This document shows positions 1-64,000 of a DNA stretch of 64,000 bases, piece after piece. The stretch is taken from positions 2,208,001 through 2,272,000 of the forward strand of contig OY969767.1 of assembly GCA_963702895.1 (NCBI GenBank). Reading direction: 5' to 3'. A program made the translations under genes and the position numbers. Positions within the stretch are counted from its first letter, which is position 1, and every line of letters begins with the position of its first letter. The notes beneath the pieces are model-generated. The model saw only the letters and a list, made by a program, of their open reading frames with translations, searched no databases and was not told the origin of the DNA. The DNA comes from an uncultured Elusimicrobia bacterium. GTDB taxonomy: Bacteria > Elusimicrobiota > Elusimicrobia > 2-01-FULL-59-12.

Positions 1-1134
1 GACACCGAAAGCATAACAGCCGGCCGAGCAAAAAGAAAAATTCGCGGCGCTGTCATCGAGATAATTGGTTCCGCCACCTGTTGCCGTGCCGGCAGTATTG
101 ATGTTGACGGCATTAAAAACAGTGTCGTTTTTTCGATTGTTCCAATAATAAGAATCCGAAACATGTTGCGGCTGGCCGTCGGGCGATGTGACGGGTGGCG
201 AAATGGAATCGTCATATTCTTCTGAAATGCGAGAGTAAACACTGCCGCTGGTCAGAACCTTGTTCCAAAAGACAAGCGCCCTTCCACCACGCTGACCCAG
301 GAAAGGGGAAGCTGCATACGAACCTCCATTGACGAGATTACCGTAAACCTCAACCCCCATGGTGGCGCTGACCCCGGAAGGTTGATTCCCATGTTCATCA
401 AATAACGGGAAAACGCTTTTAGAGAGATTGTAAGTATTGTATCGATTGGCATATCTCCCTCCGTGACCACCCGTATCCATGGTCTGCGAGGTGTTAAAGA
501 CGTTGTCCTCGTAATATAAATTGTCCGCGGTTCCATATTTAAACGTGAGGTTCGTCCAAGCTGCTGACTGCAACCCCAGGTTGTCAAAATGCACCGCTCC
601 AGTGAAGGTATTGTGATCCACCACGCCATAGACAGGCCCTGAGATCATCATCGTCGCAAGAGGAGTCCATTGGCAGTTCACAAAATTATTATGGTCAATT
701 CTGACTTTATTGACCGGAAAGAATACATTCGTGTTGGCTAAGAGCAAGGCGGGCGAGGTGTTGTTCAGATCAAAAGTAAAACCAGTTACTCTGAAGGGTT
801 CATTCGATGCCGGGTTCGTGGGAAGATAAGAAATCAAATACGAAGTATTTGGCATGTTCGATCGAATGAGTGTATGGCCTATGCCTGTGCCTTGAAAGAT
901 GACACCCTTCTTAATCTCAAGAGTGCTAGTCCATACGCATGAACCGGCGGGCACGAGCACCGTGTCCCCAGATGCTGCTGCCGTAATCGCCGCCTGCACG
1001 TCGGTCTGAGAACAACTGGCGGCGGTGACCGTGGCCGCCTGAACGGCCAACGGCGAAAATAGAAAATAGACAATAGACAGACCAGATAATCCATTTGCTA
1101 TTGTCCATTGTCGCCTTTGGCCGTTGACGTTCAC
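1..1134 (-). CDS. Secreted parallel beta-helix protein, sixth array member (runs off window; absent from ORF track)
   Basis: GTG at 1134 overlaps the TGA of the upstream gene (GTGA 1131-1134). Manual translation gives MNVNGQRRQWTIANGLSGLSIVYFLFSPLAVQA-ATVTAASCSQTDVQAAITAAASGDTVLVPAGSCVW...RIDHNNF...YGTADNLYYEDN, the same module as in the paralogs. Confidence 0.88.
   Translation of the reverse strand, partial: MNVNGQRRQWTIANGLSGLSIVYFLFSPLAVQAATVTAASCSQTDVQAAITAAASGDTVLVPAGSCVWTSTLEIKKGVIFQGTGIGHTLIRSNMPNTSYLISYLPTNPASNEPFRVTGFTFDLNNTSPALLLANTNVFFPVNKVRIDHNNFVNCQWTPLATMMISGPVYGVVDHNTFTGAVHFDNLGLQSAAWTNLTFKYGTADNLYYEDNVFNTSQTMDTGGHGGRYANRYNTYNLSKSVFPLFDEHGNQPSGVSATMGVEVYGNLVNGGSYAASPFLGQRGGRALVFWNKVLTSGSVYSRISEEYDDSISPPVTSPDGQPQHVSDSYYWNNRKNDTVFNAVNINTAGTATGGGTNYLDDSAANFSFCSAGCYAFGV
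1056..1110. repeat. Heptamer-armed hairpin (AATAGAC/A units) inside a signal-peptide coding region
   Basis: aaatagaaaatagacaatagacaga ... tccatttgctattgtccattg, imperfect inverted arms. Confidence 0.65.
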
Positions 1135-4100
1135 TTAATCACCACCACTTGCCCCGTCTTTTTGGCTCCGCCGTCGGCCTTCAGGACATACACGTAAATC
1201 CCGGAAGCCACCCGGTCGCCGCTCTCATTGGTCAGGTCCCAGGTGATGGAGCTGCTTGAGGTGGGCAGCGTCTTCACGTGATGCCCCGAGACCGTGAAGA
1301 TCTTGATCTCGGTATCGATCGTGAGACTGTCAAAAGTGACGGACCTCGCCGCGTGCCGGTCGCTCCGCCAAGGGTTGGGATAGACCCGGACCTGATCGAG
1401 ATTGGCTGACACCAGCGTTACCTGCGCCGAAGCCGGCGCCGAGGCCGTGCCCGCCGCGTCATAGGCGGTGACCGTCACTACGTAAGGACCAAGGTCCAGT
1501 CCCGCCGTGGCGAGATTCGCCTGCGGGGTCTGGGTGGTGAAGGAAGCGGAGCGGGCTGCGCTCGGTGCATGAACCGGCGAGCCGGCGACAGGGCGAGCCG
1601 GCGTCTGTGATGTTTCGCCGATTCCCCGATTCGCCGGTGCGCCGATTCGGTCAATGGGATTGAACGTCCACCCAAAATACGCCGCCGGTGTCGAACCGGT
1701 GTAGCCAGCCGAGACTTGAGCGTTCACCGGCAGATAAGCAGGCAGATCGAGCGTCGGCGTGGCGAGCCCCCCCGGCGGAGGAGGTGGAGGCGGCGGGGGC
1801 GGCGGCAGGACGGGGCCATAACAGTTGTTGGCATTAAAGTTCAGGACACCATTGGTTCTGGATGTGGTCTCAAAGCACACGCGTGCTGGAATTTTATAGA
1901 CATGACCGCCCACGCCGCTCACATTGCCACCGGTCACGTCTGGCCCAATCGAGGGCCAGGGGATCGCGGTGGGCCACCAGCTCGGCTTGGCCGAAAGATA
2001 AAGCGAGGCCGGTAGATCGTTTGTTGATGGAACAGGGTTGGAGAACTGGCTGAGTCCCGAGGGGACTTCGCTGGCGAGAAAGCGGGAGGTCCCGTTCACA
2101 GTGTCGTAGTTCCCCCAGCGAAGCAGTGTGGATTTGACGAGCGGATCTTCGAAGGAAGCGGGCAAGTTCCCAGAATCCCCCAACCGGAAAATCGACGTCT
2201 CGGGGCTCGTGAAGGAGGGGGTGACCGACTCGTAATTGGTGTGGTAGCCCGATCTTCCCAGCACATTACCGATGATGTTGAAAAAGCGGGTGAAGGAGTA
2301 GAGATTCACCGGCACGGTCTGAGCGGTCTTACCGGTCTCCCAGCCAATGAAATAATTTCGGAAGGCTGTAATGAAATGGTGGGTGCCGTGGATCACGTCC
2401 GCCGTGAAACCGGGCCCTTCATTGCCTTCATGCAGAATATATTCCGTGCCCGCCGCATGGGCGTAATTGCTGCCCTGCATCCAGTTGGCGGAGGCTGCGT
2501 AGTAATCATCGAACGCATAGTTGTAGGCTTCCACCAGGCCCGAGGCGGAGCCGCCCACCATCAAGGGCCCTGCGATATGATGGAAAATGTTGTTCTCCAC
2601 CAAATTGTCGGACCCCATATACGATTCAACCCCATAGCTTTGCGAGGCGGCATGCCGGGTGCCGTAGAAATAGCTATCACGCACCGTACAGTGCGCCGAC
2701 TCGTAGAGCCAGACGTGATTGCGGTCAGAGTTCAAATCTCGGACATTCTTGACCCAGCAGTCGTAGCACCAGATGAGGTAGATGTCTGAGCGGTTCCCGG
2801 ACGTGTTGAAGGTGTTATCCACAGACAGGTCTTCCACGCCGTTGCCGGAGGAGAACCCGCTCGAGTTCCCCCACCAGGCATGCGGGCTCTGTGACGCTCG
2901 CCAGTTCGGCATATAGAGACCCGGCGAGATGGTGACCAAGTTCCCGGCGATCGCGCTGACCTTGGTGAACTGCTGCTGAGCTCGATTGGGTTGGGCCCCG
3001 CCAGCCGGTCCTTGGTCCGCGCAGACACCTCCGGTGTCGCAGGCAAACACAGCTCCGGTATCCGCCGGATCATTGAGCTGGTCCAGAACGATCACCATCC
3101 CCACCGATAAACCGGTCGTATGGCTGAGCGTGATTTGGGTGGTTCCCTTGGCATAACCCGCTGTCCAGTTCGCGGTGTAGCGGGGGCTTTCCACGTAGTA
3201 GCTGTTGTCGGATGCTGCAACGCAGATATTGGCGCCCATCCCGCGGCACCGCGAACCGGACAGGAAGTTCAAGTAGGTTTTATCCGCCCCCGCCCCGCGT
3301 AGGGTCACGTTGTTCTTGCCGTTGAAATCAATGCCTTCCGAAAGGGTATAGGTCCCCGCAGGGATGTAAACGACCTGACCACTGGGGCAGGCTTGGATGG
3401 CGCTGTTGATCTCGGCGGCGCTGGCAAACGGAGGCAGGGTCGCGCAGATCGTGGTGCGGTTGGGAATCCCTCCGACCACGCCCGCCTGGCTCCAGTCGAT
3501 GGCCCGGGCGGGATCGAGGATGCCGGACCAAGGGATACCCGGCGGCGAAGTGGGCGCCTGCGTCGTAGCGCTGGCCGCGGCCGAGAGCGCCGAGACATTG
3601 CCGGCCGCATCATAAGCCGTCACGCGGTAGCTGTAAGACGTCGAAGACACAAGGCCCGTGCTTATATAGGAAGTCCCACTGGTGACGCTCGAGATCCAGA
3701 CCCCATTGCGATAAATCCCGTAGCCTGCCACCCCGACCGCATCGGTCGAGGCGGTCCAGGAAAGATTGATCGCTGTCGAAGAGACAGCCACCGCCGCAAG
3801 GCCCGTCGGCACGGATGGTGGGGTCGTGTCTGGCGGAGGGGGTGCTCCACTTGTTGCGGCGACGTAGAGGGTTTTGCTTGCGTAAAGCGGGTAAACCCTC
3901 ACGTCCAGCGATCCGCCGCCCACAGAGCAAGTGTAAGGACTTGCGTTGTCGACCGTGGTCGGGATGCGGTCTTCATAGCAAACCACGAACCGGACAAGCT
4001 CCGCATCGGAAGGCGTTACGGTCACCACCCCGCCCGACTGAGAATACGTCGCTGAGAGATCGTAGCCGCCAGGCCTATAGGAATACGCTCCGATGTCCGG

Positions 4101-5813
4101 TGCCGCGTTAGAACCATAGTAGACAGGTTCCCCGTTGGCCCAGGTAAACGGCGCCATAACCGTAATGGCATCACCGGAGATGGCAGATATTCTGACGGTG
4201 TCGTCGCCCACCGTGATGACATCGCCCACCACAAGATTGCCGCCATACTGAGTTAAATTAAGGTTATCCGCTCTGAAAAATCCGCCGCCATTGGCAAGCA
4301 CGTTAAAGGTGGTTCCTGTGCCGCCGCCACTGGTCGCGGTGAGCGGCCCCCCTCTCCCTCTGGCGCCGGAATGACTTTGCAGATGAAAGTCATCGTTGGC
4401 GTAATCCACAAACTGGGGGTTGGCGTTCCATTGGCCGTGCAGTTGAGTAGAAAATGGAGGAGCGAAGGTGACCGCTCCCTGCGGATCGTATCCCAAGTTG
4501 TAATCTATTTGATAGGTCATGCCCGCGCGATTACAACTGTTGTCTAAACTTAAACAGTACACCTCAAGATTGGACGCAGCACTATTTCCCCAACTCTCAT
4601 ATTCCAGGTTGTTGAGGATATAGGCATGATTCACCAAGGTGCCATACCAAGCCAGCCCATAGCGAACAGTGGGGTTGTACTCTTGTAAGTCAGCAGCCGT
4701 ATTATTGTAATACCGTATGTGGGTAATCGGCCCGACGGTGACCTGATTGATTCCCACGCCGCCGCTGCTCACATTGTGCCAGACGTTGCGGCGGAAGATA
4801 TTTTCCGTCATGGGGCCGCAGGCACCGGTGCAATTCCCGGGTTGGCCGTGACTGATCTGGGCCGTATGTTCATCCCCGGCGTTGCCGACACCCACTTGGA
4901 AGTGGCTCTCAATCAAACTGTTGCTCCAGCCCCGATTGTTTGAGCCGGTCTGAAAAACATCGGAATGACCACCCGAAGCTTCACTGAAATCGTGCGTGTA
5001 ATTTCCAATCCATCGGTTATGGGAGCCCATGATCAAGAATCCGTCGGGATGGGAATTATAAACTTCGTTATAGGCGATCAAACTATTGTCTCCAACAGTG
5101 CCGACAGCCATGCCGGAACCGTTGCCGATGCCGAAATTCGCTAAGGTGTTGCCGATGATGAGGCTATTATTAATCACTCCGGTGCAGCCGTAGCCGCATC
5201 GGATGCCATTACCTATCCCATTTCGAATGGTGTTGTTCCAAAACTCTAAATAGCTAACGGTACCGCATATCAAAACAACCCCACTTTGCATGTTGCAGGA
5301 TCCTTGATCCGAATCCATGACAAAGCCTATGACACGAATGAAGCTGTTGCCGGTAAAATCAAACCCGCAGACCGTGACGGCTCCGTCAGCCATGAACGTA
5401 ACGGTGTTCGCCACGGATGTGCCATTCACCGCCGGTGTAACGCGCTCTTCATACGTTCCGGGCTGAACGCGGACCACATCGCCCGCGCTGACGTGATCGG
5501 CCGCCCAGTCGATGGTCCGCCACGCCCCGCCCGAGGTGTTCGTCAATCCGGTGTTGGTGTTGTTCCCATCGGTGCGGACATAATAGGTGGCCGCCTGCGC
5601 CGCCGGAGCAGCCAGCAGCAAGAGAAGGCTGTATCGGAGTAACGGGGTAACGGTGTATCGGAGTAACGGAGTAACGGTGTATCGGGGTAACACCTCTAAG
5701 AGCGTAATGTGTTTACGTTGCTGTGACTCCGATACTCCGATACGCCCCGCCATCACATCGTTGGCGGGCCCGCCGTGATGTAGTGGCGGGCGATACGCCG
5801 ATACGAAGTTCAC
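1131..5813 (-). CDS. Secreted protein: beta-helix module, FN3, second pectin-lyase-like beta-helix module, Pro linker, Ig-like domain and FlgD-Ig/T9SS-A-like CTD
   Basis: Signal peptide LLLLLAAPAAQA. Asn-rich beta-helix repeats ending DIGAY. FN3 motif DTTPPSVPTGL...YRVTAYDAAGN. C-terminus VRVYPNPW...WDLTNESGDRVASGIYVY...KKTGQVVVIK. Confidence 0.88.
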   Translation of the reverse strand: MNFVSAYRPPLHHGGPANDVMAGRIGVSESQQRKHITLLEVLPRYTVTPLLRYTVTPLLRYSLLLLLAAPAAQAATYYVRTDGNNTNTGLTNTSGGAWRTIDWAADHVSAGDVVRVQPGTYEERVTPAVNGTSVANTVTFMADGAVTVCGFDFTGNSFIRVIGFVMDSDQGSCNMQSGVVLICGTVSYLEFWNNTIRNGIGNGIRCGYGCTGVINNSLIIGNTLANFGIGNGSGMAVGTVGDNSLIAYNEVYNSHPDGFLIMGSHNRWIGNYTHDFSEASGGHSDVFQTGSNNRGWSNSLIESHFQVGVGNAGDEHTAQISHGQPGNCTGACGPMTENIFRRNVWHNVSSGGVGINQVTVGPITHIRYYNNTAADLQEYNPTVRYGLAWYGTLVNHAYILNNLEYESWGNSAASNLEVYCLSLDNSCNRAGMTYQIDYNLGYDPQGAVTFAPPFSTQLHGQWNANPQFVDYANDDFHLQSHSGARGRGGPLTATSGGGTGTTFNVLANGGGFFRADNLNLTQYGGNLVVGDVITVGDDTVRISAISGDAITVMAPFTWANGEPVYYGSNAAPDIGAYSYRPGGYDLSATYSQSGGVVTVTPSDAELVRFVVCYEDRIPTTVDNASPYTCSVGGGSLDVRVYPLYASKTLYVAATSGAPPPPDTTPPSVPTGLAAVAVSSTAINLSWTASTDAVGVAGYGIYRNGVWISSVTSGTSYISTGLVSSTSYSYRVTAYDAAGNVSALSAAASATTQAPTSPPGIPWSGILDPARAIDWSQAGVVGGIPNRTTICATLPPFASAAEINSAIQACPSGQVVYIPAGTYTLSEGIDFNGKNNVTLRGAGADKTYLNFLSGSRCRGMGANICVAASDNSYYVESPRYTANWTAGYAKGTTQITLSHTTGLSVGMVIVLDQLNDPADTGAVFACDTGGVCADQGPAGGAQPNRAQQQFTKVSAIAGNLVTISPGLYMPNWRASQSPHAWWGNSSGFSSGNGVEDLSVDNTFNTSGNRSDIYLIWCYDCWVKNVRDLNSDRNHVWLYESAHCTVRDSYFYGTRHAASQSYGVESYMGSDNLVENNIFHHIAGPLMVGGSASGLVEAYNYAFDDYYAASANWMQGSNYAHAAGTEYILHEGNEGPGFTADVIHGTHHFITAFRNYFIGWETGKTAQTVPVNLYSFTRFFNIIGNVLGRSGYHTNYESVTPSFTSPETSIFRLGDSGNLPASFEDPLVKSTLLRWGNYDTVNGTSRFLASEVPSGLSQFSNPVPSTNDLPASLYLSAKPSWWPTAIPWPSIGPDVTGGNVSGVGGHVYKIPARVCFETTSRTNGVLNFNANNCYGPVLPPPPPPPPPPPGGLATPTLDLPAYLPVNAQVSAGYTGSTPAAYFGWTFNPIDRIGAPANRGIGETSQTPARPVAGSPVHAPSAARSASFTTQTPQANLATAGLDLGPYVVTVTAYDAAGTASAPASAQVTLVSANLDQVRVYPNPWRSDRHAARSVTFDSLTIDTEIKIFTVSGHHVKTLPTSSSSITWDLTNESGDRVASGIYVYVLKADGGAKKTGQVVVIK
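1571..1648. repeat. Octamer-armed hairpin in frame in the C-terminal Ig-like domain
   Basis: GAACCGGC/GAGCCGGC units facing TCGCCGAT/TCCCCGAT units. Confidence 0.75.
5631..5804. repeat. Octamer-armed palindrome (CGGnGTAW; 24-bp higher-order unit) with nested CCCGCC..GGCGGG hairpins, encoding the protein leader
   Basis: gtatcggagtaacggggtaacggt-type unit x2 plus a partial unit; opposite arm actccgatactccgatac; encodes RYTVTPLL repeats. Confidence 0.85.
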
Positions 5814-8800
5814 TTAATCACCACCACCTTCCCTGTCTTTTTGGCTCCGCCTTCCGCCTTCAGGTGATAGACATAGATCCCCGAGGCCACCCGGTCGCCG
5901 CTTTCATTGGTCAGGTCCCAGGTGACGGAGCTGCTTGAGCTCGGCAGCGTCTTCACATGGTGCCCCGAAACCGTGAAGATCTTGATCTCGGTATCGATCG
6001 TGAGACTGTCAAAAGTGACGGATCTCGCCGCGTGGCGGTCGCTCCGCCAAGGGTTGGGATAGACCCGCACCTGATCGAGATTGGCTGACACCAGCGTCAC
6101 CTGCGCCGATGCCGGTGAAGAGGCGCTGCCGGAGGCGTCATGGGCGGTGACGGTCACGAGGTATGTTCCCAGGTCAAGGTTCTGCGCGGCGAGGCTTGCG
6201 ACCGTTGAAGCGGTGGTGAAAGAGGCGCTGGGAGCATGTCCTGCGCCCAGCGTCCCGCGTCCCGCGTCTGGCGTCTCGCGTCCGACGTCAACCGCTGTCG
6301 GTGCTGGACTCGGGACCCGGGACTCGGGACTCGAGACTTGCGACGCGGGACTCGAGACTCGGGACTCGGGACTCGAGACTTGCGACGCGGGACTCGAGAC
6401 TCGGGACGCGGGACCCACCATCGACGTGAACGTCCAACTGAAATACGCCGGCGCCACAGACCCGCCGTAGCCGGCGCGCACTTCGGCGTTCACCGGCAAA
6501 TACGCGGGCAAATTCAGTGTCGGTGTAGCCAGGCTGCCGCCGGGCGGAGGCGGCGGAGGCGGCGGCGGTGGAGCGACTGTTGGGCAGTTACCGGAAGGGC
6601 AATACTCATAGGCTCCGATGTCCCAGGCACTCCCTTGTGGGCGGACGATGTTATCCTTGTCGTAGTTAAAACCAGCCTGAGGAACACCCACATTGATCGC
6701 AGGACTCACGGACTGAAGATGAAAATCGAAACGCGCAGGATCAACGAAGGCTGGGTCCTGATTGATGAGATCGGTAGGAGCGTAACGATTGGGGTAACCA
6801 AGCCGGTTTAAGAGGTTATGGCCGGACGAAATAATGACACCACCCGTCGCGCCGTCAGCCCAGTAGTTGGATCCAGCGTTGTAAAAGATATTGTTCTCAA
6901 CGATGCCGCTCGCGCCATCACTATAACCTATGCCGTGATACATGAGTTCAGCAAAGACATTGTTGTAGGCGTCGACATGGGTCACTTGCTCGACGCAGAG
7001 TCCCCACGCTCCTCCGGGCTGGCCGTCGGCAAAGGTTCCATGGAAGATGTTGTTGCGGAAGGTGAGGTGGGAGGAGTTGTGGTGGAAGGACGCTTCTGCC
7101 ATGAGTCCCTGATGGAAACTGGAACAGAAGTTCCCCTCAAAAATGATATTTCTGGCGTATTCCCCGTTGTTGTCGTACGTCTGGAAACAATCCACATGCG
7201 CCGCGGCGATCTCGGTTTGCAGGGTTCCGTGGAAATAGTTGTTTCGAAAGAGGATGTTTTCGCCAAAAAACCGCGAATAGTCCGAGTCCCCACTGCCCGG
7301 ATTAATTAAACGCTCGACTTCATTGTTTTCGATCACCCAATCCACCCCGCTGGCGACAATGCCCATCCCCGGTCGATAAATGCGGTTGTTGGCGATTTTG
7401 ACTCCTCTTTTGTAAGGCGGACTCCAAGCCCCCACAATCCCAGAACCGCTGTCATAAATGTAATTGTCCATCACTTCGACATAATCGCTGCCAACATAGA
7501 CGCCTTGCGTCTCATCCCAACCGGTGAGACCAAGAGTCGAAATGTTGAAGCCCTCAAGGCGCAGATAATTCGCGTTACGCGTGTTGAAGCCCTTCAGAGT
7601 GACCGATCGCCTCGGCTCGGCCCGGAAGGAAATACGAGCCCCTTCCTGCCCCGAGGCGCCGGACGGGAACCGAATTCGCTCCGGATAATTCCCCGCTTTG
7701 ACCACGACTGTTTCACCCGCCTTGACGGTATTGGCGGCCTTTTGAATGGTTTTCCAGGGCAAGACATCGGTCCCAGGATTGCTGTCGCTGGCGGAAGCAT
7801 GGTTCTGGTCGACATAGTAGGTGTTGGCAACGAGGGGGTGGGGGTAGGTGTAGGGGGTGTAGTAAGCAATCCAGGTGTTCGGCGCGGTGCATTGGTAGAG
7901 TGTGCCGGAAATCAGACTTGCCGGATTGGCACCGACCCTGCCGGTGAGATCCGTGCAGGATTGGTCCGTGGCCCAATAGCCGACACCGGGAGCGCAGGTT
8001 GCGGGGCGAGAGGCCAGCGTGCCGCACCCGACACCGGTGGCTCCATCGAATCCCGATTCCACGAACTTAAACCAATGGACATTTTCTGTTACTGTATAAC
8101 CGCAAGATGAATTGCAGTCTTTCATCCCCCTGCTATAGAGATTCGTTACTGCGCCTGTCATGCTGCCTTTTCGATTATTCCACGCATAGGTATCACTGAT
8201 GTGTTGCGGCTGGGTGTTCGTTGAAGGGCAATAAACACATTCACAGGATTCAATGGGATTTGTCGATGATCCCTCGGAATCCCTGATCCCCCAGCCGCTA
8301 AAACCGCTGGAGGTATAATTATTGAAAATAAGATGTTTGCCGCCTCTGAAATCGGTGTAACCATCAACTAAGGTAATATGATTGCCGTACATCTCTGACC
8401 CAAAACAAGACCGATAAGAACAAATACCGCTGCTCCCTGCGGCATCCCCATGCTGGTCAAACAACGGGTAACTTCCAGGGGAAGTGGCAACGATGGTGTT
8501 GTAGCGAAAAGCGTACCGATTCCCATATTGGCAATCGGCAACAACTTGACTGGCCTGAATATTGTTATCTTCCAGATAGAAATTGTCTGCTGTGCCGAAC
8601 GTCAAACCTGGCCAATTATCCCACCAATCCTGATCATCACCGCTGGAGAATCGGATGGGATAGCTGGTCCCGCTAAAGGTGTTGTGATCGGCGACGCCCC
8701 GATAACCGTTGATCGTGAGGGCCTGATCATGGGAATTGAGAAAAACATTATGATCGATTCGGATCTTGTTCTGAATGGTGAGACCAGAGCTTGAATAAGC

Positions 8801-9346
8801 CAGGACGATTCCACCGGTCTTATAATTAAAGTTAAAGGTAAAACTGGATAGCCTGAAGGCCCAATTTTGTGAAAAATCCGATGGCCGATAAAAAATTAAT
8901 ATAGGGCCTGTCCAGTCATAAATACCCGTGTAATCAGCAGTGATTGTAATATTGCCCGCCCCCGGCCCTACGATGTTCAGTCCTTTACTTATACACAGAG
9001 CAGCCCTTGTATTAGAGCCTGCGCAAGTACGGTAGGTGCTCCAGGTGGCACTGCCTGCCGGGATGATGACGGTATCTTCCGGCGCCGCCGCGTCAACGGC
9101 CGCCTGCACGTCCGCCTGACTGCAGCTGGCGGCATTGATCGTGGCCGCCTGCGCCGCCGGAGCAGCCAGCAGCAAGAGAAGGCTGTATCGGAGTAACGGG
9201 GTAACGGTGTATCGGAGTAACGTAGTAACGGTGTATCGGAGTAACGGAGTAACGGTGTATCGGGGTAACACCTCTAACAGCGTACTGTGTTCACGTTGCC
9301 GTGACTCCGGTACCCCGATACTCCGATACCCCGTTACGGAAATCAT
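5810..9346 (-). CDS. Secreted protein with two beta-helix modules (second DUF1565-like) and FlgD-Ig/T9SS-A-like CTD
   Basis: Signal peptide, AASCSQADVQAA module, YYVD..SDSNPGT..PWKTIQKAA module, DIGAYE, poly-Pro linker, shared C-terminal domain. Confidence 0.88.
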   Translation of the reverse strand: MISVTGYRSIGVPESRQREHSTLLEVLPRYTVTPLLRYTVTTLLRYTVTPLLRYSLLLLLAAPAAQAATINAASCSQADVQAAVDAAAPEDTVIIPAGSATWSTYRTCAGSNTRAALCISKGLNIVGPGAGNITITADYTGIYDWTGPILIFYRPSDFSQNWAFRLSSFTFNFNYKTGGIVLAYSSSGLTIQNKIRIDHNVFLNSHDQALTINGYRGVADHNTFSGTSYPIRFSSGDDQDWWDNWPGLTFGTADNFYLEDNNIQASQVVADCQYGNRYAFRYNTIVATSPGSYPLFDQHGDAAGSSGICSYRSCFGSEMYGNHITLVDGYTDFRGGKHLIFNNYTSSGFSGWGIRDSEGSSTNPIESCECVYCPSTNTQPQHISDTYAWNNRKGSMTGAVTNLYSRGMKDCNSSCGYTVTENVHWFKFVESGFDGATGVGCGTLASRPATCAPGVGYWATDQSCTDLTGRVGANPASLISGTLYQCTAPNTWIAYYTPYTYPHPLVANTYYVDQNHASASDSNPGTDVLPWKTIQKAANTVKAGETVVVKAGNYPERIRFPSGASGQEGARISFRAEPRRSVTLKGFNTRNANYLRLEGFNISTLGLTGWDETQGVYVGSDYVEVMDNYIYDSGSGIVGAWSPPYKRGVKIANNRIYRPGMGIVASGVDWVIENNEVERLINPGSGDSDYSRFFGENILFRNNYFHGTLQTEIAAAHVDCFQTYDNNGEYARNIIFEGNFCSSFHQGLMAEASFHHNSSHLTFRNNIFHGTFADGQPGGAWGLCVEQVTHVDAYNNVFAELMYHGIGYSDGASGIVENNIFYNAGSNYWADGATGGVIISSGHNLLNRLGYPNRYAPTDLINQDPAFVDPARFDFHLQSVSPAINVGVPQAGFNYDKDNIVRPQGSAWDIGAYEYCPSGNCPTVAPPPPPPPPPPGGSLATPTLNLPAYLPVNAEVRAGYGGSVAPAYFSWTFTSMVGPASRVSSPASQVSSPESRVSSPASQVSSPESRVPSPAPTAVDVGRETPDAGRGTLGAGHAPSASFTTASTVASLAAQNLDLGTYLVTVTAHDASGSASSPASAQVTLVSANLDQVRVYPNPWRSDRHAARSVTFDSLTIDTEIKIFTVSGHHVKTLPSSSSSVTWDLTNESGDRVASGIYVYHLKAEGGAKKTGKVVVIK
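6250..6416. repeat. Heptamer-armed hairpin (GCGTCCC / GGACTCG) in frame in the C-terminal Ig-like domain
   Basis: About 5 GCGTCnn units facing about 16 nGACnCG units; encodes SRVSSPASQVSSPE. Confidence 0.85.
9185..9337. repeat. Octamer-armed palindrome encoding the protein leader
   Basis: Three 24-bp units; opposite arm actccggtaccccgatactccgataccccgttac. Confidence 0.85.
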
Positions 9347-12300
9347 TTTATCACCACTACTTTTCCAGTCTTCTTGGCTCCGCCTTCCGCCTTCAGGTGA
9401 TAGACATAGATCCCCGAGGCCACCCGGTCGCCGCTTTCATTCGTCAGGTCCCAGGTGATGGAGCTGCTTGAGGTGGGCAGCGTCTTCACGTGATGCCCCG
9501 AGACCGTGAAGATCTTGATCTCGGTATCGATCGTGAGACTGTCAAAAGTGACGGACCTCGCCGCGTGCCGGTCGCTCCGCCAAGGGTTGGGATAGACCCG
9601 GACCTGATCGAGATTGGCTGACACCAGCGTTACCTGCGCCGATGCCGGTGAAGAGGCGCTGCCGGAGGCGTCATGGGCCGTGACGGTCACGAGGTATGTT
9701 CCCAGGTCAAGGTTCTGCGCGGCGAGGCTTGCGACCGTAGAAGCCGTGGTGAAAGAGGCGCTTGGAGCATGTCCCGCACTTAGCGTCCCGTGTCTCGCGT
9801 CTGGCGTCTCGCGTCCGACGTCAACCGCTGTCGGTGCTGGACTCGGGACCCGGGACCCGGGACTCGAGACTTGTGACGCGGGACTCGAGACTCGGGACGC
9901 GGGACTCGAGACTTGCGACGCGGGACTCGAGACTCGGGACGCGGGACCCACCATCGACGTAAACGTCCAACTGAAATACGCCGGCGCGACGGTGCCGCTG
10001 TAGCCGGCGCGCACTTCGGCGTTCACCGGCAAATACGCGGGCAAATTTAGTGTCGGCGTGGAGAGGCTCCCGGGCGGGGGAGGTGACGGCGGAGGGGGTG
10101 GCGGCAGCACGATCGGACAGCTGCCGGAGGGGCAATATTCATGCGCCCCTATGTCTGGAGCGGCCCCCCAAAGCACAAGGCGACCGCTAGAATCTCTAGA
10201 AAGATGAACCGGATCGCCACGACGGCGGGAGAGCGGAGATGAGAGCGTGATCAGGTTGGAGGCATAGTCGATGGAAGCGATTTGGGCCGCATTGCCCACC
10301 GAGCCCACAGCAATCCAATCCGGGTTCACAAGGCCGCCTTGACCATCCTGAAACATTCCAGCGTCATCCACCCGCAGGGAAACGCCGCTCTCAGGATCGT
10401 CGGCCGCCACATGGGTCAGGGGCCCACCTCGGTCCTTCGCGGGAGATTCCTCTTGAAGATTGAAATCGCCGCTCCCCGAATTCACAAACAAAGGATTTTG
10501 ATTCAGGACCACATTGGGTTCGCTCCGAATGGGATTTTGCCAGCCACACCCCGCACCACAGGAGGAGTTAAAGGCTAAATTGTTGGAGGCATAGAAACCT
10601 GGCTGTGAAGTCGTATCAAAGTTATAAACCTGGGCGTAATCACGGATGGTATCGGCATAAAGGTTGTTGATGATCTTGCCACCGGTCGAGCTATTCCAGC
10701 GGCCGGTCACGACCCATTCGGACGTCGCCGTATGCAAGGCCTGAAAGACCGTGTTGTTGTATTCCTTGATATTGTCGAATCCCGAATTCGCCACCATAAA
10801 ATAGCTTCCGATGGTGTCAACCGTATTGTGTCGAACGATCACGTTCTTGGCACCACAGGCCTGGCTATCCTGAAGCAGCAAAAAGTGGGCGTGACCGACC
10901 GGGGAGTTCCTCAAGATGTTGTTTTCATACAGGGCGTATTGCAGCGGGTTGGGGTAATAGGACGCGGCACAGGAGCTTTCGATCCCGTCAATGTGCAGGT
11001 GGTTGGAGGTTCCAGGGAAATCCGTCTCATAGGCGTCGTGGAGGACATTTTGGCGGACGACGTTAAACCGTCCCTCGAGCGCGATAAAATCGGTCACATG
11101 CGAAATGTCGTTGCCATCGATCAAGGTATGGTCACTAAAGGCGCCGATTCCGCGTGCTCCGTTGTTGGGAGCGGGCGTTTCGGAGCCACAATAGGAAATC
11201 GTATTGCTTTGGATCGTGATGTAGGAAGGCGGAGCGCTCTCATGCAAGCGGACGCAATTGCCCTGCGTGTGGTGGATCAAGTTGCGGAGGATCCGGGAAC
11301 CGGTCGAACTCTTGAAGTAGACAGCACCCCACGAATAGGAAGCACCGGCATGCTGCGTAAAACCCTGATCCGTAATTTCAAACCCCTGGATCACGATGTA
11401 ATTCTTTCCAATCACCCCAAATCCCGGCATTTTCACGCTGCCTTCCGCGAGAAAGGTGATCAGCTGCCCGGCTGAGCCGGAATGGGCAGGCCGAACATAT
11501 TCATCGTAAGACCCCGCGGCCACCCAGCAGGTGTCCCCCGCCACGGCGGCATTCGCACAGGCCTGGATCGTGGTGAAGTCTCCTGTTCCGTCGGGATGAA
11601 CTCGGTAGGCATGCCCACCCAGCGTCACGCTCTGCAGCGGATGCGGATAGGGGTAGGGGGTGTAGCCGGAATAGGCATTGGGACCCGAAGCGGTGAAGAC
11701 CATGGTGCCAACGCTTGGATAGGTCGTTCCGTCCGTCGGATAACTGCCGGAAGCTCCGTTGCATTGCGTGATTCCCGCCTGGCAGACAAAGGTCTCTCTG
11801 CCCCCCGTTGCCTGCGGGGCATGCAAGAAATAGTCCCTGTCTTTACGGATAAACGGATTAGAGACAGGATTTGCATTATCACCACAGGTTCCTGTTCCAG
11901 GCCCCGTGCAACAGAACATCGGAGTTCTACTCGCGATGCAATCGTAATTGGTAGGAGAGGTCTCTACAGAACCATAAGTCCCATCATTAAAGTCGTGCCC
12001 ACGGTACGTATTATTCCAGACAAACGTATTGTGAATCTGATCTTCAGCCGGCCACGCAACCCTGTGAACCGACCAATTATCGCTCGTATATTCTTCCTCG
12101 ACCAACATGATTCTGGGATTGTTGCTCACCGTGCCGGTGATGACATTGTTGTAAATAAGGTTTGCAGATCCGCGAGAGATGTACATAAAGTCGATTCGCT
12201 TTCCGGATTCTGTATTGTTGTAAAACTCGATGACCGACTGCCCTCTCCGTTGACATGAAGATGCTTGCCAGTAGCCGGCTCCCCCGCATCCGCCATCGGC

Positions 12301-13185
12301 GCTGCCGTGAGCCATGAAAGGAGTATAGGTACCCAGTGTATCGGGCACATCAGTGGCAGTAAAATCATTAAACCGAACCACCAGTTTCCCGCCGTTATGA
12401 GTCCCTATCTGTTCCTGGGTATAAGGCAATGTGTAACTTGCATTTGTAATGAAATGATTATCTTCAATGAAGAGAGCCTCGACCGTTCCGGCATCAAGGG
12501 ATGCCCATGAGGCGTCGGCGTTAGCCCGGCTTCCGGCACTAAAACCTATACTTTGTATCCCGTTGTAAAAATAATTATGGTCGATCAATCCTTTCATATG
12601 GTCAAAGGTGATAGGCACGTTTCCAAAATGAAACGTGTTGTGATCAATTCTGATTTGCCCGCCGTGAACGCCTCCCGCCATATCATGAACGCGGATGGCC
12701 GCCGCGGGAGTCCAGTTTGTCATCTGGAAAGTGAATCCGCTGACCCTGACAAGGCTGCTTGCGGTGAATCCCGTAATATTGAAGAACCCATCGGGCATAC
12801 CACCGCTTGCCGTTAATATCGTGTTGCCAGAACCTGCGCCCATGATGCTGAGCGGCTTGCTTACGTTCACCGCCGAAGTCCAAGTGCAGTTCCGTGAGGG
12901 GATCATCAGCACATCTCCAGCAGAGGCGCTGTTGATTGCCGCCTGCACGTCCGCCTGCGAACAGCTGGCGGCATTGATCGTGGCCGCCTGCGCCGGCGGA
13001 GCAGCCAGCAGCAAGAGAAGGCTGTATCGGAGTAACGGGGTAACGGGGTGTCGGAGTAACGGAGTAACGGTGTATCGGAGTAACGGAGTAACGGTGTATC
13101 GGGGTAACACCTCTAACAGCGTACTGTGTTCACGTTGCCGTGACTCCGGTACCCCGATACTCCGATACCCCGTTACGGAAATCAT
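9343..13185 (-). CDS. Secreted protein with two beta-helix modules and FlgD-Ig/T9SS-A-like CTD
   Basis: Same leader as 5810..9346, AASCSQADVQAA module, GDFTTIQAC module, DIGAHE, shared C-terminal domain. Confidence 0.88.
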   Translation of the reverse strand: MISVTGYRSIGVPESRQREHSTLLEVLPRYTVTPLLRYTVTPLLRHPVTPLLRYSLLLLLAAPPAQAATINAASCSQADVQAAINSASAGDVLMIPSRNCTWTSAVNVSKPLSIMGAGSGNTILTASGGMPDGFFNITGFTASSLVRVSGFTFQMTNWTPAAAIRVHDMAGGVHGGQIRIDHNTFHFGNVPITFDHMKGLIDHNYFYNGIQSIGFSAGSRANADASWASLDAGTVEALFIEDNHFITNASYTLPYTQEQIGTHNGGKLVVRFNDFTATDVPDTLGTYTPFMAHGSADGGCGGAGYWQASSCQRRGQSVIEFYNNTESGKRIDFMYISRGSANLIYNNVITGTVSNNPRIMLVEEEYTSDNWSVHRVAWPAEDQIHNTFVWNNTYRGHDFNDGTYGSVETSPTNYDCIASRTPMFCCTGPGTGTCGDNANPVSNPFIRKDRDYFLHAPQATGGRETFVCQAGITQCNGASGSYPTDGTTYPSVGTMVFTASGPNAYSGYTPYPYPHPLQSVTLGGHAYRVHPDGTGDFTTIQACANAAVAGDTCWVAAGSYDEYVRPAHSGSAGQLITFLAEGSVKMPGFGVIGKNYIVIQGFEITDQGFTQHAGASYSWGAVYFKSSTGSRILRNLIHHTQGNCVRLHESAPPSYITIQSNTISYCGSETPAPNNGARGIGAFSDHTLIDGNDISHVTDFIALEGRFNVVRQNVLHDAYETDFPGTSNHLHIDGIESSCAASYYPNPLQYALYENNILRNSPVGHAHFLLLQDSQACGAKNVIVRHNTVDTIGSYFMVANSGFDNIKEYNNTVFQALHTATSEWVVTGRWNSSTGGKIINNLYADTIRDYAQVYNFDTTSQPGFYASNNLAFNSSCGAGCGWQNPIRSEPNVVLNQNPLFVNSGSGDFNLQEESPAKDRGGPLTHVAADDPESGVSLRVDDAGMFQDGQGGLVNPDWIAVGSVGNAAQIASIDYASNLITLSSPLSRRRGDPVHLSRDSSGRLVLWGAAPDIGAHEYCPSGSCPIVLPPPPPPSPPPPGSLSTPTLNLPAYLPVNAEVRAGYSGTVAPAYFSWTFTSMVGPASRVSSPASQVSSPASRVSSPASQVSSPGSRVPSPAPTAVDVGRETPDARHGTLSAGHAPSASFTTASTVASLAAQNLDLGTYLVTVTAHDASGSASSPASAQVTLVSANLDQVRVYPNPWRSDRHAARSVTFDSLTIDTEIKIFTVSGHHVKTLPTSSSSITWDLTNESGDRVASGIYVYHLKAEGGAKKTGKVVVIK
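9783..9949. repeat. Heptamer-armed hairpin, same family as 6250-6416
   Basis: GCGTCnn / nGACnCG units with a few substitutions relative to the other copy. Confidence 0.85.
13024..13176. repeat. Octamer-armed palindrome encoding the protein leader
   Basis: Near-identical to 9185-9337. Confidence 0.85.
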
Positions 13186-16043
13186 TTTATCACCACCACT
13201 TTCCCCGTCTTTTTGGCTCCGCCTTCGGCCTTCAGGTGATACACGTAGATCCCCGAGGCCACACGGTCGCCGCTTTCGTTCGTCAGGTCCCAGGTGACCG
13301 AGCTGCTTGAGGTGGGCAGCGTCTTCACGTGGTGCCCCGAGACTGTAAAGATCTTGATCTCGGTATCGATCGTGAGACTGTCAAAAGTGATGGATCTCGC
13401 CGCATGCCGGTCACTCCGCCAGGGGTTGGGATAGACCCGCACCTGATCGAGATTCGCCGAGACGAGCGTCACTTGGGCTGAAGCAGGCGAGGAAGCATTG
13501 CCCGCCGCGTCAAAGGCTGTGACCGTCACCACGTAAGGCCCGAGGTCCAGTCCCGCCGTGGCGAGATTGGCCTGGGGGGTGCGGGTGGTGAAGGAAGCCG
13601 AAGGTGCCGGCTGCGCTCTAGGCTCTAGGCTCGAGGCTCCAGGGGAAGAAGAAGTGCTGTTGCCTAGAGCTTGGAGCCTGGAGCCTGGAGCGACACTTAC
13701 AGGGGTGAAGGTCCAACTGAAATAGGCCGCGGGCGTCGCGCCGGTGTAACCTGCCGTGATCTGGGCGTTGACCGGCAGATACTCCGGCAGATTGAGCGTC
13801 GGCGTGGAGAGGCTCCCAGGCGGTGGAGGCGGTGGAGGGGGTGGAGGAGGTGGAGGAGGCGGCGAAGTCGCCGCCTGGGTCGTCGCGCTGGCCGCGGCCG
13901 AGAGCGCCGAGATATTCCCGGCCGCATCATAAGCGGTCACGCGGTAGCTGTAGGTGGTCGAAGCCGAAAGGCCCGTGCTCGCATAGGACGTGCCCGAGCT
14001 GACGCTCGAGATCCAGACCCCATTGCGATAAATGCCGTAGCCTGCCACCCCGACCGCATCGGTCGAGGCGGCCCAGCTAAGATTGATCGTAGTGGAAGAA
14101 ACGGCCACCGCCACCAGGCCCGTCGGCACCGAAGGGGGGGTCGTGTCCGGCGGAGGGGGTGCTCCACTTGTTGCGGCGACGTAGAGGGTTTTGCTCGCGT
14201 AAAGCGGGTAAACCCTCACGCCGAGCGCTCCGCCGCCCACAGAGCAAGTGTAAGGACTTGCGTTGTCGACCGTGGTCGGGATGCGGTCTTCATAGCAAAC
14301 CACGAACCGGACAAGCTCCGCATCGGAAGGCGTTACGGTCACCACCCCGCCCGACTGAGAATAGGTCGCGCTCAAGGTGTAGCCGCCCGCCTTGTAGGGA
14401 TACGCCCCGATGTCGGGTGTGGCATCGTGACCGAAGTACACCGCCTCCCCGTTGGCCCATGTGAAGGACGGCGTAACGGTGATGGCGTTTCCTGAGATAC
14501 TCACCACGGTCACGACGTCGGTGCCGACCGTGATCGTATCGCCCACCACCACATTGCCGCCATATTGCGTGATGGTCGTATCATCATCAGAAAAGTAGCT
14601 GGCGTCACCCACCATGAACGTCGTGCCCGTATTGTTGGCGGACGTGACCGTCGTGAGCGGACCACCTGCATTTCGTGCGGGTGAGCCAGACTGAAGCGTA
14701 AAATCTCGAGTTGCCGCATTGGTCACTAATGGATTCGTATTCCGGAGAGAATGCGCTTCGGCGTTGATTGTACTCGCGTAATTGATCGATCCGCCTATAT
14801 CGTAAAAAATATTGTAGTCATGCACGGCGGGAGTATCATCATAGACACCGACTGGATTCGTCCCTGGCCACCACGCTTGGTGCCAGATATTGTTCAAGAC
14901 CCCTCGGCCAGCCGCGACGTTACTACCACGGTCATAAGTGACATAATGCGAGGCATATGCGATGGTTTCGTGATAAATTTTGAGGAAAGCCTGTCCGTCC
15001 GCAAGCCCAAAACACTGCCCGCCTGCGTTGCCATTACTGGACCAGACGTTTCGCCGGAATATCGTATAGGCGTCCAAGCTGGCTGAATTGGTTTCGATAT
15101 TGGTACAGTGATGTTCACTTCCGGACTCATCGGCGTAGAAATTCCCCTCATACAGTGAGTGGCCCAAGCCAATAGAATCCTGACCGGATTGAATGAAATC
15201 GGTATGAGATGAAGGAGCCGCATTCACATTATGGCTATAGTTGTTCAGTAGCCTATTTCTTTGCCCAAAGAGATAGATGAAGTCAACCTCGGGGGTGTCG
15301 GATTCGTTATAGGCAATGACGTTGCTGTTGCCACGAACCTGAAAATCTTTGAATGCGGAATGCTTAATCACATTGCCGATAAAGAGACAGTTGTTGGATT
15401 GGTATAGCCTAGCTCCGTTGTCCGTTCTTATGGAATCTCCTTCAAAGTTCTGTATGGTGTTATTCCATATCTCAACATAATCAGCATTTTGCAGGTAGAT
15501 CCCATCGTTTCTGGTATTTCCGCCTTCGACGATAAAACCTATCACTCGAATCCAATCGCCAGTAATGACCCATCCGAAATTCGTCACAGACCCATCAGCC
15601 ACGAAGGTGATGTAGTTTCCGGCAGACCCCGAGCTACTGGCCGTGACTACCTCTGCGTAAGTGCCCGCCTGCACCCGGATCACATCTCCCGCCGCGACGT
15701 GATCGGCCGCCCAGTCGATGGTCCGCCACGCCCCGCCCGAGGTGTTCGTCAATCCGGTGTTGGTGTTGTTCCCATCGGTGCGGACATAATAGGTCGCCGC
15801 CTGCGCCGCCGGAGCAGCCAGCAGCAAGAGAAGGCTGTATCGGAGTAACGGGGTAACGGTGTATCGGAGTAACGTAGTAACGGTGTATCGGAGTAACGGA
15901 GTAACGGTGTATCGGGGTAACACCTCTAAGAGCGTAATGTGTTTACGTTGCTGTGACTCCGATACTCCGATACGCCCCGCCATCACATCGTTGGCGGGCC
16001 CGCCGTGATGTAGTGGCGGGCGATACGCCGATACGAAGTTCAC
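13182..16043 (-). CDS. Secreted beta-helix plus FN3 protein with FlgD-Ig/T9SS-A-like CTD
   Basis: Leader and FN3 block nearly identical to those of 1131..5813; long poly-Pro linker; shared C-terminal domain. Confidence 0.88.
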   Translation of the reverse strand: MNFVSAYRPPLHHGGPANDVMAGRIGVSESQQRKHITLLEVLPRYTVTPLLRYTVTTLLRYTVTPLLRYSLLLLLAAPAAQAATYYVRTDGNNTNTGLTNTSGGAWRTIDWAADHVAAGDVIRVQAGTYAEVVTASSSGSAGNYITFVADGSVTNFGWVITGDWIRVIGFIVEGGNTRNDGIYLQNADYVEIWNNTIQNFEGDSIRTDNGARLYQSNNCLFIGNVIKHSAFKDFQVRGNSNVIAYNESDTPEVDFIYLFGQRNRLLNNYSHNVNAAPSSHTDFIQSGQDSIGLGHSLYEGNFYADESGSEHHCTNIETNSASLDAYTIFRRNVWSSNGNAGGQCFGLADGQAFLKIYHETIAYASHYVTYDRGSNVAAGRGVLNNIWHQAWWPGTNPVGVYDDTPAVHDYNIFYDIGGSINYASTINAEAHSLRNTNPLVTNAATRDFTLQSGSPARNAGGPLTTVTSANNTGTTFMVGDASYFSDDDTTITQYGGNVVVGDTITVGTDVVTVVSISGNAITVTPSFTWANGEAVYFGHDATPDIGAYPYKAGGYTLSATYSQSGGVVTVTPSDAELVRFVVCYEDRIPTTVDNASPYTCSVGGGALGVRVYPLYASKTLYVAATSGAPPPPDTTPPSVPTGLVAVAVSSTTINLSWAASTDAVGVAGYGIYRNGVWISSVSSGTSYASTGLSASTTYSYRVTAYDAAGNISALSAAASATTQAATSPPPPPPPPPPPPPPPGSLSTPTLNLPEYLPVNAQITAGYTGATPAAYFSWTFTPVSVAPGSRLQALGNSTSSSPGASSLEPRAQPAPSASFTTRTPQANLATAGLDLGPYVVTVTAFDAAGNASSPASAQVTLVSANLDQVRVYPNPWRSDRHAARSITFDSLTIDTEIKIFTVSGHHVKTLPTSSSSVTWDLTNESGDRVASGIYVYHLKAEGGAKKTGKVVVIK
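13614..13692. repeat. Heptamer-armed hairpin (GCTCTAG / CTGGAGC) in frame in the C-terminal Ig-like domain
   Basis: gctctag gctctag gctcgag gctccag ... ctagagc ttggagc ctggagc ctggagc. Confidence 0.85.
15837..16034. repeat. Octamer-armed palindrome encoding the protein leader
   Basis: Same as 5631-5804 with one extra 24-bp unit. Confidence 0.85.
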
Positions 16044-19000
16044 TTAATCACCACCACTTTCCCCGTCTTCTTGGCTCCGCCTTCCGCCTTCAGGTGATAG
16101 ACATAGATCCCCGAAGCCACCCGGTCGCCGCTTTCGTTCGTCAGGTCCCAGGTCACTGAGCTGCTTGAGCTCGGTAGCGTCTTCACGTGGTGTCCCGAGA
16201 CCGTGAAGATCTTAATCTCGGTATCGATCGTGAGACTGTCAAAAGTGACGGACCTCGCCGCGTGCCGGTCGCTCCGCCAGGGATTGGGATAGACCCGGAC
16301 CTGATCGAGATTGGCTGACACCAGCGTCACCTGCGCCGATGCCGGTGAAGAGGCGCTGCCGGAGGCGTCATGGGCCGTGACGGTCACGAGGTATGTTCCC
16401 AGGTCAAGATTCTGCGCGGCAAGGCTTGCGACCGTTGAAGCGGTGGTGAAAGAGGCGGAGGGAGCTCCGAAAGCGCGTCCGACGTCCGACGTGCGACGTC
16501 CAACGTCAACTCCAGACGTTTCATATGAGCCGCTTAGACGTCGGACCCGCCACACATCGGGCGGGCGCCTGTCGTGTGGAGCCTCGGACGTCGGACGGCT
16601 CACCGGTTCGCCGGTTCGGCCCACCTGAGTGAACGTCCAACTGAAATACGCCGGCGCCACAGACCCGCCGTAGCCGGCGCGGATCTCGGCGTTCACCGGC
16701 AGATAAGCCGGCAAGTTCAAGGTCGGGGTGGCCAGGCCGCCTGGTGGCGGAGGGGGCGGCGGAGGCGGAGGGGGTGGCAGGCCCGTTCTGAGCGGGTGGG
16801 GATAAGGATAAGGCGTATAGGAGGTTGACCAGGTGTTGGGCGCGGTGCATTGGTAGAGCGTGCCGGAAATCGGACTTGCCGGATTGGTACCGACCCGACC
16901 GGTGAGATCCGTGCAGGCTTGATCCGTGGCCCAATAGGCAACACCGGGCGTGCAGGTCGCCGGACGCGCGGCCAGCGTGCCGCACCCCATCCCCACAGTC
17001 CCATTGAAACCCGCCTGATGATTCCAATAATCAACATTTTCCGTAATGGTGTAAGGCGATCCGACCGCGGCATCGGCGCAGAAGTCCAAGCCTTTGGTCA
17101 TGGGGCGGAGAATTCCCCCACCGTAGTTCGCCCATACATACGAATTTTGAACATGCTGGGAGTACGCCGGGGAAGCGGGGCTTTGACAAGAATCACATGA
17201 ATACTGTGCATAGTACGGCTTGGCATAAGAAGAATCACTGGAGTTGTAAAACATTAACTGCCAACTACCCCTATGCGCCATCCAGGTGGAAAAATCCGGG
17301 CTATTGACGATCTTATTCCCGTAGTACTCGGATTTGATCGTGGACCATTGCTCACAAGAATCCTGATTAGGGTTGCAAGAACCGGCCACCGAGGGGCTGC
17401 AATTGGAATACCCGCAACAGCTATAACCCGGGCTCACTGACATGCTTTGCAATCCGTGATTGACCCACAGGCCCGAAAGGCCGGTGGCATTGGCCAGATC
17501 CGTGGTGTTGTACCGATAGACATAACCCGGCGCGCCCTGCCCGTGGTCGGTCAGTCCGCCCTCTATGGCCTGGGTAAAACGGATGGTGTTGTCCTCGATG
17601 AAGAAATTCGTCCCGGTCCCATACTCCCTCGGAACTAGCGCCCAGGAGACCGCGTCTCTCCCAAACGTTCTGATCACGTAGCCGACATTGATGAAATGAT
17701 TCAAATAGGCCACGCCATAAACCGGCCCGCTCACAACCACACCCGTATGTAAGGAATTCTGAAACGTGTTGTGGTGGATTTTGATATTGGACATGACTTT
17801 GGAGGTGCTTCCATTCCCTACGTAGAGAAGGCCTTGGTGCTTCGAAAGTGACTGGCCGTCCAAGGTAAATCCCGTGATTTCAAACGCCTCATTATGGGTC
17901 TGTGCCGTTGCATCCGGAATATAAGCGATCTGACCATGGTCGGAGGGTCCGTTCAGGGTAATCGTGGTGGGCCCCCCGATGCCACCCTGCAATTTGATGC
18001 CTTGGGTGAGGGAAAGCAATCGATTATACCCGCCGTAAGAAGTCTCGTTTGACCAGGTGCATGAACCGGCCGGAACGATGATCGTGTCCCCTCGTTCCGC
18101 AAGGTTCACAGCGGCCTGGACATCCGCCTGCGAACAGCTGGCAGCGCTGATCGGAGGCCGAACAAATTCATGGGCTCCCATATCCGGCGCCGTACCATTA
18201 AGCACCTCCCGGCCGCTCGAATCCTTATACAACCACACCGGCGCGTTGGCCGCCCAGCTGAGCGGGGATTTCAGCGTGATCGTGTTGGCCGCATAGTTGA
18301 TCGAGGCGATTGGCGCGCGATTGCCCGCACTCCCCACGGCAATCCAGTCCGCGAAGAAATTCACGTTCCGCGCCAGGTCGGACCCCCACGACCCATCCTG
18401 AAAATATAACGCATCGTTCACTTTCACGGTGATCGAGTTGCTTCCGGAGCCTACGGTGGTCGTTAAAGGGGCGCCCTGATCGATCGCAGGCGAATCCGAT
18501 TGAAGGCGTAAATCGGGCAGGGTCTTGCTGGTGGGATCGTCGAGAGAAGGATTGAGGAATTTAGGGTTGCCTTTGACGGTTGTCCAGTTATTTTCGATGG
18601 TCGCGATCCCCGGATAATCGGCTGGATTCAGTCCCGTGTCGACCGTGATATCAAGGCCCGTGTAGAGAGTCCCGGGATAGAGGTCCGGCAAACTCAGGTA
18701 GTACGAAAAATTATCGTAGACCAGATTGTTTTTGAGGACATTTTCGAGGGTCGCCGAATAAAGGGTGATCCCGGCGAGCTTCCCGGGGCATGTCGAGCAT
18801 CCCGGCTGCGTCTTCTGCATGTAAGGGTAGGTCCACCCGTTGTGGAAAAAGGTGTTGTTGTAGACCCGGTTGTTGGTCGAGCCGGTCCCGCCCGCGCCAA
18901 TCTTGCCGTAGGAGGCGTACTTAAAATAGAGTCCCGCCTGCTGGCCATTGTAAATGGAGTTGAACCGGACGATGTTTTTCGGCGCCGCCAGAGACAACAC

Positions 19001-20014
19001 AGCCTCCCCCGGATTGTTCGGGTTGGCGGAAGAATGGCCCATTCGATTACTCTCCATCAACACATAAGTCCCGTCGCGTCCGAAATCTTCCGACAACTGC
19101 ATGCCTCGGTGACCGTATTTCCCGTTCGGCATGGGCGGATAGCCGCAGGTGCCGCCAGAAGTGTCCGGTATCCAGCCTTCGTTGTGTAGCACGTTGTTGC
19201 GGAATACGGTGAAGGCGCCGTAATTGTCAAAGAGCGCGTGCCCCGCGTACTCCAGCATATTGTCTTCGATCGTGTTGAAGTTGTTATCACCGGTATAGGG
19301 TGGGTACGACGGATTCGGCGGGTCCCCGATGCGCACCAGATCACGCCCTTCATAGCATTGGGTTGGATCATTCGCGGTGCGGTGGGCCTTGGAAAACGTA
19401 TTGTGGTGGACCCAGTTGTGGGTGCTGTAACAACTCATCACGCTCCCGCCGCTGCACCAGCTGCCGATGAAAAAGCCTTGGACAACATCCTCGCCGGTCT
19501 CGCTCCGGAAAACGCAGCGGGCGACTTCGTTATAGCTGGACGAATGGATGATCATGGCCCAGCGCGCGAGGTTGAGAAACGTGATCCCATCGACCTTGAT
19601 GTATCGATTTTTCGAAAGCACCAGACCCCAGCCGCAGTCAAGGCATCCAGTCCCTTTGATCACCGGCGTTTCACCCGGAGCGGCGGCGAAGGTAATGCGG
19701 GAATTCTTGTCCGCGCCGGAATTCGCCGGTGAAATGCCGGCCTGGCCCGGAGTGGACAATAAATACGTGCCTCCTTTGAGGTAAACCAGATCGCCCGCAA
19801 CCGCCTTGGCATTGGCGGTGGGCAGTGAACAATAGTTGCTTCCCGGATCGCTCTCGCTCTGGCAGCTCGCCCAGGAGGATGTCCCCGTTGGGCTCACCCA
19901 ATAGGTCGCCGCTCTAAGCTCACGGCTGCCCGCAAACAACAGCCCCGCGCATAAAGCGGCGCCGAACACCCAACGGGTGCCTGACCTATGAGATTGAGAT
20001 GTCAATTGGCGCAT
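16040..20014 (-). CDS. First gene of the array: secreted protein with two beta-helix modules and FlgD-Ig/T9SS-A-like CTD
   Basis: Ordinary signal peptide with no repeat leader; internal AASCSQADVQAA module; shared C-terminal domain. Confidence 0.88.
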   Translation of the reverse strand: MRQLTSQSHRSGTRWVFGAALCAGLLFAGSRELRAATYWVSPTGTSSWASCQSESDPGSNYCSLPTANAKAVAGDLVYLKGGTYLLSTPGQAGISPANSGADKNSRITFAAAPGETPVIKGTGCLDCGWGLVLSKNRYIKVDGITFLNLARWAMIIHSSSYNEVARCVFRSETGEDVVQGFFIGSWCSGGSVMSCYSTHNWVHHNTFSKAHRTANDPTQCYEGRDLVRIGDPPNPSYPPYTGDNNFNTIEDNMLEYAGHALFDNYGAFTVFRNNVLHNEGWIPDTSGGTCGYPPMPNGKYGHRGMQLSEDFGRDGTYVLMESNRMGHSSANPNNPGEAVLSLAAPKNIVRFNSIYNGQQAGLYFKYASYGKIGAGGTGSTNNRVYNNTFFHNGWTYPYMQKTQPGCSTCPGKLAGITLYSATLENVLKNNLVYDNFSYYLSLPDLYPGTLYTGLDITVDTGLNPADYPGIATIENNWTTVKGNPKFLNPSLDDPTSKTLPDLRLQSDSPAIDQGAPLTTTVGSGSNSITVKVNDALYFQDGSWGSDLARNVNFFADWIAVGSAGNRAPIASINYAANTITLKSPLSWAANAPVWLYKDSSGREVLNGTAPDMGAHEFVRPPISAASCSQADVQAAVNLAERGDTIIVPAGSCTWSNETSYGGYNRLLSLTQGIKLQGGIGGPTTITLNGPSDHGQIAYIPDATAQTHNEAFEITGFTLDGQSLSKHQGLLYVGNGSTSKVMSNIKIHHNTFQNSLHTGVVVSGPVYGVAYLNHFINVGYVIRTFGRDAVSWALVPREYGTGTNFFIEDNTIRFTQAIEGGLTDHGQGAPGYVYRYNTTDLANATGLSGLWVNHGLQSMSVSPGYSCCGYSNCSPSVAGSCNPNQDSCEQWSTIKSEYYGNKIVNSPDFSTWMAHRGSWQLMFYNSSDSSYAKPYYAQYSCDSCQSPASPAYSQHVQNSYVWANYGGGILRPMTKGLDFCADAAVGSPYTITENVDYWNHQAGFNGTVGMGCGTLAARPATCTPGVAYWATDQACTDLTGRVGTNPASPISGTLYQCTAPNTWSTSYTPYPYPHPLRTGLPPPPPPPPPPPPGGLATPTLNLPAYLPVNAEIRAGYGGSVAPAYFSWTFTQVGRTGEPVSRPTSEAPHDRRPPDVWRVRRLSGSYETSGVDVGRRTSDVGRAFGAPSASFTTASTVASLAAQNLDLGTYLVTVTAHDASGSASSPASAQVTLVSANLDQVRVYPNPWRSDRHAARSVTFDSLTIDTEIKIFTVSGHHVKTLPSSSSSVTWDLTNESGDRVASGIYVYHLKAEGGAKKTGKVVVIK
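16475..16620. repeat. Heptamer-armed hairpin (ACGTCCG / TCGGACG) with nested CCACAC..GTGTGG element, in frame
   Basis: gcgtccg acgtccg acgtgcg acgtcca ... tcggacg tcggacg. The nested part (16546-16581) resembles the reverse complement of 28070-28111. Confidence 0.75.
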
Positions 20015-20340
20015 TATTATTAAGTATGTCTCTCCTCTGTTAAGACCATATTACGAACCTGTAAGGCTACTCTGGCAACTCCGTTTCTATACCGACATTG
20101 AATGAAAGTAAAGAATAATTAAGAAATTAAACGTCTCTAAATATATGCTTGATATATAGAGGCGATTTAGTGTCCTTTTTTGCATGATTTGGACAATTGG
20201 AAGCTCATCATTTTGATCCTTTGGGCCTATCATTCCCAGGATCTCCGAAAAGACGACATGACCTATCAAGGGGCGCTTACATCTCTGTAAATACAAATCG
20301 AAACGAATTCTAGATAGTTATTCTAATTGGCCTAAAATTA

Positions 20341-20385
20341 ATAACAGGCTGTTTACCAAGATTAACAATCCTGTTACTTAGTTAC
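20341..20385. promoter_or_regulatory. Phased TAAC/GTTAC boxes in the AT-rich divergent intergenic region
   Basis: ataac-N6-tttac-N5-ttaac-N6-gttac. taacaatcctgttac resembles taacaagcctgtaac at 61508. Confidence 0.4.
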
Positions 20386-20449
20386 AGTTCAAATGAATTT
20401 TGCATGGCTGACTTCAGACTGTAACTTTCGCTCGTTACCCTCAAGTAGC

Positions 20450-23400
20450 ATGCGCTTCTTACTAAGGACGAAAGAATCGCTCCTGTGCCTTGTGCTGCTT
20501 TTGGGAGGCGTCCCCCTTTTGGCTTCGGGCCCAACCGATGCCAAGGGGCTCAAGCGGCCCGATTGGAGCCGCCGCCCCCGTACGGTCCTCTACGAACCGA
20601 GCCCGAACGCGACACCCGCTCAAAGACAAGCGCTTCGAAATGTTTTGAAACGTCACGGGCTGGCTCGAAAACGGTCATTCGCCGGCGGCAAAATGGAGCA
20701 TGCCGAAGCCCCGGTGACGATCACCCAACCCGAGGAATCAATCGCCCGCGAACTGGAAGCCACGGGGGCGGTCCTTTTTGCCGAACCCGATTATGCCCTG
20801 AGCCCCCAACAAATCCCCAATGACCCTCTCTACACGCAGCAATGGCACCATGGAGCCATCCGCTCGCCTGAAGCGTGGGACATCACGCGCGGCGCCGACA
20901 CCGTGCTTGTGGCGCTCTGCGATACGGGAGTGGATGCCCATCACCCGGATTTAGTTGAAAACCTGCAGCTGCCAGGCTTGAACAGCGCCGATCTCTCCAG
21001 CAATACCGACGACGCGGTGGGTCACGGGACCGCGGTCGCGGGCCTCTTGGGCGCTCAAGGAAACAATCTACAAGGTGTCGCTGGCGTGGCCTGGAACGTG
21101 AAGATCGTTCCGGTGCGTGTCACCAATGACACGGTCTCCGGCAGCGCCTATCTCTCGGACATCGCCGAAGGCATCCGCTGGGCAGCGGGCCAGGGTGCAA
21201 GGGTCATCAATTTAAGCTACGGCGCCGGCGGAAGCGCCACGATCGCCTCCGCGGCAGGTGAGGCGCGCCACCAGGGAGCTCTGACTTTTGTCGCGGCCGG
21301 CAATGACGGCCTCGAGATGGACATCCCGAATTACCCTTCGCTGATCCTTGTGGGCGCGACGGACCCTGCGGACAGCCGCGCGTCATGGTCCAATTACGGG
21401 AACGCGGTGGATCTGGTGGCGCCCGGGCTGAATTTAGAAACCACGCTGCGGCGCCGGCTCTACGGCCCCGTGAGCGGGACCTCCGGCGCTGCTCCGATCG
21501 CGGCCGGCGCCGCAGCCTTGATCTTATCTGCCAACCCCTCGCTCGACCCAGATCAGGTGGAAGAAGCGCTCGGGTCGACCGCCAAGGATCTCGGGGCGCC
21601 CGGCACGGACACCGTTTATGGTCAGGGACTGGTCGATGTCGGCGCTGCCGTCGCGCTGGCCAAGACCCTATCGGGCGGGATCGGAGGCTCCGGCGCTGGG
21701 GGTGGAGCGTCCGGACCGGGCTCCGGAGGCGGAGGAACGGGGTCCAATGCTGCCATCGAAGGAACGCTCGAGGTCTTGGTGGAGGAAGATTTTGTCCAAT
21801 ACGTTCGATATCGATATTTCTTGAAGACGCGATCGGAGCGTCTCGAGATACAATTTTCTCCAGGGAGTGACCTCTCCCATCTGAAGACGGGCATGAGCGT
21901 TCGATTGCGCGGTGCCGAGCGTTCGGGCAGCATGCTTTCGGTTCCCCCTATCAGTCCCTCGAACTTGGAGGTGATTTCGGCCCCCGCCATGCTCACGACC
22001 GGCGAACACAAAGTGGCGGTGCTCCTCGTCAACTTCCAAAATGACACGCGTCAGCCCTGGACGCCGACCCAAGCCTATAACACCGTGATTGTCTCCGGAG
22101 GCAATTACTACAAGAGCGCTTCTTACGATCTCACGTGGTTGACGGGGAACGTCTTTGGCTATTACACCTTGCCCATCAATGTTCCTTCCACATGCGATCC
22201 CGACCAAATTCAAAACCTTGCCGACGCTGCCGCCGCAGCGGCGGGCGTCAATCTTTCGGGATATACGCATGTGATGTATGCCTTCCCGCGAGTGAGCGCC
22301 TGCAGCTGGGCGGGTCTTGCCAGCATCGGAGGCCCCGCGTCCTGGATCAACGGGTATCTGGACACGCGGGTCGTCCCCCATGAATTAGGCCACAATTACG
22401 GGATGCGCCATTCCCACTCCACCGACTGCGGCTCTGTCCCTTACACGCCCGGTCGCAGCGGCTGCGCGCAGGATGAATACGGGGACCTCTATGCCACCAT
22501 GGGGAGCGGGTATCCTTTTGGCCACCATTTTAACGCTCCTCATAAGGAACTGATGAAATGGACCACCATCCAAAATGTCACCGCAAGCGGCGTTTACACC
22601 TTAACACCGATCAATTCGGCCGCCTCCGGCACGAAGGGCATCAAAGTGACGGCGACGGGTGCGACGTCAGAGACCTACTACTTGGAGTACAACACGCAAT
22701 TTACGAACGCCCAATATGTTCCCGGCGCGGTACTCCGTTTAGGGAAGACCGAAACGTGGCTCTTGGACATGACCCCCGGCAGCTTATCGTCGGATTTCTA
22801 CGACCCGGTCCTGCCTGTCGGCCGGTTCTACACCGAGCCGGTCCAAGGAATCACCTTTACCCCGATCCGTGCCGATGCTTCCGCGCTGCAGATTCAAATC
22901 AACTTCGAAGGGACGCCCAATACGCCCCCGACGATCAGCGTGGCGCCAGCCGCCACGCCCAATCCCGTGACCAGCACCACGACCCTTTTGTCCGTTCTGG
23001 GGGCCGATGACGGCGGGGAAGCGGGTCTCCTCTACAGCTGGTCGACGACCGGCACGCCGCCGGCCGCAGTCACCTTCACCGCCAATGGCTCGAACGCCGC
23101 CAAGAACACGACCGCGCGCTTCACGAAGGCCGGCAGCTACAGTTTCCTCGTCACGATCCGCGATCCGGGCGGCCTCACCGTCACAAGTCCTGTGAATGTC
23201 ACGGTGAACCAGACGCTCACCATCGTGACGGTGAGCCCGGCCGACGTCAGCGTACAGGTCGGCCGCACACAAACCTTTAGCGCAAGCGGCTTGGATCAAT
23301 TTGGGCAGCTCTTGTCCAGTCCCCCCACCTTTGTCTGGGCGGTTTCGGGGGGCGGGACTATTTCAACCACGGGGCTTTTCACCGCGGGCGCGGTCGCGGG

Positions 23401-24109
23401 GGGTCCTTTCACCGTGACGGCCTCCGCGGGCGGAATATCCGGCAGCGCGACGGTGCGTGTTGAAGAGATCGCGCCGCCGCCGCCTCCTCCGCCTCCCCCT
23501 CCTCCTCCGGAAGTGCTGCCGGCCCCGGTTCTGCGTCTACCCGAATACATGACCGTAGACGGCACCTTGAGCGTAGAATACGACCCGGCGCTTGCCAGCA
23601 TCAGCTTTATCTGGGAGATCGAGTGGCTGAGCGGCAGCTTAGGAGGAGCGGCCCCACGGCCTGGGGCAAGTTCTGCTCTGGGGAGAGCCTTGCGTGCCGG
23701 TTTTCGCACGACGAGCCCCGTCGCGAGCCTGGCGAGCTACCACTTGGATCCGGGCTACTATCAGATCACGGTGCAGGCCACCGATGGCGGGAGTCGGGTC
23801 TCTACGCCGGCTCAAGGCTATGTCACCTTGGTCGCGTCCAATTTGGACCATGTGCGCGCGTTTCCGAACCCCTGGCGGAGCGATCGCCATACGGGCGGCG
23901 TGACGCTCGATGGGCTCACCCTTCAGTCGACCGTCAAGATCTTTTCCGTATCGGGCCATGCGGTCAAAGAGTTGACCGTGACGGGAAGCGCTGCCTCCTG
24001 GGATCTCACCAATGACCAGGGCGAGAAAGTGGCCTCCGGCCTGTACCTCTACCTCATCCAAGATCCTCAAGGCGCGAAGAAAACGGGCCAACTCGTGATC
24101 ATCCGCTAA
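20450..24109 (+). CDS. Secreted dual protease: S8 subtilase plus metzincin (M11-like) domain, Ig-like domains and FlgD-Ig/T9SS-A-like CTD
   Basis: S8 triad motifs DTG, HGT, GTSGAAP; zinc motif HELGHNYGMRH; C-terminus FPNPW...WDLTND.GEKVASGLYLY. ATG 20450 gives a normal signal peptide (ORF open from 20393). Confidence 0.88.
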   Translation: MRFLLRTKESLLCLVLLLGGVPLLASGPTDAKGLKRPDWSRRPRTVLYEPSPNATPAQRQALRNVLKRHGLARKRSFAGGKMEHAEAPVTITQPEESIARELEATGAVLFAEPDYALSPQQIPNDPLYTQQWHHGAIRSPEAWDITRGADTVLVALCDTGVDAHHPDLVENLQLPGLNSADLSSNTDDAVGHGTAVAGLLGAQGNNLQGVAGVAWNVKIVPVRVTNDTVSGSAYLSDIAEGIRWAAGQGARVINLSYGAGGSATIASAAGEARHQGALTFVAAGNDGLEMDIPNYPSLILVGATDPADSRASWSNYGNAVDLVAPGLNLETTLRRRLYGPVSGTSGAAPIAAGAAALILSANPSLDPDQVEEALGSTAKDLGAPGTDTVYGQGLVDVGAAVALAKTLSGGIGGSGAGGGASGPGSGGGGTGSNAAIEGTLEVLVEEDFVQYVRYRYFLKTRSERLEIQFSPGSDLSHLKTGMSVRLRGAERSGSMLSVPPISPSNLEVISAPAMLTTGEHKVAVLLVNFQNDTRQPWTPTQAYNTVIVSGGNYYKSASYDLTWLTGNVFGYYTLPINVPSTCDPDQIQNLADAAAAAAGVNLSGYTHVMYAFPRVSACSWAGLASIGGPASWINGYLDTRVVPHELGHNYGMRHSHSTDCGSVPYTPGRSGCAQDEYGDLYATMGSGYPFGHHFNAPHKELMKWTTIQNVTASGVYTLTPINSAASGTKGIKVTATGATSETYYLEYNTQFTNAQYVPGAVLRLGKTETWLLDMTPGSLSSDFYDPVLPVGRFYTEPVQGITFTPIRADASALQIQINFEGTPNTPPTISVAPAATPNPVTSTTTLLSVLGADDGGEAGLLYSWSTTGTPPAAVTFTANGSNAAKNTTARFTKAGSYSFLVTIRDPGGLTVTSPVNVTVNQTLTIVTVSPADVSVQVGRTQTFSASGLDQFGQLLSSPPTFVWAVSGGGTISTTGLFTAGAVAGGPFTVTASAGGISGSATVRVEEIAPPPPPPPPPPPPEVLPAPVLRLPEYMTVDGTLSVEYDPALASISFIWEIEWLSGSLGGAAPRPGASSALGRALRAGFRTTSPVASLASYHLDPGYYQITVQATDGGSRVSTPAQGYVTLVASNLDHVRAFPNPWRSDRHTGGVTLDGLTLQSTVKIFSVSGHAVKELTVTGSAASWDLTNDQGEKVASGLYLYLIQDPQGAKKTGQLVIIR

Positions 24110-24134
24110 CCGGGAATCTTTTCTGAAAGCGGGC

Positions 24135-24334
24135 GCAAGTAAATTCTTTAATGACAAAAGGTCTCTCCTTGCCTTTGAAGTAGGCCGTGGTGCGACTAGC
24201 TATTTGAGCGTTTTTCTTACCGTCGCCTCGTCTTGATGCTTAAGCTGTACTCACACTTTTCTTCGTCCACGACGTCTGGACACTGTAATGGTTCGAGGCC
24301 GGGTCCCTTACGCTGCAGTTAAACGCGGCTTCCG
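24135..24334 (-). ncRNA. Candidate bridge/seek RNA of the IS110 element
   Basis: About 200 nt non-coding, 3' of the recombinase; contains 13 nt (24308-24320) identical to junction sequence 25457-25469. Confidence 0.6.
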
Positions 24335-25378
24335 TTAAGATTTCGCCAAGGCGACTCGACCAAATCGATACATCTTTTCCTTATACTTCCTCTTGTTCTT
24401 CAGGCATACCCACATGATCTCTGCCATCTTTCTGGCCACTGCCACAATAGCGACCGATGACAGCTTTCGAATTCTTCGTTGCTGATAAAAGGCTTTAAAG
24501 TACGGTGATACAGATACAGCCGTCCAACAGGCCTCGATTAATGCGTAGCGTAAATAGCGGTTACAAGACGGGATCAATCCTCCGTGATACGTCTTACCCC
24601 CTGAACTGTAGGTACTACACACCACGCCACAGTACGATGCAAACCGCGCAGCCGTCGGAAACCGTTCAATGGTGTCAATTTCCAAGGCCATCAGAGCACT
24701 TAAGATCTTGCCGACCCCAGGAAATGAATCGACAAGCTCGCGCAAAGGGTGATCCCTTAAAACCCGATCAATCCATTCTTCTGTCGCTCGAATTTGGACG
24801 CGAATCTCATCGAGCAATGCCATGTGGGATCTCAATAAATGCTGGTGCATCTCCGGAAGCTCCAAAGCCTTCAGCCACGCCCGGCCATGCGCTCCAAACA
24901 AGTCGCTTCGTTCGGGAACGTCAACATGAAGTCGGTCGAGTAAATCATGAACTCGATTCTTGATCACCGTTTGTCCCTTCACTAGCCATAGTCGGTGCCG
25001 CAATAGCGCTTTCTGTTCCCGCCGATCTCGACTCGGCACGTGGATTGTTGGGGTCACCCCCAAACGTAGCAGCAGGGCATGTGCCGTTGCATCGATTTTG
25101 TCTGTTTTGATAAACGAGTCGGCGATCAATCGTGATCTATAAGGATTGGCCAACACCGGATTCATCCCGAGATCTTCCAGAATGTCATAGGCAATGCCCC
25201 AGCTCCGTCCAGATTCCAATACACTTTGCACCGGTTCTCCTGGAGGAATCGCCTCTTTAACTTGTGCAAGACCTTCTCGCCGTGTGGGGACTTGACCTTC
25301 CCATACAATCTCGCCAGACTCCCTCATAGCCACAACCTGACAATACTTCTTGTGATGATCAATGCCGATGGATATCAT
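24335..25378 (-). CDS. IS110-family DEDD recombinase/transposase
   Basis: N-terminal IGIDHHK, KTDKIDA, PGVG, SYCG...YSSGGK, RYLRYALIEA, VAVARK motifs; RBS ggagg. Confidence 0.93.
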   Translation of the reverse strand: MISIGIDHHKKYCQVVAMRESGEIVWEGQVPTRREGLAQVKEAIPPGEPVQSVLESGRSWGIAYDILEDLGMNPVLANPYRSRLIADSFIKTDKIDATAHALLLRLGVTPTIHVPSRDRREQKALLRHRLWLVKGQTVIKNRVHDLLDRLHVDVPERSDLFGAHGRAWLKALELPEMHQHLLRSHMALLDEIRVQIRATEEWIDRVLRDHPLRELVDSFPGVGKILSALMALEIDTIERFPTAARFASYCGVVCSTYSSGGKTYHGGLIPSCNRYLRYALIEACWTAVSVSPYFKAFYQQRRIRKLSSVAIVAVARKMAEIMWVCLKNKRKYKEKMYRFGRVALAKS

Positions 25379-25472
25379 GATTTTGGGCCTCCTGGGGTTA
25401 TTAAGGTGTCTTTACCGACAGCCTTGTTTATAACTCTCTTGAGGCCCGCTTTCATATTACGCTGCAGTTGTC

Positions 25473-25498
25473 GTCATCCCGGTGAAAACCGGGATCCA
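25473..25498. repeat. RPE/REP-like palindrome GTCATCCCGG-N-CCGGGATCCA
   Basis: gtcatcccggtgaaaaccgggatcca; same family at 27561-27642 and 28047-28175. Confidence 0.75.
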
Positions 25499-25558
25499 GT
25501 CCATCGGATTCCAAGGTGTTACACTTGACACAGGCCCCCGCAGCCGCCAGACTTGAGC

Positions 25559-26158
25559 ATGTCCGAAAGATCACTCAAGTCCCTGTTCGCCGTCGCGCTC
25601 TTGATTCTGGTGGCGCTTTATTGGCACAGCCATCGCCCCTCTCCTGCCCGCTCCGGGCCGCTCGTCCGGGAGGTGCCGGAAATCGGCTCACCTGCCGCGC
25701 CGCCCTTTCCCTACAAGAAGCACACGATCACGCCCATCGCGTCGATCAAGTTCCGCGCGCGGGTTCTGTCCACCGAGCGCTATTACGCCGACCGTGGCGC
25801 GAAGCTCTCCCCGATGGACCTGGCCATCGGCTGGCGCGGGATGTCCGACTCGGCCTATCTCAAAGACCTCAAAATCTCGCAGTTCATGCGCTGGTACTAT
25901 TTCCGCTACAAAGAAGCGCCGCTCTCGGATGACACCATCTACCAGCAGAGCAAGAATGTCCACCTAATCCCTGCCCAGCGCCAGACGTGGAAGCGCCTGC
26001 AGTCTGTTCGTACGGGACATGTGGTCCGCGCGCGGGGCTCGCTCGTCAATATCACGGGGCCCAACGGCTTCACCTGGAACAGCCATCCCACCCTTGGCGG
26101 CTCCGGCCAGGGATCGTGCTGGCTGATGTGGGTGGAGGACGTTCAGATCGAGAATTAA
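25559..26158 (+). CDS. Hypothetical protein with an N-terminal membrane anchor
   Basis: About 200-aa ORF with hydrophobic N-terminal segment LFAVALLILVALYW. Confidence 0.75.
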   Translation: MSERSLKSLFAVALLILVALYWHSHRPSPARSGPLVREVPEIGSPAAPPFPYKKHTITPIASIKFRARVLSTERYYADRGAKLSPMDLAIGWRGMSDSAYLKDLKISQFMRWYYFRYKEAPLSDDTIYQQSKNVHLIPAQRQTWKRLQSVRTGHVVRARGSLVNITGPNGFTWNSHPTLGGSGQGSCWLMWVEDVQIEN

Positions 26159-26159
26159 A

Positions 26160-26258
26160 GTATCGGGGTAACGGAGTACCGGGGTATCGGAGTCACAACT
26201 TGTTTCTTGTGCCGTTGCGCCGTTACTCCGTTACTCCGGCACCCCGTTCCTCCGATAC
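26160..26258. repeat. Free-standing octamer-armed palindrome between convergent genes
   Basis: gtatcggg gtaacgga gtaccggg gtatcgga ... ccgttact ccgttact ccggcacc ccgttcct ccgatac; same units as the array-gene leaders. Confidence 0.85.
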
Positions 26259-26262
26259 GGAC

Positions 26263-27528
26263 TTATTGAATCTGCAGGCTGCGCATGATCTTCTCGCAGT
26301 CGACGACGTACTGCAGGTAGAGCTCGCCCGGCATCTGGCACATGAGGGCGTATCCGGCGCGCTCACGCACGAGAAGCAAGGTCCGGAACCGCATGTAGTC
26401 CCCGCCATATTGCCACAGAAGCCCGTGGCCGGCCGGATAATCCACATCACGGACGTTGGCTTCCTGGACGCCCCACTGGCGGGCGACTTGCTTGGCGAAA
26501 TCTTGGACGCCCATTTCCTCCGGCAGCCGGAAGCGCTGCAGGATTCCCCTCACTTCGGCTTCGGGCCCATTAAAAGACACCAGGGTCTGCAGTCGCCGGT
26601 TGTCGAGCTTCCACCCTTGGGGCACCTTGACCGAGAGGCCAAATGACTTGTTCTCGTAGGTGTTCCCGGTGATGATGCCGCGCTCCGGGGAATCGCCGCG
26701 GGGGAGCTTGGCCACCATGGCCTGGTATTTGTCGCGGTTGTAGCCAAGCGGCAGCCCGGATTGATTGATCGCTCCAATCCACCGGTGGGATTTCGCGCGG
26801 CGGTCCGTTGTGTCCGGGTGAGTTTTCCAATAGGGGCTGATGCGCTGGGCGGCTTGTTCCTCCTTTTCGATCTTGTCCAGGCGCTCAAAAAAGGTGTAAG
26901 AGGCTTCCGGGTCGTAGCCGGCCCGGGCGGCGTACACCACGCCGTAGCGGTCCGCCTCGATCTCGTTCTTTCGGCCATAGCCGAGGAGGTAGAGGTTTTC
27001 GTAGACGCTCGCCGCCTGGGCCAGGGCGAGTGCAGCTTCGCCGGCGCCGGCCACCATCCCTCCCACAACGCCCAGCGCGGTGAGCGTCCCCAGGAGCCCC
27101 GCGGTTTGGAGCATCTCAATGCCGTGCCAGGCGGCGATATGCGTGATTTCGTGGCCCAGCACGATCGCGAGTTCCGCCTCGTCGGCAATTTCCATCAGCA
27201 GGCCCCGCGTGACAAACACGAAGCCGCCGGGCACGGCGAAGGCGTTCAGGATATCGGTATCGAGGATTGTGAAATCATAGGGGAGGTCCGGCCGGTCGGA
27301 GGCTTTGGCCACGCGCTGGCCGATCTGGTCGAGATAAATCTGCCACTCGAGGTCTTTGTAGCTGCCATACTCCTTGACGATCTGCTCTTTGGTCTTGCGG
27401 CCGATTTCAAGTTCTGTCTTTTGGGAGATGAACTTCACCTGGCGCTGCTTCGTCACATAATTTTTGGCGCAGGCGGACAGGCCGCAGCAAAGGACAACCA
27501 GCAGCAACAGCTTGGGGGCGTTCCTCAC
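26263..27528 (-). CDS. M48-family zinc metalloprotease lipoprotein (BepA/YfgC-like)
   Basis: NAFAVPGG, HEITH, EIEAD and THP motifs; lipobox GLSAC. Start inferred at GTG 27528 because the longer ORF reads through repeats. Confidence 0.85.
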   Translation of the reverse strand: MRNAPKLLLLVVLCCGLSACAKNYVTKQRQVKFISQKTELEIGRKTKEQIVKEYGSYKDLEWQIYLDQIGQRVAKASDRPDLPYDFTILDTDILNAFAVPGGFVFVTRGLLMEIADEAELAIVLGHEITHIAAWHGIEMLQTAGLLGTLTALGVVGGMVAGAGEAALALAQAASVYENLYLLGYGRKNEIEADRYGVVYAARAGYDPEASYTFFERLDKIEKEEQAAQRISPYWKTHPDTTDRRAKSHRWIGAINQSGLPLGYNRDKYQAMVAKLPRGDSPERGIITGNTYENKSFGLSVKVPQGWKLDNRRLQTLVSFNGPEAEVRGILQRFRLPEEMGVQDFAKQVARQWGVQEANVRDVDYPAGHGLLWQYGGDYMRFRTLLLVRERAGYALMCQMPGELYLQYVVDCEKIMRSLQIQ

Positions 27529-27674
27529 AAATTCAGTCCTCACACACTCACAAACTCGGGTGTCATCCCCCCCGGCTGTAAGGGGGGGATCCATCATGTT
27601 GTCTAAGGGCACCTGTGGATCCCGGCTTTCGCCGGGATGACAGCTCAAAGAGTCTATAAGTTTGTGAGCGTCCC
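27511..27674. repeat. Nested palindrome: degenerate GGGGnCGTTCC REP-like shell around an RPE-like core (27561-27642)
   Basis: cttgggggcgttcctcacaaa...cacaaactc [tgtcatcccc...ggatcc...ggatcccggctttcgccgggatgaca] ...agtttgtgagcgtccc. Confidence 0.7.
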
Positions 27675-27685
27675 TTGTGTGTAGG

Positions 27686-27946
27686 TTAATCTTCGAGGGA
27701 GATTTCGATGCCACCCAGGCGGGACGCGACGAGGTTGTAGATATAGGCCATAAGCGCATTCACGAGGGCTCCGACCACACCATACAAAATTGGGGCGAGG
27801 ACGAGCGTCACCACACCTTCTAGGAATTTCTTATCGAGGACCGACGCGATCATAAGGACAAAGCCGACCAAAAGACCGGCAACAGCCCCCAGCACGAGCG
27901 ACATTTTGAACACCGACATCACGCCAATTGAGCTTAACGATTTCAT
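27686..27946 (-). CDS. Small two-TM membrane protein (DUF3566-like)
   Basis: RBS ggagg before ATG 27946; SIGVMSVFK...YNLVASRLGGIEI pattern. Confidence 0.75.
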   Translation of the reverse strand: MKSLSSIGVMSVFKMSLVLGAVAGLLVGFVLMIASVLDKKFLEGVVTLVLAPILYGVVGALVNALMAYIYNLVASRLGGIEISLED

Positions 27947-28010
27947 GAGTTCCTCCTTCGCGTTTCGCAAGATTTTGGATAGTTTACACATTTTGTGCCG
28001 CAACTGCCAG

Positions 28011-28218
28011 ACGGCTTGGGGACGTTCCTCACGGTCTCACGCCAGTTGTCATCCCGGCGAAAGCCGGCCCTCCACACAACCGGCGGGCCGTCCGCCCTGC
28101 CGTGTGGCGGACGGGATCCATCAATCCGATTTGATGCTCTGATGGATCCCCCCCTTACAACCGGGGGGGATGACACTCAAGGAAGTGCGTGAGATCGTGA
28201 GGAACGTCCCCAAGCCGT
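28011..28218. repeat. Three-layer nested palindromic element
   Basis: Outer 32-bp inverted arms acggcttggggacgttcctcacgRtctcacgc; middle RPE-like 28047-28175; inner CCACAC..GTGTGG hairpin 28068-28112. Confidence 0.85.
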
Positions 28219-28395
28219 TAGGTTTTGTGAAGCCCGCCTGAAGGAGCCATCGGGGCCGGGATCGCGGGAGCGCAGCGGAGAAAGCTCGCGTGTGGCGCAC
28301 TCAGAGCGGACGAGCATACGACGCAGAACGAAAAAAGGATACGGCCTGAAAACTGGTGAGGACGAACCGGAAGCGATTCCAACTTCCGCATTTCT

Positions 28396-30159
28396 TCATC
28401 GCACATATTCCTTGGAATCGATCTGAAGGTCAAAGTTCGAGGTGCGGATTTTGTGGTTGACCACGTCGTTATAAAAAACATAGAGCGTCGTGCCGTTGTC
28501 CATGACGAAGTTGCCGTCCACCCGCGCCGCTCCTAAGAGCGTCCAGTTGTTATCGCCGGCAGGAGGCCCGCTCGTATTGAGATGCAGGCCTCCGGCGACA
28601 TAGAGGAAACCACGAAAGTCGATATGGCGGTCCACGGCGGACCCGGAACAGACAGCACCACCGCTGCAGGTGGAATACGGATCTTCCTTCCCGATAGTCG
28701 GAGGAATATAGACGGCCGTCGCCGGGGCGAAGCTCGCGGGCTGGGTGTTGTTTCCCAGCGTGAGCTTTCCGGAGACATAAAAGGTGCCGCTTCCGAGATC
28801 CACCGCGAAACGGTGAAATTCCGCGTTGCCATTGATATAGATGAACTTGTCCGTGCCGTCCCCGAGAGTGAAATTGTCGAATATGGCCGCGCCGGCGCTC
28901 GTGTCCGGAAAGTAACATTTGTCCGCATAGGCAGCGGGCCTGGGGCAGGGCGCGCCTCCGCACTGAGGAGGCGTGGGACAGGTCGAATTTTGGGCTTGGA
29001 TCACATAATACCGCCGGTCAATCGTCGAGGGCGTGCCGGCGGAGGTGTAAGCCCAGTATGCTTTCTGATCGCTGGGTGCGTGCGGATCGTCCGTTCGGGG
29101 CAGGATAGCGCCCCCCGCAAACTTCCGAGGCCTCTGGGTAGCGGCGTTGTGCGCGTCGAGGGTCCAGGTCGCCGTGCTACGGACCACAATTGGCCCCATT
29201 TCGACACGAAGCGTAGACCCTCCCGCGCTCTGATTGGGAGGGTAAGCCAAGTCGAGCGCCGCGGAGGCGCTGTAGCTGGAAGGAAGTTTCGCCCCCACCG
29301 TCTGCTGGCTCACGACCGCGTAAATCGAAGCGCCGGGGATGGCCGTTCCGTCACGCTCCACCGCCCGAGAGAAAATGCCGACCTGATAGCGCTGCAGACC
29401 GCCCACCCCCGGGCTGGTGACGGAACTATAGCTGACGGAAAAGTACCCCCCTTGCGCGCTTGAGACAATCTCCGGGGCCGGGAGCCCGCCGCCCGCCAGA
29501 TAGGGCCAATTCGGGGGATTGCCGGGCATGGTTTGCACGCGAACGGTGAGATTCTTCGAATACTCTCCAAAGCCACTGACGTAAGCCGCTGCTGAATTTT
29601 GCATCCCCCATTGAAATTGATACTCACCGAACGCCGAGGGCGCATGAATATTAAATGTAAAGGTCACGGTTGAACGGCACAATACAGTTTCCGCCAGCGG
29701 CACTTCACCATCATCATCCCAAATTATGTTGGGTAATGGATTGACGGCGATCAGTTTATAGCCGCCAGCGGCGGTCCAAGTGGTCTGGCCCACGTTCTGG
29801 AAGGTGACCTTGACGGGCATGCTGTCGTCTTTAGCCATGGCCAGAGGCACGACTTGAGAGATGAAGCGGGCGTTCTCGACGTTCGGATGTAAGCCCTGGA
29901 GGTCCGGGCTGATGGCCCCCGCCGCCTGCGCAGGGTTAGAGGGCACGGTGGACGACGACAACTGCTGGATCGCGTAGGAAAGGCCCTCTTCGGCCACCAT
30001 CTGGGACTTGGTTTGCTTGTGGGATATGCCACTATGCTTGACGGTGGACCTGTTCACAAAGACCATAATGGGAATGGCGACCAGAAGCATGACAAAGAGG
30101 AGCGCCGCGATCAACAGGGCCTGGCCGGACTCATTCATCAATCGGCGTTGGGTCCTCAT
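28396..30159 (-). CDS. PilX-like minor pilin with an inserted NBR1-Ig-like domain
   Basis: NESGQALLIAALLF...VAEEGLSYAI N-terminus; internal NARFISQ..VTFQNVGQTTW..FTFNIHAP..GEYQFQW; ATGA overlap with the upstream gene. Confidence 0.72.
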   Translation of the reverse strand: MRTQRRLMNESGQALLIAALLFVMLLVAIPIMVFVNRSTVKHSGISHKQTKSQMVAEEGLSYAIQQLSSSTVPSNPAQAAGAISPDLQGLHPNVENARFISQVVPLAMAKDDSMPVKVTFQNVGQTTWTAAGGYKLIAVNPLPNIIWDDDGEVPLAETVLCRSTVTFTFNIHAPSAFGEYQFQWGMQNSAAAYVSGFGEYSKNLTVRVQTMPGNPPNWPYLAGGGLPAPEIVSSAQGGYFSVSYSSVTSPGVGGLQRYQVGIFSRAVERDGTAIPGASIYAVVSQQTVGAKLPSSYSASAALDLAYPPNQSAGGSTLRVEMGPIVVRSTATWTLDAHNAATQRPRKFAGGAILPRTDDPHAPSDQKAYWAYTSAGTPSTIDRRYYVIQAQNSTCPTPPQCGGAPCPRPAAYADKCYFPDTSAGAAIFDNFTLGDGTDKFIYINGNAEFHRFAVDLGSGTFYVSGKLTLGNNTQPASFAPATAVYIPPTIGKEDPYSTCSGGAVCSGSAVDRHIDFRGFLYVAGGLHLNTSGPPAGDNNWTLLGAARVDGNFVMDNGTTLYVFYNDVVNHKIRTSNFDLQIDSKEYVR

Positions 30160-30698
30160 AGGGATTCCACCATTTGAACGCGGTAATTGGGAATGAGGAT
30201 CGAGGAGGACCGGGAAAGGTCCTTCGTGTCGTCCCAAAACGCGTCGATTTGAAGGGAGACGGACACAACCGCCGGATCCATCGAATTCCCTGTGAAGATC
30301 AGTGCCGTGACGTTTTTCGCAAGCACCTGGGGAGCTTGGATAAAGTTATTCCCGTAGACCGTGTGCGTCACCGGATCCAGATAAACGGAATAAGCCGTTG
30401 TGCCGTTCGGCAGTGGCGTTTGCAGCTCAAAATTGACCTTCGAATTGGGCACGGTGGACCCCGCGGGCGTCGAGATGACCAGGGTCTCCGCTCTGCCTTT
30501 GCGGATCATCTGCTGGATGCGCTCAAGGCCGACCCGGCTGTCCTGGTTGACCATTTGACGGACCGCCATGCGCTTAAAAAACGTCACATTGCTGAACAGG
30601 ATCTTCGCCACCACCGCGAGGATAGCGGTCGCCATGGCCGCCACGATCAGCGTTTCCACAAGCGTGAAGCCTCGATCCGCTGGAAGGATCCGCCTCAT
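30156..30698 (-). CDS. Prepilin-type protein (PilW-like minor pilin)
   Basis: RG|FTLVETLIV class III signal; ATGA overlap. Confidence 0.85.
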   Translation of the reverse strand: MRRILPADRGFTLVETLIVAAMATAILAVVAKILFSNVTFFKRMAVRQMVNQDSRVGLERIQQMIRKGRAETLVISTPAGSTVPNSKVNFELQTPLPNGTTAYSVYLDPVTHTVYGNNFIQAPQVLAKNVTALIFTGNSMDPAVVSVSLQIDAFWDDTKDLSRSSSILIPNYRVQMVESL

Positions 30699-31225
30699 CG
30701 GAACGCCATGCTTTCCATGTTCACTTGGTAGAGGTGGCCGCGACTGGACCATGTGACATTGATATGGATTTTTTTCAGCCCCTTATCGGCTCCTCTTTCC
30801 CCCATGGTCCCGTTGGAGCAAGTGGACTGCCAGGCCGCTCCCACCCGTTCGACGAGGTGAATGCATTCATGTCTGGTGTAGACGATAGTGGCTTCCTGAA
30901 AGAAGGCGTTCGTGTAGCGGGCGTGCGTCAGGTCTTCCCGGCTGCAGTCGCACCCCCCCATGGTTGGAAAGAGCGCGATGCCGGAAATGGGAAAATTGGA
31001 GTCGACTCCGGTCTCCCGGGGTGTGGTGTCCAAGAGCGCATAAGGTTGCGCTTTGAGGTCCTGCATCCTGGCCGCCGCAAAACTCATCGCCAAGGACCGG
31101 CGGCGGCTGTTGGTGAGCGCTTCCGAGGCTTTGGGCAGCGTGAGCGAGAGTATCGCGACCGAGCCGGCCACCAGCACCGAGACCATCAGCAGCTCAATCA
31201 TGGTGGTTCCTGTCTGGCTCATCAT
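30695..31225 (-). CDS. Prepilin-type protein (PilV-like minor pilin)
   Basis: TG|TTMIELLMV; C-terminal KKIHINVTW; ATGA overlap with the Cys-rich gene. Confidence 0.8.
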   Translation of the reverse strand: MMSQTGTTMIELLMVSVLVAGSVAILSLTLPKASEALTNSRRRSLAMSFAAARMQDLKAQPYALLDTTPRETGVDSNFPISGIALFPTMGGCDCSREDLTHARYTNAFFQEATIVYTRHECIHLVERVGAAWQSTCSNGTMGERGADKGLKKIHINVTWSSRGHLYQVNMESMAFR

Positions 31226-32109
31226 GGGCAATTTTCCGGGGGCACGTCCGACTGGGGCTCGATCGTCGCGCCGGACTCGACATCCTTACTTCCCGTCGCC
31301 GGCGCGCGCACATACGTCCTTTGCCCGTCAGCGCCGACCACAGACTTCCAGCAGGTCAGGTAGTATCTCCCATGGGTGACCTCGAGGTCAAGACTTCCGT
31401 TTGGCCCCACCACGCCCGAGATAATCTTCGGCCGCGCCACCGCCGAAGCGCTGATCTGGGGAGGCATCGCCGCCCCGGCCCATGTAATCGTACTCAGCAT
31501 CACAAAGCTCCCCGAGGGGGCCCGCACCTGCACCCTCGACGTCGCCCCCCGTAACGTAAACGTGTAGCTGCTCAAGGGGACCGCTTCCAAAGAAGCCGGT
31601 GAGGCCGTCTGCTTCCGGTCAGTGACCACATTCAAGGAGAAGGAGGCGCCCTCAAGCGTGGGCCCAAAGTTGAACCAGCCCGTCGGGTCGGTGTTCTGCA
31701 CCATGTACGGGCGCCCATCCGAGGTGCGAAGCTCCACAGGAACACCCTTGAGCTCCAGGACGGTGGGCCAGACCTCGTCCGCAAGGACCCGGCCGCAAAC
31801 CCCTCCTGCCGCGCAAGCGCAGACCGGCGGCGGAGGAAAGGTGCAGTTCCCATCGCAAGCCCATCCGCCGCTGCCACACATAGGGACCGCCCCGCAGGCG
31901 CCACCTATAGGTCTTGTCATATGAAAAGCGCAGACGCCGGAACTGCACAGACCGCTCGAGCACTGGTTACCGCAATCGCAGGTCGCGCAAGGAGCGCGCC
32001 CTGAGCTGGTGCAGACGAAGCCGCAACAAGAGACACTGCAACAGTCGCCGTTCACGGCACAGGGGTCTCCATCGGGGGCACAACAAACCTGGGCCCCGGG
32101 ACAGCTCCC
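31156..32109. repeat. Direct repeat of about 950 bp, copy 1 (copy 2 at 38170-39123)
   Basis: Offset 7014 bp; only a handful of substitutions seen by eye. Confidence 0.92.
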
Positions 32110-33054
32110 TCCGCAACCATCATCGCAGGTGCTTCCAATGCATGTCGAGTCTCTGCAGGAGCAATCGGGGCCCTTGATCCCGGCACAGTTCCCTCCGCAA
32201 CCATCATCGCAGGTGCTTCCAATGCATGTCGAGTCTCTGCAGGAGCAATCAGGGGTACAAGCACTGCAATCTTTGATCCCAGCGCAGGTCCCTCCGCAAC
32301 CATCATCGCAGGTGCTTCCAATGCATGTCGAGTCTCTGCAGGAGCAATCGGGGCCCTTGATCCCGGCACAGTTCCCTCCGCAACCATCATCGCAGGTGCT
32401 TCCAATGCATGTCGAGTCTCTGCAGGAGCAATCAGGGGTACAAGCACTGCAATCTTTGATCCCAGCGCAAGTACCTCCGCAACCATCATCGCAGGTGCTT
32501 CCAATGCATGTCGAGTCTCTGCAGGAGCAATCATAGGTGCCTGGCTTGGAGCATGTGCCGTCGCACTCGATCTTCCCGCCCGGGCATCCGCAATCAGCTT
32601 TCCAGTTAGCGTGGCAAGTGCAATCACAGGTTCCGTCACAGAGAATAGAAGGGTTGCTATTGAAGCAGCCCGGCGCAATCCAGCCGGGGGTCGAGGAGGT
32701 ACACGGTAGCGCCTCTTCCACCACGCAGGCGCAGTAGCACGAACCGACTGCCACTTCGCAGCGGGGCGAGCTTGACGGGCAATCATCGTCTCCGTCGCAA
32801 ATTACTAAGGCGGGGTTGCAGCATGAACTCCCGCAGTCGGTGCATTCGCCCACACCGCTCAACATGTCACAAAACTGACATGTCTCATTTGTCTCGCATT
32901 CCCCATCCGCTTCGCTGCACGAAAAGCTCACGGGGCCGCAGGCCGCGGAGCTGACGGTCCCAGGCAGGAAAACAAGCGCCGCCAGCGCCAGAACCAGGGA
33001 AAGCGGGAGGGAGGCAAGCACGCTCGCTATGAAATGATCGATTCTTTTTCTCAT
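31222..33054 (-). CDS. Secreted Cys-rich repeat protein A
   Basis: Signal peptide; five DCSCRDSTCIGSTCDDGCGGxC repeats; C-terminal ~295 aa shared with 38236..40299. Confidence 0.85.
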   Translation of the reverse strand: MRKRIDHFIASVLASLPLSLVLALAALVFLPGTVSSAACGPVSFSCSEADGECETNETCQFCDMLSGVGECTDCGSSCCNPALVICDGDDDCPSSSPRCEVAVGSCYCACVVEEALPCTSSTPGWIAPGCFNSNPSILCDGTCDCTCHANWKADCGCPGGKIECDGTCSKPGTYDCSCRDSTCIGSTCDDGCGGTCAGIKDCSACTPDCSCRDSTCIGSTCDDGCGGNCAGIKGPDCSCRDSTCIGSTCDDGCGGTCAGIKDCSACTPDCSCRDSTCIGSTCDDGCGGNCAGIKGPDCSCRDSTCIGSTCDDGCGGSCPGAQVCCAPDGDPCAVNGDCCSVSCCGFVCTSSGRAPCATCDCGNQCSSGLCSSGVCAFHMTRPIGGACGAVPMCGSGGWACDGNCTFPPPPVCACAAGGVCGRVLADEVWPTVLELKGVPVELRTSDGRPYMVQNTDPTGWFNFGPTLEGASFSLNVVTDRKQTASPASLEAVPLSSYTFTLRGATSRVQVRAPSGSFVMLSTITWAGAAMPPQISASAVARPKIISGVVGPNGSLDLEVTHGRYYLTCWKSVVGADGQRTYVRAPATGSKDVESGATIEPQSDVPPENCP

Positions 33055-33055
33055 C

Positions 33056-33745
33056 TCACTTGTCCGCGCCGCGCGATTTTCCAGGCGCAAGCGCCCCGGC
33101 CCATTCCGGGTCAATCCACACCTTCTCCGATTGGCGCGCTTTGCTCACCGCGCGGGTCCACCGCCCCTGGGAAATCCGTCGGTAAAGATCCTCCCGTTTC
33201 GATTCATACGGGGGCGACTTGGCGCTCAGGACCATTCCACGGTTGCCTTTCCTGGCAGCTTTGGCCGGCGTTTCGGGGTATTGCGACCGGTAAAGGGCTA
33301 GAACCTCCTCCTCCCTGACGGGCTCCTCCGCCTCCAGGCGCTCGCGCAGCAGGCCCACCAGCGTCACGCGGCGCGCCACGGCCAGCGGCGCATAAGACGT
33401 TGCTTCACGGTCAAGCCCGCGCCTCTCGGCGAGGACGATCAGGGATTGCTGATTGATAAGCGTCTCAAGAAGCCGCCGCTTGCCGTCCGGTCCTGCCAGC
33501 TGCGCCGGCGGATTGCGCTGGGTGAAGGTTTTGTAAGCTTCGTCCAAATCGGAGAGTCTGATGCTGCGGTGCCCCACGCGCGCCAGAACCGGCTGATGGA
33601 CTTCATACCACCAGATCCTGGTCTCGGTCGCCAGAGCCCGCAGGAGCTGCGCGGCGTCGTGACGATCGACCTGGGACGCCCGGCATCCTCCGCCCGCAAG
33701 CAAGAGGAGTGCCGCCAAATACGGACAGATTTGGTTGAAGTTCAT
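33056..33745 (-). CDS. Lipoprotein, SurA/PrsA N-terminal-like foldase
   Basis: LLLLAGGGC lipobox-like motif; VLARVG..I..SDL...LLETLI.Q..L...AERRGLD pattern. Confidence 0.6.
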   Translation of the reverse strand: MNFNQICPYLAALLLLAGGGCRASQVDRHDAAQLLRALATETRIWWYEVHQPVLARVGHRSIRLSDLDEAYKTFTQRNPPAQLAGPDGKRRLLETLINQQSLIVLAERRGLDREATSYAPLAVARRVTLVGLLRERLEAEEPVREEEVLALYRSQYPETPAKAARKGNRGMVLSAKSPPYESKREDLYRRISQGRWTRAVSKARQSEKVWIDPEWAGALAPGKSRGADK

Positions 33746-33994
33746 CGGAGCTTCCTATTTATATCATAAGACTGTTACGCTGCTGTTAACGAATTCTCAA
33801 CGATTTGTAACATTTTCGATAAGGCTAGATGAGCCACCAGAGGGAGTCCATAACGGGCCCAAGGACTCTGGGCTGTTATCGGTTTTGGGTGGGAAATGAA
33901 GGGTGTGAGTAGTTGAGCCGCCGCGTAATATCAATGCAATCGTGAAGCAGTAGGGTCTCTAAATCCACCCGATGGGTGGAAAAGGAGGCCCGCC

Positions 33995-35122
33995 ATGACA
34001 CCCGAATGTCCGCGCTGTGGCAGCAGCCACACACACCGTCACGATTTTCGGACGTACCGGAAGATCAGTTTGTCAGGAGTGGAATCGAAAGGATACCAAC
34101 GATGGTTCTGCGTCGCGTGCAACAAGCCATTTATTCCAGTCGAGCAAAAGCGCGACTCGATGACGTCCTACGACCAGGAGGTCAAAGAACAATCAACGAT
34201 TCTCTATATCGATACCGGAGGCTCCTACCGGGCGGTGATGCGGCAACTGCATCAATGGGGACTGCCGCATGTGCAGACCTACCAGGTCTGGCTGTGGATT
34301 CAAGACATGGGGCACCGCTGCGCCGATCCTTTTACCGTGAGCCAACGGCTGGATCCGAAATGGTCCGGCTGGCTGCAGGTCGATGGCGACCGGATTCCGG
34401 TGGAAGGGATGGATGTCTCCATTCTGGCGGCCTTCGATGCCAACACACGGGACGTTCCGGGCGTGATTCTGGGGCGCGAAACGGAGGTCAATTATCGGGA
34501 ATTATTCGGGCAACTCAAGGAGCTGAACTATCCGCTCAAGGGGCTGACTTCCGACGGAGACAGCGCCATCCTTCTCGCCTACAAGAGCGTCTATCCGAAA
34601 GGCATCCATCAGCGTTGCACGGTTCATTTTCAGCGCAACTTAGACGCGTTGCTCGAGCCTCGCTTCGCGACCTACCCGCAGTTGCCCACCGAATACGAAC
34701 GCTTTCAAAAAGCCTATCACCAGTTTGTCAGCGCGGCGCACTGGTACCAGGCCAAGGAGTGGGTGCGGTTCTTTCTGCACTATCCTTCGTTCCAAAGGCT
34801 GATGTTCAAGCCGGCACGGGATTTGTTTCTTCGTACGCTCCCACAAATCATTCCGGCGTTCTTTCATCCCGGCATGCCGCGAACCAACAACTTGATCGAA
34901 AACCTCTTCCGCTTTATGGACCGGCGCTTAACGCCCATGGACCGCTTTCATGCGCGCGAGGCCGCCTGGGCGATCGTCAAGCTGCTCGTCTTATTCTATC
35001 GATTTCATCAATTCGACAACCCGTCCAAAGCGTATCGGCACATCAAAGGCAAGTCGCCGCTTCAACTGGCCGGTGTCGACACCAGCAAGCTGTTCTGGCT
35101 GGACATGGGCACAAAAGGATGA
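33995..35122 (+). CDS. DDE transposase with N-terminal zinc ribbon (IS1/IS6/IS256-like; family uncertain)
   Basis: CPRC...QRWFCVAC; VDGD, TSDG, QRCTVH, TNNLIE motifs; RBS aaggagg. Confidence 0.85.
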   Translation: MTPECPRCGSSHTHRHDFRTYRKISLSGVESKGYQRWFCVACNKPFIPVEQKRDSMTSYDQEVKEQSTILYIDTGGSYRAVMRQLHQWGLPHVQTYQVWLWIQDMGHRCADPFTVSQRLDPKWSGWLQVDGDRIPVEGMDVSILAAFDANTRDVPGVILGRETEVNYRELFGQLKELNYPLKGLTSDGDSAILLAYKSVYPKGIHQRCTVHFQRNLDALLEPRFATYPQLPTEYERFQKAYHQFVSAAHWYQAKEWVRFFLHYPSFQRLMFKPARDLFLRTLPQIIPAFFHPGMPRTNNLIENLFRFMDRRLTPMDRFHAREAAWAIVKLLVLFYRFHQFDNPSKAYRHIKGKSPLQLAGVDTSKLFWLDMGTKG

Positions 35123-35137
35123 TTTTTCCACCCAAAG

Positions 35138-36522
35138 GAGTTACCATCAAAAGTGCTGGAAATAGGTTCTGAGGCAAGGAAGGATTTGCCTTAGGAATAG
35201 ATAACGGCGTACCCTTTCGTTGAACCAAACAAACCTGTCCGTTCAAGCGGACAATAAACGAAAAGGAGACGCCGTTATGAAGACCATTGTAAACGTGAAA
35301 GGCTGCGAACACAAAGAGAGCATGCTGGATTATCTGGCCCGAGAGGGAGCGCGCAAAATGCTGGTGGAAGCCCTGGAGGAAGAAGTGACGATGTATCTGG
35401 AGCGGCGGCGCTATGAGCGGGCGAAGAGCCTGGAGAAAGGCTATCGCAACGGAACCCGGGAGCGGAAGGTGACAGTTTTGGGAGCAGGTTTAAAGCTCTC
35501 GGTGCCGCAAGTCGACGGGGGCGAGTTTGAGTCGAGCATCTTGCGTCCGTACCAGCGGCGAACCGAGGGTGTCGAGGAGTTATTCCGGCGGCTGTACCTG
35601 GAGGGGCTCTCGAGCCGGGACTTTGAGCCGGCGATGCGAGCACTGATCGGGGATGGAGCCACCTTATCAGCCAGCACGATCCTGCGTTTATCGGCGAAGT
35701 TTCAATCGGACCTGGCCACCTTCAGCCGCCGGGACTTATCCGAAACGCGTTACGCCTATGTCTGGGCGGACGGCGTGTACTTGAAGGCCGGGCTGGAGAA
35801 AGAGAATACGGCGCTTTTAGTGTTGGTTGGCGTGAATGCCGATGGGAAGAAAGAGCTGATTGCTCTGATGGAAGGCTACCGGGAGAGCCGGGATTCCTGG
35901 AAGGAAATCTGGCGAGGGGTGGCGGAGCGTGGAATGCCCGCTCCGCTCTTGGTTATCGGCGATGGGATGGGTGGGCTCTGGGAGGCGGTGGCGGAGGTCT
36001 ATCCGACCGCCAAAGATCAACGGTGCTGGAAGCACAAGATGCGCAACGTCGTGGATAAAGTGCCGAAGGCCAAGCAAGAGGAGGTGCTCAACCGTCTGCG
36101 CGTAGCGTATCAGGCGGAGCGTCGAGAAGACGCGGAGAATCACCTGGCCTTGTTAGCCGAGGACCTGGAGATTCGCTACCCGAAGGCGGCGGCTTGTATC
36201 CGGAAGGACCATGACGCCTTGCTGCGCTACTTCGACTTTCCGAAGGAGCACTGGGTGCATTTAAAGACGAGCAATCCGATCGAGTCGGTCTTCGCGGGGG
36301 TCCGATTGCGAACTCGCGTTGTGCGGCGGTTTCAGAAATCTCGCACGGGAGTAGCGTTCGTCTACAAAATCATTGAACGCCTGGCGCAATTCTGGAAGCC
36401 GATTGAGAAGCCGGAATTGGTGATGGGATTATTCGTCGAACGAGAGAAGCTGGAGGTAGCGGCCTAAGAGACTTTCGACCAAAGGGGCGCCGATCGATTT
36501 CCATCACATTTGACTAAAGCTC
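35138..36522 (+). mobile_element. IS256-family element, copy 1
   Basis: TIRs gagttaccatcaaaagtgctggaaat / gagctttagtcaaatgtgatggaaat (reverse complement); 8-bp TSD acccaaag at 35130-35137 and 36523-36530. Confidence 0.92.
35277..36467 (+). CDS. IS256-family transposase
   Basis: GYRNG, YLEGLSSRD, WADGVY, IGDG, QRCWKH, TSNPIES motifs; RBS aaaggag before ATG 35277. Confidence 0.93.
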   Translation: MKTIVNVKGCEHKESMLDYLAREGARKMLVEALEEEVTMYLERRRYERAKSLEKGYRNGTRERKVTVLGAGLKLSVPQVDGGEFESSILRPYQRRTEGVEELFRRLYLEGLSSRDFEPAMRALIGDGATLSASTILRLSAKFQSDLATFSRRDLSETRYAYVWADGVYLKAGLEKENTALLVLVGVNADGKKELIALMEGYRESRDSWKEIWRGVAERGMPAPLLVIGDGMGGLWEAVAEVYPTAKDQRCWKHKMRNVVDKVPKAKQEEVLNRLRVAYQAERREDAENHLALLAEDLEIRYPKAAACIRKDHDALLRYFDFPKEHWVHLKTSNPIESVFAGVRLRTRVVRRFQKSRTGVAFVYKIIERLAQFWKPIEKPELVMGLFVEREKLEVAA

Positions 36523-36628
36523 ACCCAAAGTCAATAACGGGCCCAAGGACTCCATAGGCCTATTGGGACGGAATATTTGGACGTTTGTTCTATTCCCTCC
36601 ATCAGGGAAGCTTGCTATCCTGAGCTCT

Positions 36629-37681
36629 GTGAAGAACGGTCCCCGCACCATGCTCCTCGTCCTCATGGCGGCATTTGCAACGAGCGCCTGCAATGACAAG
36701 AACGACTCGGCACAAGAGCCCCCTCCTGGCACTCCGAGCAACCCGCAAACCCCCGAGTATAAGATATACTCCTGTACCGTGCCCGGCACGAATGGAAGCC
36801 AGACAATCCAAGTCATTTACGATATCAATCAGCCTCCTATCGACCCGGATTTGATGGTCAAAAGGATAGGTTCATTCCCCTCCAAGCATCTGGCTGGCCT
36901 CAGCACCGTGCACTACTCGACCATCATTGATGAGGTGGCGATGAATGTCTATCCCGGCCTGAACTCAGCGCAGATGGACGAGTGGCAAGTGATCGCAGCC
37001 GGCAAGGAAAGCCCGAAGGATGAGTTCCGAGCCTTTTACGCCAAATGGTTCACGAGCAAGCCGGACGCGCTGCTCAGCCAATTCTTATCAGCTTTAAGGT
37101 CCGGAGCCAGCCAATTCGCTTCGGAATACCTCTATATGGCAGGGCTATTTGCTGATCCCCTCAAGCAAATGATTATCGCTTACGCCGGTTTGTTTAGCGA
37201 CGGCACTCCTACCTTTACGCGCACGAATTATCTGTACTATAGCTTCACGGGTAACATCTTCAAGCTGGCAGGTATAAGTTTCAGGATGCAGATTGTCTCT
37301 GGAAGACTCAGCATTGTGGACATCGACGGCGCTCCCGTCGTGCCGCTGGCTGTGCCAAACATGTTCATCGAACAAGTGCTTCTGGCGCCGGTGAGTGCCT
37401 CGTCTGTCAGCAGCACGCCTCCTTCCGCGCCCGGCGGAGCGTCGCTGGCCCCAGACCGCCAGGAAGCAGCGAGTACGGCGATCGTCTCACCAACAGCGGC
37501 GCGTTCCGTCTACGTCAGCCCGAGAAGACCGAACGAGTACCGCAGCACTCTCGACACGGGCGCCCGCCAGGAGATCCTCCGCGAGATCGACAACTTGACA
37601 TCCGATCCTTCCTACATCCTCGATCACGCTCCCGGCACCATTCCCCACGGGTTCTCCATCGACTCCCGCCAAGCGAAATAG
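36629..37681 (+). CDS. Lipoprotein A of unknown function (paralog of 42833..43828)
   Basis: Lipobox ATSAC; collinear similarity to lipoprotein B with an identical last 22 aa. Start inferred at GTG 36629. Confidence 0.75.
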   Translation: MKNGPRTMLLVLMAAFATSACNDKNDSAQEPPPGTPSNPQTPEYKIYSCTVPGTNGSQTIQVIYDINQPPIDPDLMVKRIGSFPSKHLAGLSTVHYSTIIDEVAMNVYPGLNSAQMDEWQVIAAGKESPKDEFRAFYAKWFTSKPDALLSQFLSALRSGASQFASEYLYMAGLFADPLKQMIIAYAGLFSDGTPTFTRTNYLYYSFTGNIFKLAGISFRMQIVSGRLSIVDIDGAPVVPLAVPNMFIEQVLLAPVSASSVSSTPPSAPGGASLAPDRQEAASTAIVSPTAARSVYVSPRRPNEYRSTLDTGARQEILREIDNLTSDPSYILDHAPGTIPHGFSIDSRQAK

Positions 37682-37813
37682 CGCCAAAGAACGATACAGC
37701 AACGACGAGGGGACGTTCCATCACAAACGTCACAAACTCTAAAGCGCAGGTGCCAGCACCGGGAGCCTAGGGAGTTTGTGACGTTTGTGATGGAACGTCC
37801 CCAAGTAGTTGAG
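37612..37813. repeat. Direct repeat of about 200 bp, copy 1 (copy 2 at 43759-43960)
   Basis: Offset 6147 bp; covers the lipoprotein 3' end, the REP hairpin and the last codons of the giant gene. Confidence 0.92.
37709..37802. repeat. REP-like hairpin with 31-bp perfect arms
   Basis: ggggacgttccatcacaaacgtcacaaactc ... gagtttgtgacgtttgtgatggaacgtcccc. Confidence 0.9.
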
Positions 37814-38055
37814 TCATTTGTGACCGCCCCAGAGCTCGTCGAACTCATCTGGTTGAGGGTTGAGCCGCCCATTCAGGTGTTCGTGGAGGAGAGGAGCGCC
37901 CCGGCGCCGCCAGAGACGCCCCGCGTCGGGGCGGCAGGGCAAGAAGCGGGACAATCGATGAATCGCTCCATTTGATCTTGGGCAAGCTGGCAGCCTCCCA
38001 AAAGAAGGGCACTCCCCAAAAACGTGCCGAGAAATGGAAATGAAAAATGCTTCAT
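37804..38055 (-). pseudogene. Deleted relic of the giant fibre gene's 3' end, fused to a lipoprotein-like signal
   Basis: AAPTRG..GAGALLSSTNT*(TGA for TGG) then GSTLNQMSSTSSGAVTND, versus giant-gene AAPTWGAGATGLLSSTNTW and GSTINQKGSTGSGSVEID. Confidence 0.7.
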
Positions 38056-38169
38056 TGATTCGTTTGGATATAGCAAACGGAGGCTGGGTCGACAAGAAAA
38101 CGAACCTCAGCCAAGACAAACGATAAGGGGATGTTCTTCAGGAACGAAAGGACGCGGTTTAGGGACAGA

Positions 38170-38239
38170 CGACCGAGCCGGCCACCAGCACCGAGACCAT
38201 CAGCAGCTCAATCATGGTGGTTCCTGTCTGGCTCATCAT
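38170..38239 (-). pseudogene. 5' fragment of the PilV-like gene (prepilin leader only)
   Basis: Identical to 31156-31225, then diverges. Confidence 0.8.
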
Positions 38240-40299
38240 GGGCAATTTTCCGGGGGCACGTCCGACTGGGGCTCGATCGTCGCGCCGGACTCGACATCCT
38301 TACTTCCCGTCGCCGGCGCGCGCACATACGTCCTTTGCCCGTCAGCGCCGACCACAGACTTCCAGCAGGTCAGGTAGTATCTCCCATGGGTGACCTCGAG
38401 GTCAAGACTTCCGTTTGGCCCCACCACGCCCGAGATAATCTTCGGCCGCGCCACCGCCGAAGCGCTGATCTGGGGAGGCATCGCCGCCCCGGCCCATGTA
38501 ATCGTACTCAGCATCACAAAGCTCCCCGAGGGGGCCCGCACCTGCACCCTCGACGTCGCCCCCCGTAACGTAAACGTGTAGCTGCTCAAGGGGACCGCTT
38601 CCAAAGAAGCCGGTGAGGCCGTCTGCTTCCGGTCAGTGACCACATTCAAGGAGAAGGAGGCGCCCTCAAGCGTGGGCCCAAAGTTGAACCAGCCCGTCGG
38701 GTCGGTGTTCTGCACCATGTACGGGCGCCCATCCGAGGTGCGAAGCTCCACAGGAACACCCTTGAGCTCCAGGACGGTGGGCCAGACCTCGTCCGCAAGG
38801 ACCCGGCCGCAAACCCCTCCTGCCGCGCAAGCGCAGACCGGCGGCGGAGGAAAGGTGCAGTTCCCATCGCAAGCCCATCCGCCGCTGCCACACATAGGGA
38901 CCCCCCCGCAGGCGCCACCTATAGGTCTTGTCATATGAAAAGCGCAGACGCCGGAACTGCACAGACCGCTCGAGCACTGGTTACCGCAGACGCAGGTCGC
39001 GCAAGGAGCGCGCCCTGAGCTGGTGCAGACAAAGCCGCAACAAGAGACACTGCAACAGTCGCCGTTCACGGCACAGGGGTCTCCATCGGGGGCGCAACAA
39101 ACCTGGGCCCCGGGACAGCTCCCGCCGCATCCATCAGGGCAGGTGCTTCCAACGCAGGTCGTGGCGGCGCAGGAGCAATCGGGGCCCTTGGTCCCAGCGC
39201 AATTACCTCCGCAACCATCAGGGCAGGTGTTTCCAACGCATGTCGTGGCGGCGCAGGCGCAATTGGGGCCCTTGGTCCCAGCGCAATTACCTCCGCAACC
39301 ATCAGGGCAGGTGCTTCCAACGCAGGTCGTGGCGGCGCAGGAGCAATCGGCGGCGCAACAAAACTGGGTCCCGGCACAGTTCCCTCCGCAACCATCAGGG
39401 CAGGTGCTTCCAACGCAGGTCGTGGCGGCGCAGGAGCAATCGGGGCCCTTGGTCCCAGCGCAATTACCTCCGCAACCATCAGGGCAGGTGCTTCCAACGC
39501 ATGTCGTGGCGGCGCAGGCGCAATTGGGGGCGCAACAACCCAGGGTCCCGGCACAGTTCCCGCCGCAACCATCAGGGCAGGTGCTTCCAACACATGTCGT
39601 GGCGGCGCAGGAGCAATCGGGAGCGCAACAACCCAGGGTCCCGGCACAGTTCCCTCCGCAACCATCACTGCAGGTGCTTCCAACGCAGGTCGTGGCGGCG
39701 CAGGAGCAATCGGGAGCGCAACAACCCAGGGTCCCGGCACAGTTCCCGCCGCAACCATCACTGCAGGTGCTTCCAACGCAGGTCGTGGCGGCGCAGGAGC
39801 AATCGGGGGCGCAACAACCCAGGGTCCCGGCACAGCTCCCGCCGCATCCATCAGCGCAGGTGCTTCCAACGCATGTCGTGGCGGCGCAGGAGCAATCGGG
39901 GCCCTTGGTCCCAGCGCAATTACCTCCGCATCCATCGGGGCAGGTGCTTCCAGCGCATGTCGTGGCGGCGCAGGAGCAATCAGGGGCGCAGGGGGGTGTG
40001 CAGGTATCGGTCATGCAATCCTCAACACAACAACCGTGGGCGGCGCAATCTGGCTCAGCCAGCTTGGCTTCGCAATAGGCAACACCGGACCAACCCGCCG
40101 GACACGAGCAATCTAACAAACCGATGGGGTGGCAAGCACCGGCATCCCAATAGTCAGATCGGCATATATCATCAAGAGCCGAGCTTGTGACAACCTCAAT
40201 GCAAACGACAGCAAAGGACACGAGCGCCAGCCGCGCGGCGGCCGCCAGGCGTTTTCGGAGCAACAGCAAGCATCCCCTCTTTGTTAATTCAGGAGTCAT
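38236..40299 (-). CDS. Secreted Cys-rich repeat protein B
   Basis: Signal peptide; about ten (D/N)CxCAATTCVGSTCxDGCGGxCAGT repeats; C-terminus shared with protein A. Confidence 0.85.
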   Translation of the reverse strand: MTPELTKRGCLLLLRKRLAAAARLALVSFAVVCIEVVTSSALDDICRSDYWDAGACHPIGLLDCSCPAGWSGVAYCEAKLAEPDCAAHGCCVEDCMTDTCTPPCAPDCSCAATTCAGSTCPDGCGGNCAGTKGPDCSCAATTCVGSTCADGCGGSCAGTLGCCAPDCSCAATTCVGSTCSDGCGGNCAGTLGCCAPDCSCAATTCVGSTCSDGCGGNCAGTLGCCAPDCSCAATTCVGSTCPDGCGGNCAGTLGCCAPNCACAATTCVGSTCPDGCGGNCAGTKGPDCSCAATTCVGSTCPDGCGGNCAGTQFCCAADCSCAATTCVGSTCPDGCGGNCAGTKGPNCACAATTCVGNTCPDGCGGNCAGTKGPDCSCAATTCVGSTCPDGCGGSCPGAQVCCAPDGDPCAVNGDCCSVSCCGFVCTSSGRAPCATCVCGNQCSSGLCSSGVCAFHMTRPIGGACGGVPMCGSGGWACDGNCTFPPPPVCACAAGGVCGRVLADEVWPTVLELKGVPVELRTSDGRPYMVQNTDPTGWFNFGPTLEGASFSLNVVTDRKQTASPASLEAVPLSSYTFTLRGATSRVQVRAPSGSFVMLSTITWAGAAMPPQISASAVARPKIISGVVGPNGSLDLEVTHGRYYLTCWKSVVGADGQRTYVRAPATGSKDVESGATIEPQSDVPPENCP

Positions 40300-40426
40300 T
40301 CTTTGAGCGGTACCCTTTAGAGGCTATCGCATCGCATGAACGAAATCAAGACCCATTCTTCCAGGGTGAATTCCGTCCTTAAGCAAAACACGCGTTATGG
40401 CTGCCGAAAAATGCTATTTATTACGT

Positions 40427-41296
40427 ATGAAGTTGATCTCATTTGCCCTGGTGCTTCTACCCGTCGGCTTGGTCTGGCTGGCGGGGTGTCAGAGGCGCGA
40501 TCTTCCGGCTTGGTCGGAACTTTTTCAGGACCAATACCTCCGCCAAGAGGAAGGCCGTACTGTGGCCCGCGTGGATGGACTGCCCATTACCGAGGCGGAG
40601 ATCCTGTCGTGGGCGGAGAGCGCGCCCCATGTCTTTGAGGCTGCCCTGGCCAGCCGTGCAGGGCGCCAGCAATTTATGGACTCCCTCATCCGACAAAGAA
40701 TCTGGGTACAGTGGGCCCGGCGCAGCGGTGCTGACGATCTGCACTACCGCTTGGGCATTCGCCGACACCGCTATACGATGCTGGCGCGAGCACTTCGCGA
40801 AAAACTCGCCAAAAATGCTGTTGCAGGAAACGCCGCTCAAGCAGGCGATGGAACAGAGGACACCGCACCAGAGCTGACCGAAGTCGAGGCGAGCCTGCTC
40901 CATGTGCGGAGTCTCCAGGATGCAAAACGCTTGCAGAGCCTTCTTCAGCAGGGCATGCGCCCTGAGTCGGTGAAGCACCTCTCCGTCAACGGAAAACCGC
41001 TTCCGACACCTGCCGCGGCGCCCTTTGATCTCGACGCAGCCCTTAAAAAATTGAAGGATGGCCAGGCTTCCTCGCCCATCAAGCTTGGCAAGGGTTATGC
41101 CATCCTTCGGCGCAACAACACGCGCCGATTGCCCGCCCCGATGGCTCTAAGGGAACCAACACGCCAGATCAAAGAAGAAGATTTCGGAGCACAATTTAAC
41201 CAAGTCAAAGCAGACATGAAAATCGAAATTGACGAATCTGTTTTGGATGCCGTTCTCCCCTTAAAAAAACCTGCCGCTTCGACGAAAGAACCTTAA
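40427..41296 (+). CDS. Lipoprotein, PrsA/PpiC-like foldase (degenerate parvulin)
   Basis: Lipobox LAGC; TVARVDG..ITEAE; VEASLLHV...LKDGQASSPIK...GYAIL. Confidence 0.7.
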   Translation: MKLISFALVLLPVGLVWLAGCQRRDLPAWSELFQDQYLRQEEGRTVARVDGLPITEAEILSWAESAPHVFEAALASRAGRQQFMDSLIRQRIWVQWARRSGADDLHYRLGIRRHRYTMLARALREKLAKNAVAGNAAQAGDGTEDTAPELTEVEASLLHVRSLQDAKRLQSLLQQGMRPESVKHLSVNGKPLPTPAAAPFDLDAALKKLKDGQASSPIKLGKGYAILRRNNTRRLPAPMALREPTRQIKEEDFGAQFNQVKADMKIEIDESVLDAVLPLKKPAASTKEP

Positions 41297-41339
41297 GGCA
41301 AAACCTTTTCAGCCTGATACTTTGGGGGCCAGGAAAGAA

Positions 41340-42727
41340 GAGTTCTTGTCAAATGTACTGGAAATAGGGCAACGCCCCTTTCGTTGAATGTCTCTTAGGC
41401 CGCGACCTCCAGCTTCTCTCTTTCCACAAATAGTACTTCAACCAATTCCGGCTTTGCGATCGGCTTCCAGAACTGCGCTAAACGCTCAATGACCTTGTAG
41501 ACGAATGCCACGCCTGTTCGGGATTTCTGGAACCGGCGCACGACTCGCGTCCGCAACCGCACTCCCGCGAAGACCGACTCAATCGGATTGCTCGTCTTCA
41601 AATGGACCCAGTGCTCCTTCGGAAAGTCGAAGTACCTCAGCAACGTGTCATGATCCTTGCGCACACAAGCCGCAGCCTTCGGATAGCGAATTTCAAGATC
41701 CTCAGCCAACAAGGCCAACTGGTTCTCCGCGTCTTCGCGGCGCTCCGCCTGATAGGCCACCCGCAGGCGATTGAGGACTTCATCCTGCTTAGCCTTCGGC
41801 ACTTTATCCACGACGTTGCGCATCTTGTGCTTCCAACACCGTTGATCCTTCGCCGAGGGATACACCTCTGCCACCGCCTCCCAGAGCCCTCCGATCCCGT
41901 CGCCGATGACCAACAGCGGAGCAGGCATACCGCGCTCCGCGACCCCTCTCCAGATTTCCTTCCAGGAATCCCGGCTCTCCCGGTAGCCTTCCATCAGCGC
42001 GATCAGTTCCTTCTGGCCTTTCGCGTTGACGCCCACCAGAACCAGAAGCGCTGTGTTCTCTTTTTCCAGCCCCGCTTTTAAATACACGCCGTCTGCCCAG
42101 ACATAGGCGTAACGCGTCTCCGATAGGTCCCGGCGACTGAACGTAGCCAGGTCCGACTGAAACTTCGCCGATAGACGCAGGATCGTGCTGGCTGATAAGG
42201 TGGCTCCATCCCCGATCAGTGCTCGCAACGCCGGCTCAAAGTCCCGACTCGAGAGTCCCTCCAGGTACAGCCGCCGGAATAACTCCTCGACCCCTTCCGT
42301 CCGCCGCTGGTAGGGCCGCAAGATGCTCGACTCAAACTCGCCTCCGTCCACCTGGGGCACCGATAGCTTCAGCCCCGCCCCCAACACCGTCACCTTCCGC
42401 TCCCGCGTTCCGTTCCGATAGCCTTTCTCCAGATTCTTCGCCCGTTCATAGCGCCGACGCTCTAAATACATCGTCACTTCTTCTTCCAGGGCCTCCACCA
42501 GCATCTTGCGCGCTCCTTCACGGGCCAGATAATCCACCATGCTCTCGCCTTTGTGCTGAGTCCCTTTCTCGTTTACAATGGTTTCCATAACGGCGTCTCC
42601 TTTTCGTTTATTGTCCGCTCGAACGGACAGGTTTGTGTGTTTCAACGAAAGGGTACGCCGTTTCTATTTCCTAAGGCAAATCCTTCCTTGCCTTAAAACC
42701 TATTTCCAGCACTTTTGATGGTAACTC
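41340..42727 (-). mobile_element. IS256-family element, copy 2 (diverged isoform)
   Basis: TIRs gagttcttgtcaaatgtactggaaatagg / gagttaccatcaaaagtgctggaaatagg (reverse complement); 8-bp TSD ggaaagaa at 41332-41339 and 42728-42735. Confidence 0.92.
41395..42588 (-). CDS. IS256-family transposase
   Basis: Close paralog of 35277..36467 with many synonymous differences. Confidence 0.93.
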   Translation of the reverse strand: METIVNEKGTQHKGESMVDYLAREGARKMLVEALEEEVTMYLERRRYERAKNLEKGYRNGTRERKVTVLGAGLKLSVPQVDGGEFESSILRPYQRRTEGVEELFRRLYLEGLSSRDFEPALRALIGDGATLSASTILRLSAKFQSDLATFSRRDLSETRYAYVWADGVYLKAGLEKENTALLVLVGVNAKGQKELIALMEGYRESRDSWKEIWRGVAERGMPAPLLVIGDGIGGLWEAVAEVYPSAKDQRCWKHKMRNVVDKVPKAKQDEVLNRLRVAYQAERREDAENQLALLAEDLEIRYPKAAACVRKDHDTLLRYFDFPKEHWVHLKTSNPIESVFAGVRLRTRVVRRFQKSRTGVAFVYKVIERLAQFWKPIAKPELVEVLFVEREKLEVAA

Positions 42728-42832
42728 GGAAAGAAGCTTTGCAAGACCCAGCTGGATCATGGGTCTTTTAGCGTAGTTTTTTAGACAAAAGTTCGATTCA
42801 CTTCATCCAGCTCATTGATATAGAGTTAAGCC

Positions 42833-43828
42833 ATGCTTACACTCAAACACCGCACGGTCTGGAGCATCACCTTGGTGCTCGGCCATGCGTTGATGACGGG
42901 CTGCAAAGAGGAGACATCGTCAACGACGCCTCCTCCTCCACCCTTTGTCGACTCCTCGTTCACCTATGTCGTTCCGGGCACCTCCCATCAGATCAATATC
43001 ATCGACGATGTGGCCAGCGCCACTCCCTCCAAAGAGGACATGACGCAGGCGCTTGATGTCATTCCGGCAGCTCACTTGACCAGCCTGACAACGCTGCATT
43101 TCAGCAGCTACGCCAACGACATTGCGACCAGCCTCTATGACAGGTTGACGCCGGCGCAGCGCGACGAGTGGGCGAGCTTTCAAGTGGCCTCCGATGCCAA
43201 GAAGGAGTTCTCCAACTACTATTACCGGTGGCTGAACACCAACGGCGGGGCGCTCATGAAGGAAGATGTATTAAGTGCGCTTCCGGCCAATAACCCCAAG
43301 TCGGCTTCCAAGTGGCTTTTCATGGCAGCCCTCTTTGCCGACCAGAGCAGCAGCCAGATCATTATCTTTACGGGCCTGACCGCATTGCCCTCGAAACGGG
43401 CCTATTTCCCCTATTCCATGTCAGGGAATACCCTTACGATTGTTGGCCACAAATTTCTGCTGGCCGTGGTCGACGGAAAATTGTCGGTCGTTGGACTCGA
43501 CGGTACGCCCGTGACGCCTGCGTCTGTTCCAAGCATCTTTGTGGAACGCGTGATCCTGAATCCCCGCCCGGCCATCCTATCCAACACGCTCAGCTCCCAG
43601 ACCTCCGAGAGGCCGCTTGACGCGGGGTTATCTTCACAAGGTGCAGGGGCTCTCAACTATATCAGCCCTCAGAGTCCCGATGTCTATCGACCAGTGACCG
43701 ACTCCGCCGCCCAGGACGAACTTGCAAAAGAAATCCAGCGGCTGCGGGCCGATCCCCGCTACATCCTCGATCACGCTCCCGGCACCATTCCCCACGGGTT
43801 CTCCATCGACTCCCGCCAAGCGAAATAG
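42833..43828 (+). CDS. Lipoprotein B of unknown function
   Basis: Lipobox LMTGC followed by a Pro-rich tether; paralog of lipoprotein A. Confidence 0.8.
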   Translation: MLTLKHRTVWSITLVLGHALMTGCKEETSSTTPPPPPFVDSSFTYVVPGTSHQINIIDDVASATPSKEDMTQALDVIPAAHLTSLTTLHFSSYANDIATSLYDRLTPAQRDEWASFQVASDAKKEFSNYYYRWLNTNGGALMKEDVLSALPANNPKSASKWLFMAALFADQSSSQIIIFTGLTALPSKRAYFPYSMSGNTLTIVGHKFLLAVVDGKLSVVGLDGTPVTPASVPSIFVERVILNPRPAILSNTLSSQTSERPLDAGLSSQGAGALNYISPQSPDVYRPVTDSAAQDELAKEIQRLRADPRYILDHAPGTIPHGFSIDSRQAK

Positions 43829-43855
43829 CGCCAAAGAACGATACAGCAACGACGA

Positions 43856-43949
43856 GGGGACGTTCCATCACAAACGTCACAAACTCTAAAGCGCAGGTGC
43901 CAGCACCGGGAGCCTAGGGAGTTTGTGACGTTTGTGATGGAACGTCCCC
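43856..43949. repeat. REP-like hairpin between convergent genes
   Basis: Identical to 37709-37802; abuts the giant gene's stop codon. Confidence 0.9.
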
Positions 43950-46900
43950 TAGTAGTTGAGGGTGTAGGCGAGATTGTCGTAGGTCGAATCGACGTCGTTG
44001 AAGATGAAAGCCATGTAATCCGTCTTGTTGCCCGCGCTGGAGAGGACAGGATAGGCCCCACCCGGGAAGCGGATGGTCCCCGGCCAATTGATGTTGCGGC
44101 CGCCCGTCGCGTCTTGCTTCACCATGAGCACATACTTGCGGCCCGAAATTCCATTGGCGAAGGTGAGCGTGGGGTTGCCGGTGAGCACCACATGCTGCGT
44201 GTTGCCGTTGGACCAGTCGATTTCAACAGAACCCGAGCCGGTCGAACCCTTCTGATTAATGGTCGAGCCAAATTGGCCGTTCGTGATGGCAAGCGACGCG
44301 TTGTTCACCACCACCATCGAGCTAAACGTGACGCTCGACACATAGGTTTGCCCCGCCGTCCAGGTATTCGTGGAACTGAGGAGGCCCGTGGCGCCTGCCC
44401 CCCACGTCGGCGCCGCACCGGGGCCGTTCGATTGAAGCACCTGGCTGGCCGTCCCTGCGCTGCCGCTCAAAACGAGTGCGCCGTTTAAGGCCAGCTGCGT
44501 CTGGACCGTGCCGCTGGACACATAGAACGTCGATCCCGTCTGGAGACTCTGCGTGAGCTGGATGTAGCTCGTCGCGCCGCCCGGTAGGTCCCCCGCCACA
44601 AGCCCGGCACTCACGAGCTTTTTGCTGCCGTCAGTCTTGACGAATTGGCTGGCCGAAAGGTCATTGGCGGTCACACTGCCCGCCACCACGCCGTAGGTGA
44701 CGCCCACGCCGCCCGCACTGGTCACGGTGAGACTGGAGGTCAGGGTCTTGACGCCTGAAATCGTTTGGTTGGTGTCGGTGTAGACGACGTTCGCCGGCAG
44801 GTCGCCCGAGGCGATGGTGGCGCTCACGAGCTTCTTGTTCCCATCGGTCTTGACGAACTGGCTGGCGCTCAAGTCGTTGGCCGTGACGCTGCCGGCCACC
44901 ACGCCGTAGGTCACGCTCACGCCGCTTGGCGAAGCGATGGTCTGGCCGCCGGTCCAGGTGTTGGTGGAGCTCAAGTACGCCACGGTCGACGGCAGCACCG
45001 TGCTGGCAATGCCCGTCACAATGTTGGCGCCGGTGAGATTCGTCAGTCCCGTTCCAAGGCCCGTAAAGCTGCCCGCTGCCACACCGTAGGTGACGCCCAC
45101 GCCGCCCGCACTGGTCACGGTGAGACTGGAGGTCAGGGTCTTGACGCCTGAAATCGTTTGGTTGGTGTCGGTGTAGACGACGTTCGCCGGCAGGTCGCCT
45201 GAAGCGATGGTGGCGCTCACGAGTTTTTTGCTGCTGTCGGTTTTCACAAACTGGCTGGCCGTTAGGGGGTTGAGTTGCAGGCTGCCGGCGTTGACGATGA
45301 GGTTGGTGCTCACCGTCACATCGTTCTGGAACGTCTGCCAGGCCGTCCAGGTATTGGTGGAATTGAGCAAGGCGCTTGCGCTGGCCGGGCTCACCCACGT
45401 GGGCGCGGCACCAGGACCCTGGCTCTGCAGCACCTGCCCGCTCGTCCCCGAATTGTTGCTCGCAAGCACGGCTCCGGAGACGACCAAGTTGGACGAGATC
45501 GTGACCGCCTGCCCGGAGGCTCCGAAGAGCGCGGCGTTCGCTACGGTGATGCTGGAGCCATAGGTCTGCGGCGCGCTCCAAAGCTGGTTTTTGTCCACAT
45601 AGGCCACGGTCGACGGCAGCACCGTGCTGGCAATGCCCGTCACAATGTTGGCGCCGGTGAGATTCGTCAGTCCCGTTCCAAGACCCGTAAAGCTTCCCGC
45701 TGCCACACCGTAGGTGACGCCCACGCCGCCCGCACTGGTCACGGTGAGACTGGAGGTCAGGGTCTTGACGCCTGAAATCGTTTGGTTGGTGTCGGTGTAG
45801 ACGACGTTCGCCGGCAGGTCGCCTGAAGCGATGGTGGCGCTCACGAGTTTTTTGCTGCTGTCGGTTTTCACAAACTGGCTGGCCGTTAGGGGGTTGAGTT
45901 GCAGGCTGCCGGCGTTCACGATCAAGTTCGTGCTCACCGTCACATCGTTCTGGAACGTCTGCCAGGCCGTCCAGGTGTTGGTGGAGTTGAGCAAGGCGCT
46001 TGCGCTGGCCGGGCTCACCCACGTGGGCGCGGCACCAGGACCCTGGCTCTGCAGCACCTGCCCGCTCGTCCCCGAATTGTTGCTCGCAAGCACGGCTCCG
46101 GAGACGACCAAGTTGGACGAGATCGTGACCGCCTGCCCAGAAGCACCGAGTAATGCGGCATTGGTCACCGTGACGCTCGACCCATACGTCTGCGGCGCGC
46201 TCCAAAGCTGGTTTTTGTCCACATAGGCCACAGTCGACGGCAGCACCGTGCTGGCAATGCCCGTCACAATGTTGGCGCCGGTGAGATTCGTCAGTCCCGT
46301 TCCAAGACCCGTAAAGCTTCCCGCTGCCACGCCGTAGGTGACGCCCACGCCGCCCGCACTGGTCACGGTGAGACTGGAGGTCAGGGTCTTGACGCCTGAA
46401 ATCGTTTGGTTGGTGTCGGTGTAGACGACGTTCGCCGGCAGGTCGCCTGAAGCGATGGTGGCGCTCACGAGTTTTTTGCTGCTGTCGGTTTTCACAAACT
46501 GGCTGGCCGTTAGGGGGTTGAGTTGCAGGCTGCCGGCGTTGACGATGAGGTTGGTGCTCACCGTCACATCGTTCTGGAACGTCTGCCAGGCCGTCCAGGT
46601 ATTGGTGGAATTGAGCAAGGCGCTTGCGCTGGCCGGGCTCACCCACGTGGGCGCGGCACCAGGACCCTGGCTCTGCAGCACCTGCCCGCTCGTCCCCGAA
46701 TTGTTGCTCGCAAGCACGGCTCCGGAGACGACCAAGTTGGACGAGATCGTGACCGCCTGCCCGGAGGCTCCGAAGAGCGCGGCGTTCGCTACGGTGATGC
46801 TGGAGCCATAGGTCTGCGGCGCGCTCCAAAGCTGGTTTTTGTCCACATAGGCCACGGTCGACGGCAGCACCGTGCTGGCAATGCCCGTCACAATGTTGGC

Positions 46901-49900
46901 GCCGGTGAGATTCGTCAGTCCCGTTCCAAGACCCGTAAAGCTTCCCGCTGCCACACCGTAGGTGACGCCCACGCCGCCCGCACTGGTCACGGTGAGACTG
47001 GAGGTCAGGGTCTTGACGCCTGAAATCGTTTGGTTGGTGTCCGTGTAGACGACGTTCGCCGGCAGGTCGCCTGAAGCGATGGTGGCGCTCACGAGTTTTT
47101 TGCTGCTGTCGGTTTTCACAAACTGGCTGGCCGTTAGGGGGTTGAGTTGCAGGCTGCCGGCGTTCACGATCAAGTTCGTGCTCACCGTCACATCGTTCTG
47201 GAACGTCTGCCAGGCCGTCCAGGTGTTGGTGGAGTTGAGCAAGGCGCTCGCGCTCGCCGGGTCCACCCACGTCGGAACGCTTCCTGCTCCGTTGGACTGC
47301 AGGACTTGACCGGAGCTGCCGCTTGCACCCGCAAGCTTCAGCGTGTTCTGGATATTGAGATCAAGAACCGTGCCGCTTGACACATAGAAGGTTGCCCCGG
47401 CTTGGAGGGTCTCCCGGATCAAAATGACGTCCGTGGCGGCATTGGTGATGAGATCACTCCATGCGCCGTTTTGGTAGCCGCGGAATTTAGCGCCGCTGGC
47501 GTTATAGTAGATCATGCCGTTGACCCCGACCGCCGGGTCCCCGGCGTCAGACTTGCGCGGCACAAGGATACTTCCCCCATCCCCTGTGATGTCCAAAAGC
47601 GCCTGGGGATTCGCTGTGCCGATGCCCACCAGGCCCCCCAACATCGCCAGATAAGCGTTCGAGGAGATGCTCACCGCCTGCCCGGAGGCTCCGAAGAGCG
47701 CGGCGTTCGCTACGGTGATGCTGGAGCCATAGGTCTGCGGCGCGCTCCAGAGCTGGTTTTTGTCCACATAGGCCACGGTTGACGGCAGCACCGTGCTGGC
47801 AATGCCCGTCACAATGTTGGCGCCGGTGAGATTCGTCAGTCCCGTTCCAAGGCCCGTAAAGCTTCCCGCTGCCACGCCGTAGGTGACGCCCACGCCGCCC
47901 GCACTGGTCACGGTGAGACTGGAGGTCAGGGTCTTGACGCCTGAAATCGTTTGGTTGGTGTCGGTGTAGACGACGTTCGCCGGCAGGTCGCCTGAAGCGA
48001 TGGTGGCGCTCACGAGTTTTTTGCTGCTGTCGGTTTTCACAAACTGGCTGGCCGTTAGAGGGTTGAGTTGCAGGCTGCCGGCGTTGACGATGAGGTTGGT
48101 GCTCACCGTCACATCGTTCTGGAACGTCTGCCAGGCCGTCCAGGTGTTGGTGGAATTGAGCAAGGCGCTTGCGCTGGCCGGGCTCACCCACGTGGGCGCG
48201 GCACCAGGACCCTGGCTCTGCAGCACCTGCCCGCTCGTCCCCGAATTGTTGCTCGCAAGCACGGCTCCGGAGACGACCAAGTTGGACGAGATCGTGACCG
48301 CCTGCCCAGAAGCACCGAGTAATGCGGCATTGGTCACCGTGACGCTCGACCCATACGTCTGCGGCGCGCTCCAAAGCTGGTTTTTGTCCACATAGGCCAC
48401 AGTCGACGGCAGCACCGTGCTGGCAATGCCCGTCACAATGTTGGCGCCGGTGAGATTCGTCAGTCCCGTTCCAAGGCCCGTAAAGCTGCCCGCTGCCACA
48501 CCGTAGGTGACGCCCACGCCGCCCGCACTGGTCACGGTGAGACTGGAGGTCAGGGTCTTGACGCCTGAAATCGTTTGGTTGGTGTCGGTGTAGACGACGT
48601 TCGCCGGCAGGTCGCCTGAAGCGATGGTGGCGCTCACGAGTTTTTTGCTGCTGTCGGTTTTCACAAACTGGCTGGCCGTTAGGGGGTTGAGTTGCAGGCT
48701 GCCGGCGTTCACGATCAAGTTCGTGCTCACCGTCACATCGTTCTGGAACGTCTGCCAGGCCGTCCAGGTGTTGGTGGAGTTGAGCAAGGCGCTCGCGCTC
48801 GCCGGGTCCACCCACGTCGGCGCGGCGCTCGCGCCACCCGACTGCAGAATCTGACCGCTTGATCCCACGCTGCCGTTGATCGAAAGCGGGGCGTTGGCGG
48901 TTAAGGTCAGGGTCCCGGCTGTCACACCGTAGCTCACCGCCGCGCCGCCGATGCTCGTCACCGTGACGCTTGAGCCATAGGTCTGCGGCGCGCTCCAAAG
49001 CTGGTTTTTGTCCACATAGGCCACGGTCGACGGCAGCACCGTGCTGGCAATGCCCGTCACAATGTTGGCGCCGGTGAGATTCGTCAGTCCCGTTCCAAGG
49101 CCCGTAAAGCTGCCCGCTGCCACACCGTAGGTGACGCCCACGCCGCCCGCACTGGTCACGGTGAGACTGGAGGTCAGGGTCTTGACGCCTGAAATCGTTT
49201 GGTTGGTGTCGGTGTAGACGACGTTCGCCGGCAGGTCGCCTGAGGCGATGGTGGCGCTCACGAGCTTCTTGTTCCCATCGGTCTTGACGAACTGGCTGGC
49301 GCTCAAGTCGTTGGCCGTGACGCTGCCGGCCACCACGCCGTAGGTCACGCTCACGCCGCTTGGCGAAGCGATGGTCTGGCCGCCGGTCCAGGTGTTGGTG
49401 GAGCTCAAGTACGCCACGGTCGACGGCAGCACCGTGCTGGCAATGCCCGTCACAATGTTGGCGCCGGTGAGATTCGTCAGTCCCGTTCCAAGACCCGTAA
49501 AGCTTCCCGCTGCCACGCCGTAGGTGACGCCCACGCCGCCCGCACTGGTCACGGTGAGACTGGAGGTCAGGGTCTTGACGCCTGAAATCGTTTGGTTGGT
49601 GTCCGTGTAGACGACGTTCGCCGGCAGGTCGCCTGAAGCGATGGTGGCGCTCACCAGCTTCTTGTCGGCATCGGTCTTCACAAATTGGCTGGCGGTGAGG
49701 GGGTTGAGTCGGACGCTGCCGGCGTTCACGATCAAGTTCGTGCTCACCGTCACATCGTTCTGGAACGTCTGCCAGGCCGTCCAGGTGTTGGTGGAGTTGA
49801 GCAAGGCGCTCGCGCTCGCCGGGTCCACCCACGTCGGCGCGGCGCTCGCGCCACCCGACTGCAGAATCTGACCGCTTGATCCCACGCTGCCGTTGATCGA

Positions 49901-52900
49901 AAGCGGGGCGTTGGCCGTCAAGGTCAAAGTCCCGGCTGTCACACCGTAGCTCACCGCCGCGCCGCCGATGCTCGTCACCGTGACGCTTGAGCCATAGGTC
50001 TGCGGCGCGCTCCAAAGCTGGTTTTTGTCCACATAGGCCACGGTCGACGGCAGCACCGTGCTGGCAATGCCCGTCACAATGTTGGCGCCGGTGAGATTCG
50101 TCAGTCCCGTTCCAAGGCCCGTAAAGCTGCCCGCTGCCACACCGTAGGTGACGCCCACGCCGCCCGCACTGGTCACGGTGAGACTGGAGGTCAGGGTCTT
50201 GACGCCTGAAATCGTTTGGTTGGTGTCGGTGTAGACGACGTTCGCCGGCAGGTCGCCTGAGGCGATGGTGGCGCTCACGAGCTTCTTGTTCCCATCGGTC
50301 TTGACGAACTGGCTGGCGCTCAAGTCGTTGGCCGTGACGCTGCCGGCCACCACGCCGTAGGTCACATTCAATCCACCGGAAGAGGTCATGATCTGGTTGG
50401 CCGTCCAGGTGTTGGTCGAGGCGAGTAGGGCGCTGGCCTGTGCCGGGTCCACCCACGTCGGAACGCTTCCTGCTCCGTTGGACTGCAGGACTTGACCGGA
50501 GCTGCCGCTTGCACCCGCAAGCTTCAGCGTGTTCTGGATATTGAGATCAAGAACCGTGCCGCTTGACACATAGAAGGTTGCCCCGGCTTGGAGGGTCTCC
50601 CGGATCAAAATGACGTCCGTGGCGGCATTGGTGATGAGATCACTCCATGCGCCGTTTTGGTAGCCGCGGAATTTCGCGCCGCTGGCGTTATAGTAGATCA
50701 TGCCGTTGACCCCGACCGCCGGGTCCCCGGCGTCAGACTTGCGCGGCACAAGGATACTTCCCCCATCCCCTGTGATGTCCAAAAGCGCCTGGGGATTCGC
50801 CGTGCCGATGCCCACCAGGCCCCCCAACATCGCCAGATAAGCGTTCGAGGAGATGCTCACCGCCTGCCCGGAGGCTCCGAAGAGCGCGGCGTTCGCTACG
50901 GTGACGCTTGAGCCATAGGTCTGCGGCGCGCTCCAAAGCTGGTTTTTGTCCACATAGGCCACAGTCGACGGCAGCACCGTGCTGGCAATGCCCGTCACAA
51001 TGTTGGCGCCGGTGAGATTCGTCAGTCCCGTTCCAAGGCCCGTAAAGCTGCCCGCTGCCACACCGTAGGTGACGCCCACGCCGCCCGCACTGGTCACGGT
51101 GAGACTGGAGGTCAGGGTCTTGACGCCTGAAATCGTTTGGTTGGTGTCGGTGTAGACGACGTTCGCCGGCAGGTCGCCTGAAGCGATGGTGGCGCTCACG
51201 AGTTTTTTGCTGCTGTCGGTTTTCACAAACTGGCTGGCCGTTAGAGGGTTGAGTTGCAGGCTGCCGGCGTTGACGATGAGGTTGGTGCTCACCGTCACAT
51301 CGTTCTGGAACGTCTGCCAGGCCGTCCAGGTGTTGGTCGAGGCCAGCAAGACGTCCGCTGAGCCAGGATTGACCCACGTCGGAACGGCGCCCGGGCCATT
51401 GGATTGCAGCACCTGCCCGGAGGAGCCGACGCCATTACCCGCCACCACCATGCTCGAGAACGTCACGCTCGACACGAAGGTCTGGCCCGCTGTCCAGGTG
51501 TTGGTAGATGAAAGGAGGCTGCTCGCGCCAGGGACAGCCACCCAGGTAGGAGCGGCCCCGGGCCCGTTACTTTGAAGGGTGTAACCACTGGAGCCCGCGC
51601 TTCCACCGGCGACGAGTTCCCCATTTAAGGTCAGGCTCCCCGCGACGACGCCATAAATGGCCCGAAGACCGCCAGGTCCCAAGACCGTGGCGCTCGACCC
51701 TACATAAAGGAAGTCCGGATAAGCGGTCGAACCTGCCTGCAAGGTATTGGTGTTCAAAATGTATTCGCCGGCACCGGCTGGTGCCCACGTGAGTCCGCCC
51801 GCGCCGTTATTGCTCAGAACACCGACGGTGTGGGCCGCTGGCCAGTTGTAGCTCAGCCCTTTGACGTTCACATCGCCTGTGGTGGTGACGCTGCCCGCCA
51901 CCAAACCGTAAGTCAGACCGATGCCGCCGGGCGCGCTCACGGCGATCGAAGAGACGTACATCTGCGTCGCCGTCCAGGTGTTGGTGGAATTGAGCAAGGC
52001 GCTCGCGCTCGCCGGGTCCACCCACGTCGGAACGCTTCCTGCTCCGTTGGACTGCAGGACTTGACCGGAGCTGCCGCTTGCACCCGCAAGCTTCAGCGTG
52101 TTCTGGATATTGAGATCAAGAACCGTGCCGCTTGACACATAGAAGGTTGCCCCGGCTTGGAGGGTCTCCCGGATCAAAATGACGTCCGTGGCGGCATTGG
52201 TGATGAGATCACTCCATGCGCCGTTTTGGTAGCCGCGGAATTTAGCGCCGCTGGCGTTATAGTAGATCATGCCGTTGACCCCGACCGCCGGGTCCCCGGC
52301 GTCAGACTTGCGCGGCACAAGGATACTTCCCCCATCCCCTGTGATGTCCAAAAGCGCCTGGGGATTCGCTGTGCCGATGCCCACCAGGCCCCCCAACATC
52401 GCCAGATAAGCGTTCGAGGAGATGCTCACCGCCTGCCCGGAGGCTCCGAAGAGCGCGGCGTTCGCTACGGTGATGCTGGAGCCATAGGTCTGCGGCGCGC
52501 TCCAAAGCTGGTTTTTGTCCACATAGGCCACGGTTGACGGCAGCACCGTGCTGGCAATGCCCGTCACAATGTTGGCGCCGGTGAGATTCGTCAGTCCCGT
52601 TCCAAGGCCCGTAAAGCTTCCCGCTGCCACGCCGTAGGTGACGCCCACGCCGCCCGCACTGGTCACGGTGAGACTGGAGGTCAGGGTCTTGACGCCTGAA
52701 ATCGTTTGGTTGGTGTCGGTGTAGACGACGTTCGCCGGCAGGTCGCCTGAGGCGATGGTGGCGCTCACGAGCTTCTTGTCGGCATCGGTCTTGACGAACT
52801 GGCTGGCGCTCAAGTCGTTGGCCGTGACGCTGCCGGCCACCACGCCGTAGGTCACATTCAATCCACCGGAAGAGGTCATGATCTGGTTGGCCGTCCAGGT

Positions 52901-55900
52901 GTTGGTCGAGGCGAGTAGGGCGCTGGCCTGTGCCGGGTCCACCCACGTCGGAACGCTTCCTGCTCCGTTGGACTGCAGGACTTGACCGGAGCTGCCGCTT
53001 GCACCCGCAAGCTTCAGCGTGTTCTGGATATTGAGATCAAGAACCGTGCCGCTCGAGACATAGAACGTCGCCCCGGCTTGGAGGGTCTCCCGGATCAAAA
53101 TGACGTCCGTGGCGGCATTGGTGATGAGATCACTCCATGCGCCGTTTTGGTAGCCGCGGAATTTCGCGCCGCTGGCGTTATAGTAGATCATGCCGTTGAC
53201 CCCGACCGCCGGGTCCCCGGCGTCAGACTTGCGCGGCACAAGGATACTTCCCCCATCCCCTGTGATGTCCAAAAGCGCCTGGGGATTCGCCGTGCCGATG
53301 CCCACCAGGCCCCCCAACATCGCCAGATAAGCGTTCGAGGAGATGCTCACCGCCTGCCCGGAGGCTCCGAAGAGCGCGGCGTTCGCTACGGTGACGCTTG
53401 AGCCATAGGTCTGCGGCGCGCTCCAAAGCTGGTTTTTGTCCACATAGGCCACCGTCGACGGCAGCACCGTGCTCGGGATGCCGCTCGCGATACTCGAGCC
53501 GGTGAGGCCCGTGAGCCCGGAGCCGAGACCCGTAAAGCTTCCCGCTGCCACACCGTAGGTGACGCCCACGCCGCCCGCACTGGTCACGGTGAGACTGGAG
53601 GTCAGGGTCTTGACGCCTGAAATCGTTTGGTTGGTGTCGGTGTAGACGACGTTCGCCGGCAGGTCGCCTGAAGCGATGGTGGCGCTCACGAGTTTTTTGC
53701 TGCTGTCGGTTTTCACAAACTGGCTGGCCGTTAGAGGGTTGAGTTGCAGGCTGCCGGCGTTGACGATGAGGTTGGTGCTCACCGTCACATCGTTCTGGAA
53801 CGTCTGCCAGGCCGTCCAGGTGTTGGTCGAGGCCAGCAAGACGTCCGCTGAGCCAGGATTGACCCACGTCGGAACGGCGCCCGGGCCATTGGATTGCAGC
53901 ACCTGCCCGGAGGAGCCGACGCCATTACCCGCCACCACCATGCTCGAGAACGTCACGCTCGACACGAAGGTCTGGCCCGCTGTCCAGGTGTTGGTAGATG
54001 AAAGGAGGCTGCTCGCGCCAGGGACAGCCACCCAGGTAGGAGCGGCCCCGGGCCCGTTACTTTGAAGGGTGTAACCACTGGAGCCCGCGCTTCCACCGGC
54101 GACGAGTTCCCCATTTAAGGTCAGGCTCCCCGCGACGACGCCATAAATGGCCCGAAGACCGCCAGGTCCCAAGACCGTGGCGCTCGACCCTACATAAAGG
54201 AAGTCCGGATAAGCGGTCGAACCTGCCTGCAAGGTATTGGTGTTCAAAATGTATTCGCCGGCACCGGCTGGTGCCCACGTGAGTCCGCCCGCGCCGTTAT
54301 TGCTCAGAACACCGACGGTGTGGGCCGCTGGCCAGTTGTAGCTCAGCCCTTTGACGTTCACATCGCCTGTGGTGGTGACGCTGCCCGCCACCAAACCGTA
54401 AGTCAGACCGATGCCGCCGGGCGCGCTCACGGCGATCGAAGAGACGTACATCTGCGTCGCCGTCCAGGTGTTGGTGGAATTGAGCAAGGCACTCGCGCTC
54501 GCCGGGTCCACCCACGTCGGTGCGGCGCTCGCGCCACCCGACTGCAGAATCTGACCGCTTGATCCCACGCTGCCGTTGATCGAAAGCGGGGCGTTGGCCG
54601 TCAAGGTCAAAGTCCCGGCTGTCACACCGTAGCTCACCGCCGCGCCGCCGATGCTCGTCACCGTGACGCTTGAGCCATAGGTCTGCGGCGCGCTCCAAAG
54701 CTGATTTTTGTCCACATAGGCCACGGTCGACGGCAGCACCGTGCTGGCAATGCCCGTCACAATGTTGGCGCCGGTGAGATTCGTCAGTCCCGTTCCAAGA
54801 CCCGTAAAGCTTCCCGCTGCCACGCCGTAGGTGACGCCCACGCCGCCCGCACTGGTCACGGTGAGACTGGAGGTCAGGGTCTTGACGCCTGAAATCGTTT
54901 GGTTGGTGTCGGTGTAGACGACGTTCGCCGGCAGGTCGCCTGAAGCGATAGTGGCGCTCACGAGCTTCTTGTCGGCATCGGTCTTCACAAATTGGCTGGC
55001 GGTGAGGGGGTTGAGTCGGACGCTGCCGGCATTGACAATCAAGTTCGTGCTCACCGTCACATCGTTCTGGAACGTCTGCCAGGCCGTCCAGGTGTTGGTG
55101 GAGTTGAGCAAGGCGCTCGCGCTCGCCGGGTCGACCCACGTCGGAACGCTTCCTGCTCCGTTGGACTGCAGGACTTGACCGGAGCTGCCGCTTGCACCTG
55201 CAAGCTTCAGCGTGTTCTGGATATTGAGATCAAGAACCGTGCCGCTTGACACATAGAACGTTGAACCGGGCTGCAGCGATTCCTTCACATGGATGTAATT
55301 GGTGTTGCCGTAGACCAACACATCCACATAAACTTTGGTCGCCGCATCGTAGGGCCCGGTGGGGTCGAGCAAGTTGTTGATCTGATGGCTGTTCATGCTC
55401 AAGGATTGGCTTTGGGCGCCGACACCTGTGATGTTCGGATAGATGCTGCTTTGCACGGCCGCCGGATAGACCGAAAGGGGCGTGATGGAGGAGGCAACGA
55501 CCGTGTTGGGCAGGGTGCCGTTTGCCAGGGCAGCCAGCGCCACGGACTGCGCCGGGAGGGCAATGGAGCTGCCCACCCGCAAGGCTTGGACGGTACCGCT
55601 CGAGACAAAGAAGGTCGCGCCGCTCTGGAGGCTGTCGCTCAAAAGGATGAAGGTGGTGGCCCCGCCGGCGAGGCTGCCGGCCGAGCCGGCGGAGGTGGCG
55701 TAAGAAGCGGTCGCGGCGTTGCCCGTGATGTCGATGCCGGCCGTTCCCGCGCTGATGTTCGCGGGGGTGAGGGCCGTCAGGCCTGAGCCCACGCCCGTGA
55801 AGCTGCCCGCGACGACACCGTAGGTGACGTTCAGGCCGCCGGAGGAGGTCATGATTTGGTTCGCCGTCCAGGTGTTGGTGGTGGCGAGCAGGGTGCTCGC

Positions 55901-58036
55901 GCTTGCCGGGTCGACCCAGGTCGGAACGCTTCCTGCTCCGTTGGACTGCAGGACTTGACCGGAGCTGCCGCTTGCACCCGCAAGCTTCAGCGTGTTCTGG
56001 ATATTGAGATCAAGAACCGTGCCGCTTGACACATAGAAGGTTGCCCCGGCTTGGAGGGTCTCCCGGATGAGAATGACGTCCGTGGCGGCATTGGTGATGA
56101 GATCGCTCCATGCACCGTTTTGGTAGCCGCGGAATTTCGCGCCGCTGGCGTTATAGTAGATCATGCCGTTGACCCCGACCGCCGGGTCCCCGGCGTCGGA
56201 CTTGCGCGGCACAAGGATACTTCCCCCATCCCCTGTGATGTCCAAAAGCGCCTGGGGATTCGCTGTGCCGATGCCCACCAGGCCCCCCAACATCGCCAGA
56301 TAAGCGTTCGAGGAGATGCTCACCGCCTGCCCGGAGGCTCCGAAGAGCGCGGCGTTCGCTACGGTGATGCTGGAGCCATAGGTCTGCGGCGCGCTCCAAA
56401 GCTGGTTTTTGTCCACATAGGCCACGGTCGAGGGCAGCACAGCGCTGGCGATACCGCTCGCAATGTTGGCACCGGTGAGACCTGTCAGGCCTGAACCGAG
56501 ACCCGTAAAGCTGCCCGCCACCACGCCGTAGGTGACGTTCAAACCGCCGGAAGAAGTCACGATCTGGTTGGCCGTCCAGGTGTTGGTGGTAGAAAGCAGG
56601 GCGCTGGCCTGCGCCGGGTCCACCCACGTCGGCGCGGCGCTCGCGCCACCCGACTGCAGGACCTGGCCGGAGGAACCCACGCTGCCGTTGATCGAAAGCG
56701 GGGCGTTCGCGGTGAGGGTCAAAGTCCCGGCCGTCACGCCATAAGTGACCGCCGCGCCGCCAGCACTCGTCACCGTGATGCTCGACCCATACGTCTGCGG
56801 CGCGCTCCAAAGCTGGTTCTTGTCCACATAGGCCACCGTCGACGGCAGTACCGCGCTCGGGATGCCCGTCACGATGTTGGCGCCGGTGAGGCTCGTGAGG
56901 TTGGTGCCCAGGCCCGTAAAGCTCCCCGCCACCACACCATAAGTCACGTTCAGCCCGCCGGAAGAGGTCATGATCTGGTTGGCCGTCCAGGTGTTGGTCG
57001 TCGAAAGAAGCGCGCTGGCGCTGGCCGCCGGGACCCACGTCGGGGCCGATCCGGCCCCGTTTGATTGGAGCACCTCGCCGCTTGAGCCTGCGCTGCCGTT
57101 GATCGAAAGCGGGGCATTCGCCAAGAGGGTGAGGCTCCCCGCCACCACGCCGTAAGTGGCGCTCATGCCGCCGGCATGCGTCACCGTGATGCTCGAAGCA
57201 AAGGTCTTGTTGCCCGTGATGTTCTGGTCGGTGTCCGTGTAGACCACATTGGCCGGCAAATCACCTCCGGCGATGGTCGCGCTCACGAGCTTCTTGTTCC
57301 CATCGGTCTTGACGAACTGGCTCGCGCTCAGATCATTGGCCGTCACGCTGCCCGCCACGATGCCGTAGATCACGTTCAGCCCGCCGGCGTTCGTCACGGT
57401 GAGACTCGAGATCATGGTCACAGGGTTCTGGAACGTCTGATCGGCCGTCCAGGTGTTGGTTGAGTTGAGCAAGCCGTCGCCGGCAATGAGACCGTCGACG
57501 TACTCCTTCGTGGTCAGTTCGGAATCGACCGTCGGCGTGAGTGATCCGCTCTTGCGCGGGAAGGTGGAAAAGGTCTTCAGGCCGTCGATGGATTGGGCCG
57601 TGAAGGTATCGATAAAGGCGTCATAGGTCCGGCCGGAGAGCATGTGCGTGTTGAAGGAAAAAGGCGCGCTCAAAAGCGTTTCGCGCGGCGTAAGGGCTTC
57701 CCCTTCGACCTCGATCTGCAAATAGACGGACGTGCTGTCAAAGACCGAAAAGGGGATGGGCGTCCCCGATCCGATCGAGGCGTTGAAGACGCCGTTGGTG
57801 ACCGTGAGGGTCTGGGATTCGGACCAGGGGCTGGCCGCGGGGAGCTGCGTGCCTCCGGAGAGATCGCTATAAAACTTGAAAACGAAATCGATATTGCCGC
57901 TCGTGGGATTGTTGCTCGTGTCGGTGAGGCGCCCCTGGAAATTGATCACCTGGGGGACATCGGCCGCATAAGACAGGCCGATCGAAAATACCACTAAACT
58001 CACGAGCCGTATGAGGTGGCGTGCGTTCCGGGTCAC
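43949..58036 (-). CDS. Giant (4695 aa) secreted modular fibre/adhesin-like protein with a phage-tail-fibre-like C-terminal domain
   Basis: Signal peptide LSYA|AD; N-domain VPQVINFQGRLTD...LTPR..LLSAPF; recurring STNTWT, GSSGQVLQS.G...PTW and SQFVKTD..KKLVS modules; C-terminus IDWSNGNTQ..LTGN...QDATGGR..NWP..FPGG..P.LS..GNKTD. Confidence 0.85.
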   Translation of the reverse strand: MTRNARHLIRLVSLVVFSIGLSYAADVPQVINFQGRLTDTSNNPTSGNIDFVFKFYSDLSGGTQLPAASPWSESQTLTVTNGVFNASIGSGTPIPFSVFDSTSVYLQIEVEGEALTPRETLLSAPFSFNTHMLSGRTYDAFIDTFTAQSIDGLKTFSTFPRKSGSLTPTVDSELTTKEYVDGLIAGDGLLNSTNTWTADQTFQNPVTMISSLTVTNAGGLNVIYGIVAGSVTANDLSASQFVKTDGNKKLVSATIAGGDLPANVVYTDTDQNITGNKTFASSITVTHAGGMSATYGVVAGSLTLLANAPLSINGSAGSSGEVLQSNGAGSAPTWVPAASASALLSTTNTWTANQIMTSSGGLNVTYGVVAGSFTGLGTNLTSLTGANIVTGIPSAVLPSTVAYVDKNQLWSAPQTYGSSITVTSAGGAAVTYGVTAGTLTLTANAPLSINGSVGSSGQVLQSGGASAAPTWVDPAQASALLSTTNTWTANQIVTSSGGLNVTYGVVAGSFTGLGSGLTGLTGANIASGIASAVLPSTVAYVDKNQLWSAPQTYGSSITVANAALFGASGQAVSISSNAYLAMLGGLVGIGTANPQALLDITGDGGSILVPRKSDAGDPAVGVNGMIYYNASGAKFRGYQNGAWSDLITNAATDVILIRETLQAGATFYVSSGTVLDLNIQNTLKLAGASGSSGQVLQSNGAGSVPTWVDPASASTLLATTNTWTANQIMTSSGGLNVTYGVVAGSFTGVGSGLTALTPANISAGTAGIDITGNAATASYATSAGSAGSLAGGATTFILLSDSLQSGATFFVSSGTVQALRVGSSIALPAQSVALAALANGTLPNTVVASSITPLSVYPAAVQSSIYPNITGVGAQSQSLSMNSHQINNLLDPTGPYDAATKVYVDVLVYGNTNYIHVKESLQPGSTFYVSSGTVLDLNIQNTLKLAGASGSSGQVLQSNGAGSVPTWVDPASASALLNSTNTWTAWQTFQNDVTVSTNLIVNAGSVRLNPLTASQFVKTDADKKLVSATIASGDLPANVVYTDTNQTISGVKTLTSSLTVTSAGGVGVTYGVAAGSFTGLGTGLTNLTGANIVTGIASTVLPSTVAYVDKNQLWSAPQTYGSSVTVTSIGGAAVSYGVTAGTLTLTANAPLSINGSVGSSGQILQSGGASAAPTWVDPASASALLNSTNTWTATQMYVSSIAVSAPGGIGLTYGLVAGSVTTTGDVNVKGLSYNWPAAHTVGVLSNNGAGGLTWAPAGAGEYILNTNTLQAGSTAYPDFLYVGSSATVLGPGGLRAIYGVVAGSLTLNGELVAGGSAGSSGYTLQSNGPGAAPTWVAVPGASSLLSSTNTWTAGQTFVSSVTFSSMVVAGNGVGSSGQVLQSNGPGAVPTWVNPGSADVLLASTNTWTAWQTFQNDVTVSTNLIVNAGSLQLNPLTASQFVKTDSSKKLVSATIASGDLPANVVYTDTNQTISGVKTLTSSLTVTSAGGVGVTYGVAAGSFTGLGSGLTGLTGSSIASGIPSTVLPSTVAYVDKNQLWSAPQTYGSSVTVANAALFGASGQAVSISSNAYLAMLGGLVGIGTANPQALLDITGDGGSILVPRKSDAGDPAVGVNGMIYYNASGAKFRGYQNGAWSDLITNAATDVILIRETLQAGATFYVSSGTVLDLNIQNTLKLAGASGSSGQVLQSNGAGSVPTWVDPAQASALLASTNTWTANQIMTSSGGLNVTYGVVAGSVTANDLSASQFVKTDADKKLVSATIASGDLPANVVYTDTNQTISGVKTLTSSLTVTSAGGVGVTYGVAAGSFTGLGTGLTNLTGANIVTGIASTVLPSTVAYVDKNQLWSAPQTYGSSITVANAALFGASGQAVSISSNAYLAMLGGLVGIGTANPQALLDITGDGGSILVPRKSDAGDPAVGVNGMIYYNASGAKFRGYQNGAWSDLITNAATDVILIRETLQAGATFYVSSGTVLDLNIQNTLKLAGASGSSGQVLQSNGAGSVPTWVDPASASALLNSTNTWTATQMYVSSIAVSAPGGIGLTYGLVAGSVTTTGDVNVKGLSYNWPAAHTVGVLSNNGAGGLTWAPAGAGEYILNTNTLQAGSTAYPDFLYVGSSATVLGPGGLRAIYGVVAGSLTLNGELVAGGSAGSSGYTLQSNGPGAAPTWVAVPGASSLLSSTNTWTAGQTFVSSVTFSSMVVAGNGVGSSGQVLQSNGPGAVPTWVNPGSADVLLASTNTWTAWQTFQNDVTVSTNLIVNAGSLQLNPLTASQFVKTDSSKKLVSATIASGDLPANVVYTDTNQTISGVKTLTSSLTVTSAGGVGVTYGVAAGSFTGLGTGLTNLTGANIVTGIASTVLPSTVAYVDKNQLWSAPQTYGSSVTVANAALFGASGQAVSISSNAYLAMLGGLVGIGTANPQALLDITGDGGSILVPRKSDAGDPAVGVNGMIYYNASGAKFRGYQNGAWSDLITNAATDVILIRETLQAGATFYVSSGTVLDLNIQNTLKLAGASGSSGQVLQSNGAGSVPTWVDPAQASALLASTNTWTANQIMTSSGGLNVTYGVVAGSVTANDLSASQFVKTDGNKKLVSATIASGDLPANVVYTDTNQTISGVKTLTSSLTVTSAGGVGVTYGVAAGSFTGLGTGLTNLTGANIVTGIASTVLPSTVAYVDKNQLWSAPQTYGSSVTVTSIGGAAVSYGVTAGTLTLTANAPLSINGSVGSSGQILQSGGASAAPTWVDPASASALLNSTNTWTAWQTFQNDVTVSTNLIVNAGSVRLNPLTASQFVKTDADKKLVSATIASGDLPANVVYTDTNQTISGVKTLTSSLTVTSAGGVGVTYGVAAGSFTGLGTGLTNLTGANIVTGIASTVLPSTVAYLSSTNTWTGGQTIASPSGVSVTYGVVAGSVTANDLSASQFVKTDGNKKLVSATIASGDLPANVVYTDTNQTISGVKTLTSSLTVTSAGGVGVTYGVAAGSFTGLGTGLTNLTGANIVTGIASTVLPSTVAYVDKNQLWSAPQTYGSSVTVTSIGGAAVSYGVTAGTLTLTANAPLSINGSVGSSGQILQSGGASAAPTWVDPASASALLNSTNTWTAWQTFQNDVTVSTNLIVNAGSLQLNPLTASQFVKTDSSKKLVSATIASGDLPANVVYTDTNQTISGVKTLTSSLTVTSAGGVGVTYGVAAGSFTGLGTGLTNLTGANIVTGIASTVLPSTVAYVDKNQLWSAPQTYGSSVTVTNAALLGASGQAVTISSNLVVSGAVLASNNSGTSGQVLQSQGPGAAPTWVSPASASALLNSTNTWTAWQTFQNDVTVSTNLIVNAGSLQLNPLTASQFVKTDSSKKLVSATIASGDLPANVVYTDTNQTISGVKTLTSSLTVTSAGGVGVTYGVAAGSFTGLGTGLTNLTGANIVTGIASTVLPSTVAYVDKNQLWSAPQTYGSSITVANAALFGASGQAVSISSNAYLAMLGGLVGIGTANPQALLDITGDGGSILVPRKSDAGDPAVGVNGMIYYNASGAKFRGYQNGAWSDLITNAATDVILIRETLQAGATFYVSSGTVLDLNIQNTLKLAGASGSSGQVLQSNGAGSVPTWVDPASASALLNSTNTWTAWQTFQNDVTVSTNLIVNAGSLQLNPLTASQFVKTDSSKKLVSATIASGDLPANVVYTDTNQTISGVKTLTSSLTVTSAGGVGVTYGVAAGSFTGLGTGLTNLTGANIVTGIASTVLPSTVAYVDKNQLWSAPQTYGSSITVANAALFGASGQAVTISSNLVVSGAVLASNNSGTSGQVLQSQGPGAAPTWVSPASASALLNSTNTWTAWQTFQNDVTVSTNLIVNAGSLQLNPLTASQFVKTDSSKKLVSATIASGDLPANVVYTDTNQTISGVKTLTSSLTVTSAGGVGVTYGVAAGSFTGLGTGLTNLTGANIVTGIASTVLPSTVAYVDKNQLWSAPQTYGSSVTVTNAALLGASGQAVTISSNLVVSGAVLASNNSGTSGQVLQSQGPGAAPTWVSPASASALLNSTNTWTAWQTFQNDVTVSTNLIVNAGSLQLNPLTASQFVKTDSSKKLVSATIASGDLPANVVYTDTNQTISGVKTLTSSLTVTSAGGVGVTYGVAAGSFTGLGTGLTNLTGANIVTGIASTVLPSTVAYVDKNQLWSAPQTYGSSITVANAALFGASGQAVTISSNLVVSGAVLASNNSGTSGQVLQSQGPGAAPTWVSPASASALLNSTNTWTAWQTFQNDVTVSTNLIVNAGSLQLNPLTASQFVKTDSSKKLVSATIASGDLPANVVYTDTNQTISGVKTLTSSLTVTSAGGVGVTYGVAAGSFTGLGTGLTNLTGANIVTGIASTVLPSTVAYLSSTNTWTGGQTIASPSGVSVTYGVVAGSVTANDLSASQFVKTDGNKKLVSATIASGDLPANVVYTDTNQTISGVKTLTSSLTVTSAGGVGVTYGVVAGSVTANDLSASQFVKTDGSKKLVSAGLVAGDLPGGATSYIQLTQSLQTGSTFYVSSGTVQTQLALNGALVLSGSAGTASQVLQSNGPGAAPTWGAGATGLLSSTNTWTAGQTYVSSVTFSSMVVVNNASLAITNGQFGSTINQKGSTGSGSVEIDWSNGNTQHVVLTGNPTLTFANGISGRKYVLMVKQDATGGRNINWPGTIRFPGGAYPVLSSAGNKTDYMAFIFNDVDSTYDNLAYTLNY

Positions 58037-58149
58037 GTGACCTTTCTATAGGAGAAGAGCCCAGACCTCAAGTATCAAACTTGTAAATTTTTTGAGGATG
58101 GAACAGTTCTAGATCTCGGCATGTTTTTAGGAGGGCGTGAGAGTTCGTT

Positions 58150-58164
58150 GAGATTTTGGTGAGC
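58150..58164. promoter_or_regulatory. 15-bp motif GAGATTTTGGTGAGC upstream of the giant gene
   Basis: Exact second copy at 60721-60735, upstream of the next minus-strand gene. Confidence 0.45.
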
Positions 58165-58189
58165 CGCTACACGCCTTAACAAAAGGTTT

Positions 58190-58541
58190 GGGCCGGGCGA
58201 GCTCCGCTCGCTCCATGGCGTTTTCTCCTCCTTCGCCAAGGATACGGAGGAGCGCCGTTTCCCTTCGGACAGGCCTCACAACTCCCGTTCGCCTGTTCCT
58301 CTTCGACGGGACCAGCGGCGATCAACTCATCCGCCGCAGGTCCTCGTCCCCCAGGCCCCCTATCTTCAGAGGATGGGGGACTTCGTCGGACCCCGTCCTC
58401 TTGGTAAGCGCGACTGCGCGATATCGTCGGGGCCGCCCCATCCTTATACCGGTATAGGAAAGTGGGGCGGACAGTTCGGCCTCGGCGTCCTCAGGGATCC
58501 GGCTGAAAACGCCAAGTCGCTCGCCAGAGCTCGCCCGGCCC
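58190..58541. repeat. Structured MITE-like element with 15-bp terminal inverted repeat and inner module 58341-58474
   Basis: gggccgggcgagctc / gagctcgcccggccc; inner stem tggcgttttc / gaaaacgcca. Confidence 0.75.
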
Positions 58542-58606
58542 TCGTTGGCTGCAGGTGGTCACTTCTCAATAAAATCTGACAAGCATTCCACTATCAAATG
58601 CGCCCG

Positions 58607-58897
58607 CGGCAGAGCATGGGACGAGCGAGTGACTTGAGGCTTGAGCCCCGAAGGCGGAGACGATGCTCCGAGCACTGTCCGCCCCGCTTCCTCCAGAAGT
58701 TTTCATGGCTGGGGTGGCCCCGGCATTACACGCGCCTACGGCGCTTATAAAGTGGGCGGGGCCGACGAAGTCCCCCGTCCTCTTGAACGAGGGGGTCCGG
58801 GGGACGAGGAGTTGTGCGAGGAGTCGGAACCTGAGGGGCGCCCCCCCAGACTTCTGGGGGGCAAGCCGAACGGAACGAGCTGTCCCATGCTCTGCCG
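58607..58897. repeat. Structured MITE-like element with 16-bp terminal inverted repeat and inner module 58675-58810
   Basis: cggcagagcatgggac / gtcccatgctctgccg; inner module is a diverged reverse complement of 58341-58474. Confidence 0.75.
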
Positions 58898-58903
58898 AGG
58901 GAG

Positions 58904-60607
58904 CTAGCGCGCGACGACGACCGTCCCCGAGGCCGAGGTGCCTCCCTGCTCGATCTGGTAGAGGTAGATGCCGCCGGGGACGGCTTTGCCTCCGTCGTCT
59001 TTGCCATCCCAGGCCAGCGTCGAATCGGAGGCAGGTCCGGGCGCAAGCTCCGCCACAAAAGCATCCGAGAGGTCATACATTTTCCCGGAGAGCGGCAGGA
59101 GCTGCGGGTTGTCAAACTCGAAAATCACTTTGTCATTCCAACCGTCGCCATTCGGCGAAAAGATCCGCGGGTAGACGCGCGTGAGGACGAGTCCCGACGC
59201 GTGGGAGGCGGCCCGGATCTGGAAGTGCCCGATTCTTGGCGCCGTAAAGGAGACCGTGTTGTCGGTCGTATTGATGACGGCCGAGGTTTTGACCCACTCG
59301 TTGCCGTTAAACCAGAAGAGCGAGAGCTCCTCGGCCGCCTGCGCGGAATCGATGAGCGGGATCCTGAACGGTCGGCTCGCCGCAGGTGCCCCGGGAACAA
59401 CGACGCCGCCTGAGACGCTGTAGGCGAGCGTCCCCCGGAGGACCGGCAAAGCAAACGTGGGGGCGGCAATCTCCTCCCCCGTATCGTAGTTGAAGAGCTT
59501 CACCGACATGGACCGGGCGACGCGGCCGGTCTCTTCCGAGGAAACTTCCGTCAAGGTGAGCTCGAGGTCTGATCCATAGGTGGTTTGGCCGCGCAAGAAG
59601 ACATTGGCGGAGTTCTGCGGGAGCTGGATCCGTGAGACGAAATCGGATGCCACAAAATAATGGTTCAGGTCGCTCGAGTCATCCAAGACCCTGCTCCAGT
59701 CGGAGGTCTGGCCGTCCGTGTCGATAGTTTTAAGCGCGTAATAGGTCACCGTGCCGTCCGTGGTCGTCGTCCAACTCGCCGCCGCGGGCGTCGACACAAC
59801 CACCCACTGACTGCGCGCTTGGAGGAGGCTGGTCGAGGTGTAAATCTGATAGCCGAAGAGGTTCGTCATGGCGCTGCCATCGGTGCGCTCGGTGACGGCG
59901 TGCCACTGGAAATCGATCTGATAGGCGCTGGGACCTGTTTGTGTGCGCGTCAGCGAAAATCCCGTCGGCATGCGGGGCAGGCTCGCCGTGCCGGGGATCG
60001 TCACCGTGATGCTGTTGCTGGTGGCGCTCGGCACATTCAGGTCATTGAGCGCCAAGACCCTGTACTCGTAGGTGGCCCCCGGCGTGACGCTTGCGTCCGT
60101 CGAGGTCGTGGCGGTTTCGCTGGCGATCGCCGAAAACGAAAGGCCGTCGGAGCTGCGCTCAACCACAAAGACCGTCCCGTCGGGATTGCCGTTGCCGTCC
60201 CAGGAGAGCCCCACGGCGATGAAGCTCACCGAGGTCGTCGTCAGGGCGAGCGGCGGATTGGCCAGGGTGCAGGTGCTCACCGAAGCGGTCCAGCTTGACG
60301 AGCTGTCTTCGACCGTGTCATAGGCGATCACGCGGGTGAAATAGACGGCGTTCACGTCGAGCGCCGTGAAGGTCGAGCTCAGGACCAGCGTGCTCGAAGA
60401 GTGCGGCTCGACGAAGGCGCTCGAGGCGAGCTCCACCGTATACTGGACCGTGGTTCCGGCGAGTCCTTGCCAGTCCACCGCGAGCGTCGTGGCCGTAACG
60501 CTCGAGAAAACGACCGCGGTCGGGTCGGGCGGCGCCGCCTCAAGGCGCGCGGCCACCAGCAGAGGCGCGAGGACGCCCCCCAGAAATAGCGATAGTCTTC
60601 TGGCCAT
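58904..60607 (-). CDS. Secreted FN3-repeat protein with a gliding-motility-associated (T9SS type-B-like) C-terminal domain
   Basis: Signal peptide; FN3 motifs (LSWD...YEYRVLALN); FSPNGDGWND...WDGKD..G..VPGGIYLYQ. ORF is open from 60643. Confidence 0.82.
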   Translation of the reverse strand: MARRLSLFLGGVLAPLLVAARLEAAPPDPTAVVFSSVTATTLAVDWQGLAGTTVQYTVELASSAFVEPHSSSTLVLSSTFTALDVNAVYFTRVIAYDTVEDSSSSWTASVSTCTLANPPLALTTTSVSFIAVGLSWDGNGNPDGTVFVVERSSDGLSFSAIASETATTSTDASVTPGATYEYRVLALNDLNVPSATSNSITVTIPGTASLPRMPTGFSLTRTQTGPSAYQIDFQWHAVTERTDGSAMTNLFGYQIYTSTSLLQARSQWVVVSTPAAASWTTTTDGTVTYYALKTIDTDGQTSDWSRVLDDSSDLNHYFVASDFVSRIQLPQNSANVFLRGQTTYGSDLELTLTEVSSEETGRVARSMSVKLFNYDTGEEIAAPTFALPVLRGTLAYSVSGGVVVPGAPAASRPFRIPLIDSAQAAEELSLFWFNGNEWVKTSAVINTTDNTVSFTAPRIGHFQIRAASHASGLVLTRVYPRIFSPNGDGWNDKVIFEFDNPQLLPLSGKMYDLSDAFVAELAPGPASDSTLAWDGKDDGGKAVPGGIYLYQIEQGGTSASGTVVVAR

Positions 60608-60743
60608 ACACACCCATATAGAGTGGAATAGTCCTTCCGACAAGTATTTTTGTTGTAAAGAATTTGAGGTTAATACAGACTGATTTTTAGACTATTTTTG
60701 AAACCGGCCGTCTGTTTCGTGAGATTTTGGTGAGCTGCAACAG

Positions 60744-60873
60744 CTTGGGGACGGTCTCCAGACTTCCGGCGACCGCCCGCCGGATGTCTTGGCGGACGTT
60801 CCTCACGATCTCACGGTTGCGAGCAGCGAGACAAGATAGGCAACACCGTGAGATCGTGAGGAACGTCCCCAAG
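60744..60873. repeat. REP-like hairpin (GGGGACGTTCCTCACGATCTCACG family) with an insertion in the left arm
   Basis: cttggggacg[...ccgccggatgtcttggcgg]acgttcctcacgatctcacgg ... ccgtgagatcgtgaggaacgtccccaag. Confidence 0.8.
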
Positions 60874-60880
60874 GCGTAAG

Positions 60881-60997
60881 GCCAAGAGTGCTGGGGGTAG
60901 GACGTGAGCTCGTCGAAGCGAGCTCACGCCTACGTAGGGCGAAGCCCGCCAGATTTATCCGCCTTCGCTCGGCATGCTGCCGCGCAGCTTCGGCGGA
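60881..60997 (-). pseudogene. tRNA-Tyr 3'-half copy with hairpins inserted at the T-loop and anticodon loop
   Basis: Matches 61019-61076 except that the T-loop is replaced by cgtgagctcgtcgaagcgagctcacg; breaks at the anticodon into tccgccttcgct...gcttcggcgga. Confidence 0.8.
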
Positions 60998-61026
60998 CAA
61001 GCAGTTTACGCACGAGAGGCCAAGAG

Positions 61027-61110
61027 TGCTGGGGGTAGGATTTGAACCTACGTAGGGCGTAGCCCGCCAGATTTACAGTCTGGTGCATTTGACCGCTCTG
61101 CCACCCCAGC
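61027..61110 (-). tRNA. tRNA-Tyr(GTA)
   Basis: GCTGGGG acceptor stem, CCAGA-CTGTAAA-TCTGG anticodon arm, long variable arm, GGTTCAAATCC; CCA not encoded. Confidence 0.95.
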
Positions 61111-61144
61111 ACTCTTGGCCCAAAGAGCATTCTGCATTTGCTTG

Positions 61145-61202
61145 TCCCCCGCAGCCTTGGCGAAGGGGGAACCGCTCTGCCACCCCAGCACCCTTGGCCC
61201 AA
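61145..61202 (-). pseudogene. tRNA-Tyr 5'-fragment copy ending in a hairpin at the D-loop
   Basis: 61171-61202 repeats the leader plus GCTGGGGTGGCAGAGCGGT, then tcccccttcgccaaggctgcggggga (minus strand). Confidence 0.75.
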
Positions 61203-61506
61203 CACGGTTCTGGTTTTCAACTGCGCGGGCGTTATTATACAACGCCCTACGAAGGCGTGAGCTTGTCGCTTTTTTCGTGTCGCCCTCCCCCTCCTTCAAC
61301 GAACAACGGAAGCCCAGAAGAGCGGCAGCCCTGAACAGCGGCAGACCCGAGGGGCAGCGAGTGGCCCTTCTCTTTGAAAGTACCTCTCATCGCCATTCCG
61401 GCATGCCGACGTTCGGGTTTGCCGCCGCTCTTGTCCCCATGCAGTGGGTCCCCCAACCCTTCACAAGGCCTCCCTGCGTCCGAGATATCCTTCCTTTCAT
61501 GGAAAG

Positions 61507-61544
61507 TTAACAAGCCTGTAACAATGCGTTAATCGTGCTGTAAC
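61507..61544 (+). promoter_or_regulatory. Four direct pentamer boxes at 11-bp spacing upstream of the PorV-like gene
   Basis: ttaac-N6-gtaac-N6-ttaat-N6-gtaac. Confidence 0.5.
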
Positions 61545-61581
61545 CTTCGAGGGTCATACTTATCGCGACAGGGCTATAGTT

Positions 61582-63081
61582 ATGAAAACAATCCATAGAG
61601 TCTATCACGGGAAGGCCGGCCGTTTTCGCCCCGTTCGACGGTTCACAAGGGCGTCGTGGGCCGTTCTTTTGTCTTTTTCCATCGCGATCTCCACGCTTCT
61701 TCCCGTCTCAAGTTTCGCGGCAGGCCCGGGGACAACGAGCGGCGATCTCCTCAAGGTCCCGGTCAGCGCCCGCGCGATCGGCATGGGCGAAGCCTACACG
61801 GCGCTCGCCAACGATTCGTCCGCCCTCGACTGGAACCCCGCGGGCATGTCCTTTATGCAGCAGAAGGAAGCGGCCTTCATGCACTCATCGCTCTACGAAG
61901 GCATCCATTATGAGCGCCTGGCCTTTGCCGCCCCTGGCGACAGCTATTCTTACGGAGCGTCCATGTCCTATCTGGGATATGGCTCGATGGAAGGCTTCGA
62001 CAACAACGGAATCCCCATCGGCGATCAGTCCGCCTACTCGTATCTTTTGACCGGCGGCCTGGCCTCGATGGTGCACGACCGCCTGTCCCTGGGCGTGACC
62101 GCCTCTTACCTCCGTCAAAAACTGGCGGACACCTCCGCCGGTACCGCGGTCTTTAATACCGGTATCCTCTACGAGCTCGCCTCGCGCCCGTGGGGCGGAG
62201 CCTACCGGCTGGGATTTTCGGCCTTGAACCTGGGACCGGGCCTCGAATTTGTCTCCGAGTCGAACCCGCTCCCTCGCAAATACAGGTTCGGCGCTTCGGC
62301 CCTGCATCTCAAGGATTTGCCCCTGAATCTGGCGGCGGACGTTCTCATGCCCAATGACAACTCGACGACGTTTTCCATGGGTTCGGAATATTGGTTTAAA
62401 GAGATGATCGCGCTGCGCTTGGGCTACGCGGGCTCGCGCGATGAGGGGAGCGGTCTGCGCCTGGGCTTCGGCTTTCGTCACCGGGATATTCTCTTCGACT
62501 ATGCCTTTAGTGACCAGGGGGACCTGGGATCGGCGCATCGCTTCGAGATGATGTTCCGCTGGGGGGACCGGATGCATCCGCTCAACCGCGAACAGCGCGC
62601 GATCCTCAAGGAAGCCAAGCGCGCGGGGACGGAGCAGGATTTTGTGCAGGAGATCCTCACGCTCAACGAGATCTTAAACACGGACCCGACCAATGACCGG
62701 ATTTTGCGAAAGATGATTCTAGCGCATGAAGCGATGCTCAAGAACGAGCTCCAGGACGTGATGACGGCCGACGGCCGACCAGCCCCTCCGGAAGAGGAGA
62801 TTCCATCGCCTGAGGAATTCGCGCTGCAGGACATGGTGCCCGGGCAGCAGGCGATCGTGAGCAACACCGTGCCTGCCAATTTTGACCCTGCCGACCCGCT
62901 CGGGCTCGGGAACCTCCCCGACACCCTCAGCCATCAAGCCCCCGCGGCGACGCCCGGCGTTGTGAGCGCGCCTTCGGCCGTGCCGGCCGTCGAGAAGGCC
63001 GCCGCGAGCTTCGATGCAGACATCTCCGCCGGTCCGGAATCCGACGGGATCCTGCTCAAACCCAGCGACATCTACAACTAA
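61582..63081 (+). CDS. PorV/PorQ-family (UPF0164) outer-membrane beta-barrel with a C-terminal low-complexity extension
   Basis: LKVPVSARAIGMGEAYTALANDSSALDWNPAG signature; amphipathic strands ending FDYAF..GDLGSAHRF. Confidence 0.85.
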   Translation: MKTIHRVYHGKAGRFRPVRRFTRASWAVLLSFSIAISTLLPVSSFAAGPGTTSGDLLKVPVSARAIGMGEAYTALANDSSALDWNPAGMSFMQQKEAAFMHSSLYEGIHYERLAFAAPGDSYSYGASMSYLGYGSMEGFDNNGIPIGDQSAYSYLLTGGLASMVHDRLSLGVTASYLRQKLADTSAGTAVFNTGILYELASRPWGGAYRLGFSALNLGPGLEFVSESNPLPRKYRFGASALHLKDLPLNLAADVLMPNDNSTTFSMGSEYWFKEMIALRLGYAGSRDEGSGLRLGFGFRHRDILFDYAFSDQGDLGSAHRFEMMFRWGDRMHPLNREQRAILKEAKRAGTEQDFVQEILTLNEILNTDPTNDRILRKMILAHEAMLKNELQDVMTADGRPAPPEEEIPSPEEFALQDMVPGQQAIVSNTVPANFDPADPLGLGNLPDTLSHQAPAATPGVVSAPSAVPAVEKAAASFDADISAGPESDGILLKPSDIYN

Positions 63082-63168
63082 GGGACGTTCCATCACAAAC
63101 GTCACAAACTCCTGCATCTTTGCGCTTGGTGCTCTGAAGTTTGTGACGTTTGTGATGGAACGTCCCTT
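63080..63168. repeat. REP-like hairpin directly at the PorV-like stop codon
   Basis: Same arms as 37709-37802 with a different loop. Confidence 0.9.
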
Positions 63169-63200
63169 CGTCGTATGGACTATGAGGGATGCGGGCTTTT

Positions 63201-63273
63201 AGCCGACGATAGGACTCGAACCTACAACCTGCTGTTTACAAAACAGCTGCTCTACCAATTGAGCTACGTCGGC
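63201..63273 (-). tRNA. tRNA-Thr(TGT)
   Basis: GCCGACG acceptor stem, GCTC/GAGC D-stem, GCTGT-TTTGTAA-ACAGC anticodon arm, GGTTCGAGTCC; CCA not encoded. Confidence 0.95.
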
Positions 63274-63292
63274 TAAAAGCCCGCCACCACTA

Positions 63293-63399
63293 AACCTGCT
63301 GCATACAAAACAGCTGCTCTACCCATTCCCGCCACACGACGATCGGGCCCGCCATAGCTCGCCACTCTTCTGGCGAGCGCCGGCGGGAGCTACGTCGGC
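63293..63399 (-). pseudogene. tRNA-Thr 5'-half copy with a ~60-bp CCCGCC..GGCGGG hairpin in the D-loop
   Basis: Matches 63226-63273 apart from the insert 63328-63387 and 3 substitutions. Confidence 0.8.
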
Positions 63400-63421
63400 A
63401 AAATCTTCAAATACCAAGAAC

Positions 63422-63820
63422 TTATGCATGGCTCTTGAAACGACTGAGATCAAGAATATGCTTGTCATAATCAATGATAGTTCGGCAACGCCGTAGAAAA
63501 TTTAACCCAATGAAACCGCTGATCTCAGGAATCTCTGGAATATCTTGGCAGGTGACAGCAACGTGATGTGCATAAGCACTTCCAATCCGCATCTCAAGAA
63601 CAAGGACGGACGGAATTTTAATGCTGCCATTGGCCGTGATAATCGTCACCTTTCGATGTGACCCACTTAATTTATAGCCCAGGCTAATAGCGAGTTCAGT
63701 GGAAATTGAACAGTATTCTGCTCCTGTATCAAGCAAGAGGTCGGCTTTCTGAACGGTTTTCGGCCCCGTGATAACCGATGGAAGAATGATAGGCCCTGCA
63801 GGTTGAAGCGGAAATCTCAA
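63422..63820 (-). CDS. Retropepsin-like (clan AA) aspartyl protease
   Basis: LLDTGA, ITANG and GFIGLNFL motifs; TTG start overlaps the upstream stop. Confidence 0.88.
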   Translation of the reverse strand: MRFPLQPAGPIILPSVITGPKTVQKADLLLDTGAEYCSISTELAISLGYKLSGSHRKVTIITANGSIKIPSVLVLEMRIGSAYAHHVAVTCQDIPEIPEISGFIGLNFLRRCRTIIDYDKHILDLSRFKSHA

Positions 63821-64000
63821 AAGAAGAAACCTACGCCACGCGGGACAACCGGCCCGTTAAACGTAATGTAAACGTTATTCAACCCCTTGCGATCAATAAA
63901 ATCATGAATGGATTTTCTTGTCTTCGCAGTGCCCAACACATCTCCTTCAACAGCGGGTTTCTCTCTTCGAATCTTGAAAACCATCCACTGATTTTTAAAC
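63817..64000 (-). CDS. Small protein (DUF5678-like) coupled to the aspartyl protease; partial
   Basis: Manual translation ...FKNQWMVFKIRREKPAVEGDVLGTAKTRKSIHDF...YITFNGPVVPRGVGFFF*; TTGA overlap. Confidence 0.6.
   Translation of the reverse strand, partial: FKNQWMVFKIRREKPAVEGDVLGTAKTRKSIHDFIDRKGLNNVYITFNGPVVPRGVGFFF

Follow-up and report, generated by a model that had tools for sequence, protein, structure and literature searches.

Cargo proteins with a type A C-terminal sorting domain (CTD) for the T9SS, among them RgpB, PorZ and PorU of P. gingivalis, end in a beta-sandwich domain of about 80 residues. The proteins of the locus described here likewise end in such a domain, and their likeness to T9SS cargo extends to the Ig-like domains that precede the CTD, to the hydrolase-like cargo and to the presence of many cargo genes in one genome. 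There are also clear differences. The host belongs to the Elusimicrobiota, a phylum from which, to our knowledge, the T9SS is undescribed. It lies outside the FCB group, where two published accounts (PMC11205867, PMC11611037) place the T9SS. Moreover, GldK/L/M and the catalytic domain of PorU were not found in this genome, matches to SprA and PorV fall below cut-off, and a single locus holds 13 of the 19 cargo genes, whose tails hardly differ.

Conserved ends around variable middles, with exchange by gene conversion, characterize certain outer-membrane and surface protein families, such as Hop/Bab/Sab of H. pylori and rgpA/kgp/hagA of P. gingivalis with their shared adhesin regions, and recombination between copies is the accepted cause. 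The paralogues of the array likewise keep their 5' and 3' ends alike while their middles differ; unlike those families, however, they are contiguous and mostly overlap by four bases, what varies among them is whole domains, which belong to different families and have deep ancestry, rather than allelic variants, and they give no sign of a role in antigenic variation. The chlamydial polymorphic membrane proteins, which are clustered beta-helix autotransporters, combine gene clusters with a common C-terminal export module. The same is true of the exported beta-helix proteins of the array, but their module is a T9SS-type beta-sandwich instead of an autotransporter barrel. Among the passengers, module A shares its fold with AlgE4, PL6 lyases, RbmB, GH28 and phage tailspike depolymerases (Z 19-25.6, 236-312 residues aligned), at a sequence identity to beta-helix carbohydrate-active enzymes of 7-16%, and the B and C modules match Beta_helix, NosD and RHGA of Pfam. 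Finally, tandem-unit foldback repeats are described in PMC4692102, with heptamer repeats arranged as convergent pairs in Xanthomonas and Nostoc. The repeats of the array resemble them in their inverted runs of 7- or 8-base units and their long hairpins, sometimes in frame within genes, and differ in recurring at two fixed places per gene in one family and in having different unit sequences at the same site in different copies.

On balance we think it probable that the locus is a 12-gene array of exported proteins built to one plan, with recombining conserved ends that place a T9SS-type tail on separately rooted passengers.

Array, junctions and leaders

The window (the whole 64-kb stretch of DNA that was analysed) holds the right, promoter-proximal half of the array: six minus-strand genes, A1 to A6. 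In the genome, which is a single contig of 2.72 Mb without N, the tandem array comprises twelve genes for secreted beta-helix proteins (A1-A12) over about 43 kb (genome positions 2185276-2228014); the first-pass annotation, which had reported at least six, was therefore right but understated. Searching the 2.72-Mb genome with tblastn places 12 copies of the tail in one 43-kb stretch at 89-100% identity, a clustering that is not chance.

The proteins follow a common plan: a signal peptide at the front, then between one and three passenger modules, and the CTD at the end, with a linker and an Ig-like stalk domain ahead of the CTD in 10 of the 12 (A1-A10). The linker is poly-proline in eight genes (A1-A6, A8 and A10), contains only a short proline run in A7 and no proline run in A9. 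The passenger repertoire consists of two right-handed beta-helix families, an FN3 unit and one RHGA-like beta-helix, and module order varies by gene (A-B, B-A, B-FN3-C or B-B-FN3). All six array genes in the window are on the minus strand. A1, the first gene of the array (16040..20014, 1324 aa), has an ordinary signal peptide of 35 residues followed by beta-helix B1 and an internal module A. A2 (13182..16043, 953 aa) has a type 2 leader, beta-helix B2 and an Ig+FN3 block; A3 (9343..13185, 1280 aa) and A4 (5810..9346, 1178 aa) both have a type 1 leader, module A and beta-helix B; A5 (1131..5813, 1560 aa) has a type 2 leader, B2', Ig+FN3 and the RHGA-type beta-helix module C. Each of these five proteins ends in poly-proline, Ig-like domain and CTD. 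A6 enters the window with its N-terminal 378 codons (1..1134, continuing to genome position 2205328), which comprise a GTGA-overlap start, a 33-residue signal peptide and module A. Two pairs are recent duplicates of the ordinary kind: A2/A8, with 93% identity across 703 aa, and A1/A10, with 63-65% identity over their whole length.

A 4-bp ATGA/GTGA overlap had been claimed for every junction, and it is indeed present at 5/5 junctions within the window and at 9 of 11 array-wide. The ATG or GTG consists of the last base of the upstream gene's final lysine codon (AAA/AAG) and the TG of its TGA stop. Because the start codon is built from the preceding gene's lysine codon and stop, translation of most array genes is probably coupled.

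The putative Sec-type signal peptides, read by eye, have a hydrophobic core and then A-x-A followed directly by AT in all 12 genes, and eight genes have 36-67 extra codons upstream of that core. In A4 this leader contains a hairpin (9176..9342, minus strand) whose 8-base units (GTAACGGA type) form inverted runs; the hairpin is in frame, sits after the overlap start and before the hydrophobic core, and folds at -65 kcal/mol (z -4.7). Equivalent leaders occupy ~5630-5809 (A5), 13023-13181 (A3) and 15836-16039 (A2), also on the minus strand. The leaders are shared pairwise as had been noticed: those at 5813 (A5) and 16043 (A2) are 90.3% identical over 393 nt, and those at 9346 (A4) and 13185 (A3) 96.8% over 248 nt.

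These long leaders might instead be untranslated, with translation starting at an internal GTG or at a non-canonical codon near the signal peptide. The hairpin would then be an intercistronic RNA or DNA structure, REP-like, that sets relative expression or mRNA stability, and the overlaps there would be a by-product of a conserved "...K-TGA" ending and a stop-free repeat. We regard this as a serious possibility, if the lesser one. The overlap ATG/GTG arises automatically from AAA/AAG plus TGA; the -65 kcal/mol hairpin begins 9 nt past the ATG; the second arm of the 8-base repeat lacks stop codons in all frames; 97 of the 265 repeat clusters in the genome lie outside any long open frame; and an in-frame GTG occurs mid-leader in seven of the eight (codon 26 in A3, A4, A11 and A12, codon 41 in A2 and A5, codons 37 and 43 in A8), which, if the true start, would remove the coupling. 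Against this, all eight leaders are free of stops in the signal-peptide frame, whereas the other two frames have 0-3 stops each; A10 has no alternative usable start codon; leader lengths differ solely in 24-nt steps (one, two or three units); 83 of the 265 genomic clusters are inside long open frames; and in A6 and in a gene of a congener the 4-base overlap leads directly into an ordinary signal peptide.

Sorting domain and passenger modules

All 12 array proteins end in a type A T9SS CTD (TIGR04183), with 32.7-35.6 bits against a cut-off of 23 in 7/7 array proteins scanned and with passes at 12/12 array tails in the genome scan; PF18962 by itself remains below cut-off on the array tails (17-22 bits versus 27). 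Genome-wide there are 19 passes of TIGR04183, of which the array accounts for 12 and the divergent protease gene D1 for one (25.2 bits, cut-off 23), or 13 of 19 for the locus. In the window the CTDs are at 5813..6070 (A4, 86 codons), 1134-1391 (A5), 9346-9603 (A3), 13185-13442 (A2) and 16043-16300 (A1), all on the minus strand. In a model of the A4 tail the CTD (residues 166-249) has a pLDDT of 90-95, and its top Foldseek match is PorZ 5m11 (E 3.2e-7, 25% identity), with PorU 6za2 and the RgpB CTD 5ag8 among the other top matches; the C-terminus is thus predicted to be a beta-sandwich like the solved T9SS CTDs. Export as a type V autotransporter was considered and rejected, as the C-terminus is a beta-sandwich CTD and no autotransporter barrel family is among the Pfam or NCBIfam matches of the array proteins.

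For the export apparatus, the genome offers a SprA-like open frame of 1813 codons with four collinear TIGR04189 matches (63, 49, 36 and 33 bits, none reaching the cut-off of 200) and 11 PorV-like matches (19-69 bits, cut-off 250), many of them beside CTD genes. The catalytic part of the sortase PorU was not found in the genome, all 19 matches to NF033707 covering only positions 950-1095 (the CTD part), and GldK/L/M (PorK/L/M) gave no match; since GldM and GldL were unmatched in control genomes too, the sensitivity of that search for these two is unproven. With the motor and the PorU catalytic domain not found and SprA and PorV below cut-off, it is from the tail alone that we infer T9SS secretion. 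The array proteins would cross the inner membrane by Sec, an outer-membrane apparatus of the SprA-like and PorV-like proteins would recognise the shared tail, and export would display or release a set of polysaccharide-active or polysaccharide-binding beta-helix domains.

Module A, the AASCSQ ("AASCSQADVQAA") module, represents a widely spread right-handed beta-helix family that has no Pfam entry. Three genes in the window carry it at the N-terminus and one carries it internally, as the first-pass annotation had seen, and three further copies outside the window bring the array total to seven. The copy of A4 (436 aa, 7832..9139) was modelled with AF2 and compared with VIA-align; the others in the window are at 11629-12978 (A3), 16784-18151 (A1) and 1-1029 (A6, cut by the window edge), all on the minus strand. 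Module A has no sequence match in Pfam, NCBIfam or the PDB. Its model (pLDDT 90.6, pTM 0.92) aligns to 50 beta-helix entries at VIA-align Z of 25.6 to 17.2, the best being 7chu (25.6), the alginate epimerase/lyase 8ja4 (24.5), AlgE4 2pyg (24.4) and RbmB (23.2); the Foldseek E-values are weak (6e-4). With few exceptions its top structural matches are either enzymes that act on polysaccharides (epimerases, lyases and hydrolases) or phage depolymerases. Among 53 homologues, E190, R212, H230, Y251 and N274 are invariant and one rung apart, and a family-specific C-terminal sub-domain ends in YTPYxYPHPL. Pfam families over cut-off in the passengers are Beta_helix, DUF1565, NosD, fn3 and Pect-lyase_RHGA_epim, including PF13229 (A1, A4, A6, A8), PF07602 (A4, A6), PF05048 (A8) and PF12708 (A5).

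These Pfam matches and the predicted fold fit the earlier suggestion of glycan-active beta-helices, and the passengers may accordingly be regarded as putatively polysaccharide-active or polysaccharide-binding. A beta-helix fold alone cannot separate enzymes from adhesins, and that the passengers are adhesins or structural fibres without catalytic activity is somewhat unlikely: the beta-helix adhesin PfbA scores Z 20.3 against module A, there are weak NCBIfam matches to a Leptospira surface-protein family, and characterised enzymes in the PDB gave no sequence match, but the top structural matches are almost all polysaccharide-active enzymes and phage depolymerases, and the charged or polar residues that stay invariant across phyla, aligned with one on each rung, are as expected of a catalytic groove.

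Histories of tails and passengers

The tails had been described as nearly identical over the last ~300 bp, which goes too far: identity over the final 258 nt is 84-95%, with a median of 90%, and that of the protein ~88-100%. The CTDs have a median dS of 0.33 (range 0.15-0.63) and a dN of 0.046, so that dN/dS is ~0.14, indicating strong purifying selection; their high GC3 (0.76-0.84) may point to codon constraint, and such constraint would bring dS down a little. In the tail tree the 12 array tails fall into a single group (support 91/89), whose sister group is three tails that a congener carries on one contig, and a PHI-type test gives a recombination signal both for the 12 CTDs (p 0.0035) and for the last 369 nt of A1-A9 (p 0.0005). 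The signal peptides do not follow passenger family: the LLLLLAAPAAQA type occurs on module A (A3, A4, A11, A12) and on B2 (A2, A5, A8), and the IVYFLFSPLAVQA type on module A (A6) and on B1 (A10), such that one signal peptide is found on unrelated passenger families and different signal peptides on one family.

Paralogous passenger modules are only 22-47% identical in protein sequence. Quick tree searches included 63 outside sequences, selected because they matched the module-A copies of the array best. In these trees the seven array copies are polyphyletic, placed among homologues from archaea and other phyla (6 changes needed), and a single clade for them is rejected (lnL difference 480.6, p-AU 1.6e-104). 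The module A of A3, for example, is 58% identical to a copy from an Iainarchaeota MAG versus 31% to that of A4. Tails group by locus and module A is polyphyletic, an incongruence in keeping with the shuffling of passengers that had been proposed. Two internal blocks had been taken to be shared between genes. The FN3 block is larger than claimed (85.6% DNA identity over 715 nt, 3541..4253 of A5 versus 13858-14570 of A2, minus strand). The GCGTL..RPATC block is also real (84.3% over 198 nt, 7832-8029 versus 16790-16987), but it is not evidence of a swap, as this sub-domain is conserved across the whole module-A family and is 74-81% identical even to copies from other phyla.

Passengers are AT-richer than linkers in raw GC, as had been suspected (0.52-0.59 versus 0.65-0.68), but not in GC3 (0.58-0.75 versus 0.65-0.72), and the GC3 of both is within the genome's 5-95% range, or nearly so. 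Recent import of foreign modules thus finds no compositional sign, passenger GC3 being typical of the genome.

These alignments and trees show that the tails, and in part the signal peptides, have a recent common DNA ancestry with marks of recombination between copies, and that the passengers are old lineages, each with its own root in a widely dispersed family. Exchange between the conserved ends, by homologous recombination or gene conversion, and indels where domains meet would have brought one secretion tail and signal peptide to different passengers and changed the order of modules. The array offers a clear case from nature of modules being swapped between gene ends that are conserved. 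Of the recombination-driven library first envisaged, the recombination stands, given the signal in the tails and the mismatch of signal peptides and passengers, but nothing was found for a library that is still shuffling. A tail dS of ~0.33 indicates that the tails were homogenised neither very recently nor continuously; the last homogenisation could go back to a single burst of duplication, with passengers replaced afterwards.

Plain ancient tandem duplication, in which one ancestor gave rise to all copies, passengers evolved fast and tails stayed alike through constraint by the secretion machinery, is improbable. It accommodates the strong purifying selection on the tails, the uniform, genome-typical GC3 of the passengers and the ordinary recent duplicates A2/A8 and A1/A10, but not the synonymous divergence of just ~0.33 in tails whose like passengers share 22-47% protein identity, nor the polyphyly of module A, the differing module orders, the occurrence of one signal peptide on unrelated modules and the recombination signal.

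Hairpin repeats, relatives and flanks

Hairpin repeats recur at two fixed places in the array genes, just after eight of the starts and in one loop of the Ig-like domain. At the second site A4 carries inverted 7-base units (6238..6414, minus strand) that fold at -106 kcal/mol (z -4.0), and the tail model shows this loop as disordered (residues 51-109, pLDDT ~39). The other inserts at this site (9783-9947 in A3, 13615-13691 in A2, 16476-16507 in A1 and 1614-1649, with 8-base units, in A5; minus strand) differ in unit sequence between copies. Hairpin repeats of 7- or 8-base units, like these in-frame ones, are common in the genome (265 clusters), and leader and loop repeats are presumably tolerated as floppy peptide.

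In eight genes two hairpin-forming elements bracket a conserved cassette that runs from the second half of the Ig-like domain through the CTD and the stop/start overlap to the signal peptide. Whether this cassette is a portable homology unit, making the locus a "secretion-tag capture array", is doubtful, and we offer the idea tentatively. The conserved junction DNA first proposed as a capture site is largely in-frame hairpin repeat of a type dispersed through the genome, not a site dedicated to capture. If the idea were true, the cassette would perhaps be a breakage-prone recombination hotspot; the lineage would repeatedly acquire beta-helix enzymes from distant phyla (archaea and CPR bacteria among them), give them its own secretion tail and express them in one coupled operon; and it would do so in a phylum without a described T9SS, apparently without the known motor.

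The repeats also raise the prospect of a contingency (phase-variable) locus, in which slippage of 7- or 8-base units shifts the frame and switches genes or detaches the sorting domain. Unit lengths are not multiples of three, the repeats lie at the two sites where a frameshift matters most, and the 24-nt-repeat arm has 7.6-10.6 units in A2-A5, half of the eight long leaders, the loop having 15.6 in both A3 and A4. Yet the units match imperfectly (77-81% for periods 7 and 8 versus 90-95% for periods 24 and 42), all eight leaders and all loop inserts are in frame, as are the 24- and 42-nt repeats, copies differ by multiples of 24 nt, the same repeats occur in housekeeping contexts genome-wide, and one read run, at a depth of just 2-4, has no indel; phase variation is quite improbable.

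The tails are present in 39 of 41 genomes, the host's own included. Comparing array content across relatives had been proposed as a check, and in 14 relatives that carry the tail the passengers were not found: that of A1 in 0/14, and that of A4 in one, where the match is limited to the last 123 residues. These relatives are mostly fragmented MAGs and repeat-ended arrays often fail to assemble, so such absences are weak evidence. That fewer genes were wrongly expanded or joined by the assembler is hardly credible: shared ends of ~0.4-0.8 kb at ~90% identity are hard for short-read assemblers, but every gene carries a long stretch of passenger unique to it, differences of 5-16% make the shared ends distinguishable, the genome is one N-free contig, and short contigs from a read run that may be the source sample match the unique parts, one of them the A10-type signal-peptide/passenger joint.

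Upstream of A1, a divergent intergenic region (20015..20392) between A1 and D1 is AT-rich (GC 0.35) and a likely promoter region; the best promoter-like match is at 20043-20016, in a scan that overall was at chance level. D1 (20393..24109, plus strand) combines a subtilase S8, an M11-like metalloprotease, PKD/Big_2 and Ig-like domains with a related CTD, ~55% identical to that of the array; a weak autotransporter-family match in D1 falls in its protease domain. An IS110-family transposase gene (24335..25378, minus strand) lies on the right flank of the locus.

Layout and surroundings of the array

The first 20 kb of the window holds six open frames on the minus strand, at 1..1134 (cut by the window edge), 1131..5813, 5810..9346, 9343..13185, 13182..16043 and 16040..20014, and every neighbouring pair overlaps by four bases, exactly as the first-pass annotation had described. 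Searching the genome with the tail by tblastn extends this row to twelve consecutive tail copies, all on the minus strand of a single contig (2,724,539 bases, GC 57%, of which the window is bases 2208001-2272000), from genome position 2228014 down to 2185276; we name the genes A1 to A12, of which A1 to A5 are complete in the window and A6 is truncated by its edge. ATGA or GTGA overlaps join 9 of the 11 junctions. The A8/A9 junction has no overlap and a gap of at least 34 nt, and the A6/A7 junction, also without overlap, is occupied by an opposite-strand toxin-antitoxin pair that divides the array into two blocks. This pair (L002:8705-9297, equal to genome 2204705-2205297, plus strand, about 2.7 kb left of the window start) encodes a Phd/YefM antitoxin of 97 aa (PF02604, E 4e-15) and a ParE toxin of 108 aa (PF05016, E 2e-16); the first ~230 codons of the open frame called as A7 are a false N-terminal extension, the shadow of the pair. 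Scanned for promoters and terminators, 1000-20500 yields counts of the size that chance would give (12 where 10.5 are expected, and 14 where 17.3 are expected).

Beside A1 lies a divergent gene, D1 (20393..24109, plus strand), whose 1238-aa product combines a subtilase S8 domain, an M11-like metalloprotease, PKD, Big_2 and an Ig+CTD tail (CTD, C-terminal sorting domain) that is about 55% identical to those of the array; D1 may be a companion or processing protease for the array products. Flanking the 47-kb locus are tRNA-Gly(tcc), tRNA-Thr(ggt), a copy of tuf and a gene for a DDE transposase on its left side (L106:12829-14175, L001:333-807 and L106:14887-16083, all minus strand), with a gene for an IS110-family transposase on its right (24335-25378, minus strand), surroundings typical of variable genome regions. 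Synteny via the adjoining tuf was uninformative, since the matches in relatives are the rpoBC-fusA-tuf copy at another locus.

Protein plan, passengers and export

The array proteins carry one to three passenger modules between the putative signal peptide and a proline-rich linker (with a poly-proline run in A1-A6, A8 and A10), which in turn precedes the tail. The tail matches the type A sorting domain of type IX secretion systems (T9SS; NCBIfam TIGR04183): all seven array proteins scanned score 33-36 bits where the cut-off is 23, and 19 sites genome-wide pass it, of which the array accounts for 12 and D1 for one. For A4, an AlphaFold model of the C-terminal 250 residues (22-sequence alignment, mean pLDDT 78) predicts an Ig-like domain (residues 14-47 and 113-158, pLDDT ~90) that a disordered segment interrupts (51-109, pLDDT ~39), and after it a beta-sandwich at 166-249 (pLDDT 90-95), with PorZ, PorU and the RgpB CTD of P. 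gingivalis as the best Foldseek matches.

From this tail we infer that the array proteins are exported by a T9SS-like route. The candidate machinery in the genome comprises an SprA-like frame of 1813 codons (genome 1187754-1190987, minus strand) with four collinear matches, all sub-threshold, and 11 PorV-like places, weak matches of which several lie beside CTD genes, including one at window 61732-62508 (plus strand). The genome search gave no PorU catalytic domain, the PorU-profile matches covering only its CTD part, and no match to GldK, GldL or GldM, for two of which the control genomes are silent as well. T9SS type A cargo, among the closest known systems, has the same tail but a different host range and apparent machinery. 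A reduced or divergent CTD-dependent export system may operate outside the FCB group; the array suggests type A CTD-dependent export with an unusual component set beyond that group. Neither T9SS in Elusimicrobia nor concerted evolution of CTD tails was found in the open-access full-text literature, nor were T9SS CTD, gene conversion and paralogs found together there. In the passages concerned, two papers mention Elusimicrobia and type IX secretion without relation to each other (PMC7031533, PMC12204202), and one that touches on both type IX secretion and concerted evolution has machinery components as its topic (PMC7323717).

Among the passengers, 'B' modules (B1, B2) match Pfam Beta_helix, DUF1565 and NosD, an additional RHGA-type beta-helix (module C) occurs in A5, with no meaningful PDB match by sequence (best E 0.47), and an FN3 unit is present in A2, A5, A7 and A8; the A9 passenger had no family match in family profile searches. 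Module order varies from gene to gene: A-B in A3, A4 and A6; B-A in A1 and A10; A alone in A11 and A12; B-FN3 in A2; B-FN3-B in A8; B-FN3-C in A5; and B-B-FN3 in A7. Signal peptides cross passenger families, one type standing before module A in four genes and before B2 in three, and a second before module A in A6 and before B1 in A10, and in all genes except A9 the passenger starts with 'AT' after A-x-A.

The closest known match for the passengers is with beta-helix carbohydrate-active enzymes. Sequence searches of Pfam, NCBIfam and the PDB (best PDB E 0.42) give no match for module A (the 'AASCSQADVQAA' module, ~436 aa), and its model, built on a 53-sequence alignment, is a right-handed beta-helix (pLDDT 90.6, pTM 0.92). 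The top VIA-align match is Geobacillus virus E2 ORF18 (Z 25.6), with an alginate epimerase/lyase (Z 24.5), AlgE4 (Z 24.4), the lyase RbmB (Z 23.2) and then polygalacturonases and phage depolymerases behind it; Foldseek E-values are weak, at ~6e-4. Residues E190, R212, H230, Y251 and N274 are invariant in the 53 sequences and lie about one helix rung apart, a pattern that suggests a putative catalytic groove. In a collection with one genome per species, relatives of module A are encoded by 301 stretches from archaea and many bacterial phyla, with hosts that include Aminicenantes, Saccharibacteria and other CPR bacteria, WOR-3, Planctomycetes, Acidobacteria and Smithella, and, among archaea, DPANN and methanogens. 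This large, unnamed family with its conserved groove residues would be a worthwhile target for carbohydrate-enzyme discovery. In other phyla and archaea, too, some loci (L041, L043, L044, L049, L075 and L081) have two to four homologous genes or domains side by side, so the family seems prone to tandem multiplication.

Overlap starts and in-frame hairpin repeats

The start codon at the overlaps takes its first base from the third position of the preceding gene's closing lysine codon (AAA or AAG) and the rest from the TG of TGA. It is probably ancestral, because in A6 and in a gene of a congener (where the overlap is ATGA) an ordinary signal peptide follows it directly. In eight genes an additional 36-67 codons separate the overlap start from the hydrophobic core, and these leaders are largely inverted runs of 8-base units that fold into a hairpin of -65 kcal/mol (z -4.7; none of 200 shuffles reached this stability). 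Another hairpin, built from 7-base units (-106 kcal/mol, z -4.0), corresponds to the disordered Ig-like loop in A3, A4, A6, A7 and A8; the same site has other unit types in A1, A2 and A5, and a short loop in A9, A10 and D1.

We think that the leaders are translated from the overlap codon, because the signal-peptide frame is free of stop codons in all 8 leaders (each other frame has 0-3), leader lengths vary by 24-nt steps, and A10 has no other usable start codon. That they are untranslated intercistronic hairpins is a less likely alternative, in favour of which an in-frame GTG in mid-leader could serve as start in 7 of the 8. Translated leaders would mean that hairpin repeats can sit in frame in signal-peptide leaders as they do in domain loops, which bears on gene calling and signal-peptide prediction.

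Tandem repeats of 7- or 8-base units form 265 clusters genome-wide, many of them inverted pairs: 83 inside long open frames, 61 near the 5' end of such a frame, 24 near the 3' end of one, and 97 in no long frame. The locus has 18, of which 16 fall in array genes, one in D1 and one immediately downstream of A12, among them those at 5630-5691, 6238-6414, 9184-9337 and 9783-9947. Two 'type 2' leaders, at 5745-5800 and 15975-16030 (both minus strand), contain an extra palindrome of ~50 nt, read in frame as PPLHHGGPANDVMAG; its 40-nt core has three more copies in the genome, on the plus strand near 503492, 717542 and 728970, with at most 6 mismatches.

Histories of tails and passengers

Self-comparison of the window recovered every shared block that the first-pass annotation had named: the leaders of the genes starting at 5813 and 16043 (90.3% identity over 393 nt) and at 9346 and 13185 (96.8% over 248 nt), an Ig+FN3 block (85.6% over 715 nt), a GCGTL block (84.3% over 198 nt), and the gene 3' ends (86-94% over 369-426 nt). 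The description of these ends as nearly identical is overstated for the DNA, where identity over the final 258 nt is 84-95% (median 90%), while that of the protein is ~88-100%. The GCGTL block, proposed as a mark of module swapping, is the C-terminal 68-residue sub-domain of module A, and we attribute its likeness to conservation, because it is kept across the whole module-A family and is 74-81% identical even to copies in other phyla.

Among the 12 CTD copies median dS is 0.33 (range 0.15-0.63) and median dN is 0.046, and judged by such divergence the tails of the array are young. Like passenger modules share only 22-47% protein identity, a few recent duplicates aside (A2/A8, 93%; A1/A10, 63-65%; A5/A7, 75-78%). 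In the CTDs, 458 of 946 informative site pairs are incompatible. By permutation in a PHI-type test, p is 0.0035 across the 12 CTDs and 0.0005 across the final 369 nt of A1-A9; the array tails read as mosaics.

The trees differ as well. When 24 tails are placed in a tree, those of the array cluster as a single group of 12 (support 91/89, recovered in 92% of bootstrap trees). Its sister is a separate group (100/99) made up of the tails of three genes that lie in tandem on one contig of a congener; that locus (L021, on G003:C81, 2-8622, plus strand) has its own near-uniform tail, and its passengers are unmatched by those of the array. In a module-A tree of 70 rows the seven array copies need 6 changes, only A1 and A10 are sisters, and the copy in A3 has as its partner a sequence of an Iainarchaeota MAG (58% identity, support 100). 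Forcing the seven together costs 480.6 lnL units (p-AU 1.6e-104, LG+G4, on 32 of the 70 rows, namely the array copies and 25 outside sequences from 25 hand-picked loci, nearest neighbours included). The tail is present in 39 of the 41 genomes searched of the class, the host's own included. The A1 passenger was matched in 0 of the 14 nearest relatives, a weak absence since many are fragmented MAGs, and the A4 passenger in 1 of the same 14, many of them fragmented, with the match limited to residues 713-835.

The evidence best supports reading the array as a family of T9SS-tagged beta-helix proteins that recombines. A conserved tail and signal peptide would have been spread over, or kept alike on, separately derived passengers, modules would be inserted, lost and reordered at domain borders, and most array genes would be expressed as coupled cistrons. 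That the array was produced by misassembly is unlikely, since the passengers are unique and the ends distinguishable. One public DNA run matches 12% of the sequence words sampled. In the stretch compared it gives 48 short pieces, the longest of those listed measuring 372 nt, at depth 2-4, and leaves 8 of 30 bins uncovered, too thin for gene order, copy number or repeat-length variants; four apparent 'joints' in it are accounted for by shared tails and by A10, which lies outside the compared stretch. No RNA run containing the sequence was found among the public runs searched. Plain duplication with constraint fails against dS, the trees and the module order, and a phase-variation locus fails because the repeats are imperfect and always in frame.

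Within a single operon-like array, the export tags of these secreted proteins demonstrably differ in history from their cargo, a clean example from nature, and recombination at conserved ends would offer a small genome a route to a varied set of extracellular enzymes. Surface-protein families with gene-converted ends, such as the H. pylori Hop and P. gingivalis rgpA/kgp/hagA regions, are among the closest known parallels to the array. Of the earlier proposal of a module library, recombination at conserved ends and passengers of foreign or at least separate ancestry are supported by the trees, dS and the PHI-type test; a working library with recent capture is not. The AT-richness of passengers, cited for import, holds insofar as the raw GC of the linkers is high, which follows from their Pro/Ala/Gly content, their GC3 being only 0.65-0.72; as a sign of recent import it is rejected on passenger GC3 (0.58-0.75), which falls within 0.553-0.761, the 5-95% range for this genome. 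The CTDs have a GC3 of 0.76-0.84 (for example at 5813-6070 and 9346-9603) against a genome mean of 0.669 and a 95th percentile of 0.761, which could come from GC-biased gene conversion or strong codon selection.

Follow-up and report, generated by a model that had tools for sequence, protein, structure and literature searches.

The window analysed here, a 64,000-nt stretch from an uncultured Elusimicrobia bacterium (GCA_963702895.1, OY969767.1:2208001-2272000), carries five paralogous genes on its minus strand. These were assigned from an ORF list and Pfam as g1 (1131-5813, an open frame of 1560 aa), g2 (5810-9346, 1178 aa), g3 (9343-13185, 1280 aa), g4 (13182-16043, 953 aa) and g5 (16040-20014, 1324 aa). 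With three paralogs just upstream of the window, they form a set of eight neighbouring genes for predicted secreted or surface proteins, all of which have an insert near the C-terminus. The g1 product is a beta-helix/FN3 secreted protein (Pfam matches to fn3, Pect-lyase_RHGA_epim and Beta_helix; FlgD_ig under the cut-off), and its C-terminal end comprises the common Ig-like domain and a T9SS-like C-terminal domain (CTD). Por_Secre_tail (PF18962) was listed in four of the five window genes, g1 being the exception, with scores of 19.9-22 bits that fall short of the cut-off of 27. In an AF2 model of the 246-aa C-terminal module of g5 (16043-16780, minus strand), the insert (residues 53-107) falls within an Ig-like beta-sandwich (~19-154) that is followed by a T9SS-type CTD-like sandwich (~162-244). 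Model confidence (pLDDT) was 42-65 in the insert, compared with >90 for the strands on either side of it (45-52 and 108-113). A Foldseek search with this module placed PorZ (E 8.7e-7) and PorU on top and FN3 tandems next, with the RgpB CTD at rank 40. The insert site is thereby predicted to be a disordered surface loop between two strands of the Ig-like domain, preceding the T9SS-like CTD.

In all eight paralogs, an in-frame, stop-free foldback lies between F(S/G)WTF and SASFTT, and its arms are made of tandem 7- or 8-nt units. A first-pass annotation had described hairpin inserts at this one fixed site in five paralogs; TRF found arrays where it had placed them, and the count grew to eight. 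The five window inserts all have lengths that are multiples of 3 and are open in the frame of their minus-strand genes. The g1 insert (1551-1661, minus strand; 111 nt, 37 aa; TRF and folding) is an 8-nt-unit foldback with plus-strand arms of GAGCCGGC type (1574-1603) and TCGCCGAT type (1614-1649), both with a TRF period of 8. The g2 insert (6230-6427, minus strand; 198 nt, 66 aa; TRF and folding) is a GCGTCCC / GGGACTC 7-mer foldback with unequal TRF arms (6238-6289 vs 6306-6414), the longer of which has a 21/42-nt super-period; an inverted-repeat search in 6238-6414 gave arms of 46 nt with 72-76% complementarity. Sequence comparison assigned the g3 insert (9763-9960, minus strand; 198 nt) to the same GCGTCCC type as g2, with TRF arrays at 9783-9822 and 9839-9947 and inverted arms of 33 nt at 79% in 9783-9900. 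The g4 insert (13602-13706, minus strand; 105 nt, 35 aa; TRF and folding) is a GCTCTAG / CTGGAGC 7-mer foldback with TRF arms at 13615-13643 and 13662-13691. The g5 insert (16460-16630, minus strand; 171 nt, 57 aa; TRF, BLAST and alignment) had been read as an ACGTCCG/TCGGACG repeat; it does have ACGTCCG-family arms (16476-16507, period 7, and about 16530-16600), but it is composite, with a small nested palindrome interrupting the right arm at about 16537-16600 and then a one-sided 8-mer arm remnant (16603-16618, TRF period 8). An independent public contig spans 16492-16661 with zero differences. All three upstream paralogs carry GCGTCCC-type inserts, one of which (in paralog pC) is 42 nt shorter.

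The TRF arrays of the five window inserts have a period of 7 or 8 and 2.0-15.6 copies. Their arms converge, in that a unit differs from the reverse complement of the opposite unit at 0-1 positions, and the arms are 72-89% complementary. Minimum free energies were -48.2 (g1), -103.8 (g2), -93.8 (g3), -46.8 (g4) and -85.6 kcal/mol (g5). Relative to codon shuffles (60 shuffles each), the corresponding folding z-scores were -2.7, -4.3, -3.0, -5.1 and -3.7; synonymous-codon resampling, which retains a peptide that was itself shaped by the hairpin, gave weaker values of -1.1, -2.4, -1.4, -1.3 and -1.6. The homologous loop of an S8 protease encoded on the plus strand (gene 20393-24109; loop 23621-23692, 24 aa) served as the native-state reference. 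As the first-pass annotation had claimed, this loop is non-repetitive; it has neither tandem units nor excess pairing (z -0.6). Loops were likewise plain in three distant paralogs of the same genome (z +0.5, -0.6 and +1.2) and in 15 homologs from relatives, 14 of which had z-scores of -0.7 to +2.2 and one of -2.3.

Foldbacks also occupy the junctions between these genes. TRF and the inverted-repeat search located one with 8-nt units of GTAACGGA / ACTCCGAT type between the g2 stop and the g1 signal peptide (5631-5746), where it is read in the open frame as RYTVTPLL repeats, with sister copies at 9185-9337, 13024-13176 and 15837-15976. The g5 N-terminus has an ordinary signal peptide and lacks the 5' junction hairpin. 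An equivalent junction position, between g1 and the next downstream gene, is held by a foldback of a different family, GAAAATA (1042-1126; inverted-repeat search), with 36-nt arms that are 81% complementary.

Across the genome, TRF arrays were concentrated at periods 7 (n=283) and 8 (n=253), compared with 58 at period 6, and 73 merged inverted array pairs (foldbacks) were obtained. With coding or intergenic status assigned from open frames rather than by a gene caller, 49 of these 73 lay in open frames vs 88% of random segments; this depletion indicates that selection is acting. The insert families are dispersed. The ACGTCCG unit family occurs at 49 loci, and the g5 insert is a typical copy of its compound subfamily, matching 8 other dispersed copies at 84-95% identity over 51-64 nt, across arms and nested palindrome, with unrelated flanks. 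The 23-nt ACGTCCG arm pattern (<=2 mismatches) was found 79 times in the genome and 0 times in a reversed control; among relatives, one of the same genus had 11 occurrences and the other 29 had none. A wider TRF list had GCGTCCC-type units at 22 loci, among them the foldbacks at 750810, 1679247, 1730647, 2173464 and 2576227. Outside the paralogs, the long g2 arm best matched the right arm of a cassette that contains a PF05635 gene (genome 497509-497642; 84-88% identity over 68-95 nt), and a 21-nt super-period is present in both. Arrays related to the g1 8-mer include genome 1889674-1889868 and 2272809-2273022. BLAST found no relatives of the g4 insert in the genome; its unit type occurs at one other TRF locus (1132851-1132920) and in the ValRS insert of two relatives (G005 and G006). 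The loops of element copies are unrelated to one another. Arrays of different families lay within 100 nt of each other in 21 pairs, which is no clear excess over expectation if elements are taken to be restricted to permissive DNA.

All 10 PF05635 genes in the genome had unit arrays 27-117 nt away, vs 9.1% of random segments. The adjacent units vary between genes, and the 10 proteins are 12-48% identical. Cassettes with matching units were found for ACGTCCG (gene 1698211), GCGTCCC (gene 497134, with clean inverted arms) and the junction 8-mers, which flank a PF05635 gene at genome 730125-730439; the GAAAATA arm and its lead-in resemble an arm of the cassette at 811560-812076. For two of the four CTD insert types, the g1 8-mer and the g4 7-mer, no such cassette was found in the genome. 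In two relatives, an in-ORF insert matches PF05635 cassette arms of its own genome (MnmA and cassette L096 in G004; SerRS and L107 in G008). The CTD inserts, at 105-198 nt, contain no PF05635 gene between their arms and can only be gene-less relatives of the cassettes, which resemble the intervening sequences (IVSs) of 23S rRNA. By association only, the PF05635 proteins are candidates for a part in the process.

Insert type changes between close paralogs. Trees of the flanks paired g1 with g4 (support 98/97 and 95/95) and, in the upstream block, g5 with the upstream paralog pA (97/98), and in both of these two well-supported sister pairs the insert types differ. Older 8-mer arm pieces, on one side only, are retained in pC and g5. 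Similar turnover was observed at other in-ORF sites when 9-10 genomes belonging to the same family were compared: at four of five (SerRS, MnmA, ValRS and a PolX-like gene), different hairpins or an empty native loop occupy the same codon-level spot, although these sites were picked for the presence of an element in this genome and the relatives are non-independent, which keeps the recurrence from being a clean statistic. SerRS has three different hairpins in 3 of 10 genomes and a native loop of 4-12 aa in 6 of 10, while MnmA has four different strong hairpins in 4 of 10 genomes, intermediate states in 2 and the native state in 4. The ValRS site is filled by two families in 4 of 9 genomes and empty in 5 of 9; the PolX-like site is filled in 2 of 9, by different elements within one genus. 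The five tested proteins contained 9 insertion runs, and unrelated inserts were present in 2-4 genomes at four of the nine. The arms enclose native residues in both PurL and the PolX-like gene, so that a single preformed element dropped into place is an insufficient account.

As the hairpins belong to different genome-wide families, these comparisons support the view that the loop was filled or refilled several times by different dispersed foldback elements, that is, a hotspot with replacement. The first-pass annotation had proposed a hotspot, and the part that concerns repeated filling by imported elements stands, on the dispersed copies, the sister pairs and the ortholog sites. Its suggestion of a dedicated targeting mechanism is not demonstrated by these data: neither a RAYT-type gene nor evident target-site duplication was found. 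The outcomes it had named as contrary to its reading did not occur: the inserts do not align to one ancestral sequence, pair more strongly than codon-shuffled controls (z -2.7 to -5.1) and have relatives elsewhere in the genome, weakly so for the g4 type. In its phrase 'four unrelated unit types', 'unrelated' was slightly too strong: GCGTCCC-type and ACGTCCG-type inserts have a common 15-nt stretch at the inner right arm, where their units are also in phase, and the 8-mer remnant in g5 is similar to the 8-mer family of the g1 insert.

The account that we consider probable is that gene-less dispersed foldbacks colonised the loop early and that other families re-colonised it later. Each insert would be a gene-less copy of an element in which a 7- or 8-nt unit array is followed convergently by its reverse complement; full-size versions in this genome surround a small four-helix-bundle gene (PF05635), in many cases preceded by a conserved promoter-like motif, much as in the ORF-bearing IVSs. 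Copying to new places would occur at the DNA level, leaving no evident target-site duplication, and the survivors within genes would be in-frame, stop-free copies in loops that tolerate additional disordered peptide. The F(S/G)WTF–SASFTT loop probably received its first element early in the eight-gene family, an 8-mer one being the likeliest, and may later have been re-colonised or overwritten in different paralogs by the compound ACGTCCG, the GCGTCCC and the GCTCTAG types. Arm lengths would then have changed in frame-keeping steps only, e.g. of 42 nt. In this sequence of events, an existing foldback or turn-coding sequence may attract the next element, and PF05635 proteins may take part; replacement could alternatively proceed by breakage of the fragile hairpin and templated repair.

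A selection filter acting on near-random insertion could produce a similar pile-up with no site preference, if the loop, like the turns of SerRS, MnmA and ValRS, is among the few places that tolerate 25-65 aa of disordered peptide. Consistent with this, the site, which is predicted to be disordered, forms a surface loop whose length varies across all homologs (relatives have 16-27 aa); beta-turns or short linkers of compact enzymes make up the other recurrent sites; and foldbacks are depleted in open frames as described above. We nonetheless think it unlikely that selection is the whole explanation. All four insert types begin 10-15 nt past the TF codon, whereas no tandem-unit foldback was found elsewhere in the 3-4.6 kb bodies of the five window genes, including the poly-proline linker 40 aa upstream. 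Moreover, with a genome carrying about 19 deep in-ORF elements, random coincidence should be rare, yet at four of the five sites between 1 and 5 other genomes have different elements.

It is very improbable that the inserts arose with no import, from one ancestral hairpin that diverged in each paralog by point mutation, slippage and arm-to-arm correction. The family-specific 23-nt arm, variant middle unit and nested palindrome of g5 are those of its 8 dispersed copies, and the g2 arm has the 21-nt super-period of the 497 kb cassette arm; convergence on such shared family details by independent drift is not expected. This holds even though slippage does alter arms (the 42-nt super-unit difference of pC), GCGTCCC and ACGTCCG inserts have a stretch and unit phase in common, and the g1 and g2 loop cores match by eye at 8 of 10 bases, possibly by chance. 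Still harder to credit is a host-serving role, with the repeats kept for phase variation of the sorting domain or for varying an exposed loop. The hosts are predicted secreted or surface proteins of a multi-copy family, and because neither 7 nor 8 nt is divisible by 3, gain or loss of a single unit would cost the protein its downstream CTD; the earlier warning that single-unit slippage cuts off the sorting domain is thus correct in principle. However, all eight paralogs are in frame, and the sole length variant among GCGTCCC copies, 42 nt, equals 6 units or 14 codons. No population variant was seen, although rare unit-number variants could go unnoticed in the single public run that has the region, with its thin contigs. 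The arrays are also short and imperfect (72-90% matches), and we rejected a phase-variable contingency locus on these grounds. Furthermore, the same families occur in SerRS, ValRS, MnmA and PurL and between genes, where switching would be senseless.

We found little coverage of this element class in the published literature. A MITE was rejected because no target-site duplication was visible at 9 aligned compound ACGTCCG copies or in filled-vs-empty comparisons at 4 ortholog sites, the search for a parent IS covering PF01797. REPINs pair short inverted repeats into hairpins, and a single-copy gene, RAYT, has been proposed to mobilise them in trans (Bertels and Rainey 2011, PMC3116915). The elements share with REPINs, as presented in the portion of that paper used here, short inverted-repeat hairpins in many copies per genome, and differ in their tandem-unit arms, loops unrelated between copies and associated gene, PF05635. 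A REPIN/RAYT system was rejected, since the genome has no credible gene for the Y1 transposase (PF01797), the one match (23.3 bits, E 1.1e-4) lying in an 89-aa frame. Rickettsia palindromic elements (RPEs) are closer in being small palindromic repeats found as in-frame insertions in unrelated protein genes, where they are read through as extra, reportedly fold-compatible peptide (PMC10969869). RPEs are about 150 bp with family-specific unique sequence, in contrast to the tandem 7/8-mer arms here, and a sequence relation is not expected; different families at one site are not described in the sections of PMC10969869 considered. In the IVS of Coxiella burnetii 23S rRNA helix 45, a long terminal-inverted-repeat stem carries an S23p gene in its loop, and tandem heptamers, whose number varies between strains, adjoin the ORF at a fixed host site (PMC4990558). 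The PF05635 / S23p four-helix-bundle gene in a stem loop, the tandem heptamers and the fixed site are thus points of likeness with the IVS as outlined there. IVSs lie in rRNA helices and are cut from the RNA by RNase III (PMC4990558), whereas the CTD inserts have no gene, interrupt protein-coding DNA and need to be translated if the domain downstream of them is to be produced, and the cassettes here stand between ordinary genes. Dispersed tandem 7-nt units are also known from Xanthomonas, many as convergent array pairs, and from Nostoc (Rehm et al. 2015, PMC4692102). Xanthomonas has 70-75 convergent opposite-strand pairs per genome, mostly near gene ends and some intragenic; the Nostoc heptamers are G-rich, and heptamer repeats are treated in that paper as G-quadruplex formers. 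In-frame translated copies, multiple families in one genome, the PF05635 link and site recurrence do not feature in the part of that account considered, and the present genome differs further in its many unit families, some of them 8-mers or not rich in G.

Five minus-strand genes stand head to tail in the opening 20 kb of the window (1131-5813, 5810-9346, 9343-13185, 13182-16043 and 16040-20014; here g1 to g5). They encode beta-helix/FN3 proteins as judged by Pfam and have their C-terminal 220-255 residues in common. This common module consists of an Ig-like domain followed by a T9SS-like C-terminal domain (CTD), and in a loop of the Ig-like domain between F(S/G)WTF and SASFTT (the CTD loop) g1 to g5 carry inserts of 111, 198, 198, 105 and 171 nt respectively, all divisible by three and all leaving the frame open. 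TRF and an inverted-repeat finder recovered the 7-/8-nt arrays and their reverse complements (foldbacks) that the first-pass annotation had reported in this loop, namely an 8-mer in g1, GCGTCCC in g2 and g3, GCTCTAG in g4 and ACGTCCG in g5; in the remainder of the five gene bodies, excluding the 5' gene junctions, TRF and the inverted-repeat search detected no tandem-unit foldbacks. Minimum free energies of the five inserts ranged from -46.8 to -103.8 kcal/mol, and the proposed hairpins were borne out by pairing in excess of 60 codon shuffles (z -2.7 to -5.1). Relative to 60 synonymous resamplings z was just -1.1 to -2.4, as expected of a control that retains the hairpin-dictated peptide. Immediately upstream of the window, a tblastn search of the whole genome (one contig, 2.72 Mb) with the flanks revealed three further paralogs, each with a GCGTCCC-type insert (42 nt shorter in one of them), and the family therefore has eight members, every one of which carries an insert, and four insert types. 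The original observation of in-frame, array-built foldbacks of several types at one site was confirmed as a whole.

Native loops at this position are plain. The S8 protease of the window, which had been described as having a short non-repetitive loop, indeed showed no excess folding, nor did two other distant paralogs in the same genome (z +0.5, -0.6 and +1.2 for the three), and the equivalent loop in homologs from relatives was 16-27 aa long with a folding z of -0.7 to +2.2 in 14 of 15 cases and -2.3 in one. The native state is therefore a loop without a hairpin, and the foldbacks were gained inside the eight-gene subfamily. The C-terminal 246 residues of g5, modelled with AlphaFold2 from a 20-row alignment, were predicted to form two beta-sandwiches in which the insert (residues 53-107) had a pLDDT of 42-65 and no secondary structure, and the flanking strands (45-52 and 108-113) exceeded 90. 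Foldseek ranked PorZ and PorU ahead of FN3 tandems as matches to this model, with the RgpB C-terminal domain at rank 40; Por_Secre_tail and FlgD_ig scored under their own Pfam cut-offs in the host proteins. Such elements add 25-65 repeat-encoded, probably disordered residues to conserved proteins, which annotation may misread as linkers, domains or frameshifts.

Flank DNA was 79-94% identical upstream and 91-97% identical downstream among the six closer paralogs, from which g1 and g4 were set apart, and downstream flanks were 82-97% identical across all eight. Maximum-likelihood trees grouped g1 and g4 as sisters (support 98/97 downstream and 95/95 upstream) and, in the upstream block, g5 with pA, one of the paralogs just upstream of the window (97/98); the downstream block gave no further resolution. 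Insert type differed within both supported sister pairs. In the site alignment all four types start 10-15 nt past the TF codon, pieces of g1-like 8-mer arm persist on the 5' coding side only of g5 and of a second upstream paralog (pC), and 15 nt at the inner right arm are common to the GCGTCCC and ACGTCCG inserts. This pattern fits an early 8-mer element that was overwritten afterwards, an inferred order of events. The locus is a compact natural experiment, with eight paralogs, one codon-level site and four element families.

Arrays of these periods are abundant in the genome (TRF counts of 283 for period 7 and 253 for period 8, cf. 58 for period 6), and 73 foldbacks, defined as an array with a reverse-complement partner within 130 nt, were found genome-wide, in every one of which the unit array precedes its reverse complement. 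Open frames of at least 150 aa contained 49 of the 73, compared to 88% of 3000 random segments, so that foldbacks are depleted from coding DNA yet far from excluded. Nineteen lay deep in long frames, including those of seryl- and valyl-tRNA synthetase (SerRS, ValRS), MnmA, PurL and addA, all assigned provisionally from sequence motifs. At the 49 loci of the ACGTCCG family a 23-nt arm was conserved and the loops (0-100 nt) were unrelated among copies; the arm pattern occurred 79 times in the genome, 0 times in a reversed control and 11 times in one same-genus relative. A search of 29 other relatives did not detect it; two of the 29 belong to the same genus and are just 73% complete.

Relatives of the insert families were present elsewhere in the genome, as the earlier reading had led us to look for. 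The g5 insert aligned to eight other loci with unrelated flanks (84-95% identity over 51-64 nt), the alignment spanning both arms and the small palindrome that is nested within the right one. For the long arm of the GCGTCCC insert (21/42-nt super-period), the best non-paralog match was the right arm, at genome position 497509-497642, of a foldback enclosing a PF05635 gene (84-88% over 68-95 nt). The g1 8-mer insert had relatives at several loci. GCTCTAG gave no BLAST match elsewhere in the genome and its units occurred at one other TRF locus, within addA, as well as in ValRS inserts of two relatives. From these alignments the CTD inserts appear to be imports that did not evolve in place, with GCTCTAG a weak case.

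Similar replacement was observed at orthologous sites when five in-ORF element sites of this genome (G000) were compared with orthologs in 10 other same-family genomes. The SerRS loop, compared across 10 genomes, was filled in three, each time differently (GCGTCCC-type in G000, an 8-mer type in G008 and another in G007), with a native loop of 4-12 aa in six and 16 aa in one. At the MnmA turn, four of 10 genomes had strong hairpins (-36 to -68 kcal/mol), no two of them alike, two were intermediate and four were native. ValRS was filled in four of nine genomes (ACGTCCG in G000, a GCTCNAG/CTGGAGC type in G005 and G006, and a decayed insert in G010) and had 2-7 aa in the other five, and a PolX-like gene was filled in two of nine, by different elements within one genus, the other seven being empty or native, one with a poorly aligned flank. 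PurL had an 18-29 aa linker in all nine genomes and family arms in G000 only. Overall, the five alignments contained nine insertion runs, and unrelated inserts occurred in two to four genomes at four of these, including a second MnmA site (about aa 383 in G000; unrelated inserts in four genomes). Additional insertion sites were also seen in ValRS (about aa 210; a short ACGTCCG-like insert without a loop) and in the PolX-like gene (about aa 343; a 39-aa insert in G000 only).

The elements are copied between loci, and their sites turn over. The ortholog sites were picked for being filled in G000, the relatives are non-independent and several contigs are fragmentary. Even with these limits, a genome with only ~19 elements deep within ORFs makes it look unlikely that random insertion and selection alone produced the coincidences; it looks as if there is a preference either for the sites themselves or for refilling one that is already occupied. 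The first-pass annotation had proposed a hotspot at which palindromes are repeatedly written or replaced by a targeted mechanism; the sister pairs and the recurrence at ortholog sites support the hotspot and the replacement, and with them the proposal in part, the targeting mechanism being putative. The paralogs and the ortholog comparisons together point to sites that are refilled and not hit at random, which leaves fewer possible mechanisms.

PF05635, the family of four-helix-bundle proteins encoded by 23S rRNA intervening sequences, is large and, to our knowledge, has no function assigned to it. A profile search found 10 matches in the genome, all 10 with arrays of period 7, 8, 16 or 21 nt within 27-117 nt, a proximity that was comparable in 9.1% of 20000 random segments. 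The ten proteins were 12-48% identical and the array units varied gene by gene. Genes at 497134 and 2082751 (the latter with TTTTGGA units) lay between clean inverted arms, the gene at 1698211 had an ACGTCCG arm 66 nt off and the opposite arm 874 nt off, and arrangements at the rest were more complex. Upstream of 7 of the 10 was a promoter-like motif (TGAATAA, ~17 nt, then CATCTAAGG(G/T)AT), on the basis of which these cassettes (PF05635 genes with their arrays) may carry their own promoter. Unit-matched cassettes exist for ACGTCCG, GCGTCCC, the 8-mers of four window gene junctions and a GAAAATA foldback at 1042-1126; none was found in the genome for the g1 8-mer or GCTCTAG. Donor families for the CTD inserts are in the same 2.7-Mb genome, with matching cassettes for two of them, and the locus offers concrete protein-unit-target loop sets for binding and insertion assays. 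All 10 same-family genomes searched had PF05635 matches (1-11 per genome). In G004 the MnmA insert matched the arms of that genome's own cassette (locus L096), as did the SerRS insert of G008 (L107), and in a same-genus genome a 21-nt-unit cassette followed the stop codon of one CTD gene, another CTD gene being followed by a foldback that has these units but lacks a gene. The PF05635 frame at genome position 497134-497676 extends into its own right arm, and its predicted C-terminal tail is translated repeat (DAGLETR/DAGLKTQ units) that resembles the CTD-insert peptide. Adjoining the PF05635 gene at 1170686, a CTCAGAG/CTCTGAG foldback occurs in ~5 head-to-tail copies with a period of 120 nt (1171028-1171686).

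By association, PF05635 proteins are the best candidates for the agent. Among the enzymes suggested earlier, these were linked to arrays and three RVT_1 reverse transcriptase frames were present (each 507 aa, at 230, 464 and 1963 kb), adjoining no element among those examined; a RAYT/IS200 transposase was rejected, as a PF01797 search of the genome returned one marginal fragment only. No target duplication was evident in aligned ACGTCCG copies or between filled and empty ortholog sites. Replacement could alternatively proceed without an enzyme, if hairpins break and are repaired with other copies as template; however, this leaves unexplained the first insertions into native sites, which fold weakly. 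Empty sites folded at -2.8 to -10.6 kcal/mol, which dismissed a native DNA hairpin as the target, and first insertion therefore needs no pre-existing DNA hairpin. Attraction of one hairpin by another was considered from adjacency (21 different-family array pairs within 100 nt vs ~13 at random) and dropped because the excess was unconvincing once elements were confined to permissive DNA. A RACGGY target motif, encoding an Asn/Asp-Gly turn and similar to the ACGTCCG element's outer end, was present in three of four empty ortholog sites, not in ValRS, and was set aside with too few sites and confounding with turn codons.

In PurL (L034), KDLGL between the ACGTCCG arms aligned with the native linker, the total length being native, and in the PolX-like gene (L037) AKGE between the arms aligned with the native turn AKNGE of orthologs. 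At both sites the arms seem to flank host sequence and not to have arrived with a loop, which hints that arms may be laid down either side of a spot and not as one block. Because of these native residues we considered, as a speculative reading to which we give a low probability, that foldbacks are products of a hitherto undescribed, transposase-free DNA-writing system in which each PF05635 protein, specific for a 7/8-nt unit of its own, would direct convergent copying around a chosen spot. The unit array would be copied onto both sides of the spot, perhaps by extending from a nick in each of the two strands. If true, this would explain conserved arms with unrelated or host-derived loops (as in PurL and the PolX-like gene), the missing target duplication and the overwriting of marked sites by the next family, and 23S rRNA intervening sequences would be a special case of the same system.

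Small hairpin repeats with 7-/8-base units are found across many bacterial phyla, and we know of no established mode of spread for them. Convergent heptamer arrays are described in Xanthomonas (Rehm et al. 2015, PMC4692102). In the Coxiella IVS, terminal inverted repeats form a stem that contains an S23p gene, and the number of heptamers varies by strain (PMC4990558). The classic case of palindromes read in frame is that of the Rickettsia palindromic elements (review PMC10969869). The foldback class is a known but poorly understood kind, of which the CTD-loop case is a variant; in the literature searched, we found nothing linking non-rRNA PF05635 genes to heptamer-type arrays and nothing describing different element families at one codon-level site.

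Low-depth contigs from a public sequencing run (X1) covered part of window 12000-20500 (share of words 0.17), and no RNA run containing the region was listed. One contig matched 16492-16661 exactly, and a joint skipping 16457-16632 came from another that differs at 7 of 141 nt and is most likely a paralog.

A second fixed site is provided by the gene junctions of the cluster, four of which have 8-mer foldbacks (5631-5746, 9185-9337, 13024-13176 and 15837-15976). In the open frame, ahead of the signal peptide, these encode repeats of RYTVTPLL. The fifth junction is occupied by the GAAAATA-type foldback. Equivalent junctions in a same-genus relative (L025, 10799-11536 and 1141-1537) had arms of 21-nt units, accompanied by a PF05635 gene at one pair but not at the other, and the TGAATAA ... 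CATCTAAGG(G/T)AT motif recurred at about 10975-11010 of that locus. Long tandem repeats at 32095-32533 (periods 84-99 nt; minus-strand gene 31222-33114) and 39125-39993 (periods 93/177 nt; minus-strand gene 38236-40299) bore no relation to the 7/8-mer foldbacks, and a minus-strand open frame of 4695 aa (43949-58036) contained internal repeats of 393 nt and 411 nt (49020-49796 and 56364-57196).

Follow-up and report, generated by a model that had tools for sequence, protein, structure and literature searches.

A 13-nt junction self-match in an IS1111-type element at a REP-like repeat is best read as a short target guide, core complement, handshake and scaffold bases

In the published accounts of IS621 (PMC11208160, PMC11208158), the right guide of the target loop pairs with top-strand positions 10–14 and is followed by the complement of the core and then by a two-base handshake guide. 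The same papers describe the handshake guide as pairing with donor positions 6–7 after top-strand exchange, and greater handshake pairing at that stage is reported to favour insertion and disfavour excision (PMC13626964). The seekRNAs of four IS1111 elements, ISEc11, ISPa11, ISKpn4, and ISPst6, are described as essential and programmable, and expression in the IS1111 family is attributed to a promoter at the circle junction (Siddiquee et al. 2024, PMC11187229).

Elements of the IS1111 group carry subterminal inverted repeats of 7–17 bp with short terminal extensions beyond them, and their longer, RNA-carrying non-coding region lies downstream of the transposase gene. Bridge RNA predictions cover 93% of IS1111 elements, and the complementarity to target and donor in them measures 8–14 nt. 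IS110-family elements that target REP sequences were reportedly described by Tobes and Pareja in 2006.

The locus examined here lies in a window of 64,000 nt, the whole stretch of DNA that was analysed, and is an ordinary IS1111-type, IS110-family, RNA-guided insertion sequence. A first-pass annotation of the letters had assigned it to IS110/IS1111, and the Pfam and NCBIfam matches and the subterminal repeats bear this out: the family is IS110 and the type IS1111. The element and its gene are laid out as follows.

24120..25461, minus strand: insertion sequence, IS1111-type, 1342 bp without the core, delimited by the flank join and the ends of five copies
24335..25378, minus strand: transposase gene, 347 aa, DEDD type, IS110 family by Pfam and NCBIfam; stop codon at 24335–24337
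25444..25454, minus strand: left subterminal inverted repeat, TGAAAGCGGGC in the transposase sense, the inverted partner of 24124–24134
24124..24134, minus strand: right subterminal inverted repeat, GCCCGCTTTCA in the transposase sense; a TTTCAGA(A/G)AAG end is conserved in relatives

The transposase has an N-terminal DEDD/RuvC-like domain, matching PF01548 over residues 4–151 (E 6.8e-19), and a C-terminal Transposase_20 domain, matching PF02371 over residues 214–299 (E 2.6e-22), and scores 229 bits with NCBIfam NF033542, against a cut-off of 140. Its length is inside the IS1111 range of 330–350 aa, and its frame is open in all five copies of the element. In an alignment of 33 homologues, E55, D93, D96, and S255 are invariant and D7 is nearly so; by analogy with IS621, these residues would have catalytic roles. 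The non-coding region measures 215 nt downstream of the gene versus about 76 nt upstream, so that the RNA side is downstream, as the IS1111 group requires. The subterminal repeats form an 11-bp inverted pair with terminal extensions of 7 nt on the left (CGTAATA, 25455–25461) and 4 nt on the right (GAAA, 24120–24123), which is the IS1111 arrangement. In relatives, the place of the left repeat is held by TGAAAG or TGAAAA.

The feature of interest is a self-match. The 13-mer ttacgctgcagtt occurs at 24308–24320, where it ends 14 nt from the stop codon, and again at 25457–25469, across the opposite junction, just as the first-pass annotation had stated. A given 13-mer is expected to recur in the 215-nt non-coding region about 3e-6 times, by simple arithmetic, and the self-match is not due to chance. 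The annotation had also joined the two flanks at a shared TT and found the resulting string to match 24299–24320 at 19 of 22 positions; the arithmetic is correct, with 3 of 22 positions differing. The observation is thus confirmed. The interpretation placed on it, a target guide of 13 nt that might continue across the core, is partly supported, as set out below.

Because the long self-match includes the element's own end, the ends must be taken from empty sites before any guide is read. One CT core copy (AG in the transposase sense) flanks the element on each side, at 24118–24119 and 25462–25463. When the flanks of the window copy, copy A, are joined through a single CT/AG, they agree over 32 nt with unoccupied repeat copies, e.g., the one at genome position 1082907. 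Exact counts over the whole genome found 13 unoccupied target sites reading AACTGCAGATTCC and 6 reading AACTGCAGTTTCC. These 19 read ...AACTGC-AG-(A/T)TTCC..., and by a genome-wide exact count TTACG/CGTAA is absent from every one of them. The flank join reproduces the unoccupied sites; therefore, the element is 24120–25461, the core is CT, and ttacg (25457–25461) is the element's tip. Copies and empty alleles, which the annotation had proposed as a way to settle the ends, have thus settled them. Its own empty site, joined at the shared TT, fails here, as 19 of 19 unoccupied copies lack CGTAA, and a fuzzy search for that site returned nothing but internal copies belonging to the element and shorter variants of the repeat. 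By the annotation's own account its reading would fall if the true end included the 13-mer, and this is partly the case: the end takes in 5 of the 13 bases, ttacg, the other 8 being core and flank.

The search for copies covered the whole genome, which is one contig of 2.72 Mb, and found five (A–E), with termini common to all five and similar flanks. Copies A, B, and C are identical, whereas D and E are about 81–83% identical to A overall. Copy D (G000:C1:416569-417910) is identical to A over the first 319 nt in the transposase sense, a span comprising the left end and the gene's first third, after which identity falls to 47–85% per 100 nt. This pattern suggests that two diverged siblings have recently undergone gene conversion or recombination with each other. 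The right end of the sibling copies D and E (L012 and L013) has one more A (TTTCAGAAAA-AG), and their internal right donor guide is unchanged. The reconstructed D/E target has no exact unoccupied match genome-wide; the nearest sequence is a repeat subfamily with an extra A.

A flank-motif scan of the genome places the flanks in an abundant REP-like repeat, which the element interrupts.

24107..24119, plus strand: left part of the interrupted REP-like repeat, taaccgggaat and core ct, identical to unoccupied copies
25462..25515, plus strand: right part of the repeat, core ct, gcagtt, and the palindrome, identical to unoccupied copies

The palindrome, atcccgg-tgaaaa-ccgggat at 25476–25495, is the one the first-pass annotation had pointed out next to the site. 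In the transposase sense, the commonest unoccupied form of the repeat reads ...GGATCCCGGTTTTCACCGGGATGACGACAACTGCAGATTCCCGG(C/T)TA. The REP-like family has several subfamilies genome-wide (...GGGATGACGACAACTGCAGATTCC..., ...GGGGTGACGGCAACTGCAGTTTCC..., and ...GGGGTGACGTCAACAGAAGATTCC...), and three tandem copies of the repeat stand near genome position 1380379–1380598. The ORF at 20393–24109, which stops immediately short of the insertion site, codes for a protein of 1238 aa whose N-terminal part is subtilase-like and which also has a stretch of about 12 prolines and a C-terminal tail.

The segment that contains the inner 13-mer folds, according to a covariance model, into a target loop followed by a donor loop.

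24238..24370, minus strand: bridge/seek RNA region, four helices, target loop then donor loop

The region begins within the 3′ end of the transposase ORF. In the four-helix model, R1, the target loop is built from an outer stem and an inner hairpin, and the donor loop likewise from an outer stem and a hairpin. R1 has a single match in the window (24238–24370, minus strand, 97.3 bits, E 4e-26); it also matches 79 of 82 sources, in every case on the strand of the transposase gene and immediately 3′ of it. Over 73 distinct sequences, 91.2% of cells are paired, versus 33–53% when the partners are slid by 1–3 columns; helix 1 reaches 98.3%. Compensatory changes occur in 17 of 21 pairs, and the covariation score was equalled in 0 of 500 shuffles. 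The alignment behind these counts (A4) was fitted to the model beforehand, which favours the structure. Unaided, RNAalifold on 37 sequences recovered the outer stem with 9 pairs, of which 6 show compensatory changes. A single-RNA fold was no better than shuffles (z 0.81), and an Rfam scan over 23900–25700 with E up to 1 matched no family. Among sequencing runs containing the stretch, no RNA run is listed; two runs of DNA or unknown type are, with shares of 0.08–0.09. An alternative pairing of GCCG/CGGC versus GTTG/CGAC as the stem closing the guide loop was rejected, as the inner hairpin and the outer stem account for these bases. By the covariation of its structure, the covariation of guides and flanks described below, and the empty sites that fix the CT core, the region qualifies as a bridge/seek RNA, one that would be transcribed and bound by the transposase.

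Read as minus-strand RNA, the 13-mer is AACUGC-AG-CG-U-AA, complementary to plus-strand ttacg-ct-gcagtt, which comprises the element's last five bases, the core, and six flank bases. The 13-mer very probably represents the 3′ side of the target loop of an IS1111-type element inserted at the CT of a REP-like repeat, and it divides into guide (6), core complement (2), handshake (2), and scaffold (1 + 2). This assignment draws on sequence comparison and on analogy with IS621. The parts of the target loop are proposed to be as follows.

24315..24320, minus strand: right target guide AACUGC, complementary to the plus-strand flank gcagtt, 25464–25469
24313..24314, minus strand: core complement AG, which would pair with the CT core; columns A57 and G58 are invariant in the 37-sequence alignment
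24311..24312, minus strand: handshake guide CG, complementary to the element's last two bases cg, 25460–25461
24297..24310, minus strand: scaffold, made up of U (24310), which is unpaired, and the outer stem's 3′ strand, AAGGGACCCGGCC; it comprises the last 3 bases of the 13-mer and ccggg
24338..24347, minus strand: left target guide GGCGAAAUCU, ending in core CU and abutting the stop codon, within the last codons of the transposase

The right target guide is complementary to the flank at 6 of 6 positions in copies A and C and at 5 of 6 in copy B. The handshake CG fits the donor dinucleotide cg by complementarity and does not fit the target dinucleotide at. In most relatives, the RNA has AU and the end starts with AT, whereas in the clade of copies A–E and relative L014, CG faces CG. 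That is, the RNA bases and the element end have changed together. By its place and its complementarity, the CG at 24311–24312 qualifies as a handshake guide in the IS621 sense, a role it would play by analogy. The next three bases are scaffold: in the 73 sequences, the stem pair involving 24309 is UA in 73 of 73, and that involving 24308 is UA in 45, CG in 27, and AU in 1. These two conserved or covarying stem pairs and the invariant unpaired U argue that 24308–24310 are not guide. Thus, of the 13 nt first taken for a target guide, 6 read the target, 2 the core, and 2 the handshake, and the last 3 belong to the scaffold.

The first-pass annotation had looked for a reverse-complement guide by eye and reported none. 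A candidate is present at 24347–24338, and its place follows the family pattern. Compared in the same sense with the flank gggaat-ct (24112–24119), it shows five contiguous matches (AATCT) and agrees at 6 of the last 8 positions; with the copy C flank, cgaaaa-ct, it agrees at 7 of 8. No perfect match to it was found in the genome among the sequences following AACTGCAG. The assignment of this left target guide is weak here. In the window, the 5′ third of the RNA (24338–24370), which comprises one outer-stem strand and the left target guide, falls within the final codons of the transposase gene. The same bases would therefore serve protein and RNA, and retargeting the left guide would alter C-terminal residues.

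Two further segments are candidate donor guides.

24256..24262, minus strand: right donor guide and core, AGAAA-AG, matching the right end CAGAAA-AG
24285..24289, minus strand: candidate left donor guide AUUAC, in the sense of attac, 25456–25460

The right donor guide varies with the right end among relatives: AGAAAAG, AGAGAAG, and AAAGAAG each match their own end. The left donor candidate is 5 nt long, stops one base short of the core, and does not include it. In relatives, matches of 4–6 nt to their own end stand about 26–27 nt upstream of the right donor guide. AUUAC is thus put forward as a candidate, the weakest of the assignments made here. The UG that comes after the right donor guide is not complementary to the target bases beside the core; it follows that the IS621 handshake scheme is realised on the target loop only.

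Siblings D and E carry the guide AAACUG-AG-CGUAA and occupy the sites CAACAG-AG and GAACCG-AG, with one internal mismatch each, at the same position. Their changed guide is a natural retargeting within one genome.

If the target loop reads the flank, guide and flank should vary together in relatives. Many protein homologues were found (48–86% identity), and the 33 aligned were used to find metagenome loci, of which there are 80 (L014–L093; 40–71% identity). A survey of 60 related genomes gave one partial homologue, in G019, and a single-protein contig scan gave one distant locus, L007; both were left out. In the relatives, the left junction reads flank-AG-[6–9 nt]-TGAAAG and the right junction CTTTCA-GA(A/G)A-AG-flank, and each relative repeats its own left junction in a segment soon after the stop codon. 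The left junction and the RNA region share a string of at least 8 nt in 25 of 42 distinct cognate pairs versus 59 of 1722 non-cognate pairs. For 25 of the 42 distinct loci, the best match to the reverse complement of the right flank, extended by CT, terminates precisely at CT. These left-guide matches precede the other guide by about 22–30 nt and often fall in the final transposase codons. The proposal that the segment after the stop codon is a bridge/seek RNA guide, readable against the flank, is upheld: cognate guide–flank matches exceed non-cognate ones.

A position profile was made from 35 loci, after L021 and L050 were dropped from the 37 aligned, as no AG could be placed in their left junctions. 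Since the relatives are kin and AG was placed by rule, the following match frequencies characterise the pattern and should not be taken as independent tests.

5 to 1 nt before the core: cognate 0.66–0.89, non-cognate about 0.3
end base 1: cognate 0.80, non-cognate 0.41
end base 2: cognate 0.69, non-cognate 0.52
end base 3: cognate 0.17, non-cognate 0.17
end base 4: cognate 0.34, non-cognate 0.34
end base 5: cognate 0.11, non-cognate 0.09
end base 6: cognate 0.14, non-cognate 0.15

The guide–flank signal exceeds background over one stretch only, which begins 5 nt ahead of the core and ends 2 nt past it. The covariation between non-coding RNA and flanks that the first-pass annotation had named as a check is present in these 35 relatives, confined to that interval. 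The profile gives the family rule: a guide of about 5–7 nt, the core, and a 2-nt handshake.

This rule leaves three bases of the 13-mer, the match of UAA to the end's TAA, to be explained. A putative promoter at the junction of the right and left ends suggests how it arose.

24133..24138, minus strand: −35 half, TTGCGC, of a putative junction promoter, with a 17-nt spacer to the −10 half TAATAT, 25454–25459

When right and left ends are joined, 36 of 39 related loci show TTGACN separated by 17 nt from a −10-like hexamer, which is mostly TAnnAT, the rest being CATGAT or TATGAA. The terminal extension is shorter in this clade (7 nt), so that the −10 box starts at end base 3 and the end reads CG-TAATAT. 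Its TAA then coincides with the conserved UAA of the scaffold, and no pairing role is needed for the extra match, which is best explained by the −10 box of the junction promoter. A sigma-70 scan found no promoter on the minus strand of the linear copy, which fits expression from a promoter created by a circular form.

How far do other accounts of the 13-mer fit these data? That the whole of it, or even the 19/22 match, is one long target guide, with the flanks joined at a shared TT in an empty allele ...aatcttacgctgcagtt..., is highly improbable. The identities it builds on are true as arithmetic, but the 19 unoccupied sites are without TTACG, and the match in the 35 relatives extends no further than 2 nt beyond the core. 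Nor does the guide continue across the core into the other flank, since ccggg, which carries the supposed continuation, is the 3′ strand of a covarying outer stem; it differs in copies D and E (GACTCGACC versus GACCCGGCC), whose flanks have not changed to match. The identity of the inner 13-mer to the junction as DNA could also be accommodated by a captured piece of junction, or by a second internal recombination site, with no guide at all. Relatives with unrelated flanks, however, carry their own flank sequence at the same position of the conserved fold, a register that repeated capture would not keep, and the three identical copies show no deletion between their two 13-mers. We give this account hardly any credence.

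An unlikely alternative, though one that takes the five-base match at face value, is an extended handshake in the clade of A–E and L014. All of CGUAA would pair with the end, two terminal U-A stem pairs would open, and the resulting 13-bp duplex with the integrated junction would act in one of two ways: by driving insertion more strongly, or by holding or marking the junction for excision. All five bases are indeed complementary to the end, against 1 of 5 for the bases that precede the core in the target itself, and L014 (71% protein identity) has CGTAA on both sides. It is the one relative outside this genome in which the extended match could be assessed at the DNA level, the closer homologues P0002–P0005 (74–86% identity) being covered as proteins. 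The bias towards insertion that accompanies more handshake pairing in the IS621 account would be in keeping with it, and so would the description of IS1111 movement as needing the correct flank, which points to a use of the RNA in excision (PMC11187229). Against it, two of the five bases form stem pairs that are conserved or covarying in 73 sequences, the family profile has no signal beyond 2 nt, and the TAA of the end is accounted for by the −10 box TAATAT at its 17-nt spacing. We estimate, moreover, that a three-base chance match in one of about ten end types is not rare. Were the handshake extended, the element would be a natural variant strongly biased towards insertion, or one that marks its junction for excision, and handshake length would be a tunable natural determinant of the direction of recombination in IS1111 elements.

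The preferred reading of the 13-mer, as guide, core complement, handshake, and scaffold, suggests the following sequence of events. The element has inserted at the CT core of a REP-like genomic repeat, and it would have been guided there by an RNA encoded from the last transposase codons into the 3′ non-coding region, about 24370–24238. By analogy with IS621, the right target guide would recognise the top (CT) strand, and in the other half-site the bottom strand would be bound by the left target guide, GGCGAAAUCU. Once the top strands have been exchanged, pairing of the handshake with the incoming donor end would favour insertion. The predicted circle junction is ...TTTCAGAAA-AG-CGTAATATG..., and restored sites would read AACTGC-AG-ATTCC. 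The 13-mer equals the junction, we suggest, for three reasons: the flank is read by the guide, the final two bases of the end are read by the handshake, and TAA happens to coincide with the scaffold UAA. The guide is not unusually long, and the findings leave the accepted picture of such elements as it was.

It follows that a long junction self-match of an IS1111 element can consist of a short guide, the core, and end-reading bases, with no long target guide. The locus is a natural example in which all four guide positions are assignable, with three identical copies, two retargeted siblings, and 19 unoccupied sites. The family data extend the guide–core–handshake layout of IS621 to a set of IS1111-type elements, and show that the 5′ part of the RNA shares sequence with the end of the transposase gene.

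Comparison with described elements gives both likenesses and differences. Like ISPpu9 as described (PMC12288879), the element sits at a fixed position and orientation in a REP element, with many repeat copies unoccupied; the host lineage and repeat family are different, and the likeness lies in the pattern of sites alone. With ISEc11, ISPa11, ISKpn4, and ISPst6 as described, it shares a DEDD transposase of about 340 aa, subterminal repeats with extensions, and a long downstream non-coding region. Also as in the seekRNA elements, there is one match per target strand, the complement of the transposase-sense top strand comes first, and a junction promoter is expected. The close siblings ISEc11 and ISXne4 (PMC11187229) are a naturally retargeted pair, as are copies A–C versus D/E here. 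Differences from the seekRNA elements, compared by their descriptions, are that the protein is a distant relative and that the RNA begins in the coding region. The donor guides and handshake dinucleotide assigned here go beyond the guides that the account of those elements (PMC11187229) describes. With IS621, as far as its published description extends, the element shares a CT core, a donor loop, and a target loop with a left guide in the top-strand sense, a complementary right guide, a core complement, and a 2-nt handshake. It differs from IS621 in its long subterminal repeats, in the bases after the right donor guide, which misfit the handshake scheme, in the three scaffold bases that match the end, and in the position of the RNA, which is 3′ of the transposase gene and on the strand opposite the CT strand. 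Read by the CT strand, the order of guides is that described for IS621; read by the transposase strand, it is the reverse of the order given in the seekRNA paper. The RNA gene thus appears to be flipped relative to the core strand.
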